From: an uncultured delta proteobacterium
Lineage (GTDB): Bacteria; Myxococcota_A; Polyangia; Palsa-1104
Reading direction: 5' to 3'
NCBI GenBank assembly: GCA_963785725.1
Contig: CAWAWS010000004.1
Location: forward strand, 32,001-96,000
DNA length: 64,000 bases
The position numbers and the translations under genes were made by a program. Below, in pieces: positions 1-64,000 of this stretch; positions within the stretch are counted from its first letter, which is position 1, and each line of letters starts with the position of its first letter. Under the pieces are notes generated by a model. The model searched no databases and was not told where the DNA came from. It was given only the letters and a program-made list of their open reading frames with translations.

Positions 1-312
1 GCGCTCGCCGAGAAAATCGCACAGGCCGATGTCGAGATCTTTGACCGACACGCCCATCGCTTCGACGCCGGCCAGCTCCTCGGTCAACGTCTCGAGCAGC
101 ACGCGAAAGCGGCCGCGCAGCTTGCGCAGGTCGTCGGGGCCGTCGCTGCGCTCGAGCGACTCGGCGGTGGGCGGCTCGCCGGCGCGCTCGAGCGCTTCGT
201 AAGCCGTGCGCAGCTGCGCACGCAGCTGCATGACCGTGCCGAAGCGGATCTCGAGCGCCGGCACGAGCGCATTGGCCTCGGCGACGGTGAAATAGTGTTT
301 GTCGACGCTCAT
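1..312 (-). CDS. DUF2203-family protein (3' end beyond window)
   Basis: Manual translation MSVDKHYFTVAEANALVPAL...GVSVKDLDIGLCDF matches the DUF2203 FTxxEANAL and KDLDxGLxDF motifs; not in the ORF track. Confidence 0.75.
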   Translation of the reverse strand, partial: MSVDKHYFTVAEANALVPALEIRFGTVMQLRAQLRTAYEALERAGEPPTAESLERSDGPDDLRKLRGRFRVLLETLTEELAGVEAMGVSVKDLDIGLCDFLGER

Positions 313-370
313 GCCGCGATCGTTAGCACAGATTCCGCCGGCAAACACCCGCAACAGCGGCCTCACGGTG

Positions 371-868
371 TTACGGGTCGGGGTCCGTCGCTTCGATGTG
401 CTGCAGCTCCTCTTGTTCCTGACGCAGCTCGTCCTGCAGCTCGCGCATGCGGGTGTGCGCTTCGCTGAGCTGGATCGGGTCGGGCTCCTCGCCGTTGACC
501 GCGCGATCGATGATCGCCTGATGCCGCTCCATCTCCGACAGCGTGCGCTTCTGCTTGGCGGCGTAAGTGGCGCGCCACTCTCGTCGCGTCTTGCCTTGAA
601 TGACCTGGTCCATCGGATCGACCGGCAGCTTCACCGTCGGCGGCGGCGCAGTCGGCGGCGGCGGCGATGGTGGCGGCGCGGCGACCGGCCGCGGCGACGG
701 CGCGACCGGAGGCGGCGTCGGCGCGAGCGGCTGCGCGATCTCGACGGGGCGCGGGTTGTCGGCGGGTGGCGGCGGCGGCGTCTTCGCTGCGTGTAGATCG
801 ACGAAAATGAAGATGACGAGGCCGATCGTGACGACGGCGAGCGCGGCGGCGAGCAGGAACGCGCGCAT
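371..868 (-). CDS. Hypothetical membrane-anchored Pro-rich/coiled-coil protein
   Basis: MRAFLLAAALAVVTIGLVIFIF TM segment, Pro linker, Gln/Glu-rich helix; ATG overlaps the upstream TGA. Confidence 0.65.
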   Translation of the reverse strand: MRAFLLAAALAVVTIGLVIFIFVDLHAAKTPPPPPADNPRPVEIAQPLAPTPPPVAPSPRPVAAPPPSPPPPTAPPPTVKLPVDPMDQVIQGKTRREWRATYAAKQKRTLSEMERHQAIIDRAVNGEEPDPIQLSEAHTRMRELQDELRQEQEELQHIEATDPDP

Positions 869-1974
869 CAGACCTGGCGCAGCTTGGCGGCGACGGCGCG
901 GGCGCGGCCGTCGCGCAGCGCGGCCAGCGCGGCTTCGGCGGCGGCGAGCGGCGCGACGCCGCGCGCGACGTGCAGCCACAGCGCGGCCGCCGCGGCGGCA
1001 CGCAGCGACGGGCCGGGCGCGCCATCGAGCGCGGCCTGGTTGGCGGCGACGGCGCGCGCGTCGGCGGCTGCGCGTTCGGCGAGCGCGCGCTCGGCCGCGT
1101 CGTCGCCGTCGTCGTCGGGCTCGGCGGCCGATTTCGCGCCGCCGGCGACCGGCTCGGCTGCGGTCGGCTGCGCGCGCGGCGCCGGCGCATCGGCGGGATC
1201 TTCGGCGAGCGCGCGCAGATCGATCGTCTCGGGCGCGCCGCCCGGACGGCACACGCGGACGATCTTGCCCGGCGACGCTTCCGGCAGCCCACCCAGCGCT
1301 TGCACGCACAACGACGCGCCCGGCCGCTCCGCCAGCGCCGCCGCCGTCGACGGCAAATAGGGCGCGTGGAAGACGCCGACGACGCGCGCGTCGGCCGACA
1401 GCGGATCGAGCAGCTTCATGAGCGTTTGCGCCACGGTGCGCACGCCGAACAGCGGGCGCAGGGCGACGAGGCGCGCCAACGACGGGCAATAGCGCGGCAG
1501 ATCGAGCGCGGCCACGCCCACCGTCGACAAGGCGCGGGCGGCGCGCGGCGCGTCGAGCGGCGACTGCAGGTCGAGGCCGAGGGCGGCGAGCGCGGCGACG
1601 AGGCCGTGGCGTCCGGTCGGCAGCTCGGCCTGCAGGCGCAAGAGCACGGGCACGCCGAGCGCGGCCAGCGCGCAGGCGGCGGCGGGCAGGAGCGTGGCGC
1701 GGCCGGCGTGGCCGTCGCCGTGGCAGTCGACGTCGAGCGTGCCGGCGGGCGCGCGCGCGTCGCCGACGTCGCTGCGCGCGGTCAACGCGGCGACGAAGCC
1801 GGCCAGCTCGTCGCCGGCCTCGCCTTTCATGCGCAGCGCCAACAGAAAAGCGCCCACTTGCTCGGGGCGCGCCTCACCGTCGGCCAAGAGACCCATGGCG
1901 ACGCGCGCTTCCTCACGGGTCAGATCGCGCGCGCGCTTGGCGCCACTGCCGACGGCCTTGATGAACCGATGCAC
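868..1974 (-). CDS. Glycosyl transferase family 3 / anthranilate phosphoribosyltransferase-like (YbiB-like) protein
   Basis: FIKAVGSG..RARDLTREEA..QVGAFLLALRMKGE, LRPLFGVRT, GVFHAPY; GTG start estimated. Confidence 0.75.
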   Translation of the reverse strand: MHRFIKAVGSGAKRARDLTREEARVAMGLLADGEARPEQVGAFLLALRMKGEAGDELAGFVAALTARSDVGDARAPAGTLDVDCHGDGHAGRATLLPAAACALAALGVPVLLRLQAELPTGRHGLVAALAALGLDLQSPLDAPRAARALSTVGVAALDLPRYCPSLARLVALRPLFGVRTVAQTLMKLLDPLSADARVVGVFHAPYLPSTAAALAERPGASLCVQALGGLPEASPGKIVRVCRPGGAPETIDLRALAEDPADAPAPRAQPTAAEPVAGGAKSAAEPDDDGDDAAERALAERAAADARAVAANQAALDGAPGPSLRAAAAAALWLHVARGVAPLAAAEAALAALRDGRARAVAAKLRQV

Positions 1975-1993
1975 GGCCCCTACGATGCCGTGC

Positions 1994-2701
1994 ATGAAGC
2001 TCGACGGCAAGACGGCGCTGGTGACGGGTGGCGCGCGGCGAGTGGGGCGGGCGATCGTCGAGGAGCTGGCGCGCGCCGGCTGTCGGATGGCGATCCACCA
2101 CGCCAACAGCGACGGCGAGGCGGCGGCGTTGGCGGCGACTTTGCCGGGCGCGCTGGTCGTCAAGGCCGATCTGCGCCAGGCGGGCGCGGCGCGGACGGTC
2201 GTCGACGCGGTGGTGGCGGCGACGGGGCGGCTCGACGTGCTCGTCAACAGCGCGGCCGACTATGCGCGCACGCCGCTGGCGACGACCGAGGACGGCGTGC
2301 TGACGGCGTTCATGGCGTTGAACGTCGGGGCGCCGCTGTCGCTGATGCGCGAGGCGGCGCGCGTCGGGGTCGGCAGCGTCGTCAACATCGTCGATATCGC
2401 GGCCTGGCAGCCCTGGCCGGCGTGGAGCGTCTATTCGGCGACGAAGGCGGCGCTGTTGCAGCTGTCGCGCTGCTTGGCGCTGGAGCTGGCGCCGCAGACG
2501 CGCGTCAACTGCGTCGCGCCCGGCACCGTCATCTTTCCCGCCGACTGGGACGACGCGCGCCGGCAGGCGCAGCTCGCCAAGATCCCGCTGGCGCGCTCGG
2601 GCACGCCCGCCGACGTGGGCCGCATGGTCCGCTTCTTGTGCGAGGAGGATTACCTGACGGGCGTGTGCCTGCCCGTCGACGGTGGCGCCGGGCTGCGTTA
2701 G
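1994..2701 (+). CDS. SDR oxidoreductase, pteridine reductase-like
   Basis: TGGARRVG, VNIVD, YSATK, VNCVAPG, VDGG. Confidence 0.85.
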   Translation: MKLDGKTALVTGGARRVGRAIVEELARAGCRMAIHHANSDGEAAALAATLPGALVVKADLRQAGAARTVVDAVVAATGRLDVLVNSAADYARTPLATTEDGVLTAFMALNVGAPLSLMREAARVGVGSVVNIVDIAAWQPWPAWSVYSATKAALLQLSRCLALELAPQTRVNCVAPGTVIFPADWDDARRQAQLAKIPLARSGTPADVGRMVRFLCEEDYLTGVCLPVDGGAGLR

Positions 2702-2711
2702 TCGGCTTGCG

Positions 2712-3287
2712 TCAGTCGAGGTCGGCGGCGAGCGACGCGCGCGAATCCTCGCTCAGCCGCGCCTCGTGCCGATAGTTGCCGTGGTCGATCGCGATCGCCA
2801 CCGCCGAGCCCGGCGTGCGCAGCGCCTTCTGCGCCGCCGCCGACAACGTGAACCGCAGGTACTGCACGGCCGCCAGCTTATCGACCGCGAACTGCTCGGC
2901 GTCGAACTCGGCGCGGATCCGCTCGCCGCCGACGACGAGCCACACGTGATCCTGCAGCCCGATCAGCCGGTTGAGCGTGCGCTCGACCTCGGCTTCATCG
3001 GTGATCTCGACGAACAGCGTCGCCGCCAGCTGCCCGTCGTCGGGCAAGACCGCGTTGTAGACGTCGATCTCTTCCTGAATCTTGTCATTCTCGACGAGCC
3101 CTTCGGCGCGACACATCTCCTCGACCTGCGCGATCATCGTCGCGCGGTTCTCGAAGACCATCGACACCGAGGGACCGACTGACACGCGCCGCAGCCGCTT
3201 GACCGCGATGACATGCTTGCGCACGTCGTCGCGAATGGCCTCGTACAGCTTGGGCCCACGAATATCGGCGCGTGTCAGCTTCTTCAT
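2712..3287 (-). CDS. DUF3501-family protein
   Basis: RRVSVGP..FENR.T..QVEEM, ATLFVE, AVQYLRF; follows rubrerythrin. Confidence 0.85.
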
Positions 3288-3289
3288 GG

Positions 3290-3718
3290 CTACTTCTGCA
3301 GCGTGTCCAGGCCCTTTTGGAAGCGGCCGGCGTGCGACTTCTCGGCGCGAGCGAGCGTCTCGAACCACTCGGCGACCTCTTCGAAGCCTTCGTCGCGCGC
3401 GGTCTTGGCGAAGCCCGGGTACATTTTCGTGTACTCGTACGTCTCGCCGGCGATGGACGCGCGCAGGTTCTTCTCGCTGTTGCCGATCGGCTCGCCCGTC
3501 GCCGGATCGCCGACTTCCTTCAGGAAATCGAGGTGGCCGTGCGCGTGGCCCGTCTCGCCTTCGGCGGTGTCGCGGAAGAGGCCGGCGATGTCCGGCTGAC
3601 CCTCGACGTCGGCCGTCTTCGCGAAATAGAGGTAGCGACGGTTCGCCTGCGACTCGCCGGCGAACGCCTCCTTCAGGTTCTCGTGCGTCTTGGTGCCCTT
3701 CAAAGCCGTCTTCGACAT
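3290..3718 (-). CDS. Rubrerythrin (short form, no rubredoxin domain)
   Basis: [40 protein letters not shown]. Confidence 0.95.
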
Positions 3719-3908
3719 GGCGCTCTCCTTCGGCAAATCCGATATGGGGAGGCGAACGTAGCACGCCCGTTTTAGTCGGTGCAACGCGGACTCGGCGGAC
3801 GCGCGAGGATTCGCCGCAGCCACTGGCCACAACGGTGCCGCAGCGGTTGAAGATGGGTAAATCGACGGCCTCGGGCAAGTCCCCGGCGCGATCGGCCGTA
3901 CAACGCGC

Positions 3909-4400
3909 ATGCTCGCCGGCCCCTTCGCCGCTCGCTTTTCCGCTCGGCGCCTGGCGCTGGGCTGCGTCGTGCTCACCGTCGTGGCCGGCGCCGGCGTCGC
4001 CCGCGCCGACGTGAGCGCGCCCGAGGTCGTCGCGTCGTCGTTTCCGCTCGGGACGCGCTGCGCCCAAGCGCTCGTCCGCGCGCAACGGCGCGTCGGGCGC
4101 GACTTCACCGGCGACCCGTCGCTGACGCTGACCGCGGCCGGCGCCGGCGCGGAGCTGCACGTCAGCGACATGTGCGGCGTGGCCGGCGACGCCACGCTCA
4201 CGCTCGCGCGCGACCCGCGTCCCGACCGCGCCTGGCTGCGCCTTCACCGCAGCGACGAGCCCGGCAATGCGCACACGCACCTCACGCGCCGTCACGCCGG
4301 CTGGCGCGCGGTCATCGACGTCGTCGTCGAAGGGCTGGCGCCGGGCGACTTCGAGCGCGCCTTCCGCGCCGCGGTCGACGTCTGCCTGGCCGCGCGTTGA
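3909..4400 (+). CDS. Hypothetical exported protein
   Basis: Signal-peptide-like LALGCVVLTVVAGAGVARA; fills the gap between genes. Confidence 0.5.
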   Translation: MLAGPFAARFSARRLALGCVVLTVVAGAGVARADVSAPEVVASSFPLGTRCAQALVRAQRRVGRDFTGDPSLTLTAAGAGAELHVSDMCGVAGDATLTLARDPRPDRAWLRLHRSDEPGNAHTHLTRRHAGWRAVIDVVVEGLAPGDFERAFRAAVDVCLAAR

Positions 4401-4551
4401 CCGGTGTCAGTGCGCACACGACGCACGGTGGGTGGGGCTCGAGGTCTCGGTCGTGTACGCCGTTTGTACAGTCGGGTCACGGTAGCTGCCTTTGCGATCG
4501 CGCGCTTGGCTGCTCGATGTGACAGGTACGGATCTTGATCTACAGCCGCGC

Positions 4552-4692
4552 ATGAAGCCTTGGCAGCTTGTCCTAATCCTGCTCACGTGGCCGGTGTCGT
4601 TGTGGCAGACGTTGCAAGCGCGCCGTCGCTTGCGTGCCGGGCTCCTCTTGGAGCGCGGAGAGCGTCGCCTGACGTTGCGGCGCGTGGCCTGA
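4552..4692 (+). CDS. Possible small membrane protein (46 aa)
   Basis: MKPWQLVLILLTWPVSLWQ followed by a basic tail, upstream of the receiver gene. Confidence 0.3.
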   Translation: MKPWQLVLILLTWPVSLWQTLQARRRLRAGLLLERGERRLTLRRVA

Positions 4693-4722
4693 CGCTTGCT
4701 CCGTGACGGGCCGAGGCCTGTC

Positions 4723-5142
4723 ATGGAGATCACTTCACCCAAAGCGTACAAGGCGCCCGCGCACGGTGTCCCGCGCGTGCTCATCGTCGACGACGAGCTC
4801 GATCACGCGGAGATCTGCGCGGCTTTACTGCGCCGGCGCGGCTACCAAGTGGTGGTCGCCATCACCGGCGCCGACGCCTTCGAGCTCGCGCAGTCGCTGC
4901 AGCCCGACCTCATCCTGCTCGATCTACATATGCCGGTGGTCGACGGCTTTTCCACCGCAGCGAACCTGCATGACCATCCCGATACCCGCCATGTTCCCAT
5001 CGTGTTTCTCTCGGCGTGCGCCGAAGATCACGCCGACCGCTTGCAGCCGCTCGGCGTGCTCGAGTGTCTGCGCAAGCCGTTTCGCGCGGCGCAGCTCATC
5101 GACTGCGTCGAGCGTTCGCTCGAGCGGCGGACGCACGCCTAA
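4723..5142 (+). CDS. Single-domain response regulator
   Basis: VLIVDDE, PDLILLDLHMP..DG, IVFLSA, KPF. Confidence 0.9.
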   Translation: MEITSPKAYKAPAHGVPRVLIVDDELDHAEICAALLRRRGYQVVVAITGADAFELAQSLQPDLILLDLHMPVVDGFSTAANLHDHPDTRHVPIVFLSACAEDHADRLQPLGVLECLRKPFRAAQLIDCVERSLERRTHA

Positions 5143-5145
5143 GCG

Positions 5146-7176
5146 ATGGCGCGACTGCAGCTCGATTACGCACGCAGCCTCTTGCGCGCAGCCCCGGCGG
5201 CCGATTTGGCGCGCGTCGTGTTCAAGAAGGTGCAGGCGCGGCTGCGTCCGCCGCCGCCCGCGCCGCCGCTCGTCGCAGGCGACATCGCCGCCGCCGCCGA
5301 TGCGCTCGGGCGCGCGCCCCATCTGTTCACCGACGCGCCGCTCGCCGACGCCTATCGCGCGCATTTTCCCGACGGAGTCGCGCGTTTCGCAGCGCGCGCC
5401 GAGCGCATCTTGGCGCACGACATCGACCTCTTCGGCACGCCGCGCCGCCTCGGCCCGACGATCGACTGGCGCGTCGATCCGCTCGGCGGCAAGCGCATCG
5501 ACGGCGACGGCCTCTTTCCCGACGGCGTCGACCCGAAGGGCGCGTGGGAGCTCGGGCGCGCCGCGCATCTCGTCGAGCTGGCCGCGGCCTCGCGGCTGAT
5601 TCCGTCGCTGCGCGCGGCGGCGCGCGCCGAAATCGTGGCCCAGCTCGACTCGTTTTGGGCCGCCAATCCCGTCGCCAGCGGCTTGCACTACGCGTCGCCG
5701 CTGGAAGTGGCGCTGCGCGCGGTGCATTGGCTCGCGTGCGTCGAGCTCGTCGGTGGCGCGGGCGCGCTGCCGCGGCCGTTCGTCGAGCGGCTGGCCACGC
5801 GTCTGCTCGGCGACGGCCATTTCTTGGCGACACATTTGGAGGATCGCGGCGTCGTTCCCGCCAATCACCTGCTCGGCGATTACGTCGGCTTGTGGGCGAT
5901 CGGCCTGGCGCTCGACGGCGCACCGGGCGCGCGTGGCTGGCGCGCGCAGGCGGCGCGCGGCCTCGTCGTGCAAGCGGCGCGGCAAGTCGGCGCCGACGGC
6001 GCGCACTTCGAAGCCTCGACGTCCTATCATCGCTTCGCGCTCGAGCTGGTCTTGGTCGCGCAGGCCTACGCGCGCGCCGCCGAAGGTGCCGAGCTCGTCG
6101 CCGCGCAGCTGGGCGAGACGCTGCACCACATGCTGACGTTCGTCGCCGGCTACGTCGGCCCCGACGGCTGCGAGCCGGCGTTCGGCGACAGCGACGACGC
6201 GCGCCTCTGTCCCATCGTGCCGCGTCCGCCGCGCGAGCACGCCTATCTCTTGTCCGTCGGCGCCGCGCTCTTCGGCGATCCGTCGCTGAAGCTGCCGTCG
6301 GTGAAGCTGGCGGAAGAGGCGCTGTGGCTGTGCGGACCGGAGGCGGCGGCGACGTGGGATTGGCTGCCGGCGACGCCACCGCCGCGCGCCGCCTCGTTTC
6401 CGTCGGGCGGCGTGCACGTCTTGCGCAGTGACCACTGGCAAGTGGAGCTGCGCTCCGGCTCGTACGGTCAGCGCGGCGTCGGCGGGCACGCGCACAACGA
6501 TCAGCTCTCGTTCGTCGCCTGGCTCGACGGCCGGCCGCTCGTCGTCGACACCGGCACCGCGCGTTATGCCGCCGACATGGTGGCGCGCGATCGGTTTCGC
6601 GGCACGGCGGCGCACTCGACGATCGTCGTCGCCGGCGCCGAGCAGTCGACCATTCGCGACGGCCGTCCGTTCGCGCTCCTCGACGAAGCCCAGGCGCCGC
6701 CGGTGCAGCTCGAGGACCACGGCGACGTGGCCGAGCTCGTCGCCGCGCATGACGGCTATCGCCGGCTGCCCAATCGCCTGCGTCATCAGCGGCGCGTCAT
6801 TTTGCGGCGCTCGCTCGAGTGTCTGCTGATCGAAGATCACCTCGACGGGCGCGGCTCGGCGGGGGTCGAGTCGCGCTTTCACCTCGCTCAGCCGGCGCGG
6901 CGCATGACGCTCGCAGAGGCCGCGCCGCTCTTGGCCAAGCTGATCCCGATGTTCGGACCGATCGACGCGGCGCAAGTGGTGGCCATCGGCGATCCGATTT
7001 CGGCTATCTTGGTCGGGACAACTCCCGACAGTGGCCGACTTCAGTTGGAAACAGGAGCATTTTCAGCGCAATACGGACGTGTGGAGCCAATCCCGCTTGT
7101 CACGTTTCGCGCGCTGCTTACGTTCCCGACGGTATTGACCACCATCTTCATTCGTGCGGGAGAAATTCAGGGGTGA
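5146..7176 (+). CDS. Heparinase II/III-family polysaccharide lyase-like protein
   Basis: WELGR, NHLLGD, DGAHFEASTSYH, GHAHNDQLSF, VDTGT..Y, FRGTAAHST. Confidence 0.85.
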   Translation: MARLQLDYARSLLRAAPAADLARVVFKKVQARLRPPPPAPPLVAGDIAAAADALGRAPHLFTDAPLADAYRAHFPDGVARFAARAERILAHDIDLFGTPRRLGPTIDWRVDPLGGKRIDGDGLFPDGVDPKGAWELGRAAHLVELAAASRLIPSLRAAARAEIVAQLDSFWAANPVASGLHYASPLEVALRAVHWLACVELVGGAGALPRPFVERLATRLLGDGHFLATHLEDRGVVPANHLLGDYVGLWAIGLALDGAPGARGWRAQAARGLVVQAARQVGADGAHFEASTSYHRFALELVLVAQAYARAAEGAELVAAQLGETLHHMLTFVAGYVGPDGCEPAFGDSDDARLCPIVPRPPREHAYLLSVGAALFGDPSLKLPSVKLAEEALWLCGPEAAATWDWLPATPPPRAASFPSGGVHVLRSDHWQVELRSGSYGQRGVGGHAHNDQLSFVAWLDGRPLVVDTGTARYAADMVARDRFRGTAAHSTIVVAGAEQSTIRDGRPFALLDEAQAPPVQLEDHGDVAELVAAHDGYRRLPNRLRHQRRVILRRSLECLLIEDHLDGRGSAGVESRFHLAQPARRMTLAEAAPLLAKLIPMFGPIDAAQVVAIGDPISAILVGTTPDSGRLQLETGAFSAQYGRVEPIPLVTFRALLTFPTVLTTIFIRAGEIQG

Positions 7177-7766
7177 TGGACAGCGTGACGACTACGTTTC
7201 TCGAGATCAAGGACGCGCTGGGCGACTCCGCTGACGCCTCCATCGAGCCACTGCTGGGCGAGCTGTGGACCTACGCCACGAACGACACGCCGGTCGCCGA
7301 CGTGCAGCTCACGAGCGTCGAGGACATCGCGGTCGCCTTCATCGAGAGCCTGCAGCCGCCGTCGCTGGCGGTGGACAAGGTGCTGCGCGCGGGCCGGGCG
7401 CTCATCGAGGTCGCCGAAGGCACCGAGCGGCTCGACGCCGCCGGGGTCAAGCGCCTGCGCCAGCTCGTCGATCACGCGGCCGTCGAGGTCCTGCGCGCGA
7501 CGGAGGCGGGCCACACCGGCCGCCGCAACGCGTGGCTGTCCTTCTATGCGCACGAGCTGAAGAACCCGCTCAACACCATGCTCAACGCGCTGTGGCTGAT
7601 TCGCGAGCGCGGCTCCGATGCGCCGCAAGCCGCGCGCTTCTTGGAGCTGGCCGAGCGCGCGGTCAAGAAGCTGGAAGAGCGCATCAAGGACCTAAAGGGC
7701 CTCGACCAAGCGCTGGCCGCCCTCCCGCCCGGCTGGGAAGGCCGCCTAACCCCGAAACGCCGTTAA
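7176..7766 (+). CDS. HisKA-only protein (no ATPase domain)
   Basis: AHELKNPL H-box near the C-terminus; TGATG coupling to the upstream gene. Confidence 0.75.
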   Translation: MDSVTTTFLEIKDALGDSADASIEPLLGELWTYATNDTPVADVQLTSVEDIAVAFIESLQPPSLAVDKVLRAGRALIEVAEGTERLDAAGVKRLRQLVDHAAVEVLRATEAGHTGRRNAWLSFYAHELKNPLNTMLNALWLIRERGSDAPQAARFLELAERAVKKLEERIKDLKGLDQALAALPPGWEGRLTPKRR

Positions 7767-7829
7767 TCTCCGGCGCCTCCGCCTCCGGCTTCATCCGACG
7801 CTGCCTCCGGCTCTGCAAGCCTGAGCGGA

Positions 7830-7903
7830 GGCATTCTGATTGCGCGCGAGTTGTCTCCCGCAGCCCGTAGGGCGAGGACCTTTGAGCGCGCAATCAGAAT
7901 GCC
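7830..7903. repeat. REP/MITE-like inverted-repeat element
   Basis: Perfect 18-bp IR GGCATTCTGATTGCGCGC (7830-7847 / 7886-7903) around an inner hairpin GCCCGTAGGGC. Confidence 0.75.
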
Positions 7904-8247
7904 GGAGCGTTGCCGAAGGTGCCCCAGCCGCCGACGCGGCCGCCGAAGGGGCCGCTCAGCGTCGCGAGCTCGTGCTCGGCCGCTTTCAACGCCTCGTACG
8001 TGAGCATGAACTCGAGGCGCGTGCAGTAGCAGCACCAGCGCGACTCGTCGTCGTCGTCGGGACGCGCGTCGCAGGCGTAACCGACCGCGTCGGCGGCGCG
8101 CGCGACGGCTTCGGCGGCCGCTTCGTCGGGCACGCGGACGATGAAGTCGACGTCCATCGGCTTGGTCAGATCGGCGCGCTCGGCCACTTGCCGAAGCGCC
8201 TTGCCGTCGGCGTCGTCGGGAAAATCGACCATCGGCGGCGCCGTCAT
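7894..8247 (-). CDS. RraB (RNase E inhibitor)-domain protein
   Basis: DDADGKALRQ..DLTKPMDVDF..GGRVGGWGT. Confidence 0.7.
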   Translation of the reverse strand: MTAPPMVDFPDDADGKALRQVAERADLTKPMDVDFIVRVPDEAAAEAVARAADAVGYACDARPDDDDESRWCCYCTRLEFMLTYEALKAAEHELATLSGPFGGRVGGWGTFGNAPAF

Positions 8248-8340
8248 CTTCTCGGCCCAATAGGCGCTCGCATGCCGCCGCCTCCGTCGCCGCTCGAGCT
8301 GCTTGCGTAAACGCGCTTTCACGGTCGCATCGTACCGCGT

Positions 8341-8643
8341 TCAGTTCATCAGCGCCGCTTCTTCGGGCCGACCGAGCGCGCGCAAGACGGCCACGACCAC
8401 GACGTCGAAGGGCGTGTCGGCGTCGACGCGCAAGAGCCGGCCGTAGGCGTCGAGCGGCGCCAGCGCGGCTGCATCCTCGTCGCAGCGCACGAGCGTCAGG
8501 TCGGCGTCGAGCGCGCCGAGCAGCGCCGCGGCGTCGATGGCCGCGGCGACGCCGAGCGCGCGCACGCCGAGACGCCGCAGCGCCTCGACGAGCTGTGTGC
8601 GCGCCGGCTCGTCGCCGTCGACCACGAGGACGATGTCGTCCAC
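8341..8643 (-). CDS. Degenerate receiver-like protein
   Basis: IVLVVDGDEPAR..LRRLG start; the phosphoacceptor Asp and KP motif are not evident. Confidence 0.55.
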   Translation of the reverse strand: MDDIVLVVDGDEPARTQLVEALRRLGVRALGVAAAIDAAALLGALDADLTLVRCDEDAAALAPLDAYGRLLRVDADTPFDVVVVAVLRALGRPEEAALMN

Positions 8644-8646
8644 CTG

Positions 8647-9321
8647 CTATTCCGACAGCAGCCAATCCAGCGACGGGACCACGAGTCGCCGCTTGATGAC
8701 CTTGACGAGCCCTTTTTGCTGCAGCACGCCGATCGCCCGCGTCACCTTCTCGCGGCTGGCGCCGGCCAGATCGGCGAGCGTCCGGTGCGTCAGATCGAGC
8801 GCGACCTCGATGCCCTCTTCGCGCGGCTGACCCCAACGCTCGGCCAAGAGCAAGAGCACCGACTTCAGGCGCGCCTCGGTCGTGTAGCGCGAGAGCATGC
8901 GCACGAGGCGCCACGCGTCTTCTATCCTACGCGCCATCTGCTGCATGAGCCCGCGCTGCAGCTGCGGATGCTCGGCCAGCAGCTTCTCCCAATCCTCGCG
9001 CGGAATGACCAAGATCTTCGACGGCAACAGCGTCGTACAGGTGGCGGTCACTTGGTTGCCGTGGAACTGCTCGAGCTCGCCGAAGAGATCGCCCGGGCCG
9101 TGCAGCGCCAGGATGACCTCTTTGCCTTCGGGCGTAATTTGCGACTCTTTGACGCCGCCTTCACGGATGAGATAGACCGAGCGCGCCGGCTCGTTGGCGC
9201 GCACGATGGTGGCGCCGCGGCTCAGGCTCTGCTCGGCGGCGCCGGCGAGGCTGAACATCGCCGGCTCGTCGAGCTCGGCAAACAGAGGCATTCCGCGGAG
9301 AGTCTCGATGTCGACGGTCAT
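8647..9321 (-). CDS. Crp/Fnr-family transcriptional regulator
   Basis: PLFAEL, GPGDLFGE, LTHRTLADLAGASREKVTR HTH. Confidence 0.92.
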   Translation of the reverse strand: MTVDIETLRGMPLFAELDEPAMFSLAGAAEQSLSRGATIVRANEPARSVYLIREGGVKESQITPEGKEVILALHGPGDLFGELEQFHGNQVTATCTTLLPSKILVIPREDWEKLLAEHPQLQRGLMQQMARRIEDAWRLVRMLSRYTTEARLKSVLLLLAERWGQPREEGIEVALDLTHRTLADLAGASREKVTRAIGVLQQKGLVKVIKRRLVVPSLDWLLSE

Positions 9322-10589
9322 GGCTTCAGCTCCATCAGTAGGGTTTCGATCTCGGCCACCTTTGCGTCCCAGCTTTCGTGCGCCATCGCGTTCGATCGCG
9401 CGCGGTCGGGGCCGGATCCCGCGGCCAGCGCCTCGCCGACGCGGGTGACGAACGCATCGGCTCCGTCGGCGAGGTAGACCCCGTAGTCGGCGACGGCGAC
9501 CGCCTCGGGGATATCGGTCGAGACCACCGGCAAACCGGCGGCCAAATATTCGCGTAGCTTGAGCGGATTGGCGTTCTCGGTGAGCGCGTTCTTCACGAAG
9601 GGCAGGAGCGCGACGTCGAACGCTTTGCAATAGCCGGGCAGCGACGCATACGGCTTGCGGCCGACGAAGTGCACGTTCGCCTTGGCCTTCAGCTTCTCGA
9701 TGCCCGCTTTGTCGGCGTTGTTGTGCTCGCCGACGATGATGACGCTGCCGTGCGGATAGGCGTCGGCCACCTTGGCCATCGCCTCCAAGTCGACCCACTC
9801 GGCGACGAGCCCGTAGAAGCCGAAGCGCGGCCGCGGCAAATCTTTGACGTCGGCCGGAATCTCCGTCCCCGAGTCGAGCGCCTTGGCGAAGTGGTGCTGC
9901 TCGACGCCGTGACGAATCAGGTGCGTATTGCCGTTGAGCTTCGCCTTCGACTGCTGCAGCGGCGTCGAGCAGGTGATGACGAGGTCGCTCTTGCCGATCA
10001 GCTCCGCTTCCAGCTTCGCGATGTCGTCGCCGGCGCCGGCGAACTGCGCGTACTCGTCGACGCAGTGGTAGACCACGTGCCGGCAGCCGAGCGAGCGCGC
10101 CACCCACGCCGACGCGGGCACGAACGTGTACAACAGCGGATCGTCGAAGCCGAGCGCCCGCATCGCGCCGCGCACGGTCAGGCCGACGGTGATCTCGTTG
10201 ATCGCGCGCGCCCAGCGCGCCTGATAGTTCGGCACCGCCAGCGGCGTAATCGTGTAGATGTTCTCGGCCACTTTGACCGGGCCCGCCGTCAATTGCCCGG
10301 CGAACTTCTTCAGCTTGTCGAAGATGCGGCCGAGATCGCGCGCCGTCGCCCGCGGCGCGCGGTTGCCGAGCGAGTTCACCCACAAGACGCGGTTGTGCTT
10401 CGCCAGCCGCGTCATGACGTGCTTCTTCGACAGCGGATCGCCCGACCAATCGTTGGCGAAGCAGACGATGTCGCGCCCGACCAGATGCGGCTGGCGCGCG
10501 TTCGCCGACGATTGTGCGGTCGCGCTGAGTAATTGTGCGTCCGCATCAAGCAGTTGTGCGTTTGCACCATGAGCCGCTGCAGTCGACAT
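9318..10589 (-). CDS. Glycosyltransferase (GT4-like)
   Basis: VYHCVDEY, HGVE, FDVALLPF, NPLKLREYLAAGLPVVST. Confidence 0.9.
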   Translation of the reverse strand: MSTAAAHGANAQLLDADAQLLSATAQSSANARQPHLVGRDIVCFANDWSGDPLSKKHVMTRLAKHNRVLWVNSLGNRAPRATARDLGRIFDKLKKFAGQLTAGPVKVAENIYTITPLAVPNYQARWARAINEITVGLTVRGAMRALGFDDPLLYTFVPASAWVARSLGCRHVVYHCVDEYAQFAGAGDDIAKLEAELIGKSDLVITCSTPLQQSKAKLNGNTHLIRHGVEQHHFAKALDSGTEIPADVKDLPRPRFGFYGLVAEWVDLEAMAKVADAYPHGSVIIVGEHNNADKAGIEKLKAKANVHFVGRKPYASLPGYCKAFDVALLPFVKNALTENANPLKLREYLAAGLPVVSTDIPEAVAVADYGVYLADGADAFVTRVGEALAAGSGPDRARSNAMAHESWDAKVAEIETLLMELKP

Positions 10590-12511
10590 CAGGCGACCTC
10601 CGACAACGGCTCGGGACGCGGGCGCGCCTCGGCGCTGAAGTTGCGATGCCACAGCTCGAGCACGACCAGCGGCCACAGCTCGGCCGACAAGTCGGCGCCC
10701 GCCTGATGGCGATCCCACAGCCGATGCAAGAACGGCGTGTCGAAGCGTTCGTTGGCCAAGGAGCGGCGATCGAAGAGCGCGGCCTCGGCCATGTCGCGCA
10801 TGCCGCCGCGCAGCCACGCCGCCGTCGGCGTGCCGAAGCCCATCTTGGGACGGTCGAGCACCGCTTGCGGCACGCGACCGCGCGCCGCTCGCCGCAAGAG
10901 CGCCTTGCCGACGCCGCCCGCGATCTTCATGTGATCGGGCAGCGCCCACGTGTGCTCCATGAGCTCGTGATCGAGGAAGGGGACGCGCAGCTCGATCGCG
11001 TGCGCCATCGTCATCTTGTCGGCTTTGACCAAGAGATCGTCGGGCAGCCACACTTTGCCGTCGAGATAGAGCATGCGGCGCAACGGCGTCATGCCGCGCG
11101 TCGCTTGCCAGTGCGGCGCGAGCAGCGAATGCAGCACGTCCGAGGCGTCGGAGCCGTGCGCGTGCGGCTTGTAGAGCCGCTCGACCGCGTCGTCGTCGAA
11201 GGCGCGCGAGACGCCGCGATAGCTCGTCTCGAGCGTGCCCGCGCACAGCCGCGCCGCGCGGCGCAGCTTGTCCGACGGCAACTTGGCTCCGAGGCGGCCG
11301 AGCAGCGACAAGGCGGCCGAGCCGGCGCCGAGCCGCGCGCGCAGCTGCTCCATGCGCTGCATCTTGCGGTAGATGGAGTAGCCGCCCATCGCCTCGTCGG
11401 CGCCTTCGCCCGAGAGCACGACGGTGACGTGCTGCTTGGCCGTCTGCGACAGGAAGTAGAGCGGCACGCAGGCGGCATCGGCCACCGGCTCGTCGAGGTG
11501 CCAGACGATCTTGGGCAGCGCGTCGGCCGCCTCTTTCATCGTCACGCGGCGCTCGTGATGCTCGGTGCCGAGCGCGTTCGCGGCCAGGCGCGCGTAGGCC
11601 AGCTCGTCCTCGGATTGCGCGGCGTCTTCGGCGTAGCCGACGCTGAAGGTCTTGAGGGCGCCGCGCGCGTCGGCGGCGCGCAGCATCGACGCCGTGATGA
11701 ACGTCGAGTCGAGCCCGCCGGACAAGAACGCGCCCACCGGTACTTCGGCCATCAGGCGCAGCTCGGTGGCGTGGTCGATGCGCTGCTGCAGCTCGTTGGC
11801 GGCTTCGGCTTCCGTCGGCGGCGTGGCGTCGCGCGTCGCCACGTCCGACAAGTCCCAATAGCGCGACAGCGTCACGTTGCCGCGCTGCCACGTCATCACG
11901 GTCGCCGGCGGCAGCTTCTTGATGCCGCGAAACATCGTCAGCGGCGCCGGCACGTAGCGCAGGGCGAGATAGGCGGCGAGCGCGTCGTCGTCGACGGCGC
12001 CGTCGACCTGCGGCACGGCGAGCAGCGACTTCACCTCGGAGCCGAACACCAAATCGCCGCCGAGCTGCGCGTAATAAATCGGCTTGATGCCCATGCGGTC
12101 GCGGACGAGGACGAGCTTCTTGGCGCGGTCGTCCCAAATGGCGAAGGCGAACATGCCGCGCAGCTTCTTCGGGCAGTCGACGCCCCACTCTTCGTAGGCG
12201 TGGACGATCGCTTCGGTGTCGGAGTGGGTGCGGAACTTATGGCCACGCGCGACCAGCTCGCGGCGCAGCTCGACGTGGTTGTAGATCTCGCCGTTGAACA
12301 CGATCCAGACGGTGTCGTCCTCGTTGGCGAGCGGCTGGCGGCCGCCGGCGAGGTCGATGATGCTCAAGCGGCGATGGCCGAGCCCGACCTGCGTGCGCAG
12401 GTGGTAGCCATGGTCGTCGGGACCGCGATGGGCGATCAGCTCCGTCATGCGGAAAATTTCTGCACGATCGACGGGAGCGGTCTGATTTACGCGGCCGGCA
12501 ATGCCACACAT
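10589..12511 (-). CDS. asnB: Asparagine synthase-family glutamine amidotransferase (copy 1)
   Basis: MCGI, HRGPD, RLSIID, FNGEIYN, LSGGLDS, LSGEGADE, RVPFLD. Confidence 0.95.
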   Translation of the reverse strand: MCGIAGRVNQTAPVDRAEIFRMTELIAHRGPDDHGYHLRTQVGLGHRRLSIIDLAGGRQPLANEDDTVWIVFNGEIYNHVELRRELVARGHKFRTHSDTEAIVHAYEEWGVDCPKKLRGMFAFAIWDDRAKKLVLVRDRMGIKPIYYAQLGGDLVFGSEVKSLLAVPQVDGAVDDDALAAYLALRYVPAPLTMFRGIKKLPPATVMTWQRGNVTLSRYWDLSDVATRDATPPTEAEAANELQQRIDHATELRLMAEVPVGAFLSGGLDSTFITASMLRAADARGALKTFSVGYAEDAAQSEDELAYARLAANALGTEHHERRVTMKEAADALPKIVWHLDEPVADAACVPLYFLSQTAKQHVTVVLSGEGADEAMGGYSIYRKMQRMEQLRARLGAGSAALSLLGRLGAKLPSDKLRRAARLCAGTLETSYRGVSRAFDDDAVERLYKPHAHGSDASDVLHSLLAPHWQATRGMTPLRRMLYLDGKVWLPDDLLVKADKMTMAHAIELRVPFLDHELMEHTWALPDHMKIAGGVGKALLRRAARGRVPQAVLDRPKMGFGTPTAAWLRGGMRDMAEAALFDRRSLANERFDTPFLHRLWDRHQAGADLSAELWPLVVLELWHRNFSAEARPRPEPLSEVA

Positions 12512-12577
12512 TGCGGGTCTCCTTGGCGAAGCACGAGGCTCACCGGGTCACCAACGACACCGTGCGAGCGATACTGG

Positions 12578-13621
12578 TTAGCGTGCTGTTGCGAGAGACG
12601 TGCCGTTCGTGACGGCCGCGCCCATGTGGCGATAGAGGTCGAGCAGCTCGGGTAAGCAGTCCAGCTGAGGCATGAATTCAGGCAAACGCTTGTCGACGGC
12701 GAGGAAGATTTGTTCCGCGCACGCGGACGAATCGCCGGCCGGGAAACCCAAGATGCCGGCCGGTCGCGCGCCGACCAGCGAGGCGACGACCGGTCGGTGG
12801 AGGGCCAAGGCCTCGCGCACGCTGATGGCGTCGCCGTCGGCGAGCGTCGGGCGCACGAAGACGTCGGCGGCGGCGGCCACGGCCAAGGCGCGCTCGCGCG
12901 GCAACTCGCCCAAGTGGTGCACGCGGCCGGCGAGCCCGCGGGCCTGCACGGCGGCGACGAGGGCGGGCGCGCGCGTACCCGGCCCGTACACGACGAGTCC
13001 GGCGTCCGGGCGCTTCTTGCACACCAGCGCGAAGGCGTCGAGCAGGCAGTCGGCGCCGTATTCGACGCCGTGCGCGAGCATGCAGGCCACGAGCAGCGAA
13101 TGGGCGCGCCGCAGCTGCGTCAGCCCCGACGGCGGCAGGCGAAAGCTCAGCGACGAAGGCGTAAACGCCGCGCAGAGGCTGAGGTGGTCGGCGGCGACGC
13201 CGGCGGCGACGAGCGCGGCGGCGATCTCGGCGTTGACGGCGATGACGCGCGTGTACAGCCGACAGATGTAGCGCGTCCACGTCGCATGGGCGCGGATGAA
13301 GTCGGGCGCCAGCCCCGAGTGCAGCGTCAACAGCGACGGGCCGAGGTGGCCGGCGGCGCAGAGCGCGGCCAGCGTCCAGCTGCCGCGGTTGTGCCCGTTT
13401 GTGTGCACGTGGATGAGGTCGCGGCGCAGGCGCGCGCGCGCCAGCTTGGCGAGCAGGCGCGGGCGGCCGTCGCGACCGTCGGGGCCACGGCGGCGCGGAT
13501 CGACGATCTCGGCCGGCAACCCGGCCGCTTCCAACGCGCGTGCGAGCTCGAGGCAGTGCGTGGCGACGCCGCCGGCGGGCGGCGGCAGCGCGCCGACGAT
13601 GAGCGCGGCCGTCGCGGTCAC
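12578..13621 (-). CDS. Glycosyltransferase family 4
   Basis: PPPAGGVATH, ADVFVRPTLADGDAISVREAL. Confidence 0.85.
   Translation of the reverse strand: MTATAALIVGALPPPAGGVATHCLELARALEAAGLPAEIVDPRRRGPDGRDGRPRLLAKLARARLRRDLIHVHTNGHNRGSWTLAALCAAGHLGPSLLTLHSGLAPDFIRAHATWTRYICRLYTRVIAVNAEIAAALVAAGVAADHLSLCAAFTPSSLSFRLPPSGLTQLRRAHSLLVACMLAHGVEYGADCLLDAFALVCKKRPDAGLVVYGPGTRAPALVAAVQARGLAGRVHHLGELPRERALAVAAAADVFVRPTLADGDAISVREALALHRPVVASLVGARPAGILGFPAGDSSACAEQIFLAVDKRLPEFMPQLDCLPELLDLYRHMGAAVTNGTSLATAR
12590..12605 (-). promoter_or_regulatory. Candidate internal sigma-54 promoter for asnB copy 1
   Basis: CGGCACGTCTCTCGCA. Confidence 0.5.
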
Positions 13622-14886
13622 GCCGATGACATATCGGCCGAGGCGTAGGGCCGATCGTGCGCGCCGACGAGCGAGTCATACAGCGACACGACCGTGCGGC
13701 ACATCTTCTCCAGCGAATACTGCGCCTCGACGTGCTGGCGACCGCGCAAGCCCATGACGTGACCGGCGAGCGGATTGCCGAGCGCGCGCGCGATGGCGTC
13801 GGCCAGCTCCGCCGGCTTTCGCGGCTCGACGAGGAAGCCGTGCACGCCGTCGGTCATGACCTCGGGGATGCCGCCGACGCGCGTGGCGACGACGGGCCGC
13901 GCCGCGCACATCGCCTCCAAGACGGCGTTGGGGAAGCCTTCGGACCACGACGGATGCACGACCAAGTCGGCGCGCGACAGGATGCTGGGCACGTCGTCGC
14001 GGCGGCCGATGAAGACGACGTCGTCGCCGAGGCCGAGCGTGCGCGTTTGCGCTTCCAGCGCCGGCCGGCACACGCCGTCGGACACGAGGATCCACTGCGC
14101 GCGAATGCCTTTGGACTTGAGCAGCGCCGCCGCCTGCAACAGATCGCCGTGGCCTTTGTCGGGCAGATGCATCGAGCCGACCGTGACGACGCGCGGCAAC
14201 GCCACCGGTGCCGCCGGCAGCAGCGGCTCGGGCGTCTTGAACGCCTGCAGATCGAAGTGCGCCACGTCGATGCCGTTGTGAATGACGTGCATGGCCGCGT
14301 GATCGACGCCCAACTCGCGCTCGGTCTGCTTGGCGACGGCGCTGGCGTTGGCGATGACGACGTCGGCCATCTTGCACGCGAAGCGCAGCGCCTTGCGCTG
14401 CGTCGGGTTGAGCCAATGCGCCAAGTCGCGACGGCTGGCGATGCTCTTGGCGCCCGCCAAACCGGCGGCGGCGACGCCGATCAGGTTCGAGTAGAAGTCG
14501 TGCGCGTGGATGATCTTGATGTTCTCGCGCCGGCACATGAGCGCCATGCGCGCGATTTGGTAGCCGGTGTTGGCCTGTGCCAGCGAGCCGCGCAGCGGGA
14601 ATTCGATGGGCGGCAGCCCGATCTCGACGAGCCGTGGATAGAGCTCGCCGCCCTGCTTGAAGCAGGCGACGAACGGGCGATAGCGCCGGCGGTCGATGCG
14701 GCGCAAGAGCTCGAACAGCTGCCGCTCGGTGCCGCCGACGTTGAGGCAGTCGACGACGTGCAAGACGCCGAGCGGCTGCGCGCCGCCGCTGCCGCCGGCC
14801 ACCTTCGTTTGGTCGTACGTCGCCGAGTGAAACGGATCGTGCGCGCGATGGCGAATCCCCGGCGCATACGAGACGAGGTCACCCAT
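13618..14886 (-). CDS. Glycosyltransferase family 4
   Basis: GGTERQL, IHNGID, PSWSEGFPNAVLEAM, GGIPE. Confidence 0.92.
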   Translation of the reverse strand: MGDLVSYAPGIRHRAHDPFHSATYDQTKVAGGSGGAQPLGVLHVVDCLNVGGTERQLFELLRRIDRRRYRPFVACFKQGGELYPRLVEIGLPPIEFPLRGSLAQANTGYQIARMALMCRRENIKIIHAHDFYSNLIGVAAAGLAGAKSIASRRDLAHWLNPTQRKALRFACKMADVVIANASAVAKQTERELGVDHAAMHVIHNGIDVAHFDLQAFKTPEPLLPAAPVALPRVVTVGSMHLPDKGHGDLLQAAALLKSKGIRAQWILVSDGVCRPALEAQTRTLGLGDDVVFIGRRDDVPSILSRADLVVHPSWSEGFPNAVLEAMCAARPVVATRVGGIPEVMTDGVHGFLVEPRKPAELADAIARALGNPLAGHVMGLRGRQHVEAQYSLEKMCRTVVSLYDSLVGAHDRPYASADMSSA

Positions 14887-16813
14887 GGGCGAGCTCCGGC
14901 TCGGCCGCGCCATCGAGCGCCGGCTGCGACTGATCGAGGAAGCGCCGTGCCCATAATTCGAGCGTCATCAAGCTCCAGATCGAGAGCGCGTGATCGCGCC
15001 GTCCCGTCATGTGCTCATCGACGATGGTGCCGACCGCCTGCGGATCGAGCCAACCGCGTTCACGCATGCGCTTGTCGCTAAGCAATTCCAATGCCGGCTC
15101 ACGCAACGCGCCGCGCAGCCACTTGACGATGGGCACGCCGAAGCCGCGCTTGGGTCGCTTGAGGATGTCGTCGGGCAAGAGGTCGGCGACCGCGCGCTTG
15201 AAGACGTGCTTCTGCGCGCCGTCGGCCGTCAGCTTCAGCGCCGACGGCATCGCGAACACGCGCTCGACCAGCGTGTGATCGAGGAGCGGCGGGCGCGCTT
15301 CGAGCGAATGCGCCATCGTCATGCGATCGACTTTGGTCAGGATATCGAGCGGCAGATAGGTCAGCGTGTCGAGGTAGAGCATCCGGCGCGTCAAGTCGCC
15401 GGGCGCGTGCGCCATGATGGCTTCGCGGTCGCGATGAGCATCGGCCGCGTCGAGCCCGCGCGCCGCCAGCTGCGCCTTGAGCGCGGGCGCGACGAGCCGC
15501 GCCTTGAACGGCTGCTGAAACAGCGACTCGCCGTCGACATAGCGCGCGTGCGCCGGCAGCGCGATGTGGCGCAGATAGCGCTTGCCGGGCGCGCGATCGG
15601 GCAGCTGCGCGGCGCCGAGCGCCAGGATCTTGCGCAGCGGCGCCGGCATCCAGCCGAAGCGGCGCTCCTCGCGCGCCGTCCACGCGTAGCGTTCGTAGCC
15701 GGCGAAGACCTCGTCGCCGCCGTCGCCGGAGAGCACGACTTTGACGTGCTCGGCGGCCAGCTTCGAGACGAGATAGGTCGGCACCGAGCTGACGTCGGCG
15801 AAGGGCTCGTCGAGGAACCAGGTGAGCTTCTCGGTCAGCTCCCAGGCGTCGGGGCGCACGATGAGCTCGTGATGATCGGTCTCGAACTTCTTGGCGATGA
15901 TGCGCGCGTAATCGAGCTCGTTGAAGTCGGCCTCCTCGAAGCCGATGCTGAACGTCTTGGGGCGCGCGCCGAGCTCGTGCATCGTGCCGACGATGGTCGC
16001 CGAGTCGACGCCGCCGGACAGAAAGGCGCCCACGGGCACGTCGGCGATCAGGTGCGACTTGACGGCGTCGCGCACGAGGCCGCGCACTTCGTCGATGGCG
16101 TCGCGCTCGCTGATCCGGCGCTCGGGGATGCTCGCCAAGTCCCAATAGCGGCGAATCGTCAGCTCGCCCTTGCGATAGCGCAGGAGATGGCCCGGCGGCA
16201 GCTTGCGCACGACGTCCAAGATCGACTGATCGGGCGACGTGTGGCCGAACGACAGATAGTGCGAGATCGCCGCCGGTGACACGGTTCGGCGCACGTCGGG
16301 ATGGCACAAGAGTGACTTCAGCTCGCTGCCGAACACGAGGCCGCGCGGCGTGGCGGCGTAATACATGGGCTTGATGCCGAGGCGGTCGCGGGCGATGAGC
16401 AGCGCCTGCTTCTCGCGATCCCACAAGGCGAAGCCGAACATGCCCGACAACTCGTCGACGAGCGTCTCGCCGCGCTCTTCGTAGAGGTGCACGAGCGTCT
16501 CGGTGTCGCTCGTCGTCGTAAAGGTGTGGCCGCGCGCCAAGAGGCCGTGGCGCAGCGCCTGATAGTTGTAGATTTCGCCGTTGAAGACGACGTTGTAGCG
16601 GCCGTCTTCGTTGGCGATGGGCTGCTTGCCGCCGCCGAGATCGATGATCGACAGGCGGCGCATGCCCATCGCGCACTTGCCGTCGTTGTACAGGCCGTTG
16701 TCGTCGGGGCCGCGGTGGATGATGCTGCCGTCCATCGCGTTCAAGGTGCGCTCGACGCTGCGCGGGTCGCCGAGATCACCCGAGGCGGCGACGAAGCCGT
16801 AGATGCCGCACAT
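14879..16813 (-). CDS. asnB: Asparagine synthase-family glutamine amidotransferase (copy 2)
   Basis: MCGI, HRGPD, FNGEIYN, LSGGVDS, LSGDGGDE, KVDRMTMAHSLE. Confidence 0.95.
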   Translation of the reverse strand: MCGIYGFVAASGDLGDPRSVERTLNAMDGSIIHRGPDDNGLYNDGKCAMGMRRLSIIDLGGGKQPIANEDGRYNVVFNGEIYNYQALRHGLLARGHTFTTTSDTETLVHLYEERGETLVDELSGMFGFALWDREKQALLIARDRLGIKPMYYAATPRGLVFGSELKSLLCHPDVRRTVSPAAISHYLSFGHTSPDQSILDVVRKLPPGHLLRYRKGELTIRRYWDLASIPERRISERDAIDEVRGLVRDAVKSHLIADVPVGAFLSGGVDSATIVGTMHELGARPKTFSIGFEEADFNELDYARIIAKKFETDHHELIVRPDAWELTEKLTWFLDEPFADVSSVPTYLVSKLAAEHVKVVLSGDGGDEVFAGYERYAWTAREERRFGWMPAPLRKILALGAAQLPDRAPGKRYLRHIALPAHARYVDGESLFQQPFKARLVAPALKAQLAARGLDAADAHRDREAIMAHAPGDLTRRMLYLDTLTYLPLDILTKVDRMTMAHSLEARPPLLDHTLVERVFAMPSALKLTADGAQKHVFKRAVADLLPDDILKRPKRGFGVPIVKWLRGALREPALELLSDKRMRERGWLDPQAVGTIVDEHMTGRRDHALSIWSLMTLELWARRFLDQSQPALDGAAEPELAHG

Positions 16814-16816
16814 GCG

Positions 16817-18115
16817 CTACCCCCGCCCCGCCAACGCCGGAACCGGCGACATCGCCGCGTAGCGATGGTCGGTGACGACCTCGAGCTGCTTGGCGGCGAC
16901 GATGCTCTCGGCGTCGAGGCGACGAATGACGAAGGCGAAGCTGGCCAAGAGGTAGATCGGCCAGGTCCAGGCGATGCCACCCCAGACGCTGCAGATGACG
17001 AAGCCGACGAGGCCCGCTTGCACGCCGCGCGCGATCGACTGCACGGGGCTGGTGACCTTGCCCGCGTGCAGCGTGCCGAGCGCGGAGGCGCCGAGCACGG
17101 TCAAGAACAGGAGCAGCGCCGGCAGGCCGAGCTCGGAGATGAGCTGAATGTACGTGTTGTGCTCGGAGCGCGCTTCGCCGGCGTCGCCGGGCGCGTACTC
17201 GGGCCACGCGATCATGAAGGCGCCGGCGCCGACGCCGGTCATCGGGCGATCTTTGACCATGTTGACGCCGGTGCGCCAGGCGTCGTAACGGCCGCGGGCC
17301 GAGGCGTCTTCGCCGTAGGCGGTCGCCTCTTGGGTGCGCGTGCTCCACGGGTTGGTCGGCGACATCATGACGAGCGCCGTGAGCACCGCGGCGACGCCGA
17401 GGACGAACGGCGCGCGTCTGACCGAGCGCAGCGCGTAGAAGAGGACGACGACGAGCGCCGCGAACATGCCGGTGCGCGACTGCGTCAACAGAACGCCGTA
17501 GCCGATGGGCGCGATGAGGGCGAGCCAGCCGATCTTGTGCAGGCGCGACGTCGCCGCAGAGGAGGCCGCCAAGACCATGGCCACGCCGATGACGAGGTGG
17601 TAGGCGAGGTCGTTGGGGTTGGCGAAGATGCCGATCCAGCCGGCGCGATCGCCCTCGACGAGGTGCTCGCCGTGCGCGTGCGACCAGGCGGCGCCGACGG
17701 CGGGAATGACCGAGGCGATGGCCAGCACGCGCACCGCCGTCATCAGGCGCGACTCGGAGTCGACCGTGTTGACGACGAGCAGGAAGATGGCGAGGTACTT
17801 GAGGCCGTCGGTGAAGGTGTCGAAGCTGAACTTGGGCCAGAACGACCACGACACCGACAAGCCGACGAGGGCGAACAGCGCCAGGAGCGCCTTGCCTTGC
17901 ACGCCGCCGACGCTGAGCCGGCGGTTGTAGAGCAGCCAGCTGCCGCCGAGCGCCGCCAGCGACAGGCCGGCGGCGATCTTGGCGAAGGCGAAGTCTTCCA
18001 GGCCGTCGAACCAGTTGCCGGGGTTGGCGTAGACGATGAGGATGAAGGCCAGAAGGCCGAAGAAGGCGACGCCGGCGCCGGCGTTGCGCGAACGGGTCAG
18101 GCTGTCAGTACGCAA
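16817..18115 (-). CDS. O-antigen ligase/Wzy-family polymerase (ExoJ-like)
   Basis: Multiple TM helices, GIFANPNDLA, TQSRTG, HNTYIQLISELG; TTG start chosen after GGAGGTGGAG. Confidence 0.85.
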   Translation of the reverse strand: MRTDSLTRSRNAGAGVAFFGLLAFILIVYANPGNWFDGLEDFAFAKIAAGLSLAALGGSWLLYNRRLSVGGVQGKALLALFALVGLSVSWSFWPKFSFDTFTDGLKYLAIFLLVVNTVDSESRLMTAVRVLAIASVIPAVGAAWSHAHGEHLVEGDRAGWIGIFANPNDLAYHLVIGVAMVLAASSAATSRLHKIGWLALIAPIGYGVLLTQSRTGMFAALVVVLFYALRSVRRAPFVLGVAAVLTALVMMSPTNPWSTRTQEATAYGEDASARGRYDAWRTGVNMVKDRPMTGVGAGAFMIAWPEYAPGDAGEARSEHNTYIQLISELGLPALLLFLTVLGASALGTLHAGKVTSPVQSIARGVQAGLVGFVICSVWGGIAWTWPIYLLASFAFVIRRLDAESIVAAKQLEVVTDHRYAAMSPVPALAGRG

Positions 18116-19442
18116 GCTCCACCTCCGTGGGCGGTGAGTTCGAGGTCTCAGCGGCAGTGGCGTCGTCGCTCGACGGCGCGTCATGAGTCGTCGTTTGTCC
18201 GGCCTGTTCCATGGCCCCGTCGACGGGATGGGTCAGGCCGAGCGCGCCGAACAGGTCGTGCAGGTTGGCCGCCGACAGCGACGGCGAGAAGTGTCCGTCG
18301 GGGCCGCGCGCGTGCGCTTCCCACAGGACTTTGCGGCCGATGCGGAAGGGATCGCCGCGACCAGCGTCGTTCGGACAATCGCAGGTCGTGACCGCGCCTT
18401 GGTAGCCGGCGCGCTGCAGCTCGGCGACGAGCGCGGGCGAGTGGTAGCCGTTGCAGTAGGCGAAGTAGCGGCACGGGCGGCCGCTCCAGGCTTGCAGCGC
18501 GGCTTTGCTCGACGCCAGCTGTCGGCGCACTTCCGGCAGCGGCTCGTGCGTGAGGACGACGTGGCCTTCGGTGTGCGCGCCAATCTCCCAGCCGAGGTCG
18601 GCGAGCGCGCGCACTTCGTGCGGCCGCAAGACCGCGGCGCCGTCGTCGAGCGCGGGCGAGCCGAGGCGCGCCTCGAGGGCGGCGATGACGCGCGCGAGCT
18701 CGGCGGCCGTGGCCGCGCGAATCAGCGCCTCGACGGCCGCCGCCGGACCTTCGCCGGCGAGCAGCGGCGCGGCGGTCGCCCACAGCGGCGCCAGCGTCGC
18801 GTCCTCGGTGATGCGGTCGAGCGCGACGCCGTCGCGGCGCGCGGTCCACAAGCCGGCGTAGAGGCGATCGTGCGGCAACAGATGGCCGGCCGGCGAATCG
18901 GCGGCGGCAAAGCCGGTGGGCACGAACACGGCCGCGGGAATCCGCAGCGCCTTCAGGATCGGCGCCGCGCGCAGGAGCACGTCGCGATAGCCGTCGTCGA
19001 AGGTCACGGCGACGGCGTCCTCGGTCAATTCGAGCTCGCCCGCCAGCGCGCCCACGACCGACGACAGCGGCAGGATGACGAAGCGCTCGCGCAGCTGCTC
19101 CATCTGCCGCCGAAAGGTCGGCTCGGTGATGCACAGCGACGGATTGATCGGCCCGTCGCCGTCGATGCGGTCGACGACGCGGTGGTAGCCGAGCACGTGC
19201 ACGCGGGCGCCGGCTGCGAACGTGCGCAGCGTGCGGCCGAGCCCGCCGATGCCGCTCTGCTCGACGGTGGCGGCGAGGCCGAGCTTGACCCAGTCGCGCC
19301 AGCGCCAGACGCCCGCCGCGAATTCGTCATGGCGCTCGCGTGGCGCTGCCGGGGCGCTCGGCGCCGGCGGCTGACGCGGCGCCGTGTGCTCGCGCGCCGT
19401 CTTCAGCGCGGCATCATCCCTACGATGATCGTCGTCGATCAT
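18105..19442 (-). CDS. Polysaccharide deacetylase (ExoL-like)
   Basis: VLGYHRV, VTFDDGY, GAHTEGH, FAYCNG. Confidence 0.9.
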   Translation of the reverse strand: MIDDDHRRDDAALKTAREHTAPRQPPAPSAPAAPRERHDEFAAGVWRWRDWVKLGLAATVEQSGIGGLGRTLRTFAAGARVHVLGYHRVVDRIDGDGPINPSLCITEPTFRRQMEQLRERFVILPLSSVVGALAGELELTEDAVAVTFDDGYRDVLLRAAPILKALRIPAAVFVPTGFAAADSPAGHLLPHDRLYAGLWTARRDGVALDRITEDATLAPLWATAAPLLAGEGPAAAVEALIRAATAAELARVIAALEARLGSPALDDGAAVLRPHEVRALADLGWEIGAHTEGHVVLTHEPLPEVRRQLASSKAALQAWSGRPCRYFAYCNGYHSPALVAELQRAGYQGAVTTCDCPNDAGRGDPFRIGRKVLWEAHARGPDGHFSPSLSAANLHDLFGALGLTHPVDGAMEQAGQTTTHDAPSSDDATAAETSNSPPTEVELAY

Positions 19443-19464
19443 TGTACATGGTCAGGCCCTCGTT

Positions 19465-20631
19465 TCATCGGAAGACCCTCGCGCGCGTGCGCTTGGCCCA
19501 GGCCAGCGTGTCCGGCGGCAGCGCGCGCTTGCCGGCCTCGCGCAAACGCCAATACAGCGTCCGGCCGGTGTCGTGCAGCTTGGCGCGCCAGGAGCTGTCG
19601 CGCGCGCGCAGCCGCACCGTCTGGCGCTCGCCGTTGGCCCACTTGAGCTTGTAGGGCTCGCAGCCGCGCAGGAAGTCGTACTCGGCGACGCCTTCGGCGA
19701 AACAGCGCTGCACGACGTGGCCGAGCAGGACCGTGCCGACGGAGCGCTGGCGCCAGTCGGGATCGTAGCCGGCCTGATAGAACGCGAAGCGATCGCCGTG
19801 GCGAAAGCCGTACAAGGCCGCGCGCGTCTCGCCTTCGACGTTCAAGAGATAGAGGCGCGCCCAGCCGGCGTCGGCCATCGCGCGGCCGGCGCGCTGGTGG
19901 AACGCCTCGACCTCCGGCGAGTCGATGGCGTCGGAGCCGCCTTCGACCGCCCAGCGACGATGATGGAGCGCGATCAGCGTGTGCAGGCCGCGGGTCAGCT
20001 CGTCGGGCGTCGTCAGCGTCTCGATGGCGAAGCCGGGCCGCTTTTCCAGCCAGCGCAGCCGCCGCTTCCACTGCTGACCGGTGCCGTCGGGCAGCGCCAT
20101 CAAGTAGCTCTCGAAGTCGCCGCTCAGCGTGATGTGCGGGCAGCGATAGCGCGACGTCTCCGTCACTTGCGCCGGCGCGAGCTGAGCGCTGACCGCCGCG
20201 CGCAGCGGATCGGTCGGCAAGAGGCCGTCGAGGTCGAGCTCGTCGAAGCTGGCGCGCGCGAGGTAGTCGGCGAAGGCGTCGGCCAGCGCCGGCTCGTCGG
20301 CGGCGGCGCAGACGAGGCCGAGATAGTCGGAGCCGACGATGCCTTCGCCGAGGAAGGCCAAGCGGCGGCCGCCGAGCGGCGACGGCGTGCTGAAGAGCGG
20401 CAGCAAGCCGAGGCTACGACCCTGGCGGTGCGCGACGAGGACAACCAGTTCCTTGCCGGCGGAAAAAGTCTTCCACCACGAGGACAGCCAGGCCCACGAG
20501 CGGAAGGGCGCGCCCGGATGCGCGGCATCGGCGAGCCCGCGCCAGGTCGATTCGAGCGCCGCCAGATCGCCGCGCCACGGTGCGATCACGATGGGTTGGC
20601 TCTGCTCGCTGGGCTGGAGAGCGCTACGCAT
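19465..20631 (-). CDS. GNAT (CelD/BcsL-like) acetyltransferase (ExoI-like)
   Basis: PFRSWAWLSSWW, SDYLG, YQAGYDP, YDFLRGCEPYK. Confidence 0.88.
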   Translation of the reverse strand: MRSALQPSEQSQPIVIAPWRGDLAALESTWRGLADAAHPGAPFRSWAWLSSWWKTFSAGKELVVLVAHRQGRSLGLLPLFSTPSPLGGRRLAFLGEGIVGSDYLGLVCAAADEPALADAFADYLARASFDELDLDGLLPTDPLRAAVSAQLAPAQVTETSRYRCPHITLSGDFESYLMALPDGTGQQWKRRLRWLEKRPGFAIETLTTPDELTRGLHTLIALHHRRWAVEGGSDAIDSPEVEAFHQRAGRAMADAGWARLYLLNVEGETRAALYGFRHGDRFAFYQAGYDPDWRQRSVGTVLLGHVVQRCFAEGVAEYDFLRGCEPYKLKWANGERQTVRLRARDSSWRAKLHDTGRTLYWRLREAGKRALPPDTLAWAKRTRARVFR

Positions 20632-21850
20632 GCGCCAGCACCTGTTTCACGGCATGTGCCACTCGATCGATGGCGTCATCGTCGAGCGATTGATGGCAGG
20701 GCAGCTCCAGGATCTCGGCGCGCAGGCGCGTCGCGTCGGGGAACTCCGCCGGGTCGCAGTGCGGGTCGTGGCTGCTCCAGAAGTCGATGGCGTCGATGCC
20801 GCGCGCGTGCAGCTGGGCGACGATCCGCGCCTTGTCGCGGCCGCGCCGCGTGTCGACGCGCACCGGCAGGAACAGCGGGCAGGCGCCGGCCGGCAGCGGG
20901 TGGTGCACGACCTCGATGACGTCGGCCAGCGCCGTCGCCAAGCGCGCGAAGTTGCGGCGCCGGCGCACGACGACCATCTCGTCATCGAAGCGCGGCAACA
21001 GCGTCTGCACCAGCTGCGAGGCGCCCAACTGCAGCTCGGCCTCGGTCAGGTGCATCGTGCCGGTCTTGACGGTCGCGACCGCTTTGTCGACGGTGGCTTG
21101 CGACGTCTTGCGCGCCGCTTGCCGGACCGCGCGGCCGATGCCCGACGAGTGCAGCTCGAGGTGCGCCAGCGCCAAGCCGGCCACGTGATGCAGCGTCGAC
21201 ATGAGCGGCGGCGCGCTCACGTCGGCCACCGGCACGTCGCGCGCGAGCAAGAGCCCTCCGTGCGGCAGCGGCAGCGACTTGTAGAGGCAAAAGCAGCTGG
21301 CGTCGCCGAAGCTGCCGAGCGGAACGCCGTCGGTCGTGCGCGCAAACAGGGAGAGCGCGCAGTCCTCGAACAGGCGAACGCCGTCGTGCGCCCGCGCGAT
21401 GGCGCGCGCCTCGGCGATCGGCTGCGCGAAGCCGGCGTAATGCGTGACGTAGACGACGCGCACGTCGGCGCGCGCCGCTTTGGCCGCCAGGTCGTCGAGG
21501 TCGATGCGCAGGTCGCGCCCGACGCGATAGAAGACGACGTGCGCGCCGGCCGCGCGCACCGCCTCGACTTCGACGCCGTGGTGATAGGCCGGCATGAGGA
21601 CGACGTCGCGGGCGCGATCGTCCGCCGGCCCCAGCCAATGCTTGATCGTGTGATAGACGCCGGCGCGCGCGAGATAGAACAGCTGCGCCGACGGCGCCGC
21701 CAGCTGTGACAGCGGGTAGATGTGCGGCCGGTGCGGCTCCCACGAGGGCAACAGCTGCAGCGGATCGAGCGTCGGCAACGAGGGAATGAAGAGGCGCTGG
21801 CCCGCGTCGGGCGCGGGCGCCGCGGGCGTTGCGACAGGGCTGGCGAGCAT
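20624..21850 (-). CDS. DegT/DnrJ/EryC1/StrS aminotransferase (ExoH-like)
   Basis: VLMPAY, THYAG, EDCA, LYKSLPLPHGG (PLP Lys), LELPCHQ. Confidence 0.88.
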   Translation of the reverse strand: MLASPVATPAAPAPDAGQRLFIPSLPTLDPLQLLPSWEPHRPHIYPLSQLAAPSAQLFYLARAGVYHTIKHWLGPADDRARDVVLMPAYHHGVEVEAVRAAGAHVVFYRVGRDLRIDLDDLAAKAARADVRVVYVTHYAGFAQPIAEARAIARAHDGVRLFEDCALSLFARTTDGVPLGSFGDASCFCLYKSLPLPHGGLLLARDVPVADVSAPPLMSTLHHVAGLALAHLELHSSGIGRAVRQAARKTSQATVDKAVATVKTGTMHLTEAELQLGASQLVQTLLPRFDDEMVVVRRRRNFARLATALADVIEVVHHPLPAGACPLFLPVRVDTRRGRDKARIVAQLHARGIDAIDFWSSHDPHCDPAEFPDATRLRAEILELPCHQSLDDDAIDRVAHAVKQVLAHA

Positions 21851-21853
21851 GGA

Positions 21854-23476
21854 CTAACTCCTGTGGAGGCGCGACCAGAGCGTTCTTGCGACGGGCACGA
21901 GCCGTTTCAAGGTGGGCGCGAGACGAAGCTTCCACGCGGCGAGCGCGCGACCGCGCCACGTCGGGGCGAAGAGGTAGCGAAAGAGCTGCGGGCGCAGCTC
22001 GGCGGTCCAGTCGCGCTTCCACGGCATGTCGTCGCCGAGGAAGTCGAGCTCGCGCACGCCGCGGCCGATGAGATCGCGCACCACGGCGTCGACGAGCAGG
22101 TGGCCGAGCCCGTACGAAGACAGCGCCGGATCGAAGCCGGGCTTGAGCAAGTAATAGGTGTGATCGTCGACGAGCGCGAAGTGGAAGGCGACGCGGCGGC
22201 CGGCGACGGTCAAGAAGTAGCAGGCGAGCTGGCCGCGGCGCGCAAAGGCGTGGGCGAGCGCGCGATAATGACGGTTGAGCTTGGCGTCGCAGGCGATTGC
22301 GGTGCCGAGCTCGCCTTTCCAGCCGGCGGCTTCGAGCGCGAAGCCTTCGTCGAGCAGCGCGTCGAGCGCGGCGGCGTTGCGGTCGTGGCCGTCGACGCGC
22401 TCGAGCGCGACGGCGCCGACTTCGGCCGCGAGCTTCTTGGCGCGACGGCGTAAATTGCCGCGAAACTTCGCGCCCAGCTGCTGGTCGAGCGCGGCGGCGC
22501 TCTCGGGCAGCGGCAGAAAAGGCGACTGCATCGAGGTCCACTCGCCGTCGGCCCAGCCGGCGGCGCGCGCGGCGGCGACCAGCCGATCGGCGGCGGCGCC
22601 TTTGGCCAGCACCGACTGCAGCTCGACGGCGTCCCAGTCGCGGCGGCGGCCCAAGTGCGCGACGAGCGCGCGCGCCGCCGCGTCACCGTCGGCACCGGGC
22701 GCGAGCAGCACGTCGAAGCGCTGCGAATGATCGTCGGTCAACGAACGCAAGACGCGCGCCGGCACGCCCGCCAAGCGGCGGCGCTCGGCGATGAGCGGCA
22801 GCGCCGCCACGAGGCGGCCGCCGCGATGGACGACGAAGAGGCGCAAGTCGCCCACGCGCGCGGCGTCGTGACGGTCGGTCAGCGACGCGGCGTAGATGGC
22901 GAGCCAATCGGGCGACAGGAATGGCCCGCGCGTCAGGCCGGCGGCGGCCATGTCGGCGGCGAGCGCCTCCCACGCCGGTCGCAGCGCCGCGATGGCCGCG
23001 CGATCGTGCAGCTCCTCGACGGCGATCGGCAGCGGTGCCGCGGCCGCAGTCGGAGCGTCGCCGGTCGTCACTTCTACGCGTGCAGCGGCTCGAGCACGAA
23101 CCATCGGCATGACTCCCGTCGCGGATGGCTGCGACGTGTGTGCGCTTTGGGCGCGTTGCTGTTTTGCCGGCGCGCGCGTCGGCACGCCGGGATGCGTGGT
23201 CGCCGGCGCGGGCAGCTTGGCGAGCGCGTCGAGAACGGCGTCGACCTGCGCGCTCGCCATCGCCACGTCCGCGGCGACGCTGGCGGCTTCGGCCGGCGCG
23301 CGCTTGCCCTCGATACGCCGGCCCGCCGGATGCGCGACGCCGCGCGCGACGACCGCCGAGCGCGCGCGCTTGCGCCCGTCGGCGGCCAACGGCACGCGGC
23401 CGCCGTCGGCGACGCCGCTTTCACGCGACGCCGAGCGTGCCAGTGTCGTGACCAGGAAGCGTCCGCCGCGATCCAT
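21854..23476 (-). CDS. GNAT (CelD/BcsL-like) acetyltransferase (ExoG-like)
   Basis: PFLSPDW, EAAGWKG, LKPGFDP, LDFLG..MPWK; start uncertain (23476 by TAATG coupling, or 23110). Confidence 0.85.
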   Translation of the reverse strand: MDRGGRFLVTTLARSASRESGVADGGRVPLAADGRKRARSAVVARGVAHPAGRRIEGKRAPAEAASVAADVAMASAQVDAVLDALAKLPAPATTHPGVPTRAPAKQQRAQSAHTSQPSATGVMPMVRARAAARVEVTTGDAPTAAAAPLPIAVEELHDRAAIAALRPAWEALAADMAAAGLTRGPFLSPDWLAIYAASLTDRHDAARVGDLRLFVVHRGGRLVAALPLIAERRRLAGVPARVLRSLTDDHSQRFDVLLAPGADGDAAARALVAHLGRRRDWDAVELQSVLAKGAAADRLVAAARAAGWADGEWTSMQSPFLPLPESAAALDQQLGAKFRGNLRRRAKKLAAEVGAVALERVDGHDRNAAALDALLDEGFALEAAGWKGELGTAIACDAKLNRHYRALAHAFARRGQLACYFLTVAGRRVAFHFALVDDHTYYLLKPGFDPALSSYGLGHLLVDAVVRDLIGRGVRELDFLGDDMPWKRDWTAELRPQLFRYLFAPTWRGRALAAWKLRLAPTLKRLVPVARTLWSRLHRS

Positions 23477-25518
23477 TAGCGACTGAACCCCGGCACCGAC
23501 GGAACCGGCGCCCACTCGAAGTTCAAGTCGTCATCGATGCGCGTCTCGTTGTCGGCGACGAGGTCCGCGTCCGACACTTCGAGCACGGCCTCGTCCTTCT
23601 TCTTGGCGATGGCCGCGAACACCGGGTTCACGATCGACGTCTTCGGCTTCGGCTGGGGAATCGGCGGCGCCGGGATGGGCGTGTCGACCTTGGCGGTCGT
23701 CGTCTTCGTCGGCTCGCGCAGCCGCGCGTCACGCTTCGGCAGCGTCGATGCCGATGAGCCATCGCGCTGGCTCGCCGTCGAATGGCCGGCCGTCGGCAGC
23801 GCCGATGCGAAGGAGCTCCCCGTCGCCGAATTCGTGCGCGGCGACGGCGCCGCCACCGAATGGCGCCGCGGCAAGGGCGCGGATACCGAATTCGTGCGCG
23901 GAGGCGGCGCCGTGACCGAGCTGCCGGAAGCCCAATTGGGGCGCGGGGGCGGCGCAGCGACCGAGTTGCCGGAAGCCGAGCTCGTGCGCGGAAGTGGCGC
24001 CGTGACCGAGTTGCCGGAAGCCGAATTCGTGCGCGGAAGTGGCGCCGTGACCGAGTTAGCGGAAGCCGAATTCGTGTGCGGAAGCGGCGCCGCGACCGAG
24101 TTGCCTGACGTCGAATTCGTGCGCGGAAGTGGCGCCGTGACCGAGTTGCCTGACGTCGAGTTGGCGCGCGGAAGTGGCGCCGTGACTGAGTTGCCTGACG
24201 TCGAATTGGCGCGCGGAAGCGGCGCCGTGACCGAGTTGCCTGACGTCGAATTGGCGCGCGGCAGCGGCGTGGCCACGGAGCTCGCGCGCGGAAGCGGCGT
24301 GGCGGCCGAATTGGCGCGTGGCAGCGGCGCCGTGACCGAGCTGCCGGAAGCCGGATTCGCCCGCGGCAGCGGCGTCGCCTGCGAATGGCTCGGCAACGGC
24401 GTCACCTGCGAATGGCCGGGAATCGGCGTGCCGAACGCCGGCGTCACCACCGAGCCGAAGCGTCGCGTCGGCACATTGAGCTGCGGGAACGACATCTTCT
24501 TGCGCGGCGCCGTCGGCTCGTCCTTGGGCGCGAACCACGCGTTGGGATCGACGTTGCGCAGCGACTGATAGTGCTCGACCGTCTTCTGCAAGCCCTCGCG
24601 CAGTCGCACCGCCGGCGCCCAGCCGAGCACTTTGCAGGCGCGCGCGATCTGCGGGCGCGACTGCTTCGGATCCCACGGCGGCGCCGGAATGTACGTGGGG
24701 TCGATCGCCAGCCGCTTCTTGCCGCAGCACTCGAGCACCATGTTCCACAGGAAATTGACGGCCACCGCTTCGCCGGACGCGATGTTGAGCGGCTCGGCCG
24801 GCGGATCGTCGACCGTCAGCGCCGCCAGCACCGCGGCCACGACGTTGTCGACGTAGATGAGATCGCGCGTCTGCTGGCCGTCGCCGAAGAGCACCGGCGC
24901 CTTGCCGTCGAGCGCGGCGCGGATGAGCTTGGCGACGAGGCCGGCGTCGTCGCGCTCGGCGTCTTCGTCGGGCCCGAAGACGCGGAAGATGCGCAAGTTG
25001 ACGACGGGCACGCCGAACGCCTCGCGATAGACGCGGCCATATTGCTCCATCGCCAGCGCCATGACGGCTTCGGGCGTCATCGGCCGCGGCGGCAACTCCT
25101 CGTGCAAGACGAAGCCGGCCTGCTTGCCGTAGACCGACGCCGAGCCACACAAAATGACGCGAATGCGATCGCTCTTGACGACGCCGCCCGATGCTTCGGC
25201 GCGCGCATGATTGAGGATGTGCAGCGCGCCGCCGAGGTTGACGTCTTGCGCGCGAATGCAGTCGACGCCCGGCTGCACGCCGGCCAAATGCACGACCGCG
25301 GCGACGCCTTGCATGGCGCGCTGCACGGCCGCCGGATTGCGCACGTCGCCGTGCAGGAGCTCGATGCCGTCGATGGCGGCGAGACGATCGCGTTTGCCGG
25401 TCGACAGATCGTCGAGGACGCGCACGCCGTAACCGCTGGCGGCGAGCGCGCGAGCGACGTGGGAACCGATGAATCCAGCTCCGCCGGTGATGAGAACTTT
25501 GCTTCCCTGAGTGAGCAT
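23476..25518 (-). CDS. NAD-dependent epimerase/dehydratase-fold protein with repetitive C-terminal tail
   Basis: TGGAGFIGSH, DDLSTG, GDGQQTRD; catalytic YxxxK replaced by EAVMA. Confidence 0.85.
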   Translation of the reverse strand: MLTQGSKVLITGGAGFIGSHVARALAASGYGVRVLDDLSTGKRDRLAAIDGIELLHGDVRNPAAVQRAMQGVAAVVHLAGVQPGVDCIRAQDVNLGGALHILNHARAEASGGVVKSDRIRVILCGSASVYGKQAGFVLHEELPPRPMTPEAVMALAMEQYGRVYREAFGVPVVNLRIFRVFGPDEDAERDDAGLVAKLIRAALDGKAPVLFGDGQQTRDLIYVDNVVAAVLAALTVDDPPAEPLNIASGEAVAVNFLWNMVLECCGKKRLAIDPTYIPAPPWDPKQSRPQIARACKVLGWAPAVRLREGLQKTVEHYQSLRNVDPNAWFAPKDEPTAPRKKMSFPQLNVPTRRFGSVVTPAFGTPIPGHSQVTPLPSHSQATPLPRANPASGSSVTAPLPRANSAATPLPRASSVATPLPRANSTSGNSVTAPLPRANSTSGNSVTAPLPRANSTSGNSVTAPLPRTNSTSGNSVAAPLPHTNSASANSVTAPLPRTNSASGNSVTAPLPRTSSASGNSVAAPPPRPNWASGSSVTAPPPRTNSVSAPLPRRHSVAAPSPRTNSATGSSFASALPTAGHSTASQRDGSSASTLPKRDARLREPTKTTTAKVDTPIPAPPIPQPKPKTSIVNPVFAAIAKKKDEAVLEVSDADLVADNETRIDDDLNFEWAPVPSVPGFSR
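23815..24420 (-). repeat. Intragenic tandem repeat, mainly 45 bp (PLPRANSTSGNSVTA)
   Basis: About ten 15-aa units plus shorter 9-10-aa units; period 45 bp (e.g. 24121 vs 24166). Confidence 0.9.
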
Positions 25519-25554
25519 CTTCGTTGACCCTCGTCCCGACTGAACCTCTGTCTT

Positions 25555-25570
25555 TGCGCGCGATGTGCCA
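25555..25570 (-). promoter_or_regulatory. Candidate sigma-54 promoter for the epimerase-like gene
   Basis: TGGCACATCGCGCGCA. Confidence 0.6.
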
Positions 25571-25783
25571 ATCGCTCTGCTTGCCGCTGGAAGTTGCTAC
25601 GCCGTCGAAATGCCGTCGGAAAGCGCGTTCGCCGAGGTCGCTTACGCGCGTGCGGCGCGGGGGTGGAGTGGCGGGCGCGGCTAGGGCTGGGGAATGTTCG
25701 CGCGCAAGAAAACGCCGTTCTTGCGGAGTGGAAGTGGGGCGCATGAATGCGGACGATTGAGGGCGGCTGGGCGGTGGATGACG

Positions 25784-26128
25784 GGACTAAGAATCCGGAG
25801 GATGGTGGGCTCGGCGGAAATGCCCCCATCCACCCTCCCTTTATCGGGCGAGCGCGCAGAAAGTTGCGTGTCGGTTCGGCGACCCACGCAAAGCGTGTTC
25901 GAGCGGCTGCGTGGACTAAGAATCCGGAGGATGGTGGGCTCGGCGGAAATGCCCCCATCCACCCTCCCTTTATCGGGTGAGCGCGCAGAAAGTTGCGTGT
26001 CCGTTTGGTGACCCACGCAACGCGCGTTCGAGCGGCTGCGTGGACTAAGAATCCGGAGGATGGTGGGCCCGGAGAAAATGCCCCCATCCACCCTCCCTTT
26101 ATCGGCCGCCCCCGCAGAAAGTTGCGTG
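25784..26128 (-). repeat. Three tandem 129-bp-period copies of the dispersed hairpin repeat
   Basis: GGACTAAGAATCCGGAGGATGGTGGGC starts at 25784, 25913 and 26042. Confidence 0.92.
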
Positions 26129-26142
26129 CCGGCCTCCAGCCT

Positions 26143-27471
26143 CTACCGCGCCCCCCGCCCAAAAATGACGACTTTGGCCGTATGAAACAAGATCGAGCAA
26201 TCCAACAAAACGCTCAGGTGCTTGACGTACCACAAGTCGTAATGCAGCTTCTCGCGCGCCTCCTCGAGTGACGCCGCGTACGGATACTTGATCTGCGCCC
26301 ACCCCGTGATTCCCGGCGGCACCAGCGTGCGCAAGTCGTAATACGGAATCTGCACCCGCAGCTTGGCCACGAACTCCGGCCGCTCCGGTCGCGGGCCGAC
26401 GATGCCCATCTCGCCTTTCAAGACGTTCAAGATCTGCGGCAGCTCGTCGATGCGGAAGCGGCGCAAATATTTGCCGATGCCGGTGACGCGCGAGTCGTTC
26501 TTCTGCGCCCACTTGATGCCGTTGGCCTCGGCGTCCGTCCGCATGGTGCGGAACTTCATCATCTTGAAGTTGCGCCCGCTCATGCCGACGCGCTCTTGCG
26601 TGTAAAAGACCGGCCCTTTGGAGTCCAGCTTAATGATGATGGACACCAGCAATAGCACCGGCGCCGCCAAGATGAACAGCACCAGCGACGCCAGCAGCGA
26701 CACCAGCCGCCGTCCCGCCAACAGCCACGCCGGTCGCGCGAAGCCGTCGGAGAAGACGAGATCGCTCGGCTTCACCAAGTCGACGGGGATCTTCTTGAGC
26801 GCGCGCTCGGCGAAGGTCGTCGCGTCGATGACCTCGAGGCCGGCCAGGCGACAGGCCAACAGCTCGCGCACGTTGAGCCCGCGCCGATCGTCGACGGCGA
26901 CGACGATGACGTCGGCGCCGCGAGCCCGCGCCCGCGCCGCCAGCCCGCTCGTCTCGATCGCCGCCGAGCCGACGACCTCGGAGTGACCGTCGAGCCCGAT
27001 TTCGCGCTGCAAAATCGACGCGGCCTGCGTGCCTTGGCCGATGACGAAGACGCGCGCCCGCAGCGCCGCGATGCGCCCCAAGTCGGGCAGCGCCGCGCGC
27101 AAGGCCAGCGCCACCGTGCAGGCGCCGCCCAAGCCGGCGACCGCGATCGCCTTGGCCGGTGACGGGCCGGGAATGAGCAGCGTCCCCAGGCCGCAGACGA
27201 TCGTCGTCGCTCCAATCGCCTTCAAGAGGCGCGCGGCTTTCGGCGCATCTTGGTAAGCGACTTTGAAGTCGTACAAATCGGCCAAATAGAGGGCGATCTG
27301 CAGCGCTGCGGTGGCGCAGGCGGCCTCGACGACGATGCGGATCCAGTCCGCATTGGCACCGAGGCCACGCGCCACCGCCAGCGCGGTGACGATGAAAGCG
27401 GCCAGAAGGGCGAGCTGCTCGCCGACGAAGAAGCCGAGCTTCCTCGACTCGACGTACGAACGAACCGACAT
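26143..27471 (-). CDS. Polyprenyl-phosphate hexose-1-phosphate transferase (ExoE/WcaJ-like)
   Basis: N-terminal TMs, KFRTM, RFRIDELPQ, VGPRPERP, PGITGWAQ. Confidence 0.93.
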   Translation of the reverse strand: MSVRSYVESRKLGFFVGEQLALLAAFIVTALAVARGLGANADWIRIVVEAACATAALQIALYLADLYDFKVAYQDAPKAARLLKAIGATTIVCGLGTLLIPGPSPAKAIAVAGLGGACTVALALRAALPDLGRIAALRARVFVIGQGTQAASILQREIGLDGHSEVVGSAAIETSGLAARARARGADVIVVAVDDRRGLNVRELLACRLAGLEVIDATTFAERALKKIPVDLVKPSDLVFSDGFARPAWLLAGRRLVSLLASLVLFILAAPVLLLVSIIIKLDSKGPVFYTQERVGMSGRNFKMMKFRTMRTDAEANGIKWAQKNDSRVTGIGKYLRRFRIDELPQILNVLKGEMGIVGPRPERPEFVAKLRVQIPYYDLRTLVPPGITGWAQIKYPYAASLEEAREKLHYDLWYVKHLSVLLDCSILFHTAKVVIFGRGAR

Positions 27472-27477
27472 GACGGG

Positions 27478-28248
27478 TTACCTCTTGGCCGGAAGAGCTT
27501 TCTGAGCGGAGCCGTAGGGCTGGAGGCGCAAGGCCGAGGCCACGCGCGGGTCGACGTCGTTGAGGACGATGCCGTGCACGTGCACGCCGAAGAGCGCCGC
27601 AATCGCCGAGTCCACGAGCTCCTTCGCCGTGACCCCGGCGCGCACGACCATGATGGCGCCGTCGAGGTCGTGGCACAGCGTCGGCACGTCGGCCATGTTC
27701 AAGGCCGGCGGCGTATCGACGACCACGAAGTCGAAGCGCTGCTTCAACGACGCCATCAAGTCACCGAGGCGCGGGCTGTACAGCGTGTCCGACAAGTCGT
27801 CGGGCGTGTTGCCCGCCGGCAAGACGTACAGCTCGTCCGCGCCGAAGCGCCACAAACAATCCTCGATCGACGCGCGTCCGGCGACGACATCGCACAGGCC
27901 CTTCTGCGCGCGCAGGCCGAGCAGATTGGCGACGCCGGGGCGGCGCAGGTCGGCGTCGACGAGCGCGACGCGGTTGCGTCCGCCTTTGCCGAGCGCCAGC
28001 GCCGCGTTGACCGCCGTCGTCGTCTTGCCGTCGCCCGACTGCGGCGAGGTGAACGCCAGCGCCTTGAAGCCGTCGCGCGCCAGGCACTCCATGCGATAGC
28101 GCAGCACCCGATACTGCTCGGCCGCGGGCGACGCCGGATGCGTCAGGCTCACGACTCGGGTCGACTGTGCGGGCTCGTACGTCTCGGCATCCATGATGGG
28201 CGCCGCGTTGCCGTAGCTGCTCATCTCGTTGGTGATCGTCGTAGCCAT
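27478..28248 (-). CDS. Stand-alone BY-kinase, CpsD/CapB family (ExoD-like)
   Basis: AEQYRVLR, GDGKTT, DADLRRP, VVDTPP. Confidence 0.92.
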   Translation of the reverse strand: MATTITNEMSSYGNAAPIMDAETYEPAQSTRVVSLTHPASPAAEQYRVLRYRMECLARDGFKALAFTSPQSGDGKTTTAVNAALALGKGGRNRVALVDADLRRPGVANLLGLRAQKGLCDVVAGRASIEDCLWRFGADELYVLPAGNTPDDLSDTLYSPRLGDLMASLKQRFDFVVVDTPPALNMADVPTLCHDLDGAIMVVRAGVTAKELVDSAIAALFGVHVHGIVLNDVDPRVASALRLQPYGSAQKALPAKR

Positions 28249-28254
28249 GGTCTT

Positions 28255-29616
28255 CTAAGCCTCCGCCTTGGGTCCACGGGTGAACAAGCCGCCCTTGGGC
28301 ATCTCGACCCGCGGGATAATCGCCAGAATCGGCGTCGTCGCCGCGAGGTCGCCGAGCTGCTCGGGGCCACGCACCGAAGTGTCGTTGGCGTCGAGAGCAA
28401 AGCCCATGCCGAGCCCCAGCGCGAGCGCGAGCAGGATGGCGCCGAGCCCCAACAGGGGACGATTGGGCGACATCGGGTGCTGCGGAACGGAAGCGCTTTC
28501 CACAAGGTCGAAGCGCATCGCGGCAAGTCCCTTCTCAAGGCTGGCCGAGAGCTCCGCATCGCGAAGGTGGCTCAACGTCATGTTGTACTTGTCCTTCAAC
28601 CCGTCGTAGTTCGCCTGCAGCATTGCAAGGTCCTGGCCGTTGTGCGCCGTCGCGTCGACGCGGCCGCGCACGTCCGACTGACGCGAGCGCAGGCCGGCCA
28701 ACATCGCCTTGGTGCGACCGATGTCGCCTTCGAGCGCCGCCAGCTCCGGATTGTTGCGGCGGAGATGGTCATTCAAGCCACGCTCGTCCTCGAGCCGCTG
28801 GTTGTGCACGCGGTTGAGCTCGGCCTGGATGCGCTTCACTTCCGGGTTGTCCTCCGTGTACTTCGTGCGCGCCTCGTACAGCGCCGCCGACAGGTTCTCT
28901 TCCTGATGACGCAAGGGCGACATCGACGACGCGAGCAGCGCGCGGCGACGCTCCTGATCCATGTCGAGGTTGGTCGACTGGATGTTGATCTCCATCGTCG
29001 TCTGGTCGAGCGTGCGCAGATTGCCTTCCTGCTGCTCGGGCAGGGCGCCGTAGTGCTTGCCCTTGAACTCGCGCAGCTGCTTGTCGGCCACGTCCAGCTG
29101 CGGCTTCAGCGACTCGAGCTCACCCTTGAACGCGGTGACCGTCGCCGACGCCACCTCCTCGCGGTGCTCGACCTGGTGCTGCATGAACAGCTCGGCCACC
29201 TTGTTGACCACGGCGCGGGCGCGCTCGGGGTTCGGGTCGGCGTAGGTCAAGAGGAAGGTGTCTTCGCCTTCCACTTTGACGTCCATGCGCGTCTTCACGT
29301 CATCGACGACGTCGTCGATCTTCTTGCCGTGCACGAGGTCGAGCTGCTGCACCGCTTCGGTGACGATCGGCCGCGCCATCACCGACAGGCGCAGCGACTT
29401 CAGCCGTTCACCAATCTGCTCGGCCACCGTCGGCGCGACATACTCCTTGGCCGGCTGCACCTCGGCGGCGCGGATGACGGCAGCGGCTTTGTAGCCGGGC
29501 TCCACTTGGTAGATGAGCGCGGCGCTCACGCCGAGGACACCCACCATGGTGGCGATGATCGGAATCTTCCGGCGGCGGAACACGCCGCGCACTTTTGCAA
29601 ACCCAAGCTCGTTCAT
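28255..29616 (-). CDS. wzc: Polysaccharide co-polymerase, GumC/Wzc membrane part (ExoC-like)
   Basis: Two TMs flanking a coiled coil, YTEDNPEV, PMSPNR. Confidence 0.88.
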   Translation of the reverse strand: MNELGFAKVRGVFRRRKIPIIATMVGVLGVSAALIYQVEPGYKAAAVIRAAEVQPAKEYVAPTVAEQIGERLKSLRLSVMARPIVTEAVQQLDLVHGKKIDDVVDDVKTRMDVKVEGEDTFLLTYADPNPERARAVVNKVAELFMQHQVEHREEVASATVTAFKGELESLKPQLDVADKQLREFKGKHYGALPEQQEGNLRTLDQTTMEINIQSTNLDMDQERRRALLASSMSPLRHQEENLSAALYEARTKYTEDNPEVKRIQAELNRVHNQRLEDERGLNDHLRRNNPELAALEGDIGRTKAMLAGLRSRQSDVRGRVDATAHNGQDLAMLQANYDGLKDKYNMTLSHLRDAELSASLEKGLAAMRFDLVESASVPQHPMSPNRPLLGLGAILLALALGLGMGFALDANDTSVRGPEQLGDLAATTPILAIIPRVEMPKGGLFTRGPKAEA

Positions 29617-30875
29617 TGCTTTACCTCCCTCCGAGGCGGTCTAGCGTCGGCGCCAATGACCGCCAAGAGGCGGATGCCGACGATGTTTCGTGTGGTGGTC
29701 GGGAACTGCGTGATGTCGGTGCCGGCGGCGAACGCTCCCGGTCCCGCTTGTTGCCAACGCGTCGTGTAGTACGCGCCAATCCTGAAGTTGTTGATGACGC
29801 TGTAGTCGAGCATCGTGTCGACGGTGACGCCGTCGTACGACCAGGCGCCGGCGGGGCCGATGCCGTTGCGGAAGTAGCCGCCGCCGACGTGCGCATCGAA
29901 CTTGTCGAGCCAGTGGTAGCCAACCTGCGCGTAGACGGCGTCGGCCCACAACGCCGTGCCTGCGCCGGTCGCGCCGATGAGGTCGTGGTTGTACTGCGCC
30001 GAGGCGCGCCACGTCGGCGTATACCAACGCAGCAGGGTCGCGCCGCGCCAGGTGACGCCCGAATCGGTGGCGCCCGGAATGTTCACCGAGCCCTGCAACC
30101 GCTGGTAGAACAGCGGACCGGCGTCGGCGGTCCACTCCACGGTGCGGGTGAACTGATGGCGCCAGCCGACCGCTGGCGAGTACGACGCGCCGATGTCCCA
30201 GCGGTTGGCGTCGCCGTCTTGCGGACCGGCGGTGAAGAGCTGTCCGCGGCCGCCGAAGCGCAGATCGTCGTGGCGCGTGACGCGGTAATCGAAGGTGCCC
30301 TGAAAGTCGTGCTCGGCGCCGTCGTAGAGCGCGGGAAACTGCTCGCGGATCTGCGTGGCGTCGTACTGATCGAACTGCGCCCAGTGATAGGTGTAACCGA
30401 GGCCGCCGTAGAGCCGGCGCGTGAACTCGGCCGTCGCCGCCGCGTCCACGATGTTGTCGAAGATGCCGATCTGCGGCGCCACGACACCGAGGCGCGACAG
30501 GAAGCCGGGATCCTCGGCGCGGGCGAACTCGTCGGCCACCTTGAGCGTCGTGTGTTGGGTCGGGTGACCCTCCAGGCTCAACGCCGCGCGGTGGTTGATC
30601 GAGTTCTCGGCCTTGCCGAAGGCGTAGGTCCAATAAGCGAAGTCATAAGAGGTGTCGAGCTCGATGCGCGGATCGATCAGCCGATAGGCGAAGCTCGGCT
30701 GAATGCGATTGACGAAGTCGGGCCCGCGGCTGTTGTAGACGTTGCCGTCGTATGCGCTGTCGATTCCTGCCGACAAAGACAGCTCATTCTTGGCCTCCGC
30801 GAGCGCGGTCGACTGACCGGCCACGAACGTCGACGTGGCCAGGGCCAGCGTCGCTATGTAGCGCGCGCGGCTCAT
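29613..30875 (-). CDS. Outer-membrane beta-barrel protein (ExoB-like)
   Basis: Signal peptide, YDGNV, aromatic alternating strands; lies between OPX and co-polymerase. Confidence 0.75.
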   Translation of the reverse strand: MSRARYIATLALATSTFVAGQSTALAEAKNELSLSAGIDSAYDGNVYNSRGPDFVNRIQPSFAYRLIDPRIELDTSYDFAYWTYAFGKAENSINHRAALSLEGHPTQHTTLKVADEFARAEDPGFLSRLGVVAPQIGIFDNIVDAAATAEFTRRLYGGLGYTYHWAQFDQYDATQIREQFPALYDGAEHDFQGTFDYRVTRHDDLRFGGRGQLFTAGPQDGDANRWDIGASYSPAVGWRHQFTRTVEWTADAGPLFYQRLQGSVNIPGATDSGVTWRGATLLRWYTPTWRASAQYNHDLIGATGAGTALWADAVYAQVGYHWLDKFDAHVGGGYFRNGIGPAGAWSYDGVTVDTMLDYSVINNFRIGAYYTTRWQQAGPGAFAAGTDITQFPTTTRNIVGIRLLAVIGADARPPRREVKQ

Positions 30876-31444
30876 TAGGGCACGAAGACGGTGTCACCAG
30901 GGACGAGCTGGATGGCCTGCGCTTTACCGCTGACGACTTCGCGGTAATTGACGTTGTAGCGCGCCTCGTGCCCTTCATCACCGTGACGAATGACGACGAT
31001 GCCACCGCGGTTCGCCCACTCGGTGGGGCCGCCCGCCATCGCCAGCGCCTGCAGGACATCGGTCTCGCCGCGCACGGGGTAGGCGCCCGGGTGCGTGACT
31101 TCGCCGAGCACGAAGAACTTGGCGGCGTTGACCTCGGACACCATGACGGCGACGACGGGGTCGTTCACCATGGGCGCGAGGCGCGTCGTCACTTCCTTCT
31201 GCAGCTCCTTGGCGGTGCGGCCTTCGGCGACGACGTCACCGATCATCGGCAGCGTGATCTTGCCGTCCGGCCGCACCGGCACCTTGGCCGACAGCGCCGG
31301 GTCCTTCCAGACCTCGACGGCGACGACGTCTTCCTTGCCGAGGCGGTACTCCGCCGTCGACGCCGGAGGCGGCGGCGTGGTCGAGTGCGCGCAGCCGGCC
31401 ACGAGGCCGAATGCTGCGAGCGCATATCCAATCGTTTTGCTCAT
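30875..31444 (-). CDS. wza: Short OPX polysaccharide export lipoprotein (ExoA-like)
   Basis: Lipobox LVAGC, VRPDGKITLP, GEVTHPG, QALAMAGG, LVPGDTVFVP. Confidence 0.92.
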   Translation of the reverse strand: MSKTIGYALAAFGLVAGCAHSTTPPPPASTAEYRLGKEDVVAVEVWKDPALSAKVPVRPDGKITLPMIGDVVAEGRTAKELQKEVTTRLAPMVNDPVVAVMVSEVNAAKFFVLGEVTHPGAYPVRGETDVLQALAMAGGPTEWANRGGIVVIRHGDEGHEARYNVNYREVVSGKAQAIQLVPGDTVFVP

Positions 31445-31489
31445 GGTCGAGTTCTCCCAGGCTTGGGGTTGCTGATGGGCGGACGACAA

Positions 31490-31505
31490 AGCAGTCGCTG
31501 TGCCA
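31490..31505 (-). promoter_or_regulatory. Candidate sigma-54 promoter of the polysaccharide operon
   Basis: TGGCACAGCGACTGCT, 46 bp upstream of the OPX start. Confidence 0.7.
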
Positions 31506-31690
31506 GGCTTTCCGACCGCCCGCTCGCTCGCTCGGCGAGCAGCGATCGCCGCGATTTACGCGGCAGTCGTCGCTCGCCCATTTCGCTGTGTCGAAAGCTT
31601 TTCCGCCGCGTGGGAACGCGAAGTGCTCTGAAAGCGCCGCCGCGGCTACCGCGTTTCTCGCGGTCGGTTCGCGAGTAGACGATGTAGGGG

Positions 31691-31706
31691 TGGCACGTTG
31701 CTTGGA
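31691..31706 (+). promoter_or_regulatory. Sigma-54-like motif with variant -12
   Basis: TGGCACGTTGCTTGGA. Confidence 0.4.
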
Positions 31707-31733
31707 ATGTCCTCCCGTCGGAGGCCATGCGAA

Positions 31734-32048
31734 ATGTGGAAATCGATCGTCCTGTGCATCTCGTTGTTCGGCGGCGCGGCGATGGGGTTGGCGCTGGGCG
31801 CGAGGTTCGTGGAGGCGTCTGCGCTGCCGGCCGCGGCTGCGATTGGTCTGTGCGTGATCGGCGTGGTCTTGATCCTCGCCGCGCCCAGCAATGAAGTGTC
31901 CTTGGAGTCGACGAACGCGTTGACGCTCAACGGTGTCACGCAGCCGGTCGCGACGACGGACATCGTCGAGGTCGCGTCGAACCTGGTGCTGACGCCGCGC
32001 GTGTCGAATCGCACGCCGACGATGCCGTTTCCCGTCTTGAACGCTTAG
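31734..32048 (+). CDS. Hypothetical two-TM protein
   Basis: GGAGG upstream, two hydrophobic segments. Confidence 0.55.
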   Translation: MWKSIVLCISLFGGAAMGLALGARFVEASALPAAAAIGLCVIGVVLILAAPSNEVSLESTNALTLNGVTQPVATTDIVEVASNLVLTPRVSNRTPTMPFPVLNA

Positions 32049-32163
32049 CCCGATTCAACTTTGCGCACGATCGTGGAGCCGGAACGTCGCTCGGCTGGCG
32101 GGGCGTGCGTGCGTGTGGAAACGGGGTGCCCGCTGGGCTTGCGTGCAGATTGCGTAGTCGAGG

Positions 32164-32526
32164 CGCGCAACTTTCTGCGCGTAATCGCGATAAAGGGAGG
32201 GCGGATGGGGGGAATTCCGACGAGCCCACCATCCTCCGGAATCGATCGTCGTCACTAAGGAATCGATCGTCGTCACTAAGGAATCGACCGTCGCGACTAA
32301 GGAATCGACCGTCGCGACTAAGGAATCGATCGTCGCGACTAAGGAATCGATCGTCGCGACGGAGGAATCCATCGGTTACGACGAGGGAATCGATCATCGC
32401 GACGAAAGGAAACCGATCGTCGCGACGGAGGAATCGATCGGTTACGACGAGAAATCGAACCTCGGGAATCGATCATCGTGACAAAGAAGATCGATCGTCG
32501 CGACGAACGAAATCGATCGTCGTGAT
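32164..32526 (+). repeat. Dispersed hairpin repeat followed by a ~21-bp minisatellite
   Basis: Core GATAAAGGGAGGGCGGATGGGGGGAATTCCGACGAGCCCACCATCCTCC, then GGAATCGATCGTCGYSACTAA units at 32238, 32259, 32280, 32301, 32322, 32343, decaying to ~32525. Confidence 0.9.
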
Positions 32527-32581
32527 CGCCCAACAACTTTTCCAACCACCAACCGAACGGCGCCGCCATCCGCGCCGCGCG

Positions 32582-34358
<1,777 letters not shown>

Positions 34359-34389
34359 TCGATTTGGCTCCATTGCGGTTCCGTTGGAG

Positions 34390-34405
34390 TGCACTTCGGA
34401 TGCCA
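34390..34405 (-). promoter_or_regulatory. Candidate sigma-54 promoter of the EBP gene
   Basis: TGGCATCCGAAGTGCA. Confidence 0.6.
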
Positions 34406-34556
34406 CCTGGATGCCCTTACGTTTCCTTGCCTCGATGCCGAGCGCCGCCTCGCGCTGTGCCTGCACGCACCACTGGTAAATCGGCGATCGGCAAGCGCTG
34501 CACACCCGTGACGCGCGCGACGTACGCAGCAGGCCCGTATTCCGCTACGATACGGA

Positions 34557-34572
34557 AGGCACGCGATTCGCA
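34557..34572 (+). promoter_or_regulatory. Candidate sigma-54 promoter
   Basis: AGGCACGCGATTCGCA. Confidence 0.55.
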
Positions 34573-34611
34573 TCAACCTATCTTTCTGCAAGCCCAGACG
34601 AGGAGAGCGAC

Positions 34612-34830
34612 ATGGAGAAGACGACCGGCGGAATCAAGACGGCGAACGGCAGCATCGCGGCACACGCCGAGGATCTGAGCGAGCAGGCCATGGCGCAGAT
34701 CGATCGGTTGCGTGAGCAGGCCGGCGAAGTCTCGGAGCGCGTCGTGGGATTCATCAAGGAGCGTCCCGGCACGTCGCTGCTGATCGCGGCGGCGGCCGGT
34801 TATCTCATCGGCCGCATGCTGCGGTCGTAA
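34612..34830 (+). CDS. DUF883/ElaB/YqjD-like tail-anchored protein
   Basis: FIKERPGTSLLIAAAAGYLIGRML; SD GAGGAG. Confidence 0.8.
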   Translation: MEKTTGGIKTANGSIAAHAEDLSEQAMAQIDRLREQAGEVSERVVGFIKERPGTSLLIAAAAGYLIGRMLRS

Positions 34831-34848
34831 GCAACCTTCAACCAGGAG

Positions 34849-35109
34849 ATGGCGAACATGGATTTCAACAAGAAAGACATCTTGAGCGCGCTCGGCCTCG
34901 AGACGGAGTCGAATTTCTGGACGGCGGCGATGGCCGGCTTCGGGGTCGGCTGCCTCGTCGGCGCGGCGGTCGCGATCATGGTCGCGCCGAAGAGCGGCAA
35001 AGAGCTGCGCTCGGACCTCACCGACAAGGCGCGCGATCTCATCAACCGCGGCAAGGACGAGGTCGCCAGCCTCAACATCGGCACCAAGAGCTCATCACCG
35101 ACGTACTAA
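34849..35109 (+). CDS. YtxH-domain protein
   Basis: GCLVGAAVAIMVAPKSGKELRSDL. Confidence 0.85.
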   Translation: MANMDFNKKDILSALGLETESNFWTAAMAGFGVGCLVGAAVAIMVAPKSGKELRSDLTDKARDLINRGKDEVASLNIGTKSSSPTY

Positions 35110-35143
35110 CGGACTCATCGTCGGCAAATGACGTGGAACACGA

Positions 35144-35182
35144 AAGAGGCGGCCGGATGACTCGGTCGCCTCTTCTCGTTTT
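35144..35182 (+). terminator. Probable intrinsic terminator
   Basis: AAGAGGCGGCCG...CGGTCGCCTCTT stem followed by CTCGTTTT. Confidence 0.55.
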
Positions 35183-35200
35183 CGGAGCGTGAGCGCGGAC

Positions 35201-35410
35201 GACGCAACTTTTGCGGCGCGCGGGCGATAAAGGGAGGGCGGATGGGGGGAATTCCGACGAGCCCACCATCCTCCGGAATCGATCGTCGTGACGCTGGAAT
35301 CGATCGCTCGCGACGCTGGAATCGATCGTCGTGACGCAGGAATCGATCGCTCGCGACGCAGGAATCGATCGCTCGCGACGCTGGGCTCGATCGCTGGTAT
35401 CGATCGCCCG
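35201..35410 (+). repeat. Dispersed hairpin repeat followed by a 21-22-bp minisatellite
   Basis: Core identical to the 32.2 kb copy, then about five GGAATCGATCG(C)TCGYGACGCW units. Confidence 0.9.
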
Positions 35411-35483
35411 GCCCCGATAGCCGACCGGCCTCGATCGTCCACCGTCCACCGGCATCGATCCCCGCCGTCCACCGCGCAAAGCA

Positions 35484-35515
35484 GAAGAGGCGGCCGTTTT
35501 AACGGCCGCCTCTTC
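35484..35515 (-). terminator. Perfect hairpin downstream of the sigma factor gene
   Basis: GAAGAGGCGGCCGTT-TT-AACGGCCGCCTCTTC. Confidence 0.65.
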
Positions 35516-35534
35516 GCGAACACCCATAGTGCGA

Positions 35535-36404
35535 CTAAACGTAGCCGTCGAGGTCGGGCAGCGGCGCGTCGTCACGCACGCCACAAAAGCTGCGCAGCTT
35601 CGACTTGGCGCGCAGCTCGAGCTGACGCACGCGCTCGCGGCTGATGCCGAACTTCTTGCCCAGCGACGCCAACGTCGCCGGCCGCGAGCGCATGTGGCGC
35701 GCGCGAATGATGGCGCGCTCGCGCGGATCGAGCACCTTGAGCCCCTCGAAGAGCTGCACTTTGCGCGCGTCATCCTCTTCGAGACCGGCGACCATGTCTT
35801 CCGGCGTCGGCGCGTCTTCGGCGAGCACGCCGCCCAAGTCGCGGCGATCGTCGGGCGAGCGCGGCGCGTCGAGCGACAGATCGTGACCGGTCAGGCGCGG
35901 CGTCATCGCCTCGACGTCCTCGCGCTCGACGCCGAGCGCGCCGGCCAGCGACTCGGCGTCGGTGGCCTCGCCTTCACGCTCGAGCTTGCGCCGCGCGCGG
36001 CCGAGCCCGAAGAAGATCTTGCGCTGCGAGCGCGTCGTGCCGATGCGCACCGGCCCGTGCGAGCGCACCACATGCTCCAACATACACGCACGTATCCAGT
36101 AAGTAGCGTAGGTCGCCAGCCGCGTCGCCCGCGCCGGATCGAAGCGCCGCGCGGCGATCGTCAGGCCCAGGTTGCCCTCTTGAATGAGGTCCTCCATCGA
36201 CGGCCCCGAGTGGCGGAACTCCATGGCGATGCGAATGACGAGACCGAGGTGCGCTTGAACCATGCGCGCCAACGCCGTCTCGTCCTCCATCGTCAGCCAG
36301 CGACGGGAGAGCCGATGCTCCTCCTCAATCGACAGCGGCCCTTCGCGCGCCGGCAGCGGCATTGCCGGCTCGACTTCATGGTGCTGCCCCTGCGTCATCG
36401 ACAT
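35535..36404 (-). CDS. RpoH/sigma-32-family sigma factor (paralog 1)
   Basis: DLIQEGNLGL, RFDP, TYATYWIRA, IGTTRSQRKIFFGL (RpoH-box-like), SRERVRQLE. Confidence 0.92.
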   Translation of the reverse strand: MSMTQGQHHEVEPAMPLPAREGPLSIEEEHRLSRRWLTMEDETALARMVQAHLGLVIRIAMEFRHSGPSMEDLIQEGNLGLTIAARRFDPARATRLATYATYWIRACMLEHVVRSHGPVRIGTTRSQRKIFFGLGRARRKLEREGEATDAESLAGALGVEREDVEAMTPRLTGHDLSLDAPRSPDDRRDLGGVLAEDAPTPEDMVAGLEEDDARKVQLFEGLKVLDPRERAIIRARHMRSRPATLASLGKKFGISRERVRQLELRAKSKLRSFCGVRDDAPLPDLDGYV

Positions 36405-36425
36405 GGTGAGCGCCTCCCTGAAGAT

Positions 36426-36791
36426 TTAGTGCTGCGAGCGATCAGCGGTGCGAGTCTTGCGACGTGGCGGCGTCGGCGTCTCCGCCGGCTCTTTCCCAGA
36501 CAGCGCGTTCATCAGCAGTCCCGGTCCCACTTCGGCGATGAGCTGCTTGAGCGCGCCCCCGAACGCGAAGCGCAGCCCAATCTGCGCCAGCCGCGCCGTC
36601 GTGCGCGACACCAGCGCGCCCGACAGCACATAGCCGACACCAAACGCGATCCCCACCGACTGCAGCGGCTTGGCCTGCACGAAGCTCGTCACCGTCTCGC
36701 GCAGCTCGTTGGCCTTCTCAGTCAGCTCCTGGCGCAGCTCGTCGACATGTTCGTCGATGTTTTCGCCGGGTTGTTCCGTGCTCTTCTCCAT
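36426..36791 (-). CDS. DUF883-like protein
   Basis: FVQAKPLQSVGIAFGVGYVLSG; SD GAGGAGG. Confidence 0.65.
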   Translation of the reverse strand: MEKSTEQPGENIDEHVDELRQELTEKANELRETVTSFVQAKPLQSVGIAFGVGYVLSGALVSRTTARLAQIGLRFAFGGALKQLIAEVGPGLLMNALSGKEPAETPTPPRRKTRTADRSQH

Positions 36792-36824
36792 CGGACGAAT
36801 CCCTCCTCGGGTTCTCGGCGTCTG

Positions 36825-36840
36825 TGCAGCTTCCGTGCCC
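36825..36840 (-). promoter_or_regulatory. Candidate sigma-54 promoter for the DUF883-sigma-32 pair
   Basis: GGGCACGGAAGCTGCA. Confidence 0.6.
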
Positions 36841-37095
36841 CGTGTCAGACAGCAGCGCGCATCGAAATCACACGCTTTTATTGCCCGCCACAAACTCCGG
36901 CGTTGCAGCTTTTGCTCATGGCCTTAGATGCAGGTGTAACCAAAAAGTGCTCTCATCCACGCCGACACGGCCTTTCGCGCCGGTGCGCCCCGAAACTCCG
37001 CACAAGTTCCGGCTAGTTGAACGGTTGCAAATCCTGCCTAGGCGCTATGTGCATTTTTGGCTTGCACGCGTACCGGCAATGTTTACAACGGGCAG

Positions 37096-38517
37096 ATGGC
37101 TGAAGGCTCCGACAACGGCGCGACGGCGCTGGCCGAGTATCCCGGCCGGCCTCTGCAGGGTGCGCCCAAGAAGGTGCTGGTCGTCGACGACGAGCCGGAG
37201 ACGGCCGGCGGCTTGGCCGATATTTTACGCGAGGACGGTTACCACGTAGATGTCGTGCATTCGGCCGAGGACGCCGTCGAGAAGTTCAAGGCCGACACCT
37301 ACCACCTCTTGCTCACCGATCTACTGCTACCGGGGAAGTCAGGCGTAGAGCTGACCAAGATCGTGCACGACGCGGCGCCGGCGACGGCGATCGTGCTCAT
37401 CACCGGCCACGCGACGGTCAAGACGGCGGTCTCGGCGTTGAAGCGCGGCGCGTCCGATTACATTCGCAAGCCGGTCAATCCGAAGAAGCTGCGCGAGCGG
37501 GTGCAGAGCCTGCTCGAGGGCCGGCCCGACTATCTGCCGAACAAGATGCTGGCGGTCGGGCGCTCGGGCGTCGTGCTCTTCGAAGGCATGATGGCGCGCT
37601 CGCGCGTGATGCACAACGTGTTCGAGAAGATCAAGCTGGCGGCGCAGTCGGACGCGACGGTGCTGATCACGGGTGAGTCGGGCACGGGCAAAGAGCTGGT
37701 GGCGCGCGCGATTCACATGCGCTCCAAGCGCGCGCAAGGGCCGTTCGTGGCCGTGCACACGGGCGCGATTCCGCGCGAGCTGATCGCGTCGGAGCTGTTC
37801 GGCCACGAGCGCGGATCGTTCACCGGCGCCGTCGACAAGAAAGAGGGCAAGTTCGAGCTCGCCGACGGCGGCACCATCTTCCTCGACGAAATTTCGACGA
37901 TGGACGAGCGCACGCAGATCAACTTGCTGCGCGTGCTCGAGTCGTTCGCGTACATGCGCATCGGCGGCAAGAAGGAGCGGCAGGCGAACGTGCGCGTGGT
38001 CGCGGCCACCAATCGCGACTTGATGCAGATGTCGGAGGAGAATCAGTTCCGCGAAGATCTCTATTACCGATTGAACATTCTGCAGATCAATCTGCCGCCG
38101 GTGCGCGAGCGACGGGAAGACATCGCGCTCTTGGCGACGGAGTTCATGGCGCACTTCGCGGCCCATTATCGCAAGCCGATGCAAGTGGTGCCGGCGGAGA
38201 CGCAGCGGCTGCTCGAGGGTTATCACTGGCCCGGCAACGTTCGCGAGCTGCGCAACGTCGTCGAGCAGGCCGTGCTGTTGGCGCGCACGCCGTCGCTCGA
38301 TCCGGAGCTGTTGCCGCAGATGATTTATCGCGCCGGGCCGGTCGAGGACATCATTCGTATTCCGCTCGGGGCGACGATGCGCGACGCGGAGAAAGAGATC
38401 ATTTTGCGCACGCTCGAAGCGCGCAAAGGCAACAAGAAGATCACGGCCGAGGTGCTCGGTATCTCGCGTCGCTCGCTCTACAACAAGCTGGCCGAATACG
38501 GCCTCGACGGCAAATGA
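37096..38517 (+). CDS. Sigma-54 enhancer-binding response regulator
   Basis: REC, GESGTGKE, GSFTGA, WPGNVREL, HTH. Confidence 0.95.
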   Translation: MAEGSDNGATALAEYPGRPLQGAPKKVLVVDDEPETAGGLADILREDGYHVDVVHSAEDAVEKFKADTYHLLLTDLLLPGKSGVELTKIVHDAAPATAIVLITGHATVKTAVSALKRGASDYIRKPVNPKKLRERVQSLLEGRPDYLPNKMLAVGRSGVVLFEGMMARSRVMHNVFEKIKLAAQSDATVLITGESGTGKELVARAIHMRSKRAQGPFVAVHTGAIPRELIASELFGHERGSFTGAVDKKEGKFELADGGTIFLDEISTMDERTQINLLRVLESFAYMRIGGKKERQANVRVVAATNRDLMQMSEENQFREDLYYRLNILQINLPPVRERREDIALLATEFMAHFAAHYRKPMQVVPAETQRLLEGYHWPGNVRELRNVVEQAVLLARTPSLDPELLPQMIYRAGPVEDIIRIPLGATMRDAEKEIILRTLEARKGNKKITAEVLGISRRSLYNKLAEYGLDGK

Positions 38518-38527
38518 GAGCGCGACG

Positions 38528-39193
38528 ATGAAGGTGCACGAGCTGCAGCACCTGGCGGCGGCGATGGCGCACGAGGTGCGTAATCCGCTCAACTCGATGG
38601 CGATTCACGTCGAGCTGCTGGAGTCGCGGCTGCGCAAAGAGGGCGCGGCGCCCGAGGCGCTGAAGTCGCTCGGCGTGCTCGCCGACGAGATCGAGCGCGT
38701 CGACAAGATCTTGGAGCAATATTTGACGTTCGCCGGGCCGACGGAAGCGGCGCGCGTGACGTTGCCGGCGCGGCAAGTGCTCGACGGCGTGTTGGCGCGG
38801 CTGGCCGACGACGCGAAGGCGCGCGGCGTGACGCTGGCGCTCGAGGGCGGCGAAGGCGCGTGGGCAGTGGATGCCGAGGCGTTGACCGAGGCGCTGGTGG
38901 CGGTGGGGGAGAACGCGGTGGCGGCGTCGCCGGCGGGCTCGCAGGTGATCATCAGCGCGCGGACGGACGCCGATCGCGATCAGGCGGAGGTCACGATCGC
39001 CGACGCCGGCGCGCCCATCGCCGACGGCGATTCGGCGAAGGTGTTTCATATGGGGAGCAAGCGATCGGGCGGCGAGCTCGGGTTGACGGTGGCGAAGCAG
39101 ATCGTCAAAGGACACGGCGGGAGCATCACGGTGAAGGCGCGCGAGGGCGGGAACTTGTTTACGATTCGGCTGCCGTTGGATTTCGAGACGTAG
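38528..39193 (+). CDS. Sensor-less histidine kinase core
   Basis: AHEVRNPL near the N-terminus, HATPase with LGLTVAKQIVKGHGG. Confidence 0.85.
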   Translation: MKVHELQHLAAAMAHEVRNPLNSMAIHVELLESRLRKEGAAPEALKSLGVLADEIERVDKILEQYLTFAGPTEAARVTLPARQVLDGVLARLADDAKARGVTLALEGGEGAWAVDAEALTEALVAVGENAVAASPAGSQVIISARTDADRDQAEVTIADAGAPIADGDSAKVFHMGSKRSGGELGLTVAKQIVKGHGGSITVKAREGGNLFTIRLPLDFET

Positions 39194-39200
39194 CGTAGGC

Positions 39201-39791
39201 TCACGGCGTCGGCGCATAGTGAGCGAAGACGAAGTCGTGATCTTTGGCCGGCTGATGGCAGGGGAAGCAGGCTTGGTGTAAGGCCTCGTCGCCGGGTTTG
39301 CCGTCCTTGAAGTCAGCGAATCCCCAGCCGCCCGTCGCCGCGTACTTTTTCGAGTCCTTGACCATGAATTGAACATTCACGGCCGAGCCGACTACGAAAG
39401 ATCGCGCGCCCGGGAATTTAGCGACGAGGACTTTATCGTTGTCTGTCGCCGGGACACGCTTCCAATGGAGCGCCGCAATGATCGCGCCGTCTGGGAAGGG
39501 AATTTTGCCCTCTTTGAAGGCCTTGATCGCTATCTCGTTGCCGAGCTGGGCGCGCAGCTGGTCGAGCTTGCCGGTCGTCAGGGTGTCCACGGCGATCAAT
39601 TTCCAATCGCGGTATCCGGGCGGAATGGTGACGCCGTAGATCGGTGAGGCGTTGGCCGCACCAGGCCGTGGCTGGGGCTCCCGTGTGCTTTGCGCCGCCG
39701 ACTTCGCGATGTGCACCGCACAAACGGCGATGGCGACGCAACTGCCGAGGACACCGCAGTGTTTGAGCGCGCGCGCGGATGCGTGAAGCAT
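39201..39791 (-). CDS. Cytochrome P460/c'-beta family protein
   Basis: PPGYRDW, FPDGAII, MVKDSKKY..TGGWGF, CFPCH; start uncertain. Confidence 0.88.
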   Translation of the reverse strand: MLHASARALKHCGVLGSCVAIAVCAVHIAKSAAQSTREPQPRPGAANASPIYGVTIPPGYRDWKLIAVDTLTTGKLDQLRAQLGNEIAIKAFKEGKIPFPDGAIIAALHWKRVPATDNDKVLVAKFPGARSFVVGSAVNVQFMVKDSKKYAATGGWGFADFKDGKPGDEALHQACFPCHQPAKDHDFVFAHYAPTP

Positions 39792-39936
39792 GGCGTCTCC
39801 TCTCGCGTGGTCGCGACGAAGCGACATGGGCGCACGATCGCTGCTGTCAAGTCGACGGTGGTCGTGTGCACTGCGGCTGCGCGAGGGCGGCCGCGTCGTG
39901 CTTCTCGTCGTGACGCTGCGCTGCTGATGAACGGAC

Positions 39937-40262
39937 ACGCAACTTCTTGGGCGCAAGGGCGATAAGTGGGGAGGGCGGTCGGGGGAAATTCCGCCGGAGT
40001 CGAGCGGGAGCCCACCATCCTCCGGAATCGATCGTCGCGAGTCGAACGCAAGACGACGCCTAGCAACTTCTCGCGGCGTGCGCCGATAAGTGGGGAGGGC
40101 GGTCGGGGGAAATTACGCCGAGCCCACCATCCTCCGGAATCGATCGTCGCGAGCCGAACGCAAGACGACGCCTAGCAACTTCTCGCGGCGTGCGCCGATA
40201 AGTGGGGAGGGCGGTCGGGGGAAATTACGCCGAGCCCACCATCCTCCGGAATCGATCGTCGC
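39937..40262 (+). repeat. Three tandem copies of the dispersed hairpin repeat
   Basis: GATAAGTGGGGAGGGCGGTCGGGGGAAATT at 39961, 40085 and 40197, each ending GAGCCCACCATCCTCCGGAATCGATCGTCGC. Confidence 0.92.
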
Positions 40263-40320
40263 ACTCCCACCGAACCCACTCGCCCGCGCCGCTCTGCTCA
40301 CCGCCGCGCCGAACCCCGCC

Positions 40321-43300
40321 TCAGAACCTCACGGTCCAATACAAATTCACCCGTCCCACCGCCGCGTCCCCGAACGCCGTCTCCAGCTCATAGCGCTTCT
40401 TGAACCGCCACTCCAAATCCGCCTCATTCGAATTCAACCGCTGCGTCCCAATCGTCGTCGACCCAAACTGGTGCACATAGCTGACGTAAATCGTATCCGT
40501 AATGTACTTGCCGACCTCGATCCGCGTATCGCCGAGCCCGCTCGAGTCGCTGCTGTTCGACCCACCGGTATCGACTTTGATGACGTCGATCGGCAGGTTC
40601 GGCGCGATCTGATCCTTGATCTTCCCCACGACGAGCCCACTGATCGCGCCCGTCGCCTTCTGGTCGAGCGAGCGATCATCGGTCCGCTGCTGCGCCGGAT
40701 CGCCCGACAAAATCGCGCCGATGATCTCCGACTGATCATAAATCGGCGGATCGCACGACAACACGAGCTGCGGCTTCTTCGCCGTGCCGTGCACCTCGAT
40801 GACCAAGATCGTCTCCGACAACTCCCGCGTCAGTCGAATATCGAGCTGCGGATTCGGATCGACCTCACCCGCCAGCACGATCTCCAGCTTCTCGATGTTG
40901 TAACGCCGACTGAGCAGCTCGATCCAGCCGGCATTGGCCTCGACGCGGCCGCGCACGCGCACCGTCGCGCCCGCGATGTCGACGCCCAGCTCACCCTTCA
41001 AATCGGTCGACAACTCCTTGCCGCGAATATGAAACGGCCCCGGAATCTTCGCCGACAGCGCCACGGTCGGCGCCTCGTCCGCCTCCTTCTTGTCTTTCGC
41101 CGCCTGCCGCAGCGCCGCCGGATCCGTAAACTTCACGTCCGGCAGCGGCCCCGTCGACTGCAAGCTGCGCCCGGCGACGTCCGCCAGCGCCGGCAGCCGC
41201 GCCGTGCCCTTCTCGATCGTGATCGTCCCCGACATGCCGTCGGGGCTGCGCGATCCCTGCGCGTGCACGTCGGCGTCGAGGAACGTGCCGACATTGCCGG
41301 GCGCGATCGGAAATTTCCGCGCGTAGGCCCGCAAATCCATCGACTGCGGCTTCAGTCCCGCGAGCACGACCCAGCCGTTCGCCTTGACGCTGCCGTCGCC
41401 GAGCTTGGCCTCCGCGTCCTTCAGCGTCACGCGACCGGGCGCGATCTCGACGTCGACTTTGACGTTCGTATACAGCCGCGGATCGTCCGCCAGCGCCAAC
41501 TGCCCATTATCGAAGCGCACGAATCCCGTTATATTCGGCGCGCTGCGCGGCCCTTTGGCGTCGATCTGCGCCGACAGCGTGCCTTTGACGAGCCGCGGAT
41601 TCGTCAGATTCGCGTTCGACAGATCGATATAGAAATCCTTGGCGCGCACGGTCGCCGCGATCGGCTGCGACGCCGCCGCCGGCAAGGTCGCGTCGACCGT
41701 CAAGTTGCCGCCTTTGACCTCGTGCGCGTCGATCTTCGCCACGGCCTGCGCGTCGTCGTAGACCACATGCGCCGCAAACTTGTCGTACTGCATCGTCCCC
41801 AAGGTCAGCTGCGCGATATCCGCGTCCACTTTGCCGGTCGGCTTGGCGATCGTCCCGCGCACCGTCACCGCCGCCGTCAACTTGCCCGCCAATTGCGGCA
41901 CCAAATCCTTGACGGTCGCCAAATCGAAGCCGGGAATCTGCCCGTCGACGACGATCGGCGTCGCCGTGATCGGCTGATGATTCAACAGCCGCTCGACGTC
42001 GATCGGCGCCTCGCCTTTGAGCTGCACGATCGGCGATCCGCGCAACGACGCCGTCAGTTGCAGCGTCGCCTTGGCCTTCGCGTAGCCGCCGTTCAGCGCG
42101 AATTCGAGCTTGTCCGCTCTGCCCGCCGCCAGCTGATGCCCTTCGAGATCGAACGCCACCAGCGGCTGCTTCAGCGTGCCCGTCAGCTGCAGCGATCCAT
42201 CGAGCTCGCCTTTGCTGAACGGCGGCGTCATCCCCAACGCCTCGAACGGAAAGCGCGCCATATCCAGCTTCGCCAGCTTCACCTTCGCCGTCAGCGGCGT
42301 GTGCGCCTCGAGCTGCTGCCGCAGCGCCGCCGGCTTCATCCCCAACGTCAATGCAATCGGCACCGCCACTTCCGCCGTCAGCTGCCCGGCATTTCGCCCC
42401 AGCGCCGCCTGCATCAACGTCGCCGCGAGCTTGGCCGTGAGCGCGCGATTCTTGTAGGCAATCGCCAGCTGCAGATCGTCGTTCGGCGACTCCTGCCCGA
42501 GATTGACCGAGCGTCCGTGCACGTCGAGCGTCAGCTCCGGCCGATCGGTCGTCCCGCGCGCTTTGATGGACGCGTCCAGCTTTCCGTCGAGCTCCGCCAT
42601 CGCCACCGGCAACAGCGGCTTGAGCTGCGCCAACGCCACATCCTTGACGTCGAGGTCGAGCGACAATGGCCGACTGCCCGTCATCACCGCCGGCACATCG
42701 AGCGTCGCCTTCAGTGACTGACTGCCGGCATGGACCGCCAGGTCGCCTTTGGCGCGATCGTCGGCGTAACGCACGTTCACTTTGGCGTCGATGCGCGGCA
42801 TACCCAGCTGATCGGCGCGTTCGCTGTAGCCGCTGAGCGCGATGGTCGCCACCGGCTGCGCGCTCGTCCCGCTCGCGTCGATATCGACGTTGAGGTTCGT
42901 CTTCGGCACCTTCGCCGCTCGATTCGCCGGCTGCGCCAGCTGCGCCAGCTGATGCAGGTCGAGCGCGCGCGCGTTCACTTTGGCGGCCAGCGCGCCGCCG
43001 TCGAGCTGATAACGCGCCGAGAGGCTCAGCGTTTGCGCGCCCGACGCCAGCGCCAGGCCGTCGATGACGACTCCGCCGTGCACGCGCACCGTCGCCGCTT
43101 TCGTCGTCGCCCATTTCTGCTGCTGCCGCGTCACCGCCAATTGGTCGAGCGTCAAATCCGCGCCCGTCACCGCGTTGCCGCCGTTGCGCCGCACGACCGT
43201 CGGCGTGCCATGCGCCTGCAAGCTGATCCACGCCTCGTCCGGCCCATGCGCCGCCAGCGCGAGCTTGACCGCCTTCGTCGTGCCGCTCGCGTCCACGTTC

Positions 43301-44670
43301 AGCGAATCCAGCATCACGCCCGCCGCTTTGACGCCCACCGCCGCCACATGCGCGTCGCCGATGAAGTCCTGCTCGTGCACCTGCACGACGAGCCGCCCGA
43401 CGTAATTGCCGGCGAACGCCAGCTTCGTGCCGGTGGCGTCGACGTTGGCGCCGATGCGCGGGCCCGACTTCGTGACGTTGGCCTTGGCGTGCAAGCTGCC
43501 CGCGATGCCCGTCAGGCCGAGCGCGCGCAGCTGCGACAGATCTTTGGCCGCGATATCGGCGGCGATCTGCCCGTTGCCGGCGAGCGTAAAGTGGCCGCTG
43601 GCGTTGACGTGCGCGCCCGCGACCGCCGCCACCAAGCGCTTCAGATCGATGTTGCCGTGCGTGCCTTTGCCTCCGCCGCTGGCGTCGAGCTGCACGTCAC
43701 CGCGCGGCGTGCCGACGACGGCCGCCACCGGGTCGATGCCGCGCGCCGCGACCGTCGCCTTCCACGTCAGCCGATCGAGATCGAAGCTCTCGCCGCCCGT
43801 GGCCAGCTGCGCGTCGACGTCGAGCGTGCCCGCCGGCGGCTTGGCGTGCACGACGATCGCGAGCTTCTCTGCCGGCCCATCGGCGTCGAGCTCGACCTGC
43901 CACTTGCCGCGCAACTTCACGTTCGGCGCCAGCTTACGCAGCTGCGCGCCGTCGGCATCGAGCAGCAGCTTCAGATCGTCCGCGGAAATGGCGCCGCCCT
44001 CGAGCTTCACGCCGCCCTTGACGTAGACCTGCGCCACGAGCGGCCGCGCCGTCTGCAGCGTCAACGTCTGCAGCGTGGCCGCGATCTTCCCGCCGTCGAT
44101 GCGCGCGTGCCCTTCGATATGCGCTTGCGCCGCGATATGGTCATAGGGCGCCTGCACGTTCGGCGCGTCATAGCGAGCGTCGATATCGGCCCACACGTGG
44201 CCGATCGCGATGACATAGGGCTTGGCATTCGGATCGGGCGGCGGCTCCGGCGTCGTCGACGGCTTGGCGATCGTCGCCACATTCAAGCGGCCGTCGCGCA
44301 ATGGGCGTAGCTGCACCCAACCGTGCTCCGCTTTGACCTCGGTCAGATCGATCGTGTGATGCGTAAGTCCTAATAAGTCGTAATGAACCGTCAACGCTGC
44401 CAGCTTCACGACCGGCTGATGCTCGATATCGTCGACCTCGACGTCATATAGCGTCAGCCCATGCGTGATATCGCCGCCGATATGACCAATCTTCAAATGA
44501 CCTGCGAGCTGATTCTGAATCTGCGGCAATGCAATCGAGAGGATCTTGCGATGTCCCCAATCGGTGCGCCCGACGACGATCACCGTCAACAGCACGGACA
44601 CGACCAAGAGAACAATCGATAGTAACGTCCAGCCAATGATCTTCGCGGTTATGCGCGCGGCTCGCCCCAT
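40321..44670 (-). CDS. tamB: TamB/AsmA-like translocation and assembly module protein
   Basis: N-terminal TM, long beta-rich body, C-terminal DUF490-like NPQLDI..IEVGKYI. Confidence 0.85.
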   Translation of the reverse strand: MGRAARITAKIIGWTLLSIVLLVVSVLLTVIVVGRTDWGHRKILSIALPQIQNQLAGHLKIGHIGGDITHGLTLYDVEVDDIEHQPVVKLAALTVHYDLLGLTHHTIDLTEVKAEHGWVQLRPLRDGRLNVATIAKPSTTPEPPPDPNAKPYVIAIGHVWADIDARYDAPNVQAPYDHIAAQAHIEGHARIDGGKIAATLQTLTLQTARPLVAQVYVKGGVKLEGGAISADDLKLLLDADGAQLRKLAPNVKLRGKWQVELDADGPAEKLAIVVHAKPPAGTLDVDAQLATGGESFDLDRLTWKATVAARGIDPVAAVVGTPRGDVQLDASGGGKGTHGNIDLKRLVAAVAGAHVNASGHFTLAGNGQIAADIAAKDLSQLRALGLTGIAGSLHAKANVTKSGPRIGANVDATGTKLAFAGNYVGRLVVQVHEQDFIGDAHVAAVGVKAAGVMLDSLNVDASGTTKAVKLALAAHGPDEAWISLQAHGTPTVVRRNGGNAVTGADLTLDQLAVTRQQQKWATTKAATVRVHGGVVIDGLALASGAQTLSLSARYQLDGGALAAKVNARALDLHQLAQLAQPANRAAKVPKTNLNVDIDASGTSAQPVATIALSGYSERADQLGMPRIDAKVNVRYADDRAKGDLAVHAGSQSLKATLDVPAVMTGSRPLSLDLDVKDVALAQLKPLLPVAMAELDGKLDASIKARGTTDRPELTLDVHGRSVNLGQESPNDDLQLAIAYKNRALTAKLAATLMQAALGRNAGQLTAEVAVPIALTLGMKPAALRQQLEAHTPLTAKVKLAKLDMARFPFEALGMTPPFSKGELDGSLQLTGTLKQPLVAFDLEGHQLAAGRADKLEFALNGGYAKAKATLQLTASLRGSPIVQLKGEAPIDVERLLNHQPITATPIVVDGQIPGFDLATVKDLVPQLAGKLTAAVTVRGTIAKPTGKVDADIAQLTLGTMQYDKFAAHVVYDDAQAVAKIDAHEVKGGNLTVDATLPAAASQPIAATVRAKDFYIDLSNANLTNPRLVKGTLSAQIDAKGPRSAPNITGFVRFDNGQLALADDPRLYTNVKVDVEIAPGRVTLKDAEAKLGDGSVKANGWVVLAGLKPQSMDLRAYARKFPIAPGNVGTFLDADVHAQGSRSPDGMSGTITIEKGTARLPALADVAGRSLQSTGPLPDVKFTDPAALRQAAKDKKEADEAPTVALSAKIPGPFHIRGKELSTDLKGELGVDIAGATVRVRGRVEANAGWIELLSRRYNIEKLEIVLAGEVDPNPQLDIRLTRELSETILVIEVHGTAKKPQLVLSCDPPIYDQSEIIGAILSGDPAQQRTDDRSLDQKATGAISGLVVGKIKDQIAPNLPIDVIKVDTGGSNSSDSSGLGDTRIEVGKYITDTIYVSYVHQFGSTTIGTQRLNSNEADLEWRFKKRYELETAFGDAAVGRVNLYWTVRF

Positions 44671-46718
44671 CAAAAGCTCTCTCCAATGGAGATATGGAAT
44701 GCGACACGCGAGCCAGGATCGGGATTGGGTCGACCGTCACTCTCACACGGCGTCGTGCGATTGACGCGCACGCCGATATCGGCGCGAATCGTGCCAATGA
44801 TCGTGTGATATCGCAGCCCGCCACCGACGGCGACGTGGGGATTGGTCAGATCGACCGTCGTCGAAAGCTTGGGCGTCTGTCCGTTTTGGCAGATGCCACC
44901 GGGATCATAAGACTTCGGCGATAAGACCGTGATCAGGCTGGCGCCTTGTGTCGACGGCGCGGCGACGTCGCCGGCGTCGGCGAACGCGGTAAAGCCGAGC
45001 CAGTTATTGAACAGTCGATAGACGTCGACGCGCAGCTCGGCGGAGAACAACACGAATTGATCGCCGCCAATGGGTAACGTCGGCGCGCCGGCATAACCGA
45101 GCGGCACTTGAATCGACATGCGATCGTAATTGAAACCGCGATGTGAATTGGGACCGCCGAGATAAAAGCGCCGCGTAATCGGCGAGCCGTCATTGCCCTG
45201 CTCGAACATTTGTCCGAATTCGCCGCGTGCCGCGAGCGTCACGCGCTTACCGAGCGGCGCATAGAGTCGCAACTCCGGCTGCACCTTTTCATACGTAAAT
45301 GCGCCGCCGGCGTAGGTCCCGCCTTCTTCGATCAGGGTCGCGAAGTAGCCGCCCCAATGCGGATCTTGTGGCTTATTACGCAGATCGATCGTGATGTCCT
45401 CTTGCCACCACGCGACGCGATAAGGATTCGTATAGCCGTACAATTGCGCGGCCGCGTGCGGATCTTCGGTCAGCGCCGGAACGGTATTGAAGAACAACAG
45501 GTAATTGAAGTTGTAGCTCAGCGCCAACGTGATTCGGTTATGCCATAAGGGTCGAATGATACCGATACTCGTTCGCGGGCCGTGATATTGGTAACCGTAA
45601 TCGATACCGACGTCGTATCCGACCGTCCATTTGAGCTCGAAGTTGCGTAAGACGAAGTCGGGCTGGCTGAACGTCGCGTTCGCGCGCAGCGACGGGCCGT
45701 TCGTCGGGCCATTTTGCGGCGCGCCGATCGACGCCTGATTGACCAGCAAGACCCAGCCGGGCTCGAGGCGCAGCTTGAGCGTGCGCAGGCCGCCCAAGAA
45801 GCTGTGCTTGGTATATTCGGCCGAGAAATGGGCGTCGTAACGCGTCGATTCGAAATCGAAACCGACGCCGAGTCGCAGCTCGCGGAACTTGCCTTCGTGC
45901 ACGGTGATGACGACGTCGGCGACTTCGGGATGCTCGGCGTCGTGGTCGTACTCGACCTTGACCGAGCCGAACGCGCCGGTGTTGTAGATGCGACCGCGCG
46001 CGTCTTCGAGTAGATCGGGCGAGAACTTGGCGCCTTTGTCGATCTGCGCGCGCGCCAAGATGAGCCGCGGATCGATCGTGTCGTAGCCGCGCACGTAGAC
46101 CGAGCCCATCGTCGCGCGCGGGCCGGCCGAGACGTTGAAGATGACGTCGGCCGTGCGTTTGTCGCGATTGACGTCGACCTCGCCGGTGACCGTTCCCCAG
46201 GCGAAGCCAATGCGCTGCAGCCGCGTCTCGCCGATGGCTTTGCGCTCGAGGTAGCGGTCGTGCACGAAGACGCTGCCGTGACGAAACGGCTTCTCGAGCA
46301 TTTTCTGCAGCGCCGCGCCCTCTTTTTCGCTTAGCGGCTCGAGGCCGTGCACGACCACTTTGTCGATGACCGTCGGCGGCCCTTCGTCGACGACGAGCTT
46401 GACGTCGACCGACTTGCCGTCTTTGCCGCGCGGCGTGACCGTCGCCTCGGTGACGTGCGCGAAGAAGTAGCCGTGCGCCGCGTAATAAGCCTCGACGCGC
46501 TTGCGATCGATGTCGACGGTAAATGGGTCGAGATAGTGCTTGGGCGACAGCGGAATCCAGCTCGTCGCCTGCAGCGCGATCTTGTCTTTGAGGTCGCCTT
46601 TGTTGACGTGCTTCACGCCGTCTATGTAAATTTTGTGCACCCAAGGACGCCCATTGGGCTTCTCCGCTGCGCACCCGACGAGGGTCAACAGTGGAAGCAA
46701 CAGTCGAACGGGGCGCAT
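44670..46718 (-). CDS. TamA/BamA (Omp85) family lipoprotein
   Basis: LVGC lipobox, POTRA-like repeats, RFYLGGPNSHRGF, HISIGESF end. Confidence 0.9.
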   Translation of the reverse strand: MRPVRLLLPLLTLVGCAAEKPNGRPWVHKIYIDGVKHVNKGDLKDKIALQATSWIPLSPKHYLDPFTVDIDRKRVEAYYAAHGYFFAHVTEATVTPRGKDGKSVDVKLVVDEGPPTVIDKVVVHGLEPLSEKEGAALQKMLEKPFRHGSVFVHDRYLERKAIGETRLQRIGFAWGTVTGEVDVNRDKRTADVIFNVSAGPRATMGSVYVRGYDTIDPRLILARAQIDKGAKFSPDLLEDARGRIYNTGAFGSVKVEYDHDAEHPEVADVVITVHEGKFRELRLGVGFDFESTRYDAHFSAEYTKHSFLGGLRTLKLRLEPGWVLLVNQASIGAPQNGPTNGPSLRANATFSQPDFVLRNFELKWTVGYDVGIDYGYQYHGPRTSIGIIRPLWHNRITLALSYNFNYLLFFNTVPALTEDPHAAAQLYGYTNPYRVAWWQEDITIDLRNKPQDPHWGGYFATLIEEGGTYAGGAFTYEKVQPELRLYAPLGKRVTLAARGEFGQMFEQGNDGSPITRRFYLGGPNSHRGFNYDRMSIQVPLGYAGAPTLPIGGDQFVLFSAELRVDVYRLFNNWLGFTAFADAGDVAAPSTQGASLITVLSPKSYDPGGICQNGQTPKLSTTVDLTNPHVAVGGGLRYHTIIGTIRADIGVRVNRTTPCESDGRPNPDPGSRVAFHISIGESF

Positions 46719-46732
46719 GGGCGCTGCGGTGG

Positions 46733-46748
46733 TGCAGGCGACGTGCCG
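46733..46748 (-). promoter_or_regulatory. Candidate sigma-54 promoter of tamAB
   Basis: CGGCACGTCGCCTGCA. Confidence 0.55.
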
Positions 46749-46852
46749 ACTGTCGCGTGGGAAAACGCTAGGTCACGGCTCGCGAATGCGACGAAAGTCG
46801 AGGTCGCGGCGATGCGGCGCGCGCCGCAAAAAGTTGCTACCCGACTGCCCCT

Positions 46853-47329
46853 TCAAATCCCAAACGGCGCCGGCAACGACCGCCGCGCATTCCGCAGCGC
46901 CTCCCGCGCCCGATCCGGATGCTCATTCTCCCACGTCTCGATGAGCCGCCACGGATCCGGCATGCGCGGCAACAACGCCGCCAGCGTCTGCGCCGCCGCG
47001 TGCCGCACGCGCCGACTCGGGTCGCACGTCAAGAGCAGCAGCAACTCCTCGACGCGGTCGGGATAAATCTGGACGAAGCTGGCCAGGTTCTTGGCCGCCT
47101 CCACGCGCACGTCGACGCGACTGTCGGTCGTCAGCCGCGCCAACAGCCGCACCGTCGCGAACGGAACCGACACGGCGAGCTGCGGAACGGCTGCGAACAG
47201 ATCGCGCAGCGACTGCGGCGCCAGCCGCGCCAGGTCGAAGGACTCGCCGAACTCCGCCGCGCACAACGCCTTGGTGATGTCGGGCGACGGGAATTCAGCT
47301 ACGTATGCGGTTGCGCGCCAAAGCGCCAT
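46853..47329 (-). CDS. HEAT-repeat-like protein
   Basis: LTTDSRVDVRVEAAKNL and LTCDPSRRVRHAAAQTL. Confidence 0.65.
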   Translation of the reverse strand: MALWRATAYVAEFPSPDITKALCAAEFGESFDLARLAPQSLRDLFAAVPQLAVSVPFATVRLLARLTTDSRVDVRVEAAKNLASFVQIYPDRVEELLLLLTCDPSRRVRHAAAQTLAALLPRMPDPWRLIETWENEHPDRAREALRNARRSLPAPFGI

Positions 47330-47341
47330 GCCTTCATCCTT

Positions 47342-47357
47342 CGCAAAGGTGAGGCCA
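47342..47357 (-). promoter_or_regulatory. Candidate sigma-54 promoter
   Basis: TGGCCTCACCTTTGCG. Confidence 0.5.
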
Positions 47358-47455
47358 AGCGGGCGAGGCGCCTTCACGTCGGTTTTCCGCGAGCCGATCG
47401 AACCGCGCTAGGCCAAAAGTGGAACTACAACGCCGTTCGCCGGCGCCGAGGAACT

Positions 47456-48993
47456 TTAGTTCCCATGCGGGCCGTGCTTCATCGGCGGGTCGTACTTGCC
47501 GTTGCCGTCGACGTCGAGGAACACCGGGTTCGTCAGCGCCAGCGGCCGCACGTCGAAGCGCTTGCGGTCCCCGACCACCGGCGCCATCGGCTCGTCGCCG
47601 TCGGCACGCACGACGACCCAGCCGTCGCGCGGCAACACCACGTCGAGCTTCTCGCTGAAGCGTCGCGGCTCGATGGACTTAGGCACCGCCCAACGCTTTG
47701 CCTCCTTGCCGTCCACGTACAAAATCACCGTCGACACCGTTATCCATGGCGCCGCGCGCACTTCGATCTCCGCCGTCGCCTTGCCGCCGCGCGCCGGCAC
47801 GGTGTCGCCGATGCCGCCGCCGTTGACCTTGAGCGCGATGAACGGCCCGGTCGTGAACTCGACGTGGTGCCCCTTGACCGAACGCGGCACCTCGTCGGCG
47901 TCGCGCAGCTTCTGCGGCGCGTCCTCCTGCACGCGCACGTAGTTGCGCGGGTAGCCGCCGATGTTGTGATCGAGGTGATGCGTGTCCGAATTGCCCGTCG
48001 CCGTCACGATGTGGCCGTGCGTCGAGCAGCGAGAACCAATCGTCGATCACGCGGTCGACCGTGCGCCGATCCGAATCTTGATAGCCGTTGAGGACTTCCA
48101 TCGCGTCGAAGTCGAACGAGAACCCCGGCCGCGTCGCCACGTCATTGCGCGCGTCGAAGCCTGCAATGTTGAAGTAGCCGATCTCGCTGTCGATGCGCGG
48201 GTGGTGCACGTCGATGACCGCGGTCGGCGCGTGCGTGCGCACGTCGCCGAAGAAGTCTTTGGGCCCGCGGCCGTGCACGAGCACGGCGCCTTGCCCGACG
48301 CGACTCCAGATCGTGCGGCAGCGGAAACGCGCCGAAGTGCCCCCAACCGTTCGTCGTCAGCTCGTCGCCGGTCAAGCTGGTCAAGTAGCGCCCGACGCCG
48401 AGCTCCTCGATGACCGGCGCATAATTGGACACGACGTTGTGATCGGTCGACGTGATGAGCTCGACGCCGTCGGCCACGAACTCGAACACGCGATCGTGCA
48501 TCGGCACGTGCGAATCCGACGAATGCGACGCGTGCACGTGAAAGTCGGCCGAGATGAACCCGGCGGTGTCGACGACGTGCTTGAGCTTGCCGCTGATGCT
48601 AGTCGTCTTGCCTGGCGTAATCTTGACCTTGCGCGAAATCGCCAGCGTCCACTCGGGTCCGCGGCTGATGTAGATGTCGTAGCTGCCCGTCGGCACGTGC
48701 ACCACGCCCGCGCCCGCAATGCTGAGCACGCGATCGTAGGCGAGCACGCTGCCGTCGCCGTCTTGGCGGCCGATGTCGTTCTTGGTGAACTGCGGATCGG
48801 GCGTGCCGTCGACGCCGACGAGCGTCAGCTTGCACGGAATGAGCGCGTTGCCGTCCACGTCGCGCACGTCGTAGGCGAGGCCGCCTTCCGACGGCAGCGA
48901 CGGCGGCGGCGGTGGCGCCGACTGCGCGCGCCGCGCGACGACGCCGATGGACACGAGCAGGATGACGAAGGCGACGGGCAAGTAGGCTTTCAC
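47456..48993 (-). CDS. Exported PHP-fold (CehA/McbA-like) metallohydrolase, two +1 frameshifts (~48300, ~48020)
   Basis: ADFHVHA, STDHN, GHFGAFP | HHPR, EVLNG | TGNSDTH, TNPVF spread over three frames. Confidence 0.8.
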
Positions 48994-49038
48994 GCGGGCA
49001 GCATATCCCACCGCCGACCGCGTCGCGAATGTCGGCCG

Positions 49039-49314
49039 TTAACCGTGCTCGTCGATGCTCCAGGCGTGCTGATTGGCGGGATGGGTCGCGTCCGCCAAAT
49101 GCGGAAAGCGCAGATAGCCCTGCAGCTCCAACGTCTCGACCAGCTCCTCGGCGAGCGACTCCGAGCAGCCCAGCTGCTCTTCCAGCGCGTCGCGCATGAG
49201 CGTCTTGCCGCGCAGGTAGCCGGCAAAAAGATGACGCCCGAGGCGACGACGCAAAGCCGCCGCGAGCAGAGCCAGGTCGAGCTGTTCGACGGAGGGTTCC
49301 ACGTTGACTGCCAT
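49039..49314 (-). CDS. Small hypothetical (winged-helix-like) protein
   Basis: GYLRGKTLMRDAL..LGCSESLAEELVETLELQGYLRF; start could be GTG at 49302. Confidence 0.7.
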   Translation of the reverse strand: MAVNVEPSVEQLDLALLAAALRRRLGRHLFAGYLRGKTLMRDALEEQLGCSESLAEELVETLELQGYLRFPHLADATHPANQHAWSIDEHG

Positions 49315-49372
49315 TGCACCGCGCGTACCACGACGCACGCGTCGCTCGCGCGCTAAGTATACAGCTGTTTAC

Positions 49373-49852
49373 TTACGCGTTCGCCAGCGCCGATGGCAAC
49401 GCCTGCCGCAGCGGCTGCACGATCTCGCCGCGCGGCCCGATGGCCCCGAGCGTGATGCCGTAGACGAGGTGCACCGGCAGCGCCAGCGCCGCCAAGCCCG
49501 GCTCGTGACCGGCGACGAAGCCGAGCCCCAGCGCCGGCGCGTACACGGCCACGGCCACGCCCCACAACGTCAAACCGAAGAAGATGCCGCTGACGACGGA
49601 GATGCGCGCCACGGCCGTCGCGTAGATCGCACCCGCGAGCGCGCCGTAGCCGAAGTGAACGACGAGCGCCAACGCCAACCACAGCGGCCGCTCGCGCAGC
49701 CACGCCGTCGAGCGCGCGCTGACCTCTTGCGCGTGCGCGCCGGCGAGCAGCGGCGCGGCCGCCATCAGCGTCGTCATGACCGCCGTCGCAATCGCGCCCG
49801 CCGCGACTCCCGACCCGATCTTGCGGCGCTGCTCGTCGGCTTCGTTTCGCAT
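49373..49852 (-). CDS. Four-TM membrane protein
   Basis: GVAAGAIATAVMT, HFGYGALAG, HLVYG. Confidence 0.75.
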   Translation of the reverse strand: MRNEADEQRRKIGSGVAAGAIATAVMTTLMAAAPLLAGAHAQEVSARSTAWLRERPLWLALALVVHFGYGALAGAIYATAVARISVVSGIFFGLTLWGVAVAVYAPALGLGFVAGHEPGLAALALPVHLVYGITLGAIGPRGEIVQPLRQALPSALANA

Positions 49853-50032
49853 GCTCGAATGCAGAGCAACTCCCATTCCACCGTCGGCGGAGGACGAGAA
49901 GGTGAAGGTTGTCGCGCGCCTGAGCATCATCGGGTGGCGAGAGGCAGGAAAAGGCCGTAGCGAGGGCAAAGTCAGCGGCGAACGCAAAGCGTGCAAGGAA
50001 AACGAGGTGCGAAAGCGGAAGTGACGCGTGTA

Positions 50033-51916
50033 TTAGTGGCGCAGCTGGGCCCAGTTCTGCTCGTCGCCGCCTTGCAGCTGCGGCGGCGCTTCGGCGCCTT
50101 CGAGCGTCACGCGCAGCTCGTCGCCTTCGATGACCTCCTTCTCGCGCAGCTTCGCCGCCAACGCCAACAGCTGCGAGCGATTGTGCTCGAGCAGCGCCAC
50201 GGCGCGATCGAACGCGCGCCGCAGCAGCTCGCCCACCTCTTGGTCGATCATCTGCTGCGTCCGCTCCGAGTACCCACGCTCGGCGGCGCCGAAGAAGCGA
50301 CCTTCGCCGCCGCTCAAATGCGCGATCGACTGCGGCCCGAGCACGCCCGACATGCCGAACTGCGCGATCATGCGCCGCGCCAGATCGGTCGCACGCTCGA
50401 GATCGTCCGTCGCGCCGGTCGAGGTCTCGTTGAACACGACCTTCTCCGCCGCGCGACCGCCCATCAACACCGTGATCTTGTCGAGCAGCTCGGGCCGCGT
50501 CATCAAGTAGCGATCTTCGAGCGGCAGCTGCATCGTGTAGCCGAGCGCGCCCAAGCCGCGCGGGATCATCGACACCTTGTGCACGCGGTCGGTCGTCGGC
50601 AGAATCTCGGCGAGCAGCGCGTGCCCGCTCTCGTGATGCGCGACGATCTCCTTCTCGCGCGGATTCAACAGTCGATTCTTCTTCTCGAGACCAGCGATCG
50701 ACCGCTCGATCGCCTCGTTGAGCTCCGACGGCGTCACCGCGTCTTTGTTGCGCCGCGCCGCCAACAGCGCCGCCTCGTTGATGAGGTTCGCCAAGTCCGC
50801 GCCCGCCATGCCCGGCGTCAGCGCCGCGATGCGCTTCAAGTCGACGTCGGCGGCGAACGTCACGCCTTTGGCGTGCACGCGCAGAATCGCCTCGCGCCCT
50901 TTGACGTCCGGCTTGTCGACGAGCACCTGGCGATCGAAGCGACCGGGCCGCATCAACGCCGAGTCGAGCGTCTCCGGCCGATTGGTCGCCGCCATGATGA
51001 TGAGCCCTTTGCGCGCGTCGAACCCGTCCATCTCCGACAGCAGCTGATTGAGCGTCTGCTCGCGCTCGTCGTGCCCGGCCATGTTGCCGGCGCCGCGCGC
51101 CTTACCGACCGCGTCCAGCTCGTCGATGAACACGATGCAGGGCGCCTTTTGCTGCGCCTGTTGAAACAGATCGCGCACGCGCGCCGCGCCCACGCCCACG
51201 AACATCTCCACGAAATCCGAGCCGGTGAGCGAGAAAAACGGCACGTGCGCTTCGCCCGCGACCGCGCGCGCCAACAGCGTCTTGCCGGTGCCGGGTGGCC
51301 CAACGAGCAAGACGCCCTTGGGAATTCGTGCGCCCAGTTTGCGGAACTTCTCCGGCTGCGAGAGGAAGTCGACGATCTCGCGCAGCTCGTCTTTTGCTTC
51401 GTCGACGCCGGCGACATCGCCGAACGTGACCCCGGTTCCTTCCTCGGCCATCAGCTTCGCTTTGGCGCGGCCGATCGACATCATTCCCGCGCCCGGCTTC
51501 ATGCGGCGCAGCACCAGCAGCCAAAAACCGGCCAGCAGTAACATCGGCAGCACCCAAACGACGAACAGCGACGAGACCCAATCCCCGTCTTGCATGCCCG
51601 TGAAGCTGATCTTCTTCGCCTCCAGCTGCTTCGTCAGATCGGGATCGTCCACGCGCTGCGTAACCCAGCGTTCGCCCTTCTTCTTCGCGGTGGCGTCGGC
51701 CGGCGTGGCGCGAATGCGCTCCTTGCCGATCTCCACTTCCGCGATCTGATTCGCCTCCAGCTTGGTCTTGAAGTCGCTGTACGAGATGCGATTTCCCGAC
51801 GGTCCCGAGCGCGAAAACAGCATCGCCGCGAACAGGCCGAGCAGCACATAGATGAGCCACGTACGCTTGGGGGTTTCACTGCTCGGCGCCCGTGGCGTGG
51901 GCGAATCAATAGGCAT
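50033..51916 (-). CDS. ftsH: ATP-dependent zinc metalloprotease FtsH
   Basis: Two TMs, [26 protein letters not shown]. Confidence 0.96.
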
Positions 51917-51991
51917 CGAATCTGTCTGGCCTCCTCTCGCCTGACAGAACCAAGATGCGTGCCGTAGCGCAAAAACGCCGCGAATCGGCCT

Positions 51992-52007
51992 CGGCACATG
52001 CGTTGCT
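51992..52007 (+). promoter_or_regulatory. Candidate sigma-54 promoter (a divergent variant CGGCACGCATCTTGGT at 51949-51964 faces ftsH)
   Basis: CGGCACATGCGTTGCT. Confidence 0.7.
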
Positions 52008-52033
52008 TAACAACAGGGTGGGAGGCAAGGCCA

Positions 52034-52405
52034 TTGATTACGCTCTTCGTATTGGATGATGATCCGGAGCAGGCGGAGCTGATGGCTCAAGCGCTCACCG
52101 GCCGAGGTCGGCGCGTGCGCGCGTTTTCCGATCCGATTCGCGCGCTCGCCGCGCTCTCGCTCGACGGCGCCGATCTGCTCATCGCCGATCTGTCGATGCC
52201 GTGGATCGACGGCAAGGATGTCGTCACCTCGTCGCGCATCCGCAAGCCGGAGCTCAAGATCTTCCTGGTCTCGGGCTATCCGCGCGGCGCCGAGATCGCG
52301 GCCGAGGAGGGCGTGCCCTTCTTCGCCAAGCCGATAGATCTCAACGCATTGCGTGCGGCCGTCGACTCGGCGCTGGCCGTCGAGAATCGGGCGTTGATGA
52401 GCTGA
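52034..52405 (+). CDS. Single-domain response regulator
   Basis: VLDDD, ADLSMPWIDG, LVSG, KP; GGAGG before the TTG start. Confidence 0.88.
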   Translation: MITLFVLDDDPEQAELMAQALTGRGRRVRAFSDPIRALAALSLDGADLLIADLSMPWIDGKDVVTSSRIRKPELKIFLVSGYPRGAEIAAEEGVPFFAKPIDLNALRAAVDSALAVENRALMS

Positions 52406-52759
52406 GCGGACGATAAATCGCGCGCACCGGGCCGAATGTGTACAGCGCGGAAATCGCGTGCACAAACGATACATAGCGCTCGTGCGTGTGGGATAAGCCG
52501 AAATGGCTCCGCTGAATCAGTAATCAGCGACTTTTCGGCAGTCGCGCTGCCTGTGGAACGATCGCCGCACGCGCGCGCCGATCGTAACGGCACGCGCGAC
52601 TCGACTTCGAGCGGTATTTTGCCGAGGCCGCGTTCAGGCCGCAGCGCGACGACGCACCAATATCGTTCGTATTCCGAAGCGCGCAACGAGCTGAGGGAGG
52701 GAGCGGTCGAACGCTACGGCGGCTGCGAAAAGCTCCGGTCGCCAATCGAGGAGAGTCGC

Positions 52760-54142
<1,383 letters not shown>

Positions 54143-54167
54143 TTCAAGCCTCCGCGCCGCCGGTAAT

Positions 54168-54183
54168 AGCAGGGCGTATGCCA
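54168..54183 (-). promoter_or_regulatory. Candidate sigma-54 promoter of the EBP gene
   Basis: TGGCATACGCCCTGCT. Confidence 0.65.
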
Positions 54184-54326
54184 CTCCGACGAGCAGGCGG
54201 TCGATCGTCTCAAACCAACGAAATTGCATATATTTCAATTTCGAAGCGACGTCGTCGCCGCGACCCGGCTGTACACCACGTGCACAGCGATCTTTTTGCT
54301 TTTGTCGGGGCTTTGCCCGTCCGAAT

Positions 54327-54342
54327 CGGCACGAGCGCTGCA
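54327..54342 (+). promoter_or_regulatory. Candidate sigma-54 promoter of the sigma-32 gene
   Basis: CGGCACGAGCGCTGCA. Confidence 0.6.
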
Positions 54343-54355
54343 CGACCACTAAAGA

Positions 54356-55210
54356 ATGAACCGTCTAGATGGAGAAGAGGGACGGCAAGGGCCGTTGAGC
54401 GCCTATTTGAGCCGAATCGATCGCTATTCGCTGCTCACGCCGGAAGAGGAGAAGGCGCTGGCCATGCGCTGGCGTCACTTTCGCGACCCGGAAGCGGCCG
54501 ATCGCTTGGTCACGGGTAATCTGCGCTTCGTCGTCAAGATCGCGTTCGAGTACCGGACATACGGTGCGCGCCTGCTCGATCTCATCCAAGAGGGGAATCT
54601 AGGTCTCTTGGTCGCCGTGGATCGCTTCGATCCCGATCGCGGTGTGCGCCTGACGACCTACGCGGTGTGGTGGATTCGCGCCTATATCCAAGAGGCGATT
54701 CGGCGCGGCTGGTCGCTGGTACGCTTTGGTACCACGCGCGCCGAGCAGCGCTGCTTCTACCGCCTGCGCCGCGAGCGGCAGCGCCTCGAGCGTGGCGGCA
54801 CCAAAGCCGATCCCGACGAGCTGGCGCAGGCGCTCGGCATCACCACGAGCGAGCTGGAAGCGATCGAGTCGCGCATCACGCGCCGCGACATGTCGCTCGA
54901 CGACAACCCGTACGCCGATGCCGACGAGACGCGCGGCGATCGCGTGGCCGACGACGGTCCCGGCCCAGAGTCGATGGTCGCCGACGACGAGCTGCAGCAC
55001 CGCGCGCATGACGCGATCGCGGAGGCGCTGGCGGCGCTCGATCCGCGCGAGCGCGACATTCTCAATCGCCGCTACTTGGCCGCGAAGCCGGCGACGCTGA
55101 AGGAGATCGGCGTGCAGTTCGGCATCTCCCGCGAGCGCGTCCGCCAGCTGGAGGCGCGGGCCATGGCCAAGCTGCGCGAACGCCTCGAGCCGCTACGCTT
55201 GGCGAGCTGA
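54356..55210 (+). CDS. RpoH/sigma-32-family sigma factor (paralog 2)
   Basis: NLRFVVKIA, DLIQEGNLGL, YAVWWIRAYI, WSLVRFGTTRAEQRCFYRL, SRERVRQLE. Confidence 0.93.
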   Translation: MNRLDGEEGRQGPLSAYLSRIDRYSLLTPEEEKALAMRWRHFRDPEAADRLVTGNLRFVVKIAFEYRTYGARLLDLIQEGNLGLLVAVDRFDPDRGVRLTTYAVWWIRAYIQEAIRRGWSLVRFGTTRAEQRCFYRLRRERQRLERGGTKADPDELAQALGITTSELEAIESRITRRDMSLDDNPYADADETRGDRVADDGPGPESMVADDELQHRAHDAIAEALAALDPRERDILNRRYLAAKPATLKEIGVQFGISRERVRQLEARAMAKLRERLEPLRLAS

Positions 55211-55376
55211 CCGCCGCCTCGCCCACCGGCCGTATTTGCCGTCATTCGCGGCCGCGCCGTCCGTCACTTCCCCGAAATATGCGCAAATTCGAGCGCGACT
55301 GCCCATTGTTGTCATCATTGCCGCGTGAGACACTCACTCCCTGCTTTTGAAACAGCGTTTTTGAACAGGGGGGAGC

Positions 55377-56411
55377 ATGCAGCTTCGAAATGGCCTCTTC
55401 ACTCTGAGCCTGGTTTTCGCCGCGTCGCCGGCGCTGGCGAGCCACTCGCACGCCGCCAAGCCGGCCGCGCCGCCGCCGCCGGCCGCCGCCGACGCCGAGC
55501 CGCAAGGACCAAAGTTCAATTGGCAGTCGGGCCCGCAACGGGTCGACCTCGGCCACGAGCTGCAGCTCGATCTGCCCGACAACTACGCGTTTCTCGGCAT
55601 GCCCGACGCCAAGACGCTGATGGAGAGCCTCGGCAACCTCTACAACGAGAACCTGCTCGGCGTCGTCATCGCCGGCGGCGGCGACTCGCCGTGGTTCATC
55701 ACGGTGCGCTACACCGAGGAGGGCTACGTCGACGATAAAGAGCCGATCGATGCCAATAAGCTCCTGGAGGCGATCCAAAAAGGGACGCTCGAAGCCAACG
55801 AAGAGCGGGTCAAACGCGGCTTTTCGGCGGCGCATGTCGACGGCTGGGACGAGGCGCCGAGCTACGATCGCGCGCTCCATCAGCTGGTGTGGGCGCTGAC
55901 GATGAAGACGACGAGCGGCAAAGACTCGCTCAACTACAGCACGCGCATTCTCGGACGGCGCGGCTATGTCGCGATCAACCTCGTCACCGGTGTCGATCGC
56001 TTCGCGACCGATCGGCCGCAGGCGGCCAAGATCTTGTCGGTCACGCACTTCAAGCCGGGCGCGCGCTACGAGGACTTCGACCAAAAGAAGGACAAAGTCG
56101 CCGAATACGGCCTGATGGGCCTCATTCTCGGTGGCGTCGGCATCGGCGCGCTGAAGCTGGCCAAAGTCGGCCTCTTCGCCGCGTTCGGCAAGAGCATCTG
56201 GGCGTTCATCCTCATCGCCAAGAAGGCGGTGGTCCTCTTCTTCGTGGGAATTTGGGCGGCCATCAAGAAGCGGTTCGGCAAGAAGGAAGTGCCGCAGAAC
56301 GTGGCCGCGAACATGCCGCCGCCGCCGGATCGCGTCGATCCGCCGCTCGTCGCCGAAGCCGACGCCAAGCCGCCGAGCGGCAGCGAGCCGCCGACCGACG
56401 ACTTCAAGTAG
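55377..56411 (+). CDS. DUF2167-family membrane protein
   Basis: EEGYVDD, GWDEAPSYD, LNYSTRILGRRG, GARYEDF..DKVAEYGL. Confidence 0.88.
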   Translation: MQLRNGLFTLSLVFAASPALASHSHAAKPAAPPPPAAADAEPQGPKFNWQSGPQRVDLGHELQLDLPDNYAFLGMPDAKTLMESLGNLYNENLLGVVIAGGGDSPWFITVRYTEEGYVDDKEPIDANKLLEAIQKGTLEANEERVKRGFSAAHVDGWDEAPSYDRALHQLVWALTMKTTSGKDSLNYSTRILGRRGYVAINLVTGVDRFATDRPQAAKILSVTHFKPGARYEDFDQKKDKVAEYGLMGLILGGVGIGALKLAKVGLFAAFGKSIWAFILIAKKAVVLFFVGIWAAIKKRFGKKEVPQNVAANMPPPPDRVDPPLVAEADAKPPSGSEPPTDDFK

Positions 56412-56434
56412 CGCTCGTAACGCGCGGCTCAGCC

Positions 56435-56593
56435 AGGGGCTGTTCTCAATCAGCTCCCGTCGCCAAGCTTGCTGCGGGCCGCGTCTGCTTCGTTGCTCAT
56501 CGCTCAGTTACCGCCAGTAGCTTCGCTGTTCGCGCCTCGCAGCCGCGGCTCCTCGCGGCGCTTGGCTCGGTCCGCCAATTGAGAACAGCCCCT
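56435..56593. mobile_element. MITE-like non-autonomous element (~160 bp)
   Basis: Perfect 16-bp TIR AGGGGCTGTTCTCAAT / ATTGAGAACAGCCCCT with a self-complementary interior. Confidence 0.75.
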
Positions 56594-57068
56594 AGCGCGC
56601 CGCCTTCTGATATCCACCGGGAACTTTCACACCATTGAGCTCCTCGCGGTGCTCTTCGGCGATCTGCACGGCCGGCTGCTCGGCGGCGCGCGGTCGCGCG
56701 AACGCCAAATACACGTCCCAGGCGCGCGTGTCACCGAGCGACTCCCGCGCCAACGCCTCGCCGTACAACGCCTGCGCGATCCGTGGCTCGTCGCCGAACA
56801 TCTTGGAGGCGATGCGATACTCGCTGGCGGCCTCGGCGAACTGCCCTTGCGCGCGCAGCGCCACCGCCAAGTTGTAGTGCGCTTCGCTCAGCGACGGATC
56901 TTCGCGCAGCGCCTCGCGTAGCTTCTTCTCCGCCTCCGGGAAGTTGCCTTGCACCACGCGCTGCACGCCTTCGCCCAGGATCTGGTGCGGCTGATCGAGC
57001 GTCGCCTGCGCATGCGCGGCCAGAGGGGCCAGCGTCACCGCGGCGGCCAACATCCAGACTTTGTACAT
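56592..57068 (-). CDS. Exported TPR protein
   Basis: Signal peptide ending AHA, EAHYNLAVALRAQG. Confidence 0.8.
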   Translation of the reverse strand: MYKVWMLAAAVTLAPLAAHAQATLDQPHQILGEGVQRVVQGNFPEAEKKLREALREDPSLSEAHYNLAVALRAQGQFAEAASEYRIASKMFGDEPRIAQALYGEALARESLGDTRAWDVYLAFARPRAAEQPAVQIAEEHREELNGVKVPGGYQKAAR

Positions 57069-57093
57069 AGGGTCCTCCTGATGCCGGAGGACT

Positions 57094-57109
57094 AGCGAGC
57101 CGCGTGCCG
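57094..57109 (-). promoter_or_regulatory. Candidate sigma-54 promoter
   Basis: CGGCACGCGGCTCGCT. Confidence 0.55.
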
Positions 57110-57140
57110 AGAGACCCTCGACACGCGGCTTCATGCGGAA

Positions 57141-58656
57141 TTACGCGGTGGGAATGACGATGAAGATGGCGGAGTCGCCGCGGCGCAGGCGCAACAGGTG
57201 GCCGCCCGAGCGATCGGCGCCGAGCGCGCGCACGGCGTCATCGGCCGTCGCCACCGGCTTGCGGTCGACCTCGAGCACGATGTCGCCTTGCTGCAGGCCG
57301 GCCTCTTGCGCCGGCGAGCCGTCGCGCACGCTCGTCACCACGGCGCCTTTGAGCCGGCCGTCGACCCCGAGCTGCTGCGCCATCATCGGCGTCAGCGACG
57401 ACAAGCCGACCCCGATCTTGCCTCTGGTCGCGCGCTCGCCGCCGCCTTGACCGCCTTCGCGCGACGCCTGCCGCTCGTCGCCGGGCAGATTCGATTGTCT
57501 GCGGCGAGACATGCACGTTCTTGCCGTCACGCCACAAGGTCAGGTCGACCTTCTGCCCGACTTTGCCGTTGGCGATGAGCCGCTGCACGGTGCGACCATC
57601 CGGCGTCGGCGTGCCGTTGACGGCGACGATGACGTCGCCCGCCTGCGCGCCCGCCTTCTCGGCCGGCGACCCCGGCTCCAGCTGACCGACGAGCGCGCCA
57701 CGTTCGGGCGCGCCTTTGCCGAGCCCCTTTTGCAGCTCCGGCGTCAGATCCTGCATGCGAATGCCGACGTAGGGATGACGAACGTGGCCGCCGTTGATGA
57801 GCTGCTCGGTGACCGGTTTCATCATCGACGACGGCACGGCGAACCCGATGCCGGTGCCGATGCCCGCGATCATCGTGTTGATGCCGATGACCTCGCCGTC
57901 GAGGTTGACGAGCGGGCCGCCCGAGTTGCCCGGGTTGATCGACGCGTCCGTCTGCAAGAAGTCCTCGAACTTGCCGCCGCCCGAGACCGAGCGGTTCTTG
58001 GCCGACAACACGCCGACGGTCACCGTGTGATCGAGCCCGAACGGATTGCCGATGGCGATGACCCACTCGCCGACCTGCAGCTTGTCGGAGTCGCCCATCT
58101 TCGCGGCCTGGACGCCGATGCCGTCGACCTTCACGACCGCCAAGTCGCTGCGCGGATCGGTGCCGATGACCTTGCCGGGCACGGTCTTGCCGTCGACGAA
58201 GGTGACCTTGACGTCATCCGCGTCCTCGACGACGTGATTGTTGGTGAGGATGTAGCCCTTCTTGTCGATGACGACGCCCGAGCCGAGGCCCGACTGCCGC
58301 TGGCCGCCGCCTTCGTCACCCTCGTCACCGAAAAAGCGTCCGAACGGCGTGCCTTCGAACGGATTGCCGCCGCGATGCATCGTGCGCTGCGAGTGGCCGC
58401 CTTTGGTCACGCTGATGCGCACGACCGACGGGCTCAGCTGCGACGCCACTTGCGCGAACGTGCGGCTCAACATGCGCGCGTCCGTCACCTGCTCGCGCGA
58501 CGGCGGCGGCAGCGCCGGCTTGACGTCGGCGGCGACAATCGGCGCCGCGTTCGCCGGGTGACCCCATTGCACCTGGACGTGGGTCGCCGCAACCGCTCCG
58601 GCAGCGCCAACCGCCATGAGCGCCAGGCCGCCAACCACGTTTCTTTTCCGCGTCAT
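57141..58656 (-). CDS. DegP/HtrA serine protease with two PDZ domains, +1 frameshift near 57489
   Basis: TNNHVV, DLAV, GNSGGPL; second PDZ continues in another frame. Confidence 0.9.
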
Positions 58657-58841
58657 CTAGATCCTCCTGGTTCGTCGCTACAACGCTAGCCGTGTGTGTG
58701 ACATTCCCGGCGGCGCTTGGGTTGTGTTCTGCGGCGTTTCGCCCCACTGCGGCGTGCGCAAAGTGACATCCACGCCTCGCGTGTGTGCGTGGCGGGCCGC
58801 TTAACTACCGGTAATCATGACTGCGACCGAGCGCAAGATGA

Positions 58842-58857
58842 CGGCACGACGACTGCA
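58842..58857 (+). promoter_or_regulatory. Candidate sigma-54 promoter
   Basis: CGGCACGACGACTGCA. Confidence 0.65.
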
Positions 58858-58908
58858 AAAGTTCCCGGGCAAGTAGCATTTGACGAACGTCCATTAGGAG
58901 AAATTCAC

Positions 58909-59100
58909 ATGAAGAAGATCGCTCTCGTTATGTCCGCTTTCGCCCTCCTCGCGTTCTCGGGTATGGCTCGCGCTGAAGACGCCGCTCCGGCCAAGGCCGA
59001 GAAGACGACCAAGAAGACGACCAAGAAGACGACGGACACGGCCGCCGACGGCGCCGCGACCACGAAGACCGAGACCAAGACCGAGAAGACCGCGAAGTAA
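58909..59100 (+). CDS. Small secreted Lys/Thr-rich protein (63 aa)
   Basis: SD AGGAG, signal peptide MKKIALVMSAFALLAFSGMARA, KKTT repeats. Confidence 0.8.
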   Translation: MKKIALVMSAFALLAFSGMARAEDAAPAKAEKTTKKTTKKTTDTAADGAATTKTETKTEKTAK

Positions 59101-59119
59101 TTTCGCTTCTGCTTCACCG

Positions 59120-59157
59120 GAGCCCCTCGCCGGCAACGGCGGGGGGCTCTTTTTTTG
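59120..59157 (+). terminator. Intrinsic terminator
   Basis: GAGCCCCTCGCCG-GCAA-CGGCGGGGGGCTC followed by a T tract. Confidence 0.8.
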
Positions 59158-59184
59158 TCCGCCCATCTGTTACGGTGACTTCGG

Positions 59185-60883
59185 ATGAAGATTCGCACCA
59201 AGCTGATCCTGCTTCTATCGGCGGCGCTGGTGGCGACGATGGTGCTGTCGACGTGGCTGCGCATCCGCTGGACGCGCTCGCGGCTCGAGGATCAGCTGCA
59301 GTCAATCGGCGCAGGATACGCTCACGCTCATCGCCGAGGATCTGACGAAGCGGCTGCGCTCGGACATGGATCAGGACGAGATCTTCGATCAGCTCAAAGA
59401 GGAGCAGCGCCTGCATCCGGGCGCCGACTTGACGCTGACGCTCGACATGCAAGACGAGTCGGTCTCGTTCTCGCTGCCGCAGTCGGCCGAAGATCTGAAA
59501 GTGGCCAAGAAGCCGCATCCGACGCGCACGAAGACAGTGCAGCAGCGACGCGAAGAGGCGCGCCGCGCTTACTACGATCACGGCGAGTCGTCGCGGGCGC
59601 CGGGCACGCGAACGATCGAGCCGATGTGGCGCACGCCGGACAAGCCGACCGATCGCTGGCCACCGCGCGCCGTGGCCGTCGCGCCGCCGAAGCAGCACGT
59701 CGTCGTGCGGACGCAGGGGCCGCGCGGTCGCAGCATCTTCGCAGTGTCGGCGGACATCGATCCCGCCGGTCCGATGCAAGCCAAGCTGGAGATCTCGAAG
59801 TCGGACGAGCCGATCGCCGCGCTGGTGCGCACCGAGGAGCTGAACTCGGCGCTGATTACCGGGTCGGCGGTGATCATTTTGATGGTGATGACGGCGTTCA
59901 TCGTCGATCGCGTCGTCGGTCGGCCGGTGAGCTTGTTGGAAGCGGCGATGCAGCGGGTCGAAGGCGGCGAGCTCGAAGCGCGCGTGCCGGCCAAGTCGCA
60001 CGACGAGGTGGGCGCGTTGTCGCGCGGGTTCAACTCGATGCTGACGCGCGTGGCCGAGGCGGACGCGGAGATTCGCGCGTTCAATCGCCGCCTCGCCGAC
60101 GAGATCAAAGCGGCGACGCTCGATTTGGCGCGCAAGAACGAGGCGCTGGCGCAGCTCAACCGTTTGTTGCGCGAGACGCAGAAGGAGCTGGGCGACAAAG
60201 AGCGGCTGGCGGCGCTCGGACAGCTGGCGGCGCAGCTGGCGCACGAAATCGGCACGCCGCTCGGCTCGGTGTCGGGCCACTTGCAGCTGGCGATCACGGC
60301 GCGCGATGTGCCGTCGGCGTTGAAAGATCGCCTGCAAGTGGCGACGCGCGAGCTCGAGCGCGTCTCCAAGATCGTGCGCGACTATCTCGACTCGACGCGC
60401 ACGGTGGCGCCCGAGCGCGTGCCGGTCGACGTCGAGCGCGTCGTCGACGAGGCGCTCGGCATTTCCATCGGCGCCGAGGCGCGCGCGCGCGTCGAAGTCG
60501 ACAAGCGCGTCGATGCCGAGGCCGCGCACGCCGAGACCGATCCCGGCCTCTTGCGTCAGATCTTGGTGAATTTAGTGACGAATGCAGTCGATGCCGTAGC
60601 CCAACATCCGCGCGGCCACTTGGAAGTGCTGGCGTTCCTGCAGGGCGATCGCGTGGCCATCTCGGTGCGCGACGACGGCGTCGGCATTGCGCCCGAAGAC
60701 GCCGCGCGTATCTTCGAGCCGTTCTACACGACCAAAGGGCGCGGCAAAGGCACCGGCCTCGGCCTCGCCATCTGCCGCGAATTGACCAACGCGCTCGGCG
60801 GCCGCATCACCGTCGACAGCGCGCCCGGACGCGGCTCGACCTTCACCGTCACGTTGCCGCGCTCCGAGCGCAAGGCGGCCTAA
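59185..60883 (+). CDS. HAMP sensor histidine kinase, +1 frameshift near 59302
   Basis: MKIRTKL TM1 in one frame; TM2, HAMP, AHEIGTPL, NLVTNA, GTGLGL in the next. Confidence 0.88.
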
Positions 60884-60888
60884 TCGAT

Positions 60889-62274
<1,386 letters not shown>

Positions 62275-62276
62275 CG

Positions 62277-63407
62277 ATGCTGGCGGGAACGTTCGTGACG
62301 ATGCCGTTCGCCGATCTGCTGCAGTGGATCTCGGATTCGCGTCGCTCGGGAACGTTGCAGGTGGCGCTGGAGTTCGAAGAGCGCTATCTGCGATTCGTAG
62401 ACGGGTCCATTGTCGCCTACGGCTCGGATGATCCGATGGCGCGCGACCTCGGCCGCTTGGCGCTGCACGCCGGCCTGTGCGACGAAGCGGCCATCTTGCG
62501 CGCCGTCGAAGCGCAGGCGCAGAGCCAGATGCCGCTCGGCGACGTGCTGGTGTCGTCGGGCGCCGTGACGCACGAGGCGCTCGCCGCCGCCGTCGACAAG
62601 CACGTGCAGGAGACGGTGCTCGGCCTGTTCTTGTGGCCCGAAGGTCGCTTCGCGTTCACCAACGAAGTGGCGCCGGCCGATTTGGTCGCGTACATGCCGC
62701 CCGAGTACGAGCTGGCCGAGCCGATGGCGACGCGCGGCATCCTCATGGAGGGCATGCGCCGCCTCGACGAATGGACGCGCATCGTCAAAGTGTTGCCGTC
62801 CGACGACGTGCAGCTGCACGCGCTCGGTCCGGCGCCGGAGCTGCCGATTCTCGAGGAGATCGCCGCGCATCCCGAGCCGCCGACGCTGGCGCAGCTGTTG
62901 GCGGAGCAGGGCGACTCGCGTTACGCCGTGTGCGAGCAGCTGTTCCGCGCGTTCGAGCGCGGCCTCGTCGCCGTCGATGCGCCGACGCCGGAAGCGACGG
63001 CGCGCGCGGCGCGCACGTCGCGCGGCTCGACGACGGTGGCGCACCTCGTGGCCGCCGCCCGCGCGCTCATCGACGAAGGGCAGCACGACGAGGCGGCCGC
63101 GCTCTTGCGCTCGTCGCTGACGCTCGATCCCTTTCGCGCCGACGCGCGCCAGCTCTTGGCCGACTCGCGCGAGCGGCAGCGTGAGGCGCTGTACGAAGCC
63201 ATGCCGCGCGAGCTGGTGCCGCGCGTCGTCGCCTCGGAAGGCAAGCTGCGCCGACTGCCGCTGACGCCGCGCGAACGGCGCGTGCTGTCACACGTCAACG
63301 GCCGCTGGGACGTGGGCGCGCTGGCGTTGACGACCGGCTTCGGCGAGCTGGAGACGCTGCGCGTGCTGCGCCGGCTCGTGCACACCGGCGCCATCTCCAT
63401 CGGCTGA
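62277..63407 (+). CDS. DUF4388 (PATAN)-domain protein
   Basis: MLAGTFVTMPFADLLQWI..RRSGTL, LFLWPEGRFAF, ILMEGMRRLDEW. Confidence 0.88.
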   Translation: MLAGTFVTMPFADLLQWISDSRRSGTLQVALEFEERYLRFVDGSIVAYGSDDPMARDLGRLALHAGLCDEAAILRAVEAQAQSQMPLGDVLVSSGAVTHEALAAAVDKHVQETVLGLFLWPEGRFAFTNEVAPADLVAYMPPEYELAEPMATRGILMEGMRRLDEWTRIVKVLPSDDVQLHALGPAPELPILEEIAAHPEPPTLAQLLAEQGDSRYAVCEQLFRAFERGLVAVDAPTPEATARAARTSRGSTTVAHLVAAARALIDEGQHDEAAALLRSSLTLDPFRADARQLLADSRERQREALYEAMPRELVPRVVASEGKLRRLPLTPRERRVLSHVNGRWDVGALALTTGFGELETLRVLRRLVHTGAISIG

Positions 63408-63443
63408 TTCCCGTCGCTGTGAGCGCCTACGCGCCGTAAGCGT

Positions 63444-64000
63444 TCAGCGCGGTAGATCGAGCAGGTGATCGAGCCGCGCCGACTCGGTCGCGAACTGCTT
63501 CTTGGCCGCCTCGCCCAGCTTCTTGCGCGTCGTCTCCTGCACCGCGAACGGGTCGAGCACTTTGGCGCCTGCCATCAGCTGATAATGCAGATGGGGCGCG
63601 AACGAATGCCCGGTATTGCCGCTCTTGCCGACGACCTCGCCGCGCGAGACATGCGCGCCCGTCGCGATCGTCGGCGGCTCCGACAAGTGCAGGAAGATGG
63701 CGGTCAAACCTTTGCCGCCCGCCTCGTGCAGCTCGATGTCGTTGCCGTTGCCCTTCCAGTTCCAGTTCTTCTTGGCCACCGTCGCTTCGAACGGCGCCTT
63801 GACCGGCGTGCCCATCGGCGTCTTGAAGTCGACGCCCTTGTGCCCGCGCCCGTCGCGCAACAGCGACGTGACCTGCTCGTAATCGTCGAGCGGCGGATGC
63901 GCCAGGCGCAGCTCGAGCTCGGCGCCGTCGGGCGTATAAAACCGCGGCCACTGCGAATCGGGCGCTTTGAAGCGATAGGCGCGGAACGTGCGGTTGCTCT
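63444..64000 (-). CDS. M23 metallopeptidase (5' end beyond window)
   Basis: HKGVD, FLHL, GKSGNTGHSFAPHLHY. Confidence 0.88.
   Translation of the reverse strand, partial: SNRTFRAYRFKAPDSQWPRFYTPDGAELELRLAHPPLDDYEQVTSLLRDGRGHKGVDFKTPMGTPVKAPFEATVAKKNWNWKGNGNDIELHEAGGKGLTAIFLHLSEPPTIATGAHVSRGEVVGKSGNTGHSFAPHLHYQLMAGAKVLDPFAVQETTRKKLGEAAKKQFATESARLDHLLDLPR

Follow-up and report, generated by a model that had tools for sequence, protein, structure and literature searches.

The window analysed here is a 64,000-nt stretch (GCA_963785725.1, contig CAWAWS010000004.1, positions 32,001-96,000) from an uncultured member of the Polyangia (Palsa-1104), whose genome we call G000. Its minus strand carries 16 co-oriented polysaccharide genes and then a Crp/Fnr gene (Table 1), in the order given by an initial annotation of this DNA. 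That annotation had also described the genes as mostly abutting, and 15 of the 16 junctions are indeed overlaps or gaps of at most 66 nt. The sole larger junction, 624 nt between the priming transferase and the epimerase-like gene, contains three copies of a 129-bp repeat, for which Rfam gave no credible match (one chance match), and a second sigma-54 box. Gene order is identical in related genomes at 47-91% identity, which argues that it is neither chance nor the product of a chimeric assembly. A 600-aa ORF at 8647-10449 was discarded as a frame artefact; the true genes there are those of the last glycosyltransferase and Crp. Three features of Table 1 were absent from the initial annotation: the ActB-type activator gene, the sigma-54 box before exoA and the lyase gene.

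The read sets holding the locus were soil metagenomes, apart from one run labelled 'organism A', with a best word share of 0.37. Coverage by two DNA runs reached 30 of 30 bins, in short pieces. The contigs from two RNA runs were short and lay mainly over exoA-E; such contigs do not tell whether or when the genes are transcribed.

Table 1. Features of the exo locus, in window positions. RBH, reciprocal best hit.
Feature	Position	Strand	Basis or remark
ExoA, short (D1D2) OPX lipoprotein	30875..31444	-	PF02563 + SLBB; RBH to Y35 ExoA, 47%
ExoB, predicted outer-membrane beta-barrel partner	29613..30875	-	RBH to Y35 ExoB, 24%, 66 bits
ExoC, polysaccharide co-polymerase	28255..29616	-	TIGR03007, 156 bits (below cut-off); RBH 31%
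ExoD, stand-alone BY kinase	27478..28248	-	TIGR01007 above cut-off; RBH 44%
ExoE, priming phosphoglycosyl transferase	26143..27471	-	PF02397; RBH 44%
Dispersed REP-like hairpin repeat, 3 tandem copies, 129-bp period	25784..26170		26 genome matches
Pseudo-epimerase, exoF slot	23476..25518	-	SDR domain, GxxGxxG kept, YxxxK absent
ExoG, GNAT (Acetyltransf_6), start uncertain	21854..23479	-	RBH 43%
ExoH, DegT-family aminotransferase	20624..21850	-	RBH 44%
ExoI, GNAT (Acetyltransf_6)	19465..20631	-	RBH 40%
ExoL, polysaccharide deacetylase	18105..19442	-	PF01522; RBH 39%
ExoJ, Wzy polymerase	16817..18184	-	PF04932; RBH 33%
AsnB1, glutamine amidotransferase	14879..16813	-	domain matches; tree
ExoK, GT4	13618..14913	-	RBH 42%
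ExoO, GT4	12578..13621	-	RBH about 40%
AsnB2, amidotransferase	10589..12511	-	tree grouping with Myxococcia AsnB
ExoP, GT4	9318..10589	-	RBH 51%; ExoP tree
Crp/Fnr regulator (not MrpC)	8647..9321	-	domain match; kept at cluster end in family f1
Heparinase II/III-like lyase	5146..7176	+	domain match; adjoins cluster in relatives
ActB-type sigma-54 enhancer-binding protein	32582..34420	-	one frameshift near 33694
Sigma-54 -24/-12 box before exoA	31490..31505	-	motif score
Second sigma-54 box, before pseudo-epimerase	25555..25570	-	motif score

The cluster is orthologous to the Myxococcus Exo pathway

We searched for reciprocal best hits among all fetched Exo, EPS, BPS and LPS loci of Y35. All 13 exo-family genes paired with Myxococcus ExoA-E, ExoG-L, ExoO and ExoP, so that the Exo assignment of the initial annotation holds for every one of them against EPS and BPS; ExoE, for example, scored 293 bits to Exo versus 180 to LPS and 129 to EPS. 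The ExoG-ExoH-ExoI modification trio is present as orthologues, the short OPX protein ExoA adjoins ExoB, for which an 18-stranded barrel has been predicted (PMC9601211), and the co-polymerase ExoC occurs with a stand-alone ExoD kinase and ExoE. By sequence, this cluster and the Exo/MASC spore-coat pathway of Myxococcus are orthologous.

The cluster shares with the M. xanthus Exo/MASC/SPS loci (exoA-I, exoJK, exoL-P) these 13 orthologues, the order of A-E and G-I, the pairing of a short OPX protein with a barrel and of a PCP with a stand-alone BY kinase, a sigma-54 box before exoA, and an ExoM-clade flippase in the genome. However, it forms one block rather than three, has a pseudo-epimerase in place of ExoF and the flippase off-site, and adds two AsnB genes, Crp and the lyase; searches turned up no orthologue of ExoN, Nfs or MrpC.

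The initial annotation had named exosortase-linked clusters as an alternative, and a PEP-CTERM/XrtA-type or EPS/BPS-type cluster that is Exo-like only in appearance would explain why XrtA-system NCBIfam models were top-scoring for several genes. Those models, however, all stayed under their cut-offs (TIGR03013, 388.9 versus 393.35), the exosortase PF09721 was found in 0 of 5 genomes searched, relatives 99% and 100% complete among them, and the reciprocal best hits go to Exo. We regard this reading as very improbable and already largely refuted. A BPS-like system of G000 lies apart, on contig C39, and no EPS-pathway orthologues were evident in G000 with the Y35 EPS loci as queries.

A pseudo-epimerase occupies the exoF slot

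The epimerase-like protein has an SDR domain with the GxxGxxG motif, and ExxxA stands at the position of the catalytic YxxxK. The catalytic Tyr/YxxxK was kept in none of 97 aligned close homologues, whereas 18 of 22 lower-ranked matches do carry it. The protein also has a Pro/Ser/Thr repeat linker, encoded by 45-nt repeats, and, at its C terminus, a conserved WAPVP peptide. We conclude that the epimerase in the exoF slot is predicted to be catalytically dead, and its earlier listing as added chemistry falls with the missing residues. The YvcK-like ExoF itself gave no tblastn match at E≤1e-4 in G000. Nor is exoF universal in Myxococcia, where 4 of 10 clusters lack it. The dead epimerase may bind a nucleotide sugar or a partner protein, thereby replacing ExoF.

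A sigma-54 box and an ActB-type activator gene lie beside exoA

Among 25 loci drawn from the two classes, 24 have a sigma-54 box before exoA that scores at least 5 of 7, against a background of 5.8% at ≥5 and 1.4% at ≥6 in 7407 upstream windows. The second box was found in 5 of 11 loci, all of them closest relatives, 51-52 nt ahead of the pseudo-epimerase start. In this genus, then, the cluster likely comprises at least two predicted sigma-54 transcription units. The initial annotation had seen one unit; the single block stands, but with two or more likely transcription units and an additional off-site flippase locus.

The best Y35 match of the activator was the enhancer-binding protein of an act-type operon (GGDEF gene, EBP, epimerase-GNAT gene), at E 1.9e-150 versus 9e-107 for the next, and the intact copy of G015 showed the match to be reciprocal. 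From the operon layout we take this Y35 gene to be actB. The gene immediately upstream of exoA is of the ActB type in 8 of 10 Myxococcia, and this linkage, like the sigma-54 box, is kept across both classes. The demonstrated activator of exoA in M. xanthus is Nla6, not ActB. The frameshift near 33694 is likely an assembly error: the reading frame is intact in G008 and G015, and frameshift-type breaks occur in 6 of 35 compared G000 loci; reads did not settle it.

The conserved neighbourhood of the cluster includes RpoH-type sigma-factor genes and YtxH/DUF883 stress genes. The Crp/Fnr gene keeps its place at the cluster end in family f1; its product was ruled out as MrpC (29% identity to the Y35 MrpC-like protein), and no MrpC orthologue was found (best match 32%). 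In the 80 kb of Y35 sequence retrieved, no FruA gene was located.

The flippase is encoded elsewhere and no Nfs orthologue was found

A search of the window bore out the earlier observation that it holds no Wzx flippase or nfs gene. An ExoM-clade flippase (support 100/100) lies off-cluster on contig C26 of G000, at 104.3-105.8 kb. The O-acetyltransferase ExoN was not found, with only weak matches in G000 (88% complete). In another genome, G003 (L118), an ExoN-like gene adjoins the flippase.

No NfsD orthologue was found among 42 genomes of the order; the best match had 27-28% identity over long matches (E 1e-67), compared with 42-66% for true NfsD orthologues, and the NfsD tree leaves all three G000 paralogues outside the Nfs clade. 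G000 thus appears to have distant Glt paralogues, and no true Nfs orthologue was found. The initial annotation had set two observations together against its own reading, a lack of nfs homologues and proteins grouping away from Exo; the first was made, but the proteins group with Exo. Missing Nfs does not refute a coat, because some 15% mature spores still form after deletion of nfsA-H, and their coat is amorphous (bioRxiv 10.1101/2023.07.26.550624). With no true Nfs coat-winding machine found, a looser coat on the resting cells is likely.

Alternatively, a full spore coat could be built with a resident Glt-like system doing the Nfs job. Glt is a paralogue of Nfs (PMC3858216, PMC3169522). The most likely candidate is a contiguous eight-gene operon on C26, some 27 kb away from the ExoM-clade flippase, in which A-, B-, C-, D-, E-, F- and G-like genes stand together. 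Its D subunit nevertheless falls outside the Nfs clade, and since C26-type matches also occur in members of the order without ExoH (G011, G013), the operon shows no co-distribution with exo. We consider such a substitution quite unlikely.

AsnB enzymes and lyase

AsnB1 was found only in clusters of the window's order, being absent from one f2 cluster, whereas AsnB2 groups with the AsnB of G004, G005, G755 and L067 (SH-aLRT 100), and the lyase adjoins the cluster in family f1 and in G673, L067, L072 and L078. The chemical expansion proposed initially is therefore only partly lineage-specific, AsnB2 and the lyase being found in Myxococcia clusters as well. AsnB enzymes amidate uronic-acid carboxyls in other polysaccharide systems and may do so here, and the heparinase-like lyase might trim or clear the polymer. 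We rejected the idea that the lyase replaces Nfs chain shortening: lyase and NfsD occur together in G673, G004 and G005, and neither turned up in the sequence searched of G632, G653 and G847.

Consolidation, distribution and origin

Consolidation, which the initial annotation took as the novelty, is already published and common in Myxococcia. PMC7310880 describes a contiguous MASC cluster in Anaeromyxobacter sp. Fw109-5, and this layout recurs in the Myxococcia G632, G653, G847, G673, G755, G004 and G005. Of 10 hand-picked Myxococcia genomes, 9 have exoL immediately behind exoI, so M. xanthus, with its split loci, probably shows the derived state. In most consolidated Myxococcia clusters an actB-type gene adjoins exoA, some have AsnB2 or the lyase, and G632, G653 and G847 lack an NfsD orthologue, like the window's lineage. 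They belong to a different class from the window and showed no pseudo-epimerase, AsnB1 or Crp, and in many of them exoF and exoM are still part of the block.

Within the window's class, ExoH was found in 8 of 301 genomes and the ActB-type activator in 8 of 201, the same eight genomes, which form two families of one apparently uncultured order. A true Myxococcus spore-coat pathway is thus placed outside the class Myxococcia, in an apparently uncultured soil order. A phylum-wide count of ExoH (2 of 351) was not used because the sample was apparently skewed to small genomes, away from large families. No report of this variant appeared in the literature searched; a survey of exo clusters in myxobacteria may already exist in Perez-Burgos 2020 (Mol Microbiol 113:1189). 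New here are the conservation of the sigma-54 box, the co-occurrence of ExoH and the activator, the predicted dead epimerase, and the finding of no Nfs or MrpC.

The ExoP tree had no outgroup and placed all 14 Polyangia rows on one side of a branch, so that no AU test of transfer was possible; resolution was poor in the ExoA tree and in that of ExoE, which was rooted on EpsZ, and the concatenated-gene tree was a quick version. We regard as doubtful a scenario in which ActB-type activator, sigma-54 promoter and whole exo pathway, together a dormancy cassette, moved as one block from stem Myxococcia to the ancestor of the two Polyangia families, giving coated resting cells without Nfs or MrpC, with the dead epimerase as a nucleotide-sugar sensor or scaffold replacing ExoF. 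If true, this would be a minimal, transferable Gram-negative spore-coat module, and ActB would be recast as its ancestral dedicated activator.

A proposed polysaccharide coat on resting cells

From what is known of Wzx/Wzy pathways, ExoE would prime undecaprenyl phosphate; ExoK, ExoO, ExoP and perhaps a glycosyltransferase encoded on C26 would extend the repeat unit, which ExoH would aminate and ExoG and ExoI acylate. The C26 flippase would flip the repeat, ExoJ would polymerise it under the control of ExoC and ExoD, ExoL would deacetylate the polymer, and ExoA and ExoB would export it. The ActB-type protein may activate the sigma-54 promoter or promoters.

We think it somewhat probable, on these genomic grounds, that the product is a starvation-induced, sigma-54-driven, chemically modified coat on Nfs-independent resting cells. 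The 13 reciprocal best hits, the ExoM-clade flippase, the widely kept sigma-54 box, the activator beside exoA and its occurrence in the same genomes as ExoH support a coat, as do the conserved sigma-factor and stress-gene neighbours, the separate BPS-like system, the lack of an exosortase in the genomes searched and the fact that M. xanthus makes MASC only during development (PMC12288465). The coat reading is weakened by the failure to find Nfs, MrpC, ExoF or ExoN and by the role of Nla6 in M. xanthus. It is also weakened by Anaeromyxobacter, which has the cluster and in which no sporulation was seen in the laboratory (PMC2330069), and by Vulgatibacter, which does not fruit despite complete Exo and Nfs sets (PMC13689315).

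The same lack of Nfs and MrpC, and an Anaeromyxobacter in which no sporulation was observed, would also fit an orthologous pathway repurposed for a stress- or stationary-phase capsule or a biofilm polymer, on cells that are never spores or cysts. Crp/Fnr, AsnB1 and the pseudo-epimerase, being lineage-specific, hint at a changed chemistry and regulation, and a genome without evident EPS-pathway orthologues points the same way. The promoter box and activator linkage, however, are kept across both classes, and other polysaccharide systems of G000 (on C14 and C39) could serve vegetative needs; we therefore hold such a capsule possible but, on balance, unlikely. The resting-cell coat is our preferred reading. 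The cluster offers two leads that can be followed in M. xanthus: the first is the conservation of actB next to exoA together with the sigma-54 box, the second a pseudoenzyme at the position of exoF, whose role is poorly understood.

Paralogous clusters in other Polyangia

Contig C14 of G000 and families f11 and f16 carry a paralogous cluster of ExoA-, ExoE-, ExoJ- and ExoP-like genes (26-45% identity), which differs from the window's cluster in forming a separate clade (100/100 in the ExoP tree), in lacking ExoG, ExoH and ExoI and in its gene order. ExoA-like best matches in other Polyangia are thus likely paralogous, which matters for scoring sporulation potential in MAGs. The C14-type cluster is probably the source of the Sorangium, Haliangium and Minicystis OPX entries that come after ExoA in Fig. 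S6 of PMC9601211 (we took the entries from the text of the figure, without its columns, and infer the cluster). G000 holds both this cluster and the true exo cluster.

Relationship of the cluster to the Exo pathway

The sixteen polysaccharide genes and the Crp/Fnr gene were confirmed in the order first annotated, all on the minus strand of the window, in a source assembly of 8.89 Mb (47 contigs, 88% complete). Fifteen of the 16 gene junctions overlap or span at most 66 nt; the sole larger one, a 624-nt gap separating the priming transferase gene from the epimerase-like gene, contains a dispersed hairpin repeat in three copies. Identical gene order is present in related genomes. The repeat, a REP-like element of about 80 bp, has 26 matches in the genome, including one copy upstream of exoA, and matched no Rfam family.

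We compared the cluster with Myxococcus sp. Y35, whose loci were named from the arrangement of their genes and from the loci listed in the accessible part of bioRxiv 10.64898/2026.08.28.747804. For Y35 ExoA-E, G-L, O and P, the top match in the source genome falls in this cluster, and for each of the 13 window proteins the best match in the fetched Y35 Exo, EPS, BPS and LPS loci was the Exo copy, so that the proposed reciprocal-best-hit check of Exo against EPS/BPS came out for Exo. The Y35 ExoF (YvcK-like) had no match in the source genome, and ExoN had weak ones only in this 88% complete assembly. The Wzx flippase, not visible in the window, was found by genome search on contig C26 as the best ExoM match, adjoining a glycosyltransferase (GT) and a double-GNAT gene and lying inside the ExoM clade (support 100/100). 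A separate BPS-like system is on contig C39, and no exosortase was found in any of the five genomes searched. On these results, we conclude from sequence comparison that the cluster is an Exo/MASC orthologue; the reciprocal matches and the lack of exosortase make a PEP-CTERM/EPS-type cluster very improbable. Further related sources, each seen in part, are PMC3858216, PMC3169522, PMC7484181, PMC9601211, PMC12288465 and bioRxiv 10.1101/2021.07.06.451402.

ExoH was matched in 159 of 251 genomes of the Y35 class (including the unpublished G682), from which ten Myxococcia were hand-picked because their contigs were long and their scores mostly lower. Consolidation as a novelty was rejected, since a contiguous MASC cluster is described in the available part of PMC7310880 for Anaeromyxobacter sp. 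Fw109-5 and exoL lies directly 3' of exoI in nine of the ten; exoF is kept in six, and several hold Wzy or Wzx inside the block. AsnB2 grouped with AsnB genes from Myxococcia exo clusters, and the heparinase-like lyase adjoins exo clusters in both classes, while AsnB1, the pseudo-epimerase and Crp were seen only in clusters of the source order. We regard the headline layout as ordinary, and the lineage, the activator link and the pseudoenzyme as worth following up. A short contig titled Candidatus Binatia (L076), outside Myxococcota by title, carries GNAT-DegT-GNAT-AsnB in exoG-H-I order.

Features of the cluster region and of related loci in the source genome (window positions unless a contig is named)
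Feature	Position	Strand	Remark
Sigma-54 -24/-12 box	31505-31490	minus	directly ahead of exoA
REP-like hairpin copies	25784-26170; 32166-32243; 35202-35280; about 39929-40253		first interval: three tandem copies, exoE to pseudo-epimerase
45-nt tandem repeat	23830-24390		expands pseudo-epimerase linker to ~350 aa, exceeding relatives examined
ActB-type activator gene	32582-34420	minus	upstream of exoA
Two RpoH-type sigma factors, small YtxH/DUF883 genes	34612-36791; 54356-55210		adjoin activator; kept in family f1
Upstream conserved block	37057-62274		three further sigma-54 response regulators, FtsH, DegP-like protease, TamA/TamB pair
Rubrerythrin and DUF3501 genes	2712-3736		near far end of cluster; likely oxidative-stress pair
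ExoM-clade flippase locus (L137)	C26:98.9-109.3 kb		double-GNAT, GT, Wzx; flanked by two MMPL/HpnN-like RND transporters
Glt/Nfs-like operon (L138)	C26:131.9-142 kb		eight genes, contiguous
Second exo-related Wzx/Wzy cluster (L142, L143)	C14:173-198 kb		type also in families f11, f16; WecB-like, deacetylase-like, small carrier-protein-like genes
Duplicate activator and sigma pair	C2:150.5-153 kb

A predicted pseudo-epimerase in the exoF slot

The protein in the exoF slot keeps GxxGxxG and has ExxxA in place of YxxxK. Among the best 120 of 1968 homologues, the top 98 share at least 49% identity; the Tyr site could be aligned in 97, all of which lack both the Tyr and the Lys. YxxxK is present in 18 of the remaining 22; of the other four, two are fragments and two are divergent members lacking the Tyr. 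This loss in close homologues predicts that the protein is inactive as a standard epimerase, and it may serve as a nucleotide-sugar binder or scaffold replacing the UDP-GlcNAc-binding ExoF. Family members share a low-complexity linker, and a conserved C-terminal WAPVP peptide is present in 10 of the 11 tails shown. A literature search found no report of such a protein.

Promoter and activator

The exoA box scores at least 5/7 in 24 of 25 loci of both classes (18 score 6), against 5.8% (5 or more) and 1.4% (6 or more) of background upstream windows, the related loci being non-independent. In 5 of 11 loci, which all belong to close relatives, a second sigma-54 box lies ahead of the pseudo-epimerase gene. 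The block, taken as one unit in the initial annotation, is thus likely two transcription units in this genome.

The upstream enhancer-binding protein (EBP), tested with the intact copy of G015, is the reciprocal best hit of the Y35 act-type EBP; a gene of this type adjoins exoA in 8 of the 10 picked Myxococcia. In the source genome the gene has one frameshift, likely an assembly error because the G008 and G015 copies are intact and similar breaks occur in 6 of 35 compared loci of the source genome (among them rpoB and gltD/gltC on contig C9), which point to assembly indels. An intact paralogue is on contig C2. The RpoH-type sigma and YtxH/DUF883 genes are conserved neighbours; one of these sigma factors is the second-best match (46%) in the source genome to a Y35 protein that we take to be SigB-like. 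In the sources as available, actB is a starvation-induced EBP gene (PMC9765219), and it is Nla6 that is described as activating exoA in M. xanthus, which counts against direct ActB control.

Distribution and origin

In an RpoB quick tree (69 rows; two f1 rows partial, one misplaced) the source class is separate from Myxococcia, with the source order nested in it. The order comprises 42 genomes in three families, and since none resembles a finished isolate genome, we infer that it is uncultured. Of 301 genomes of the class, eight had an ExoH match, all of families f1 or f2, and the ActB-type activator was present in at least 8 of 201 under a stricter first look, in the same eight genomes; four sampled f1 genomes and one sampled f2 genome have neither. 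In a quick tree (35 rows) built from as many as eight concatenated Exo proteins, f1 and f2 (each 100) were joined at 100, outside the Myxococcia rows, a pattern consistent with vertical descent inside the order. By our estimate, a transfer from stem Myxococcia is only slightly more parsimonious than several losses, and the gene trees do not discriminate between the two.

ExoP-like GTs (about 42% identity) occur in 31 of 39 f16 and 8 of 42 f11 genomes, and cluster with the paralogous cluster on contig C14, which is without ExoG/H/I. Exo-like matches in Polyangia are already in print, because Fig. S6 of PMC9601211, in supplement text without column layout, has OPX tags of Haliangium, Minicystis and Sorangium among the entries that follow ExoA; these entries are probably of the C14 type. 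The accessible part of bioRxiv 10.64898/2026.07.10.737566 describes exo/nfs beyond Myxococcaceae as partial or sporadic.

Coat assembly and possible function

The genome search for nfs returned three Glt/Nfs-like D subunits (contigs C26, C9 and C43), but not an NfsD of the Nfs clade: NfsD of Y35, Archangium, G004 and G005 formed a 100/100 clade excluding all three (careful tree, 18 rows). That a resident Glt system does the Nfs job is improbable. In 42 genomes of the order, a stricter first look found no NfsD orthologue (best match E 1e-67, 27%); true orthologues score E 1e-161 or better. This state has precedent, since of the five Myxococcia tested, three (G632, G653, G847) have exo and no NfsD orthologue. 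No MrpC orthologue was found in the source genome (best 32%). According to the available text of bioRxiv 10.1101/2023.07.26.550624, mature spores still form at about 15% in M. xanthus deleted for nfsA-H, and their coat is amorphous; exo mutants form none.

We lean slightly towards the following reading as a whole. Starvation would induce synthesis of a polymer that is aminated, acylated, partly deacetylated and probably amidated, and that passes out through ExoA/ExoB to remain around resting cells as a loose coat. A stress capsule unrelated to spores or cysts is a less likely function; in its favour, the accessible part of PMC2330069 shows no sporulation for A. dehalogenans. Also against a spore coat, Vulgatibacter is described as non-fruiting despite full exo and nfs sets (PMC13689315, in part). 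The Glt/Nfs-like operon L138 belongs to none of the Glt, Nfs and G4 clades.
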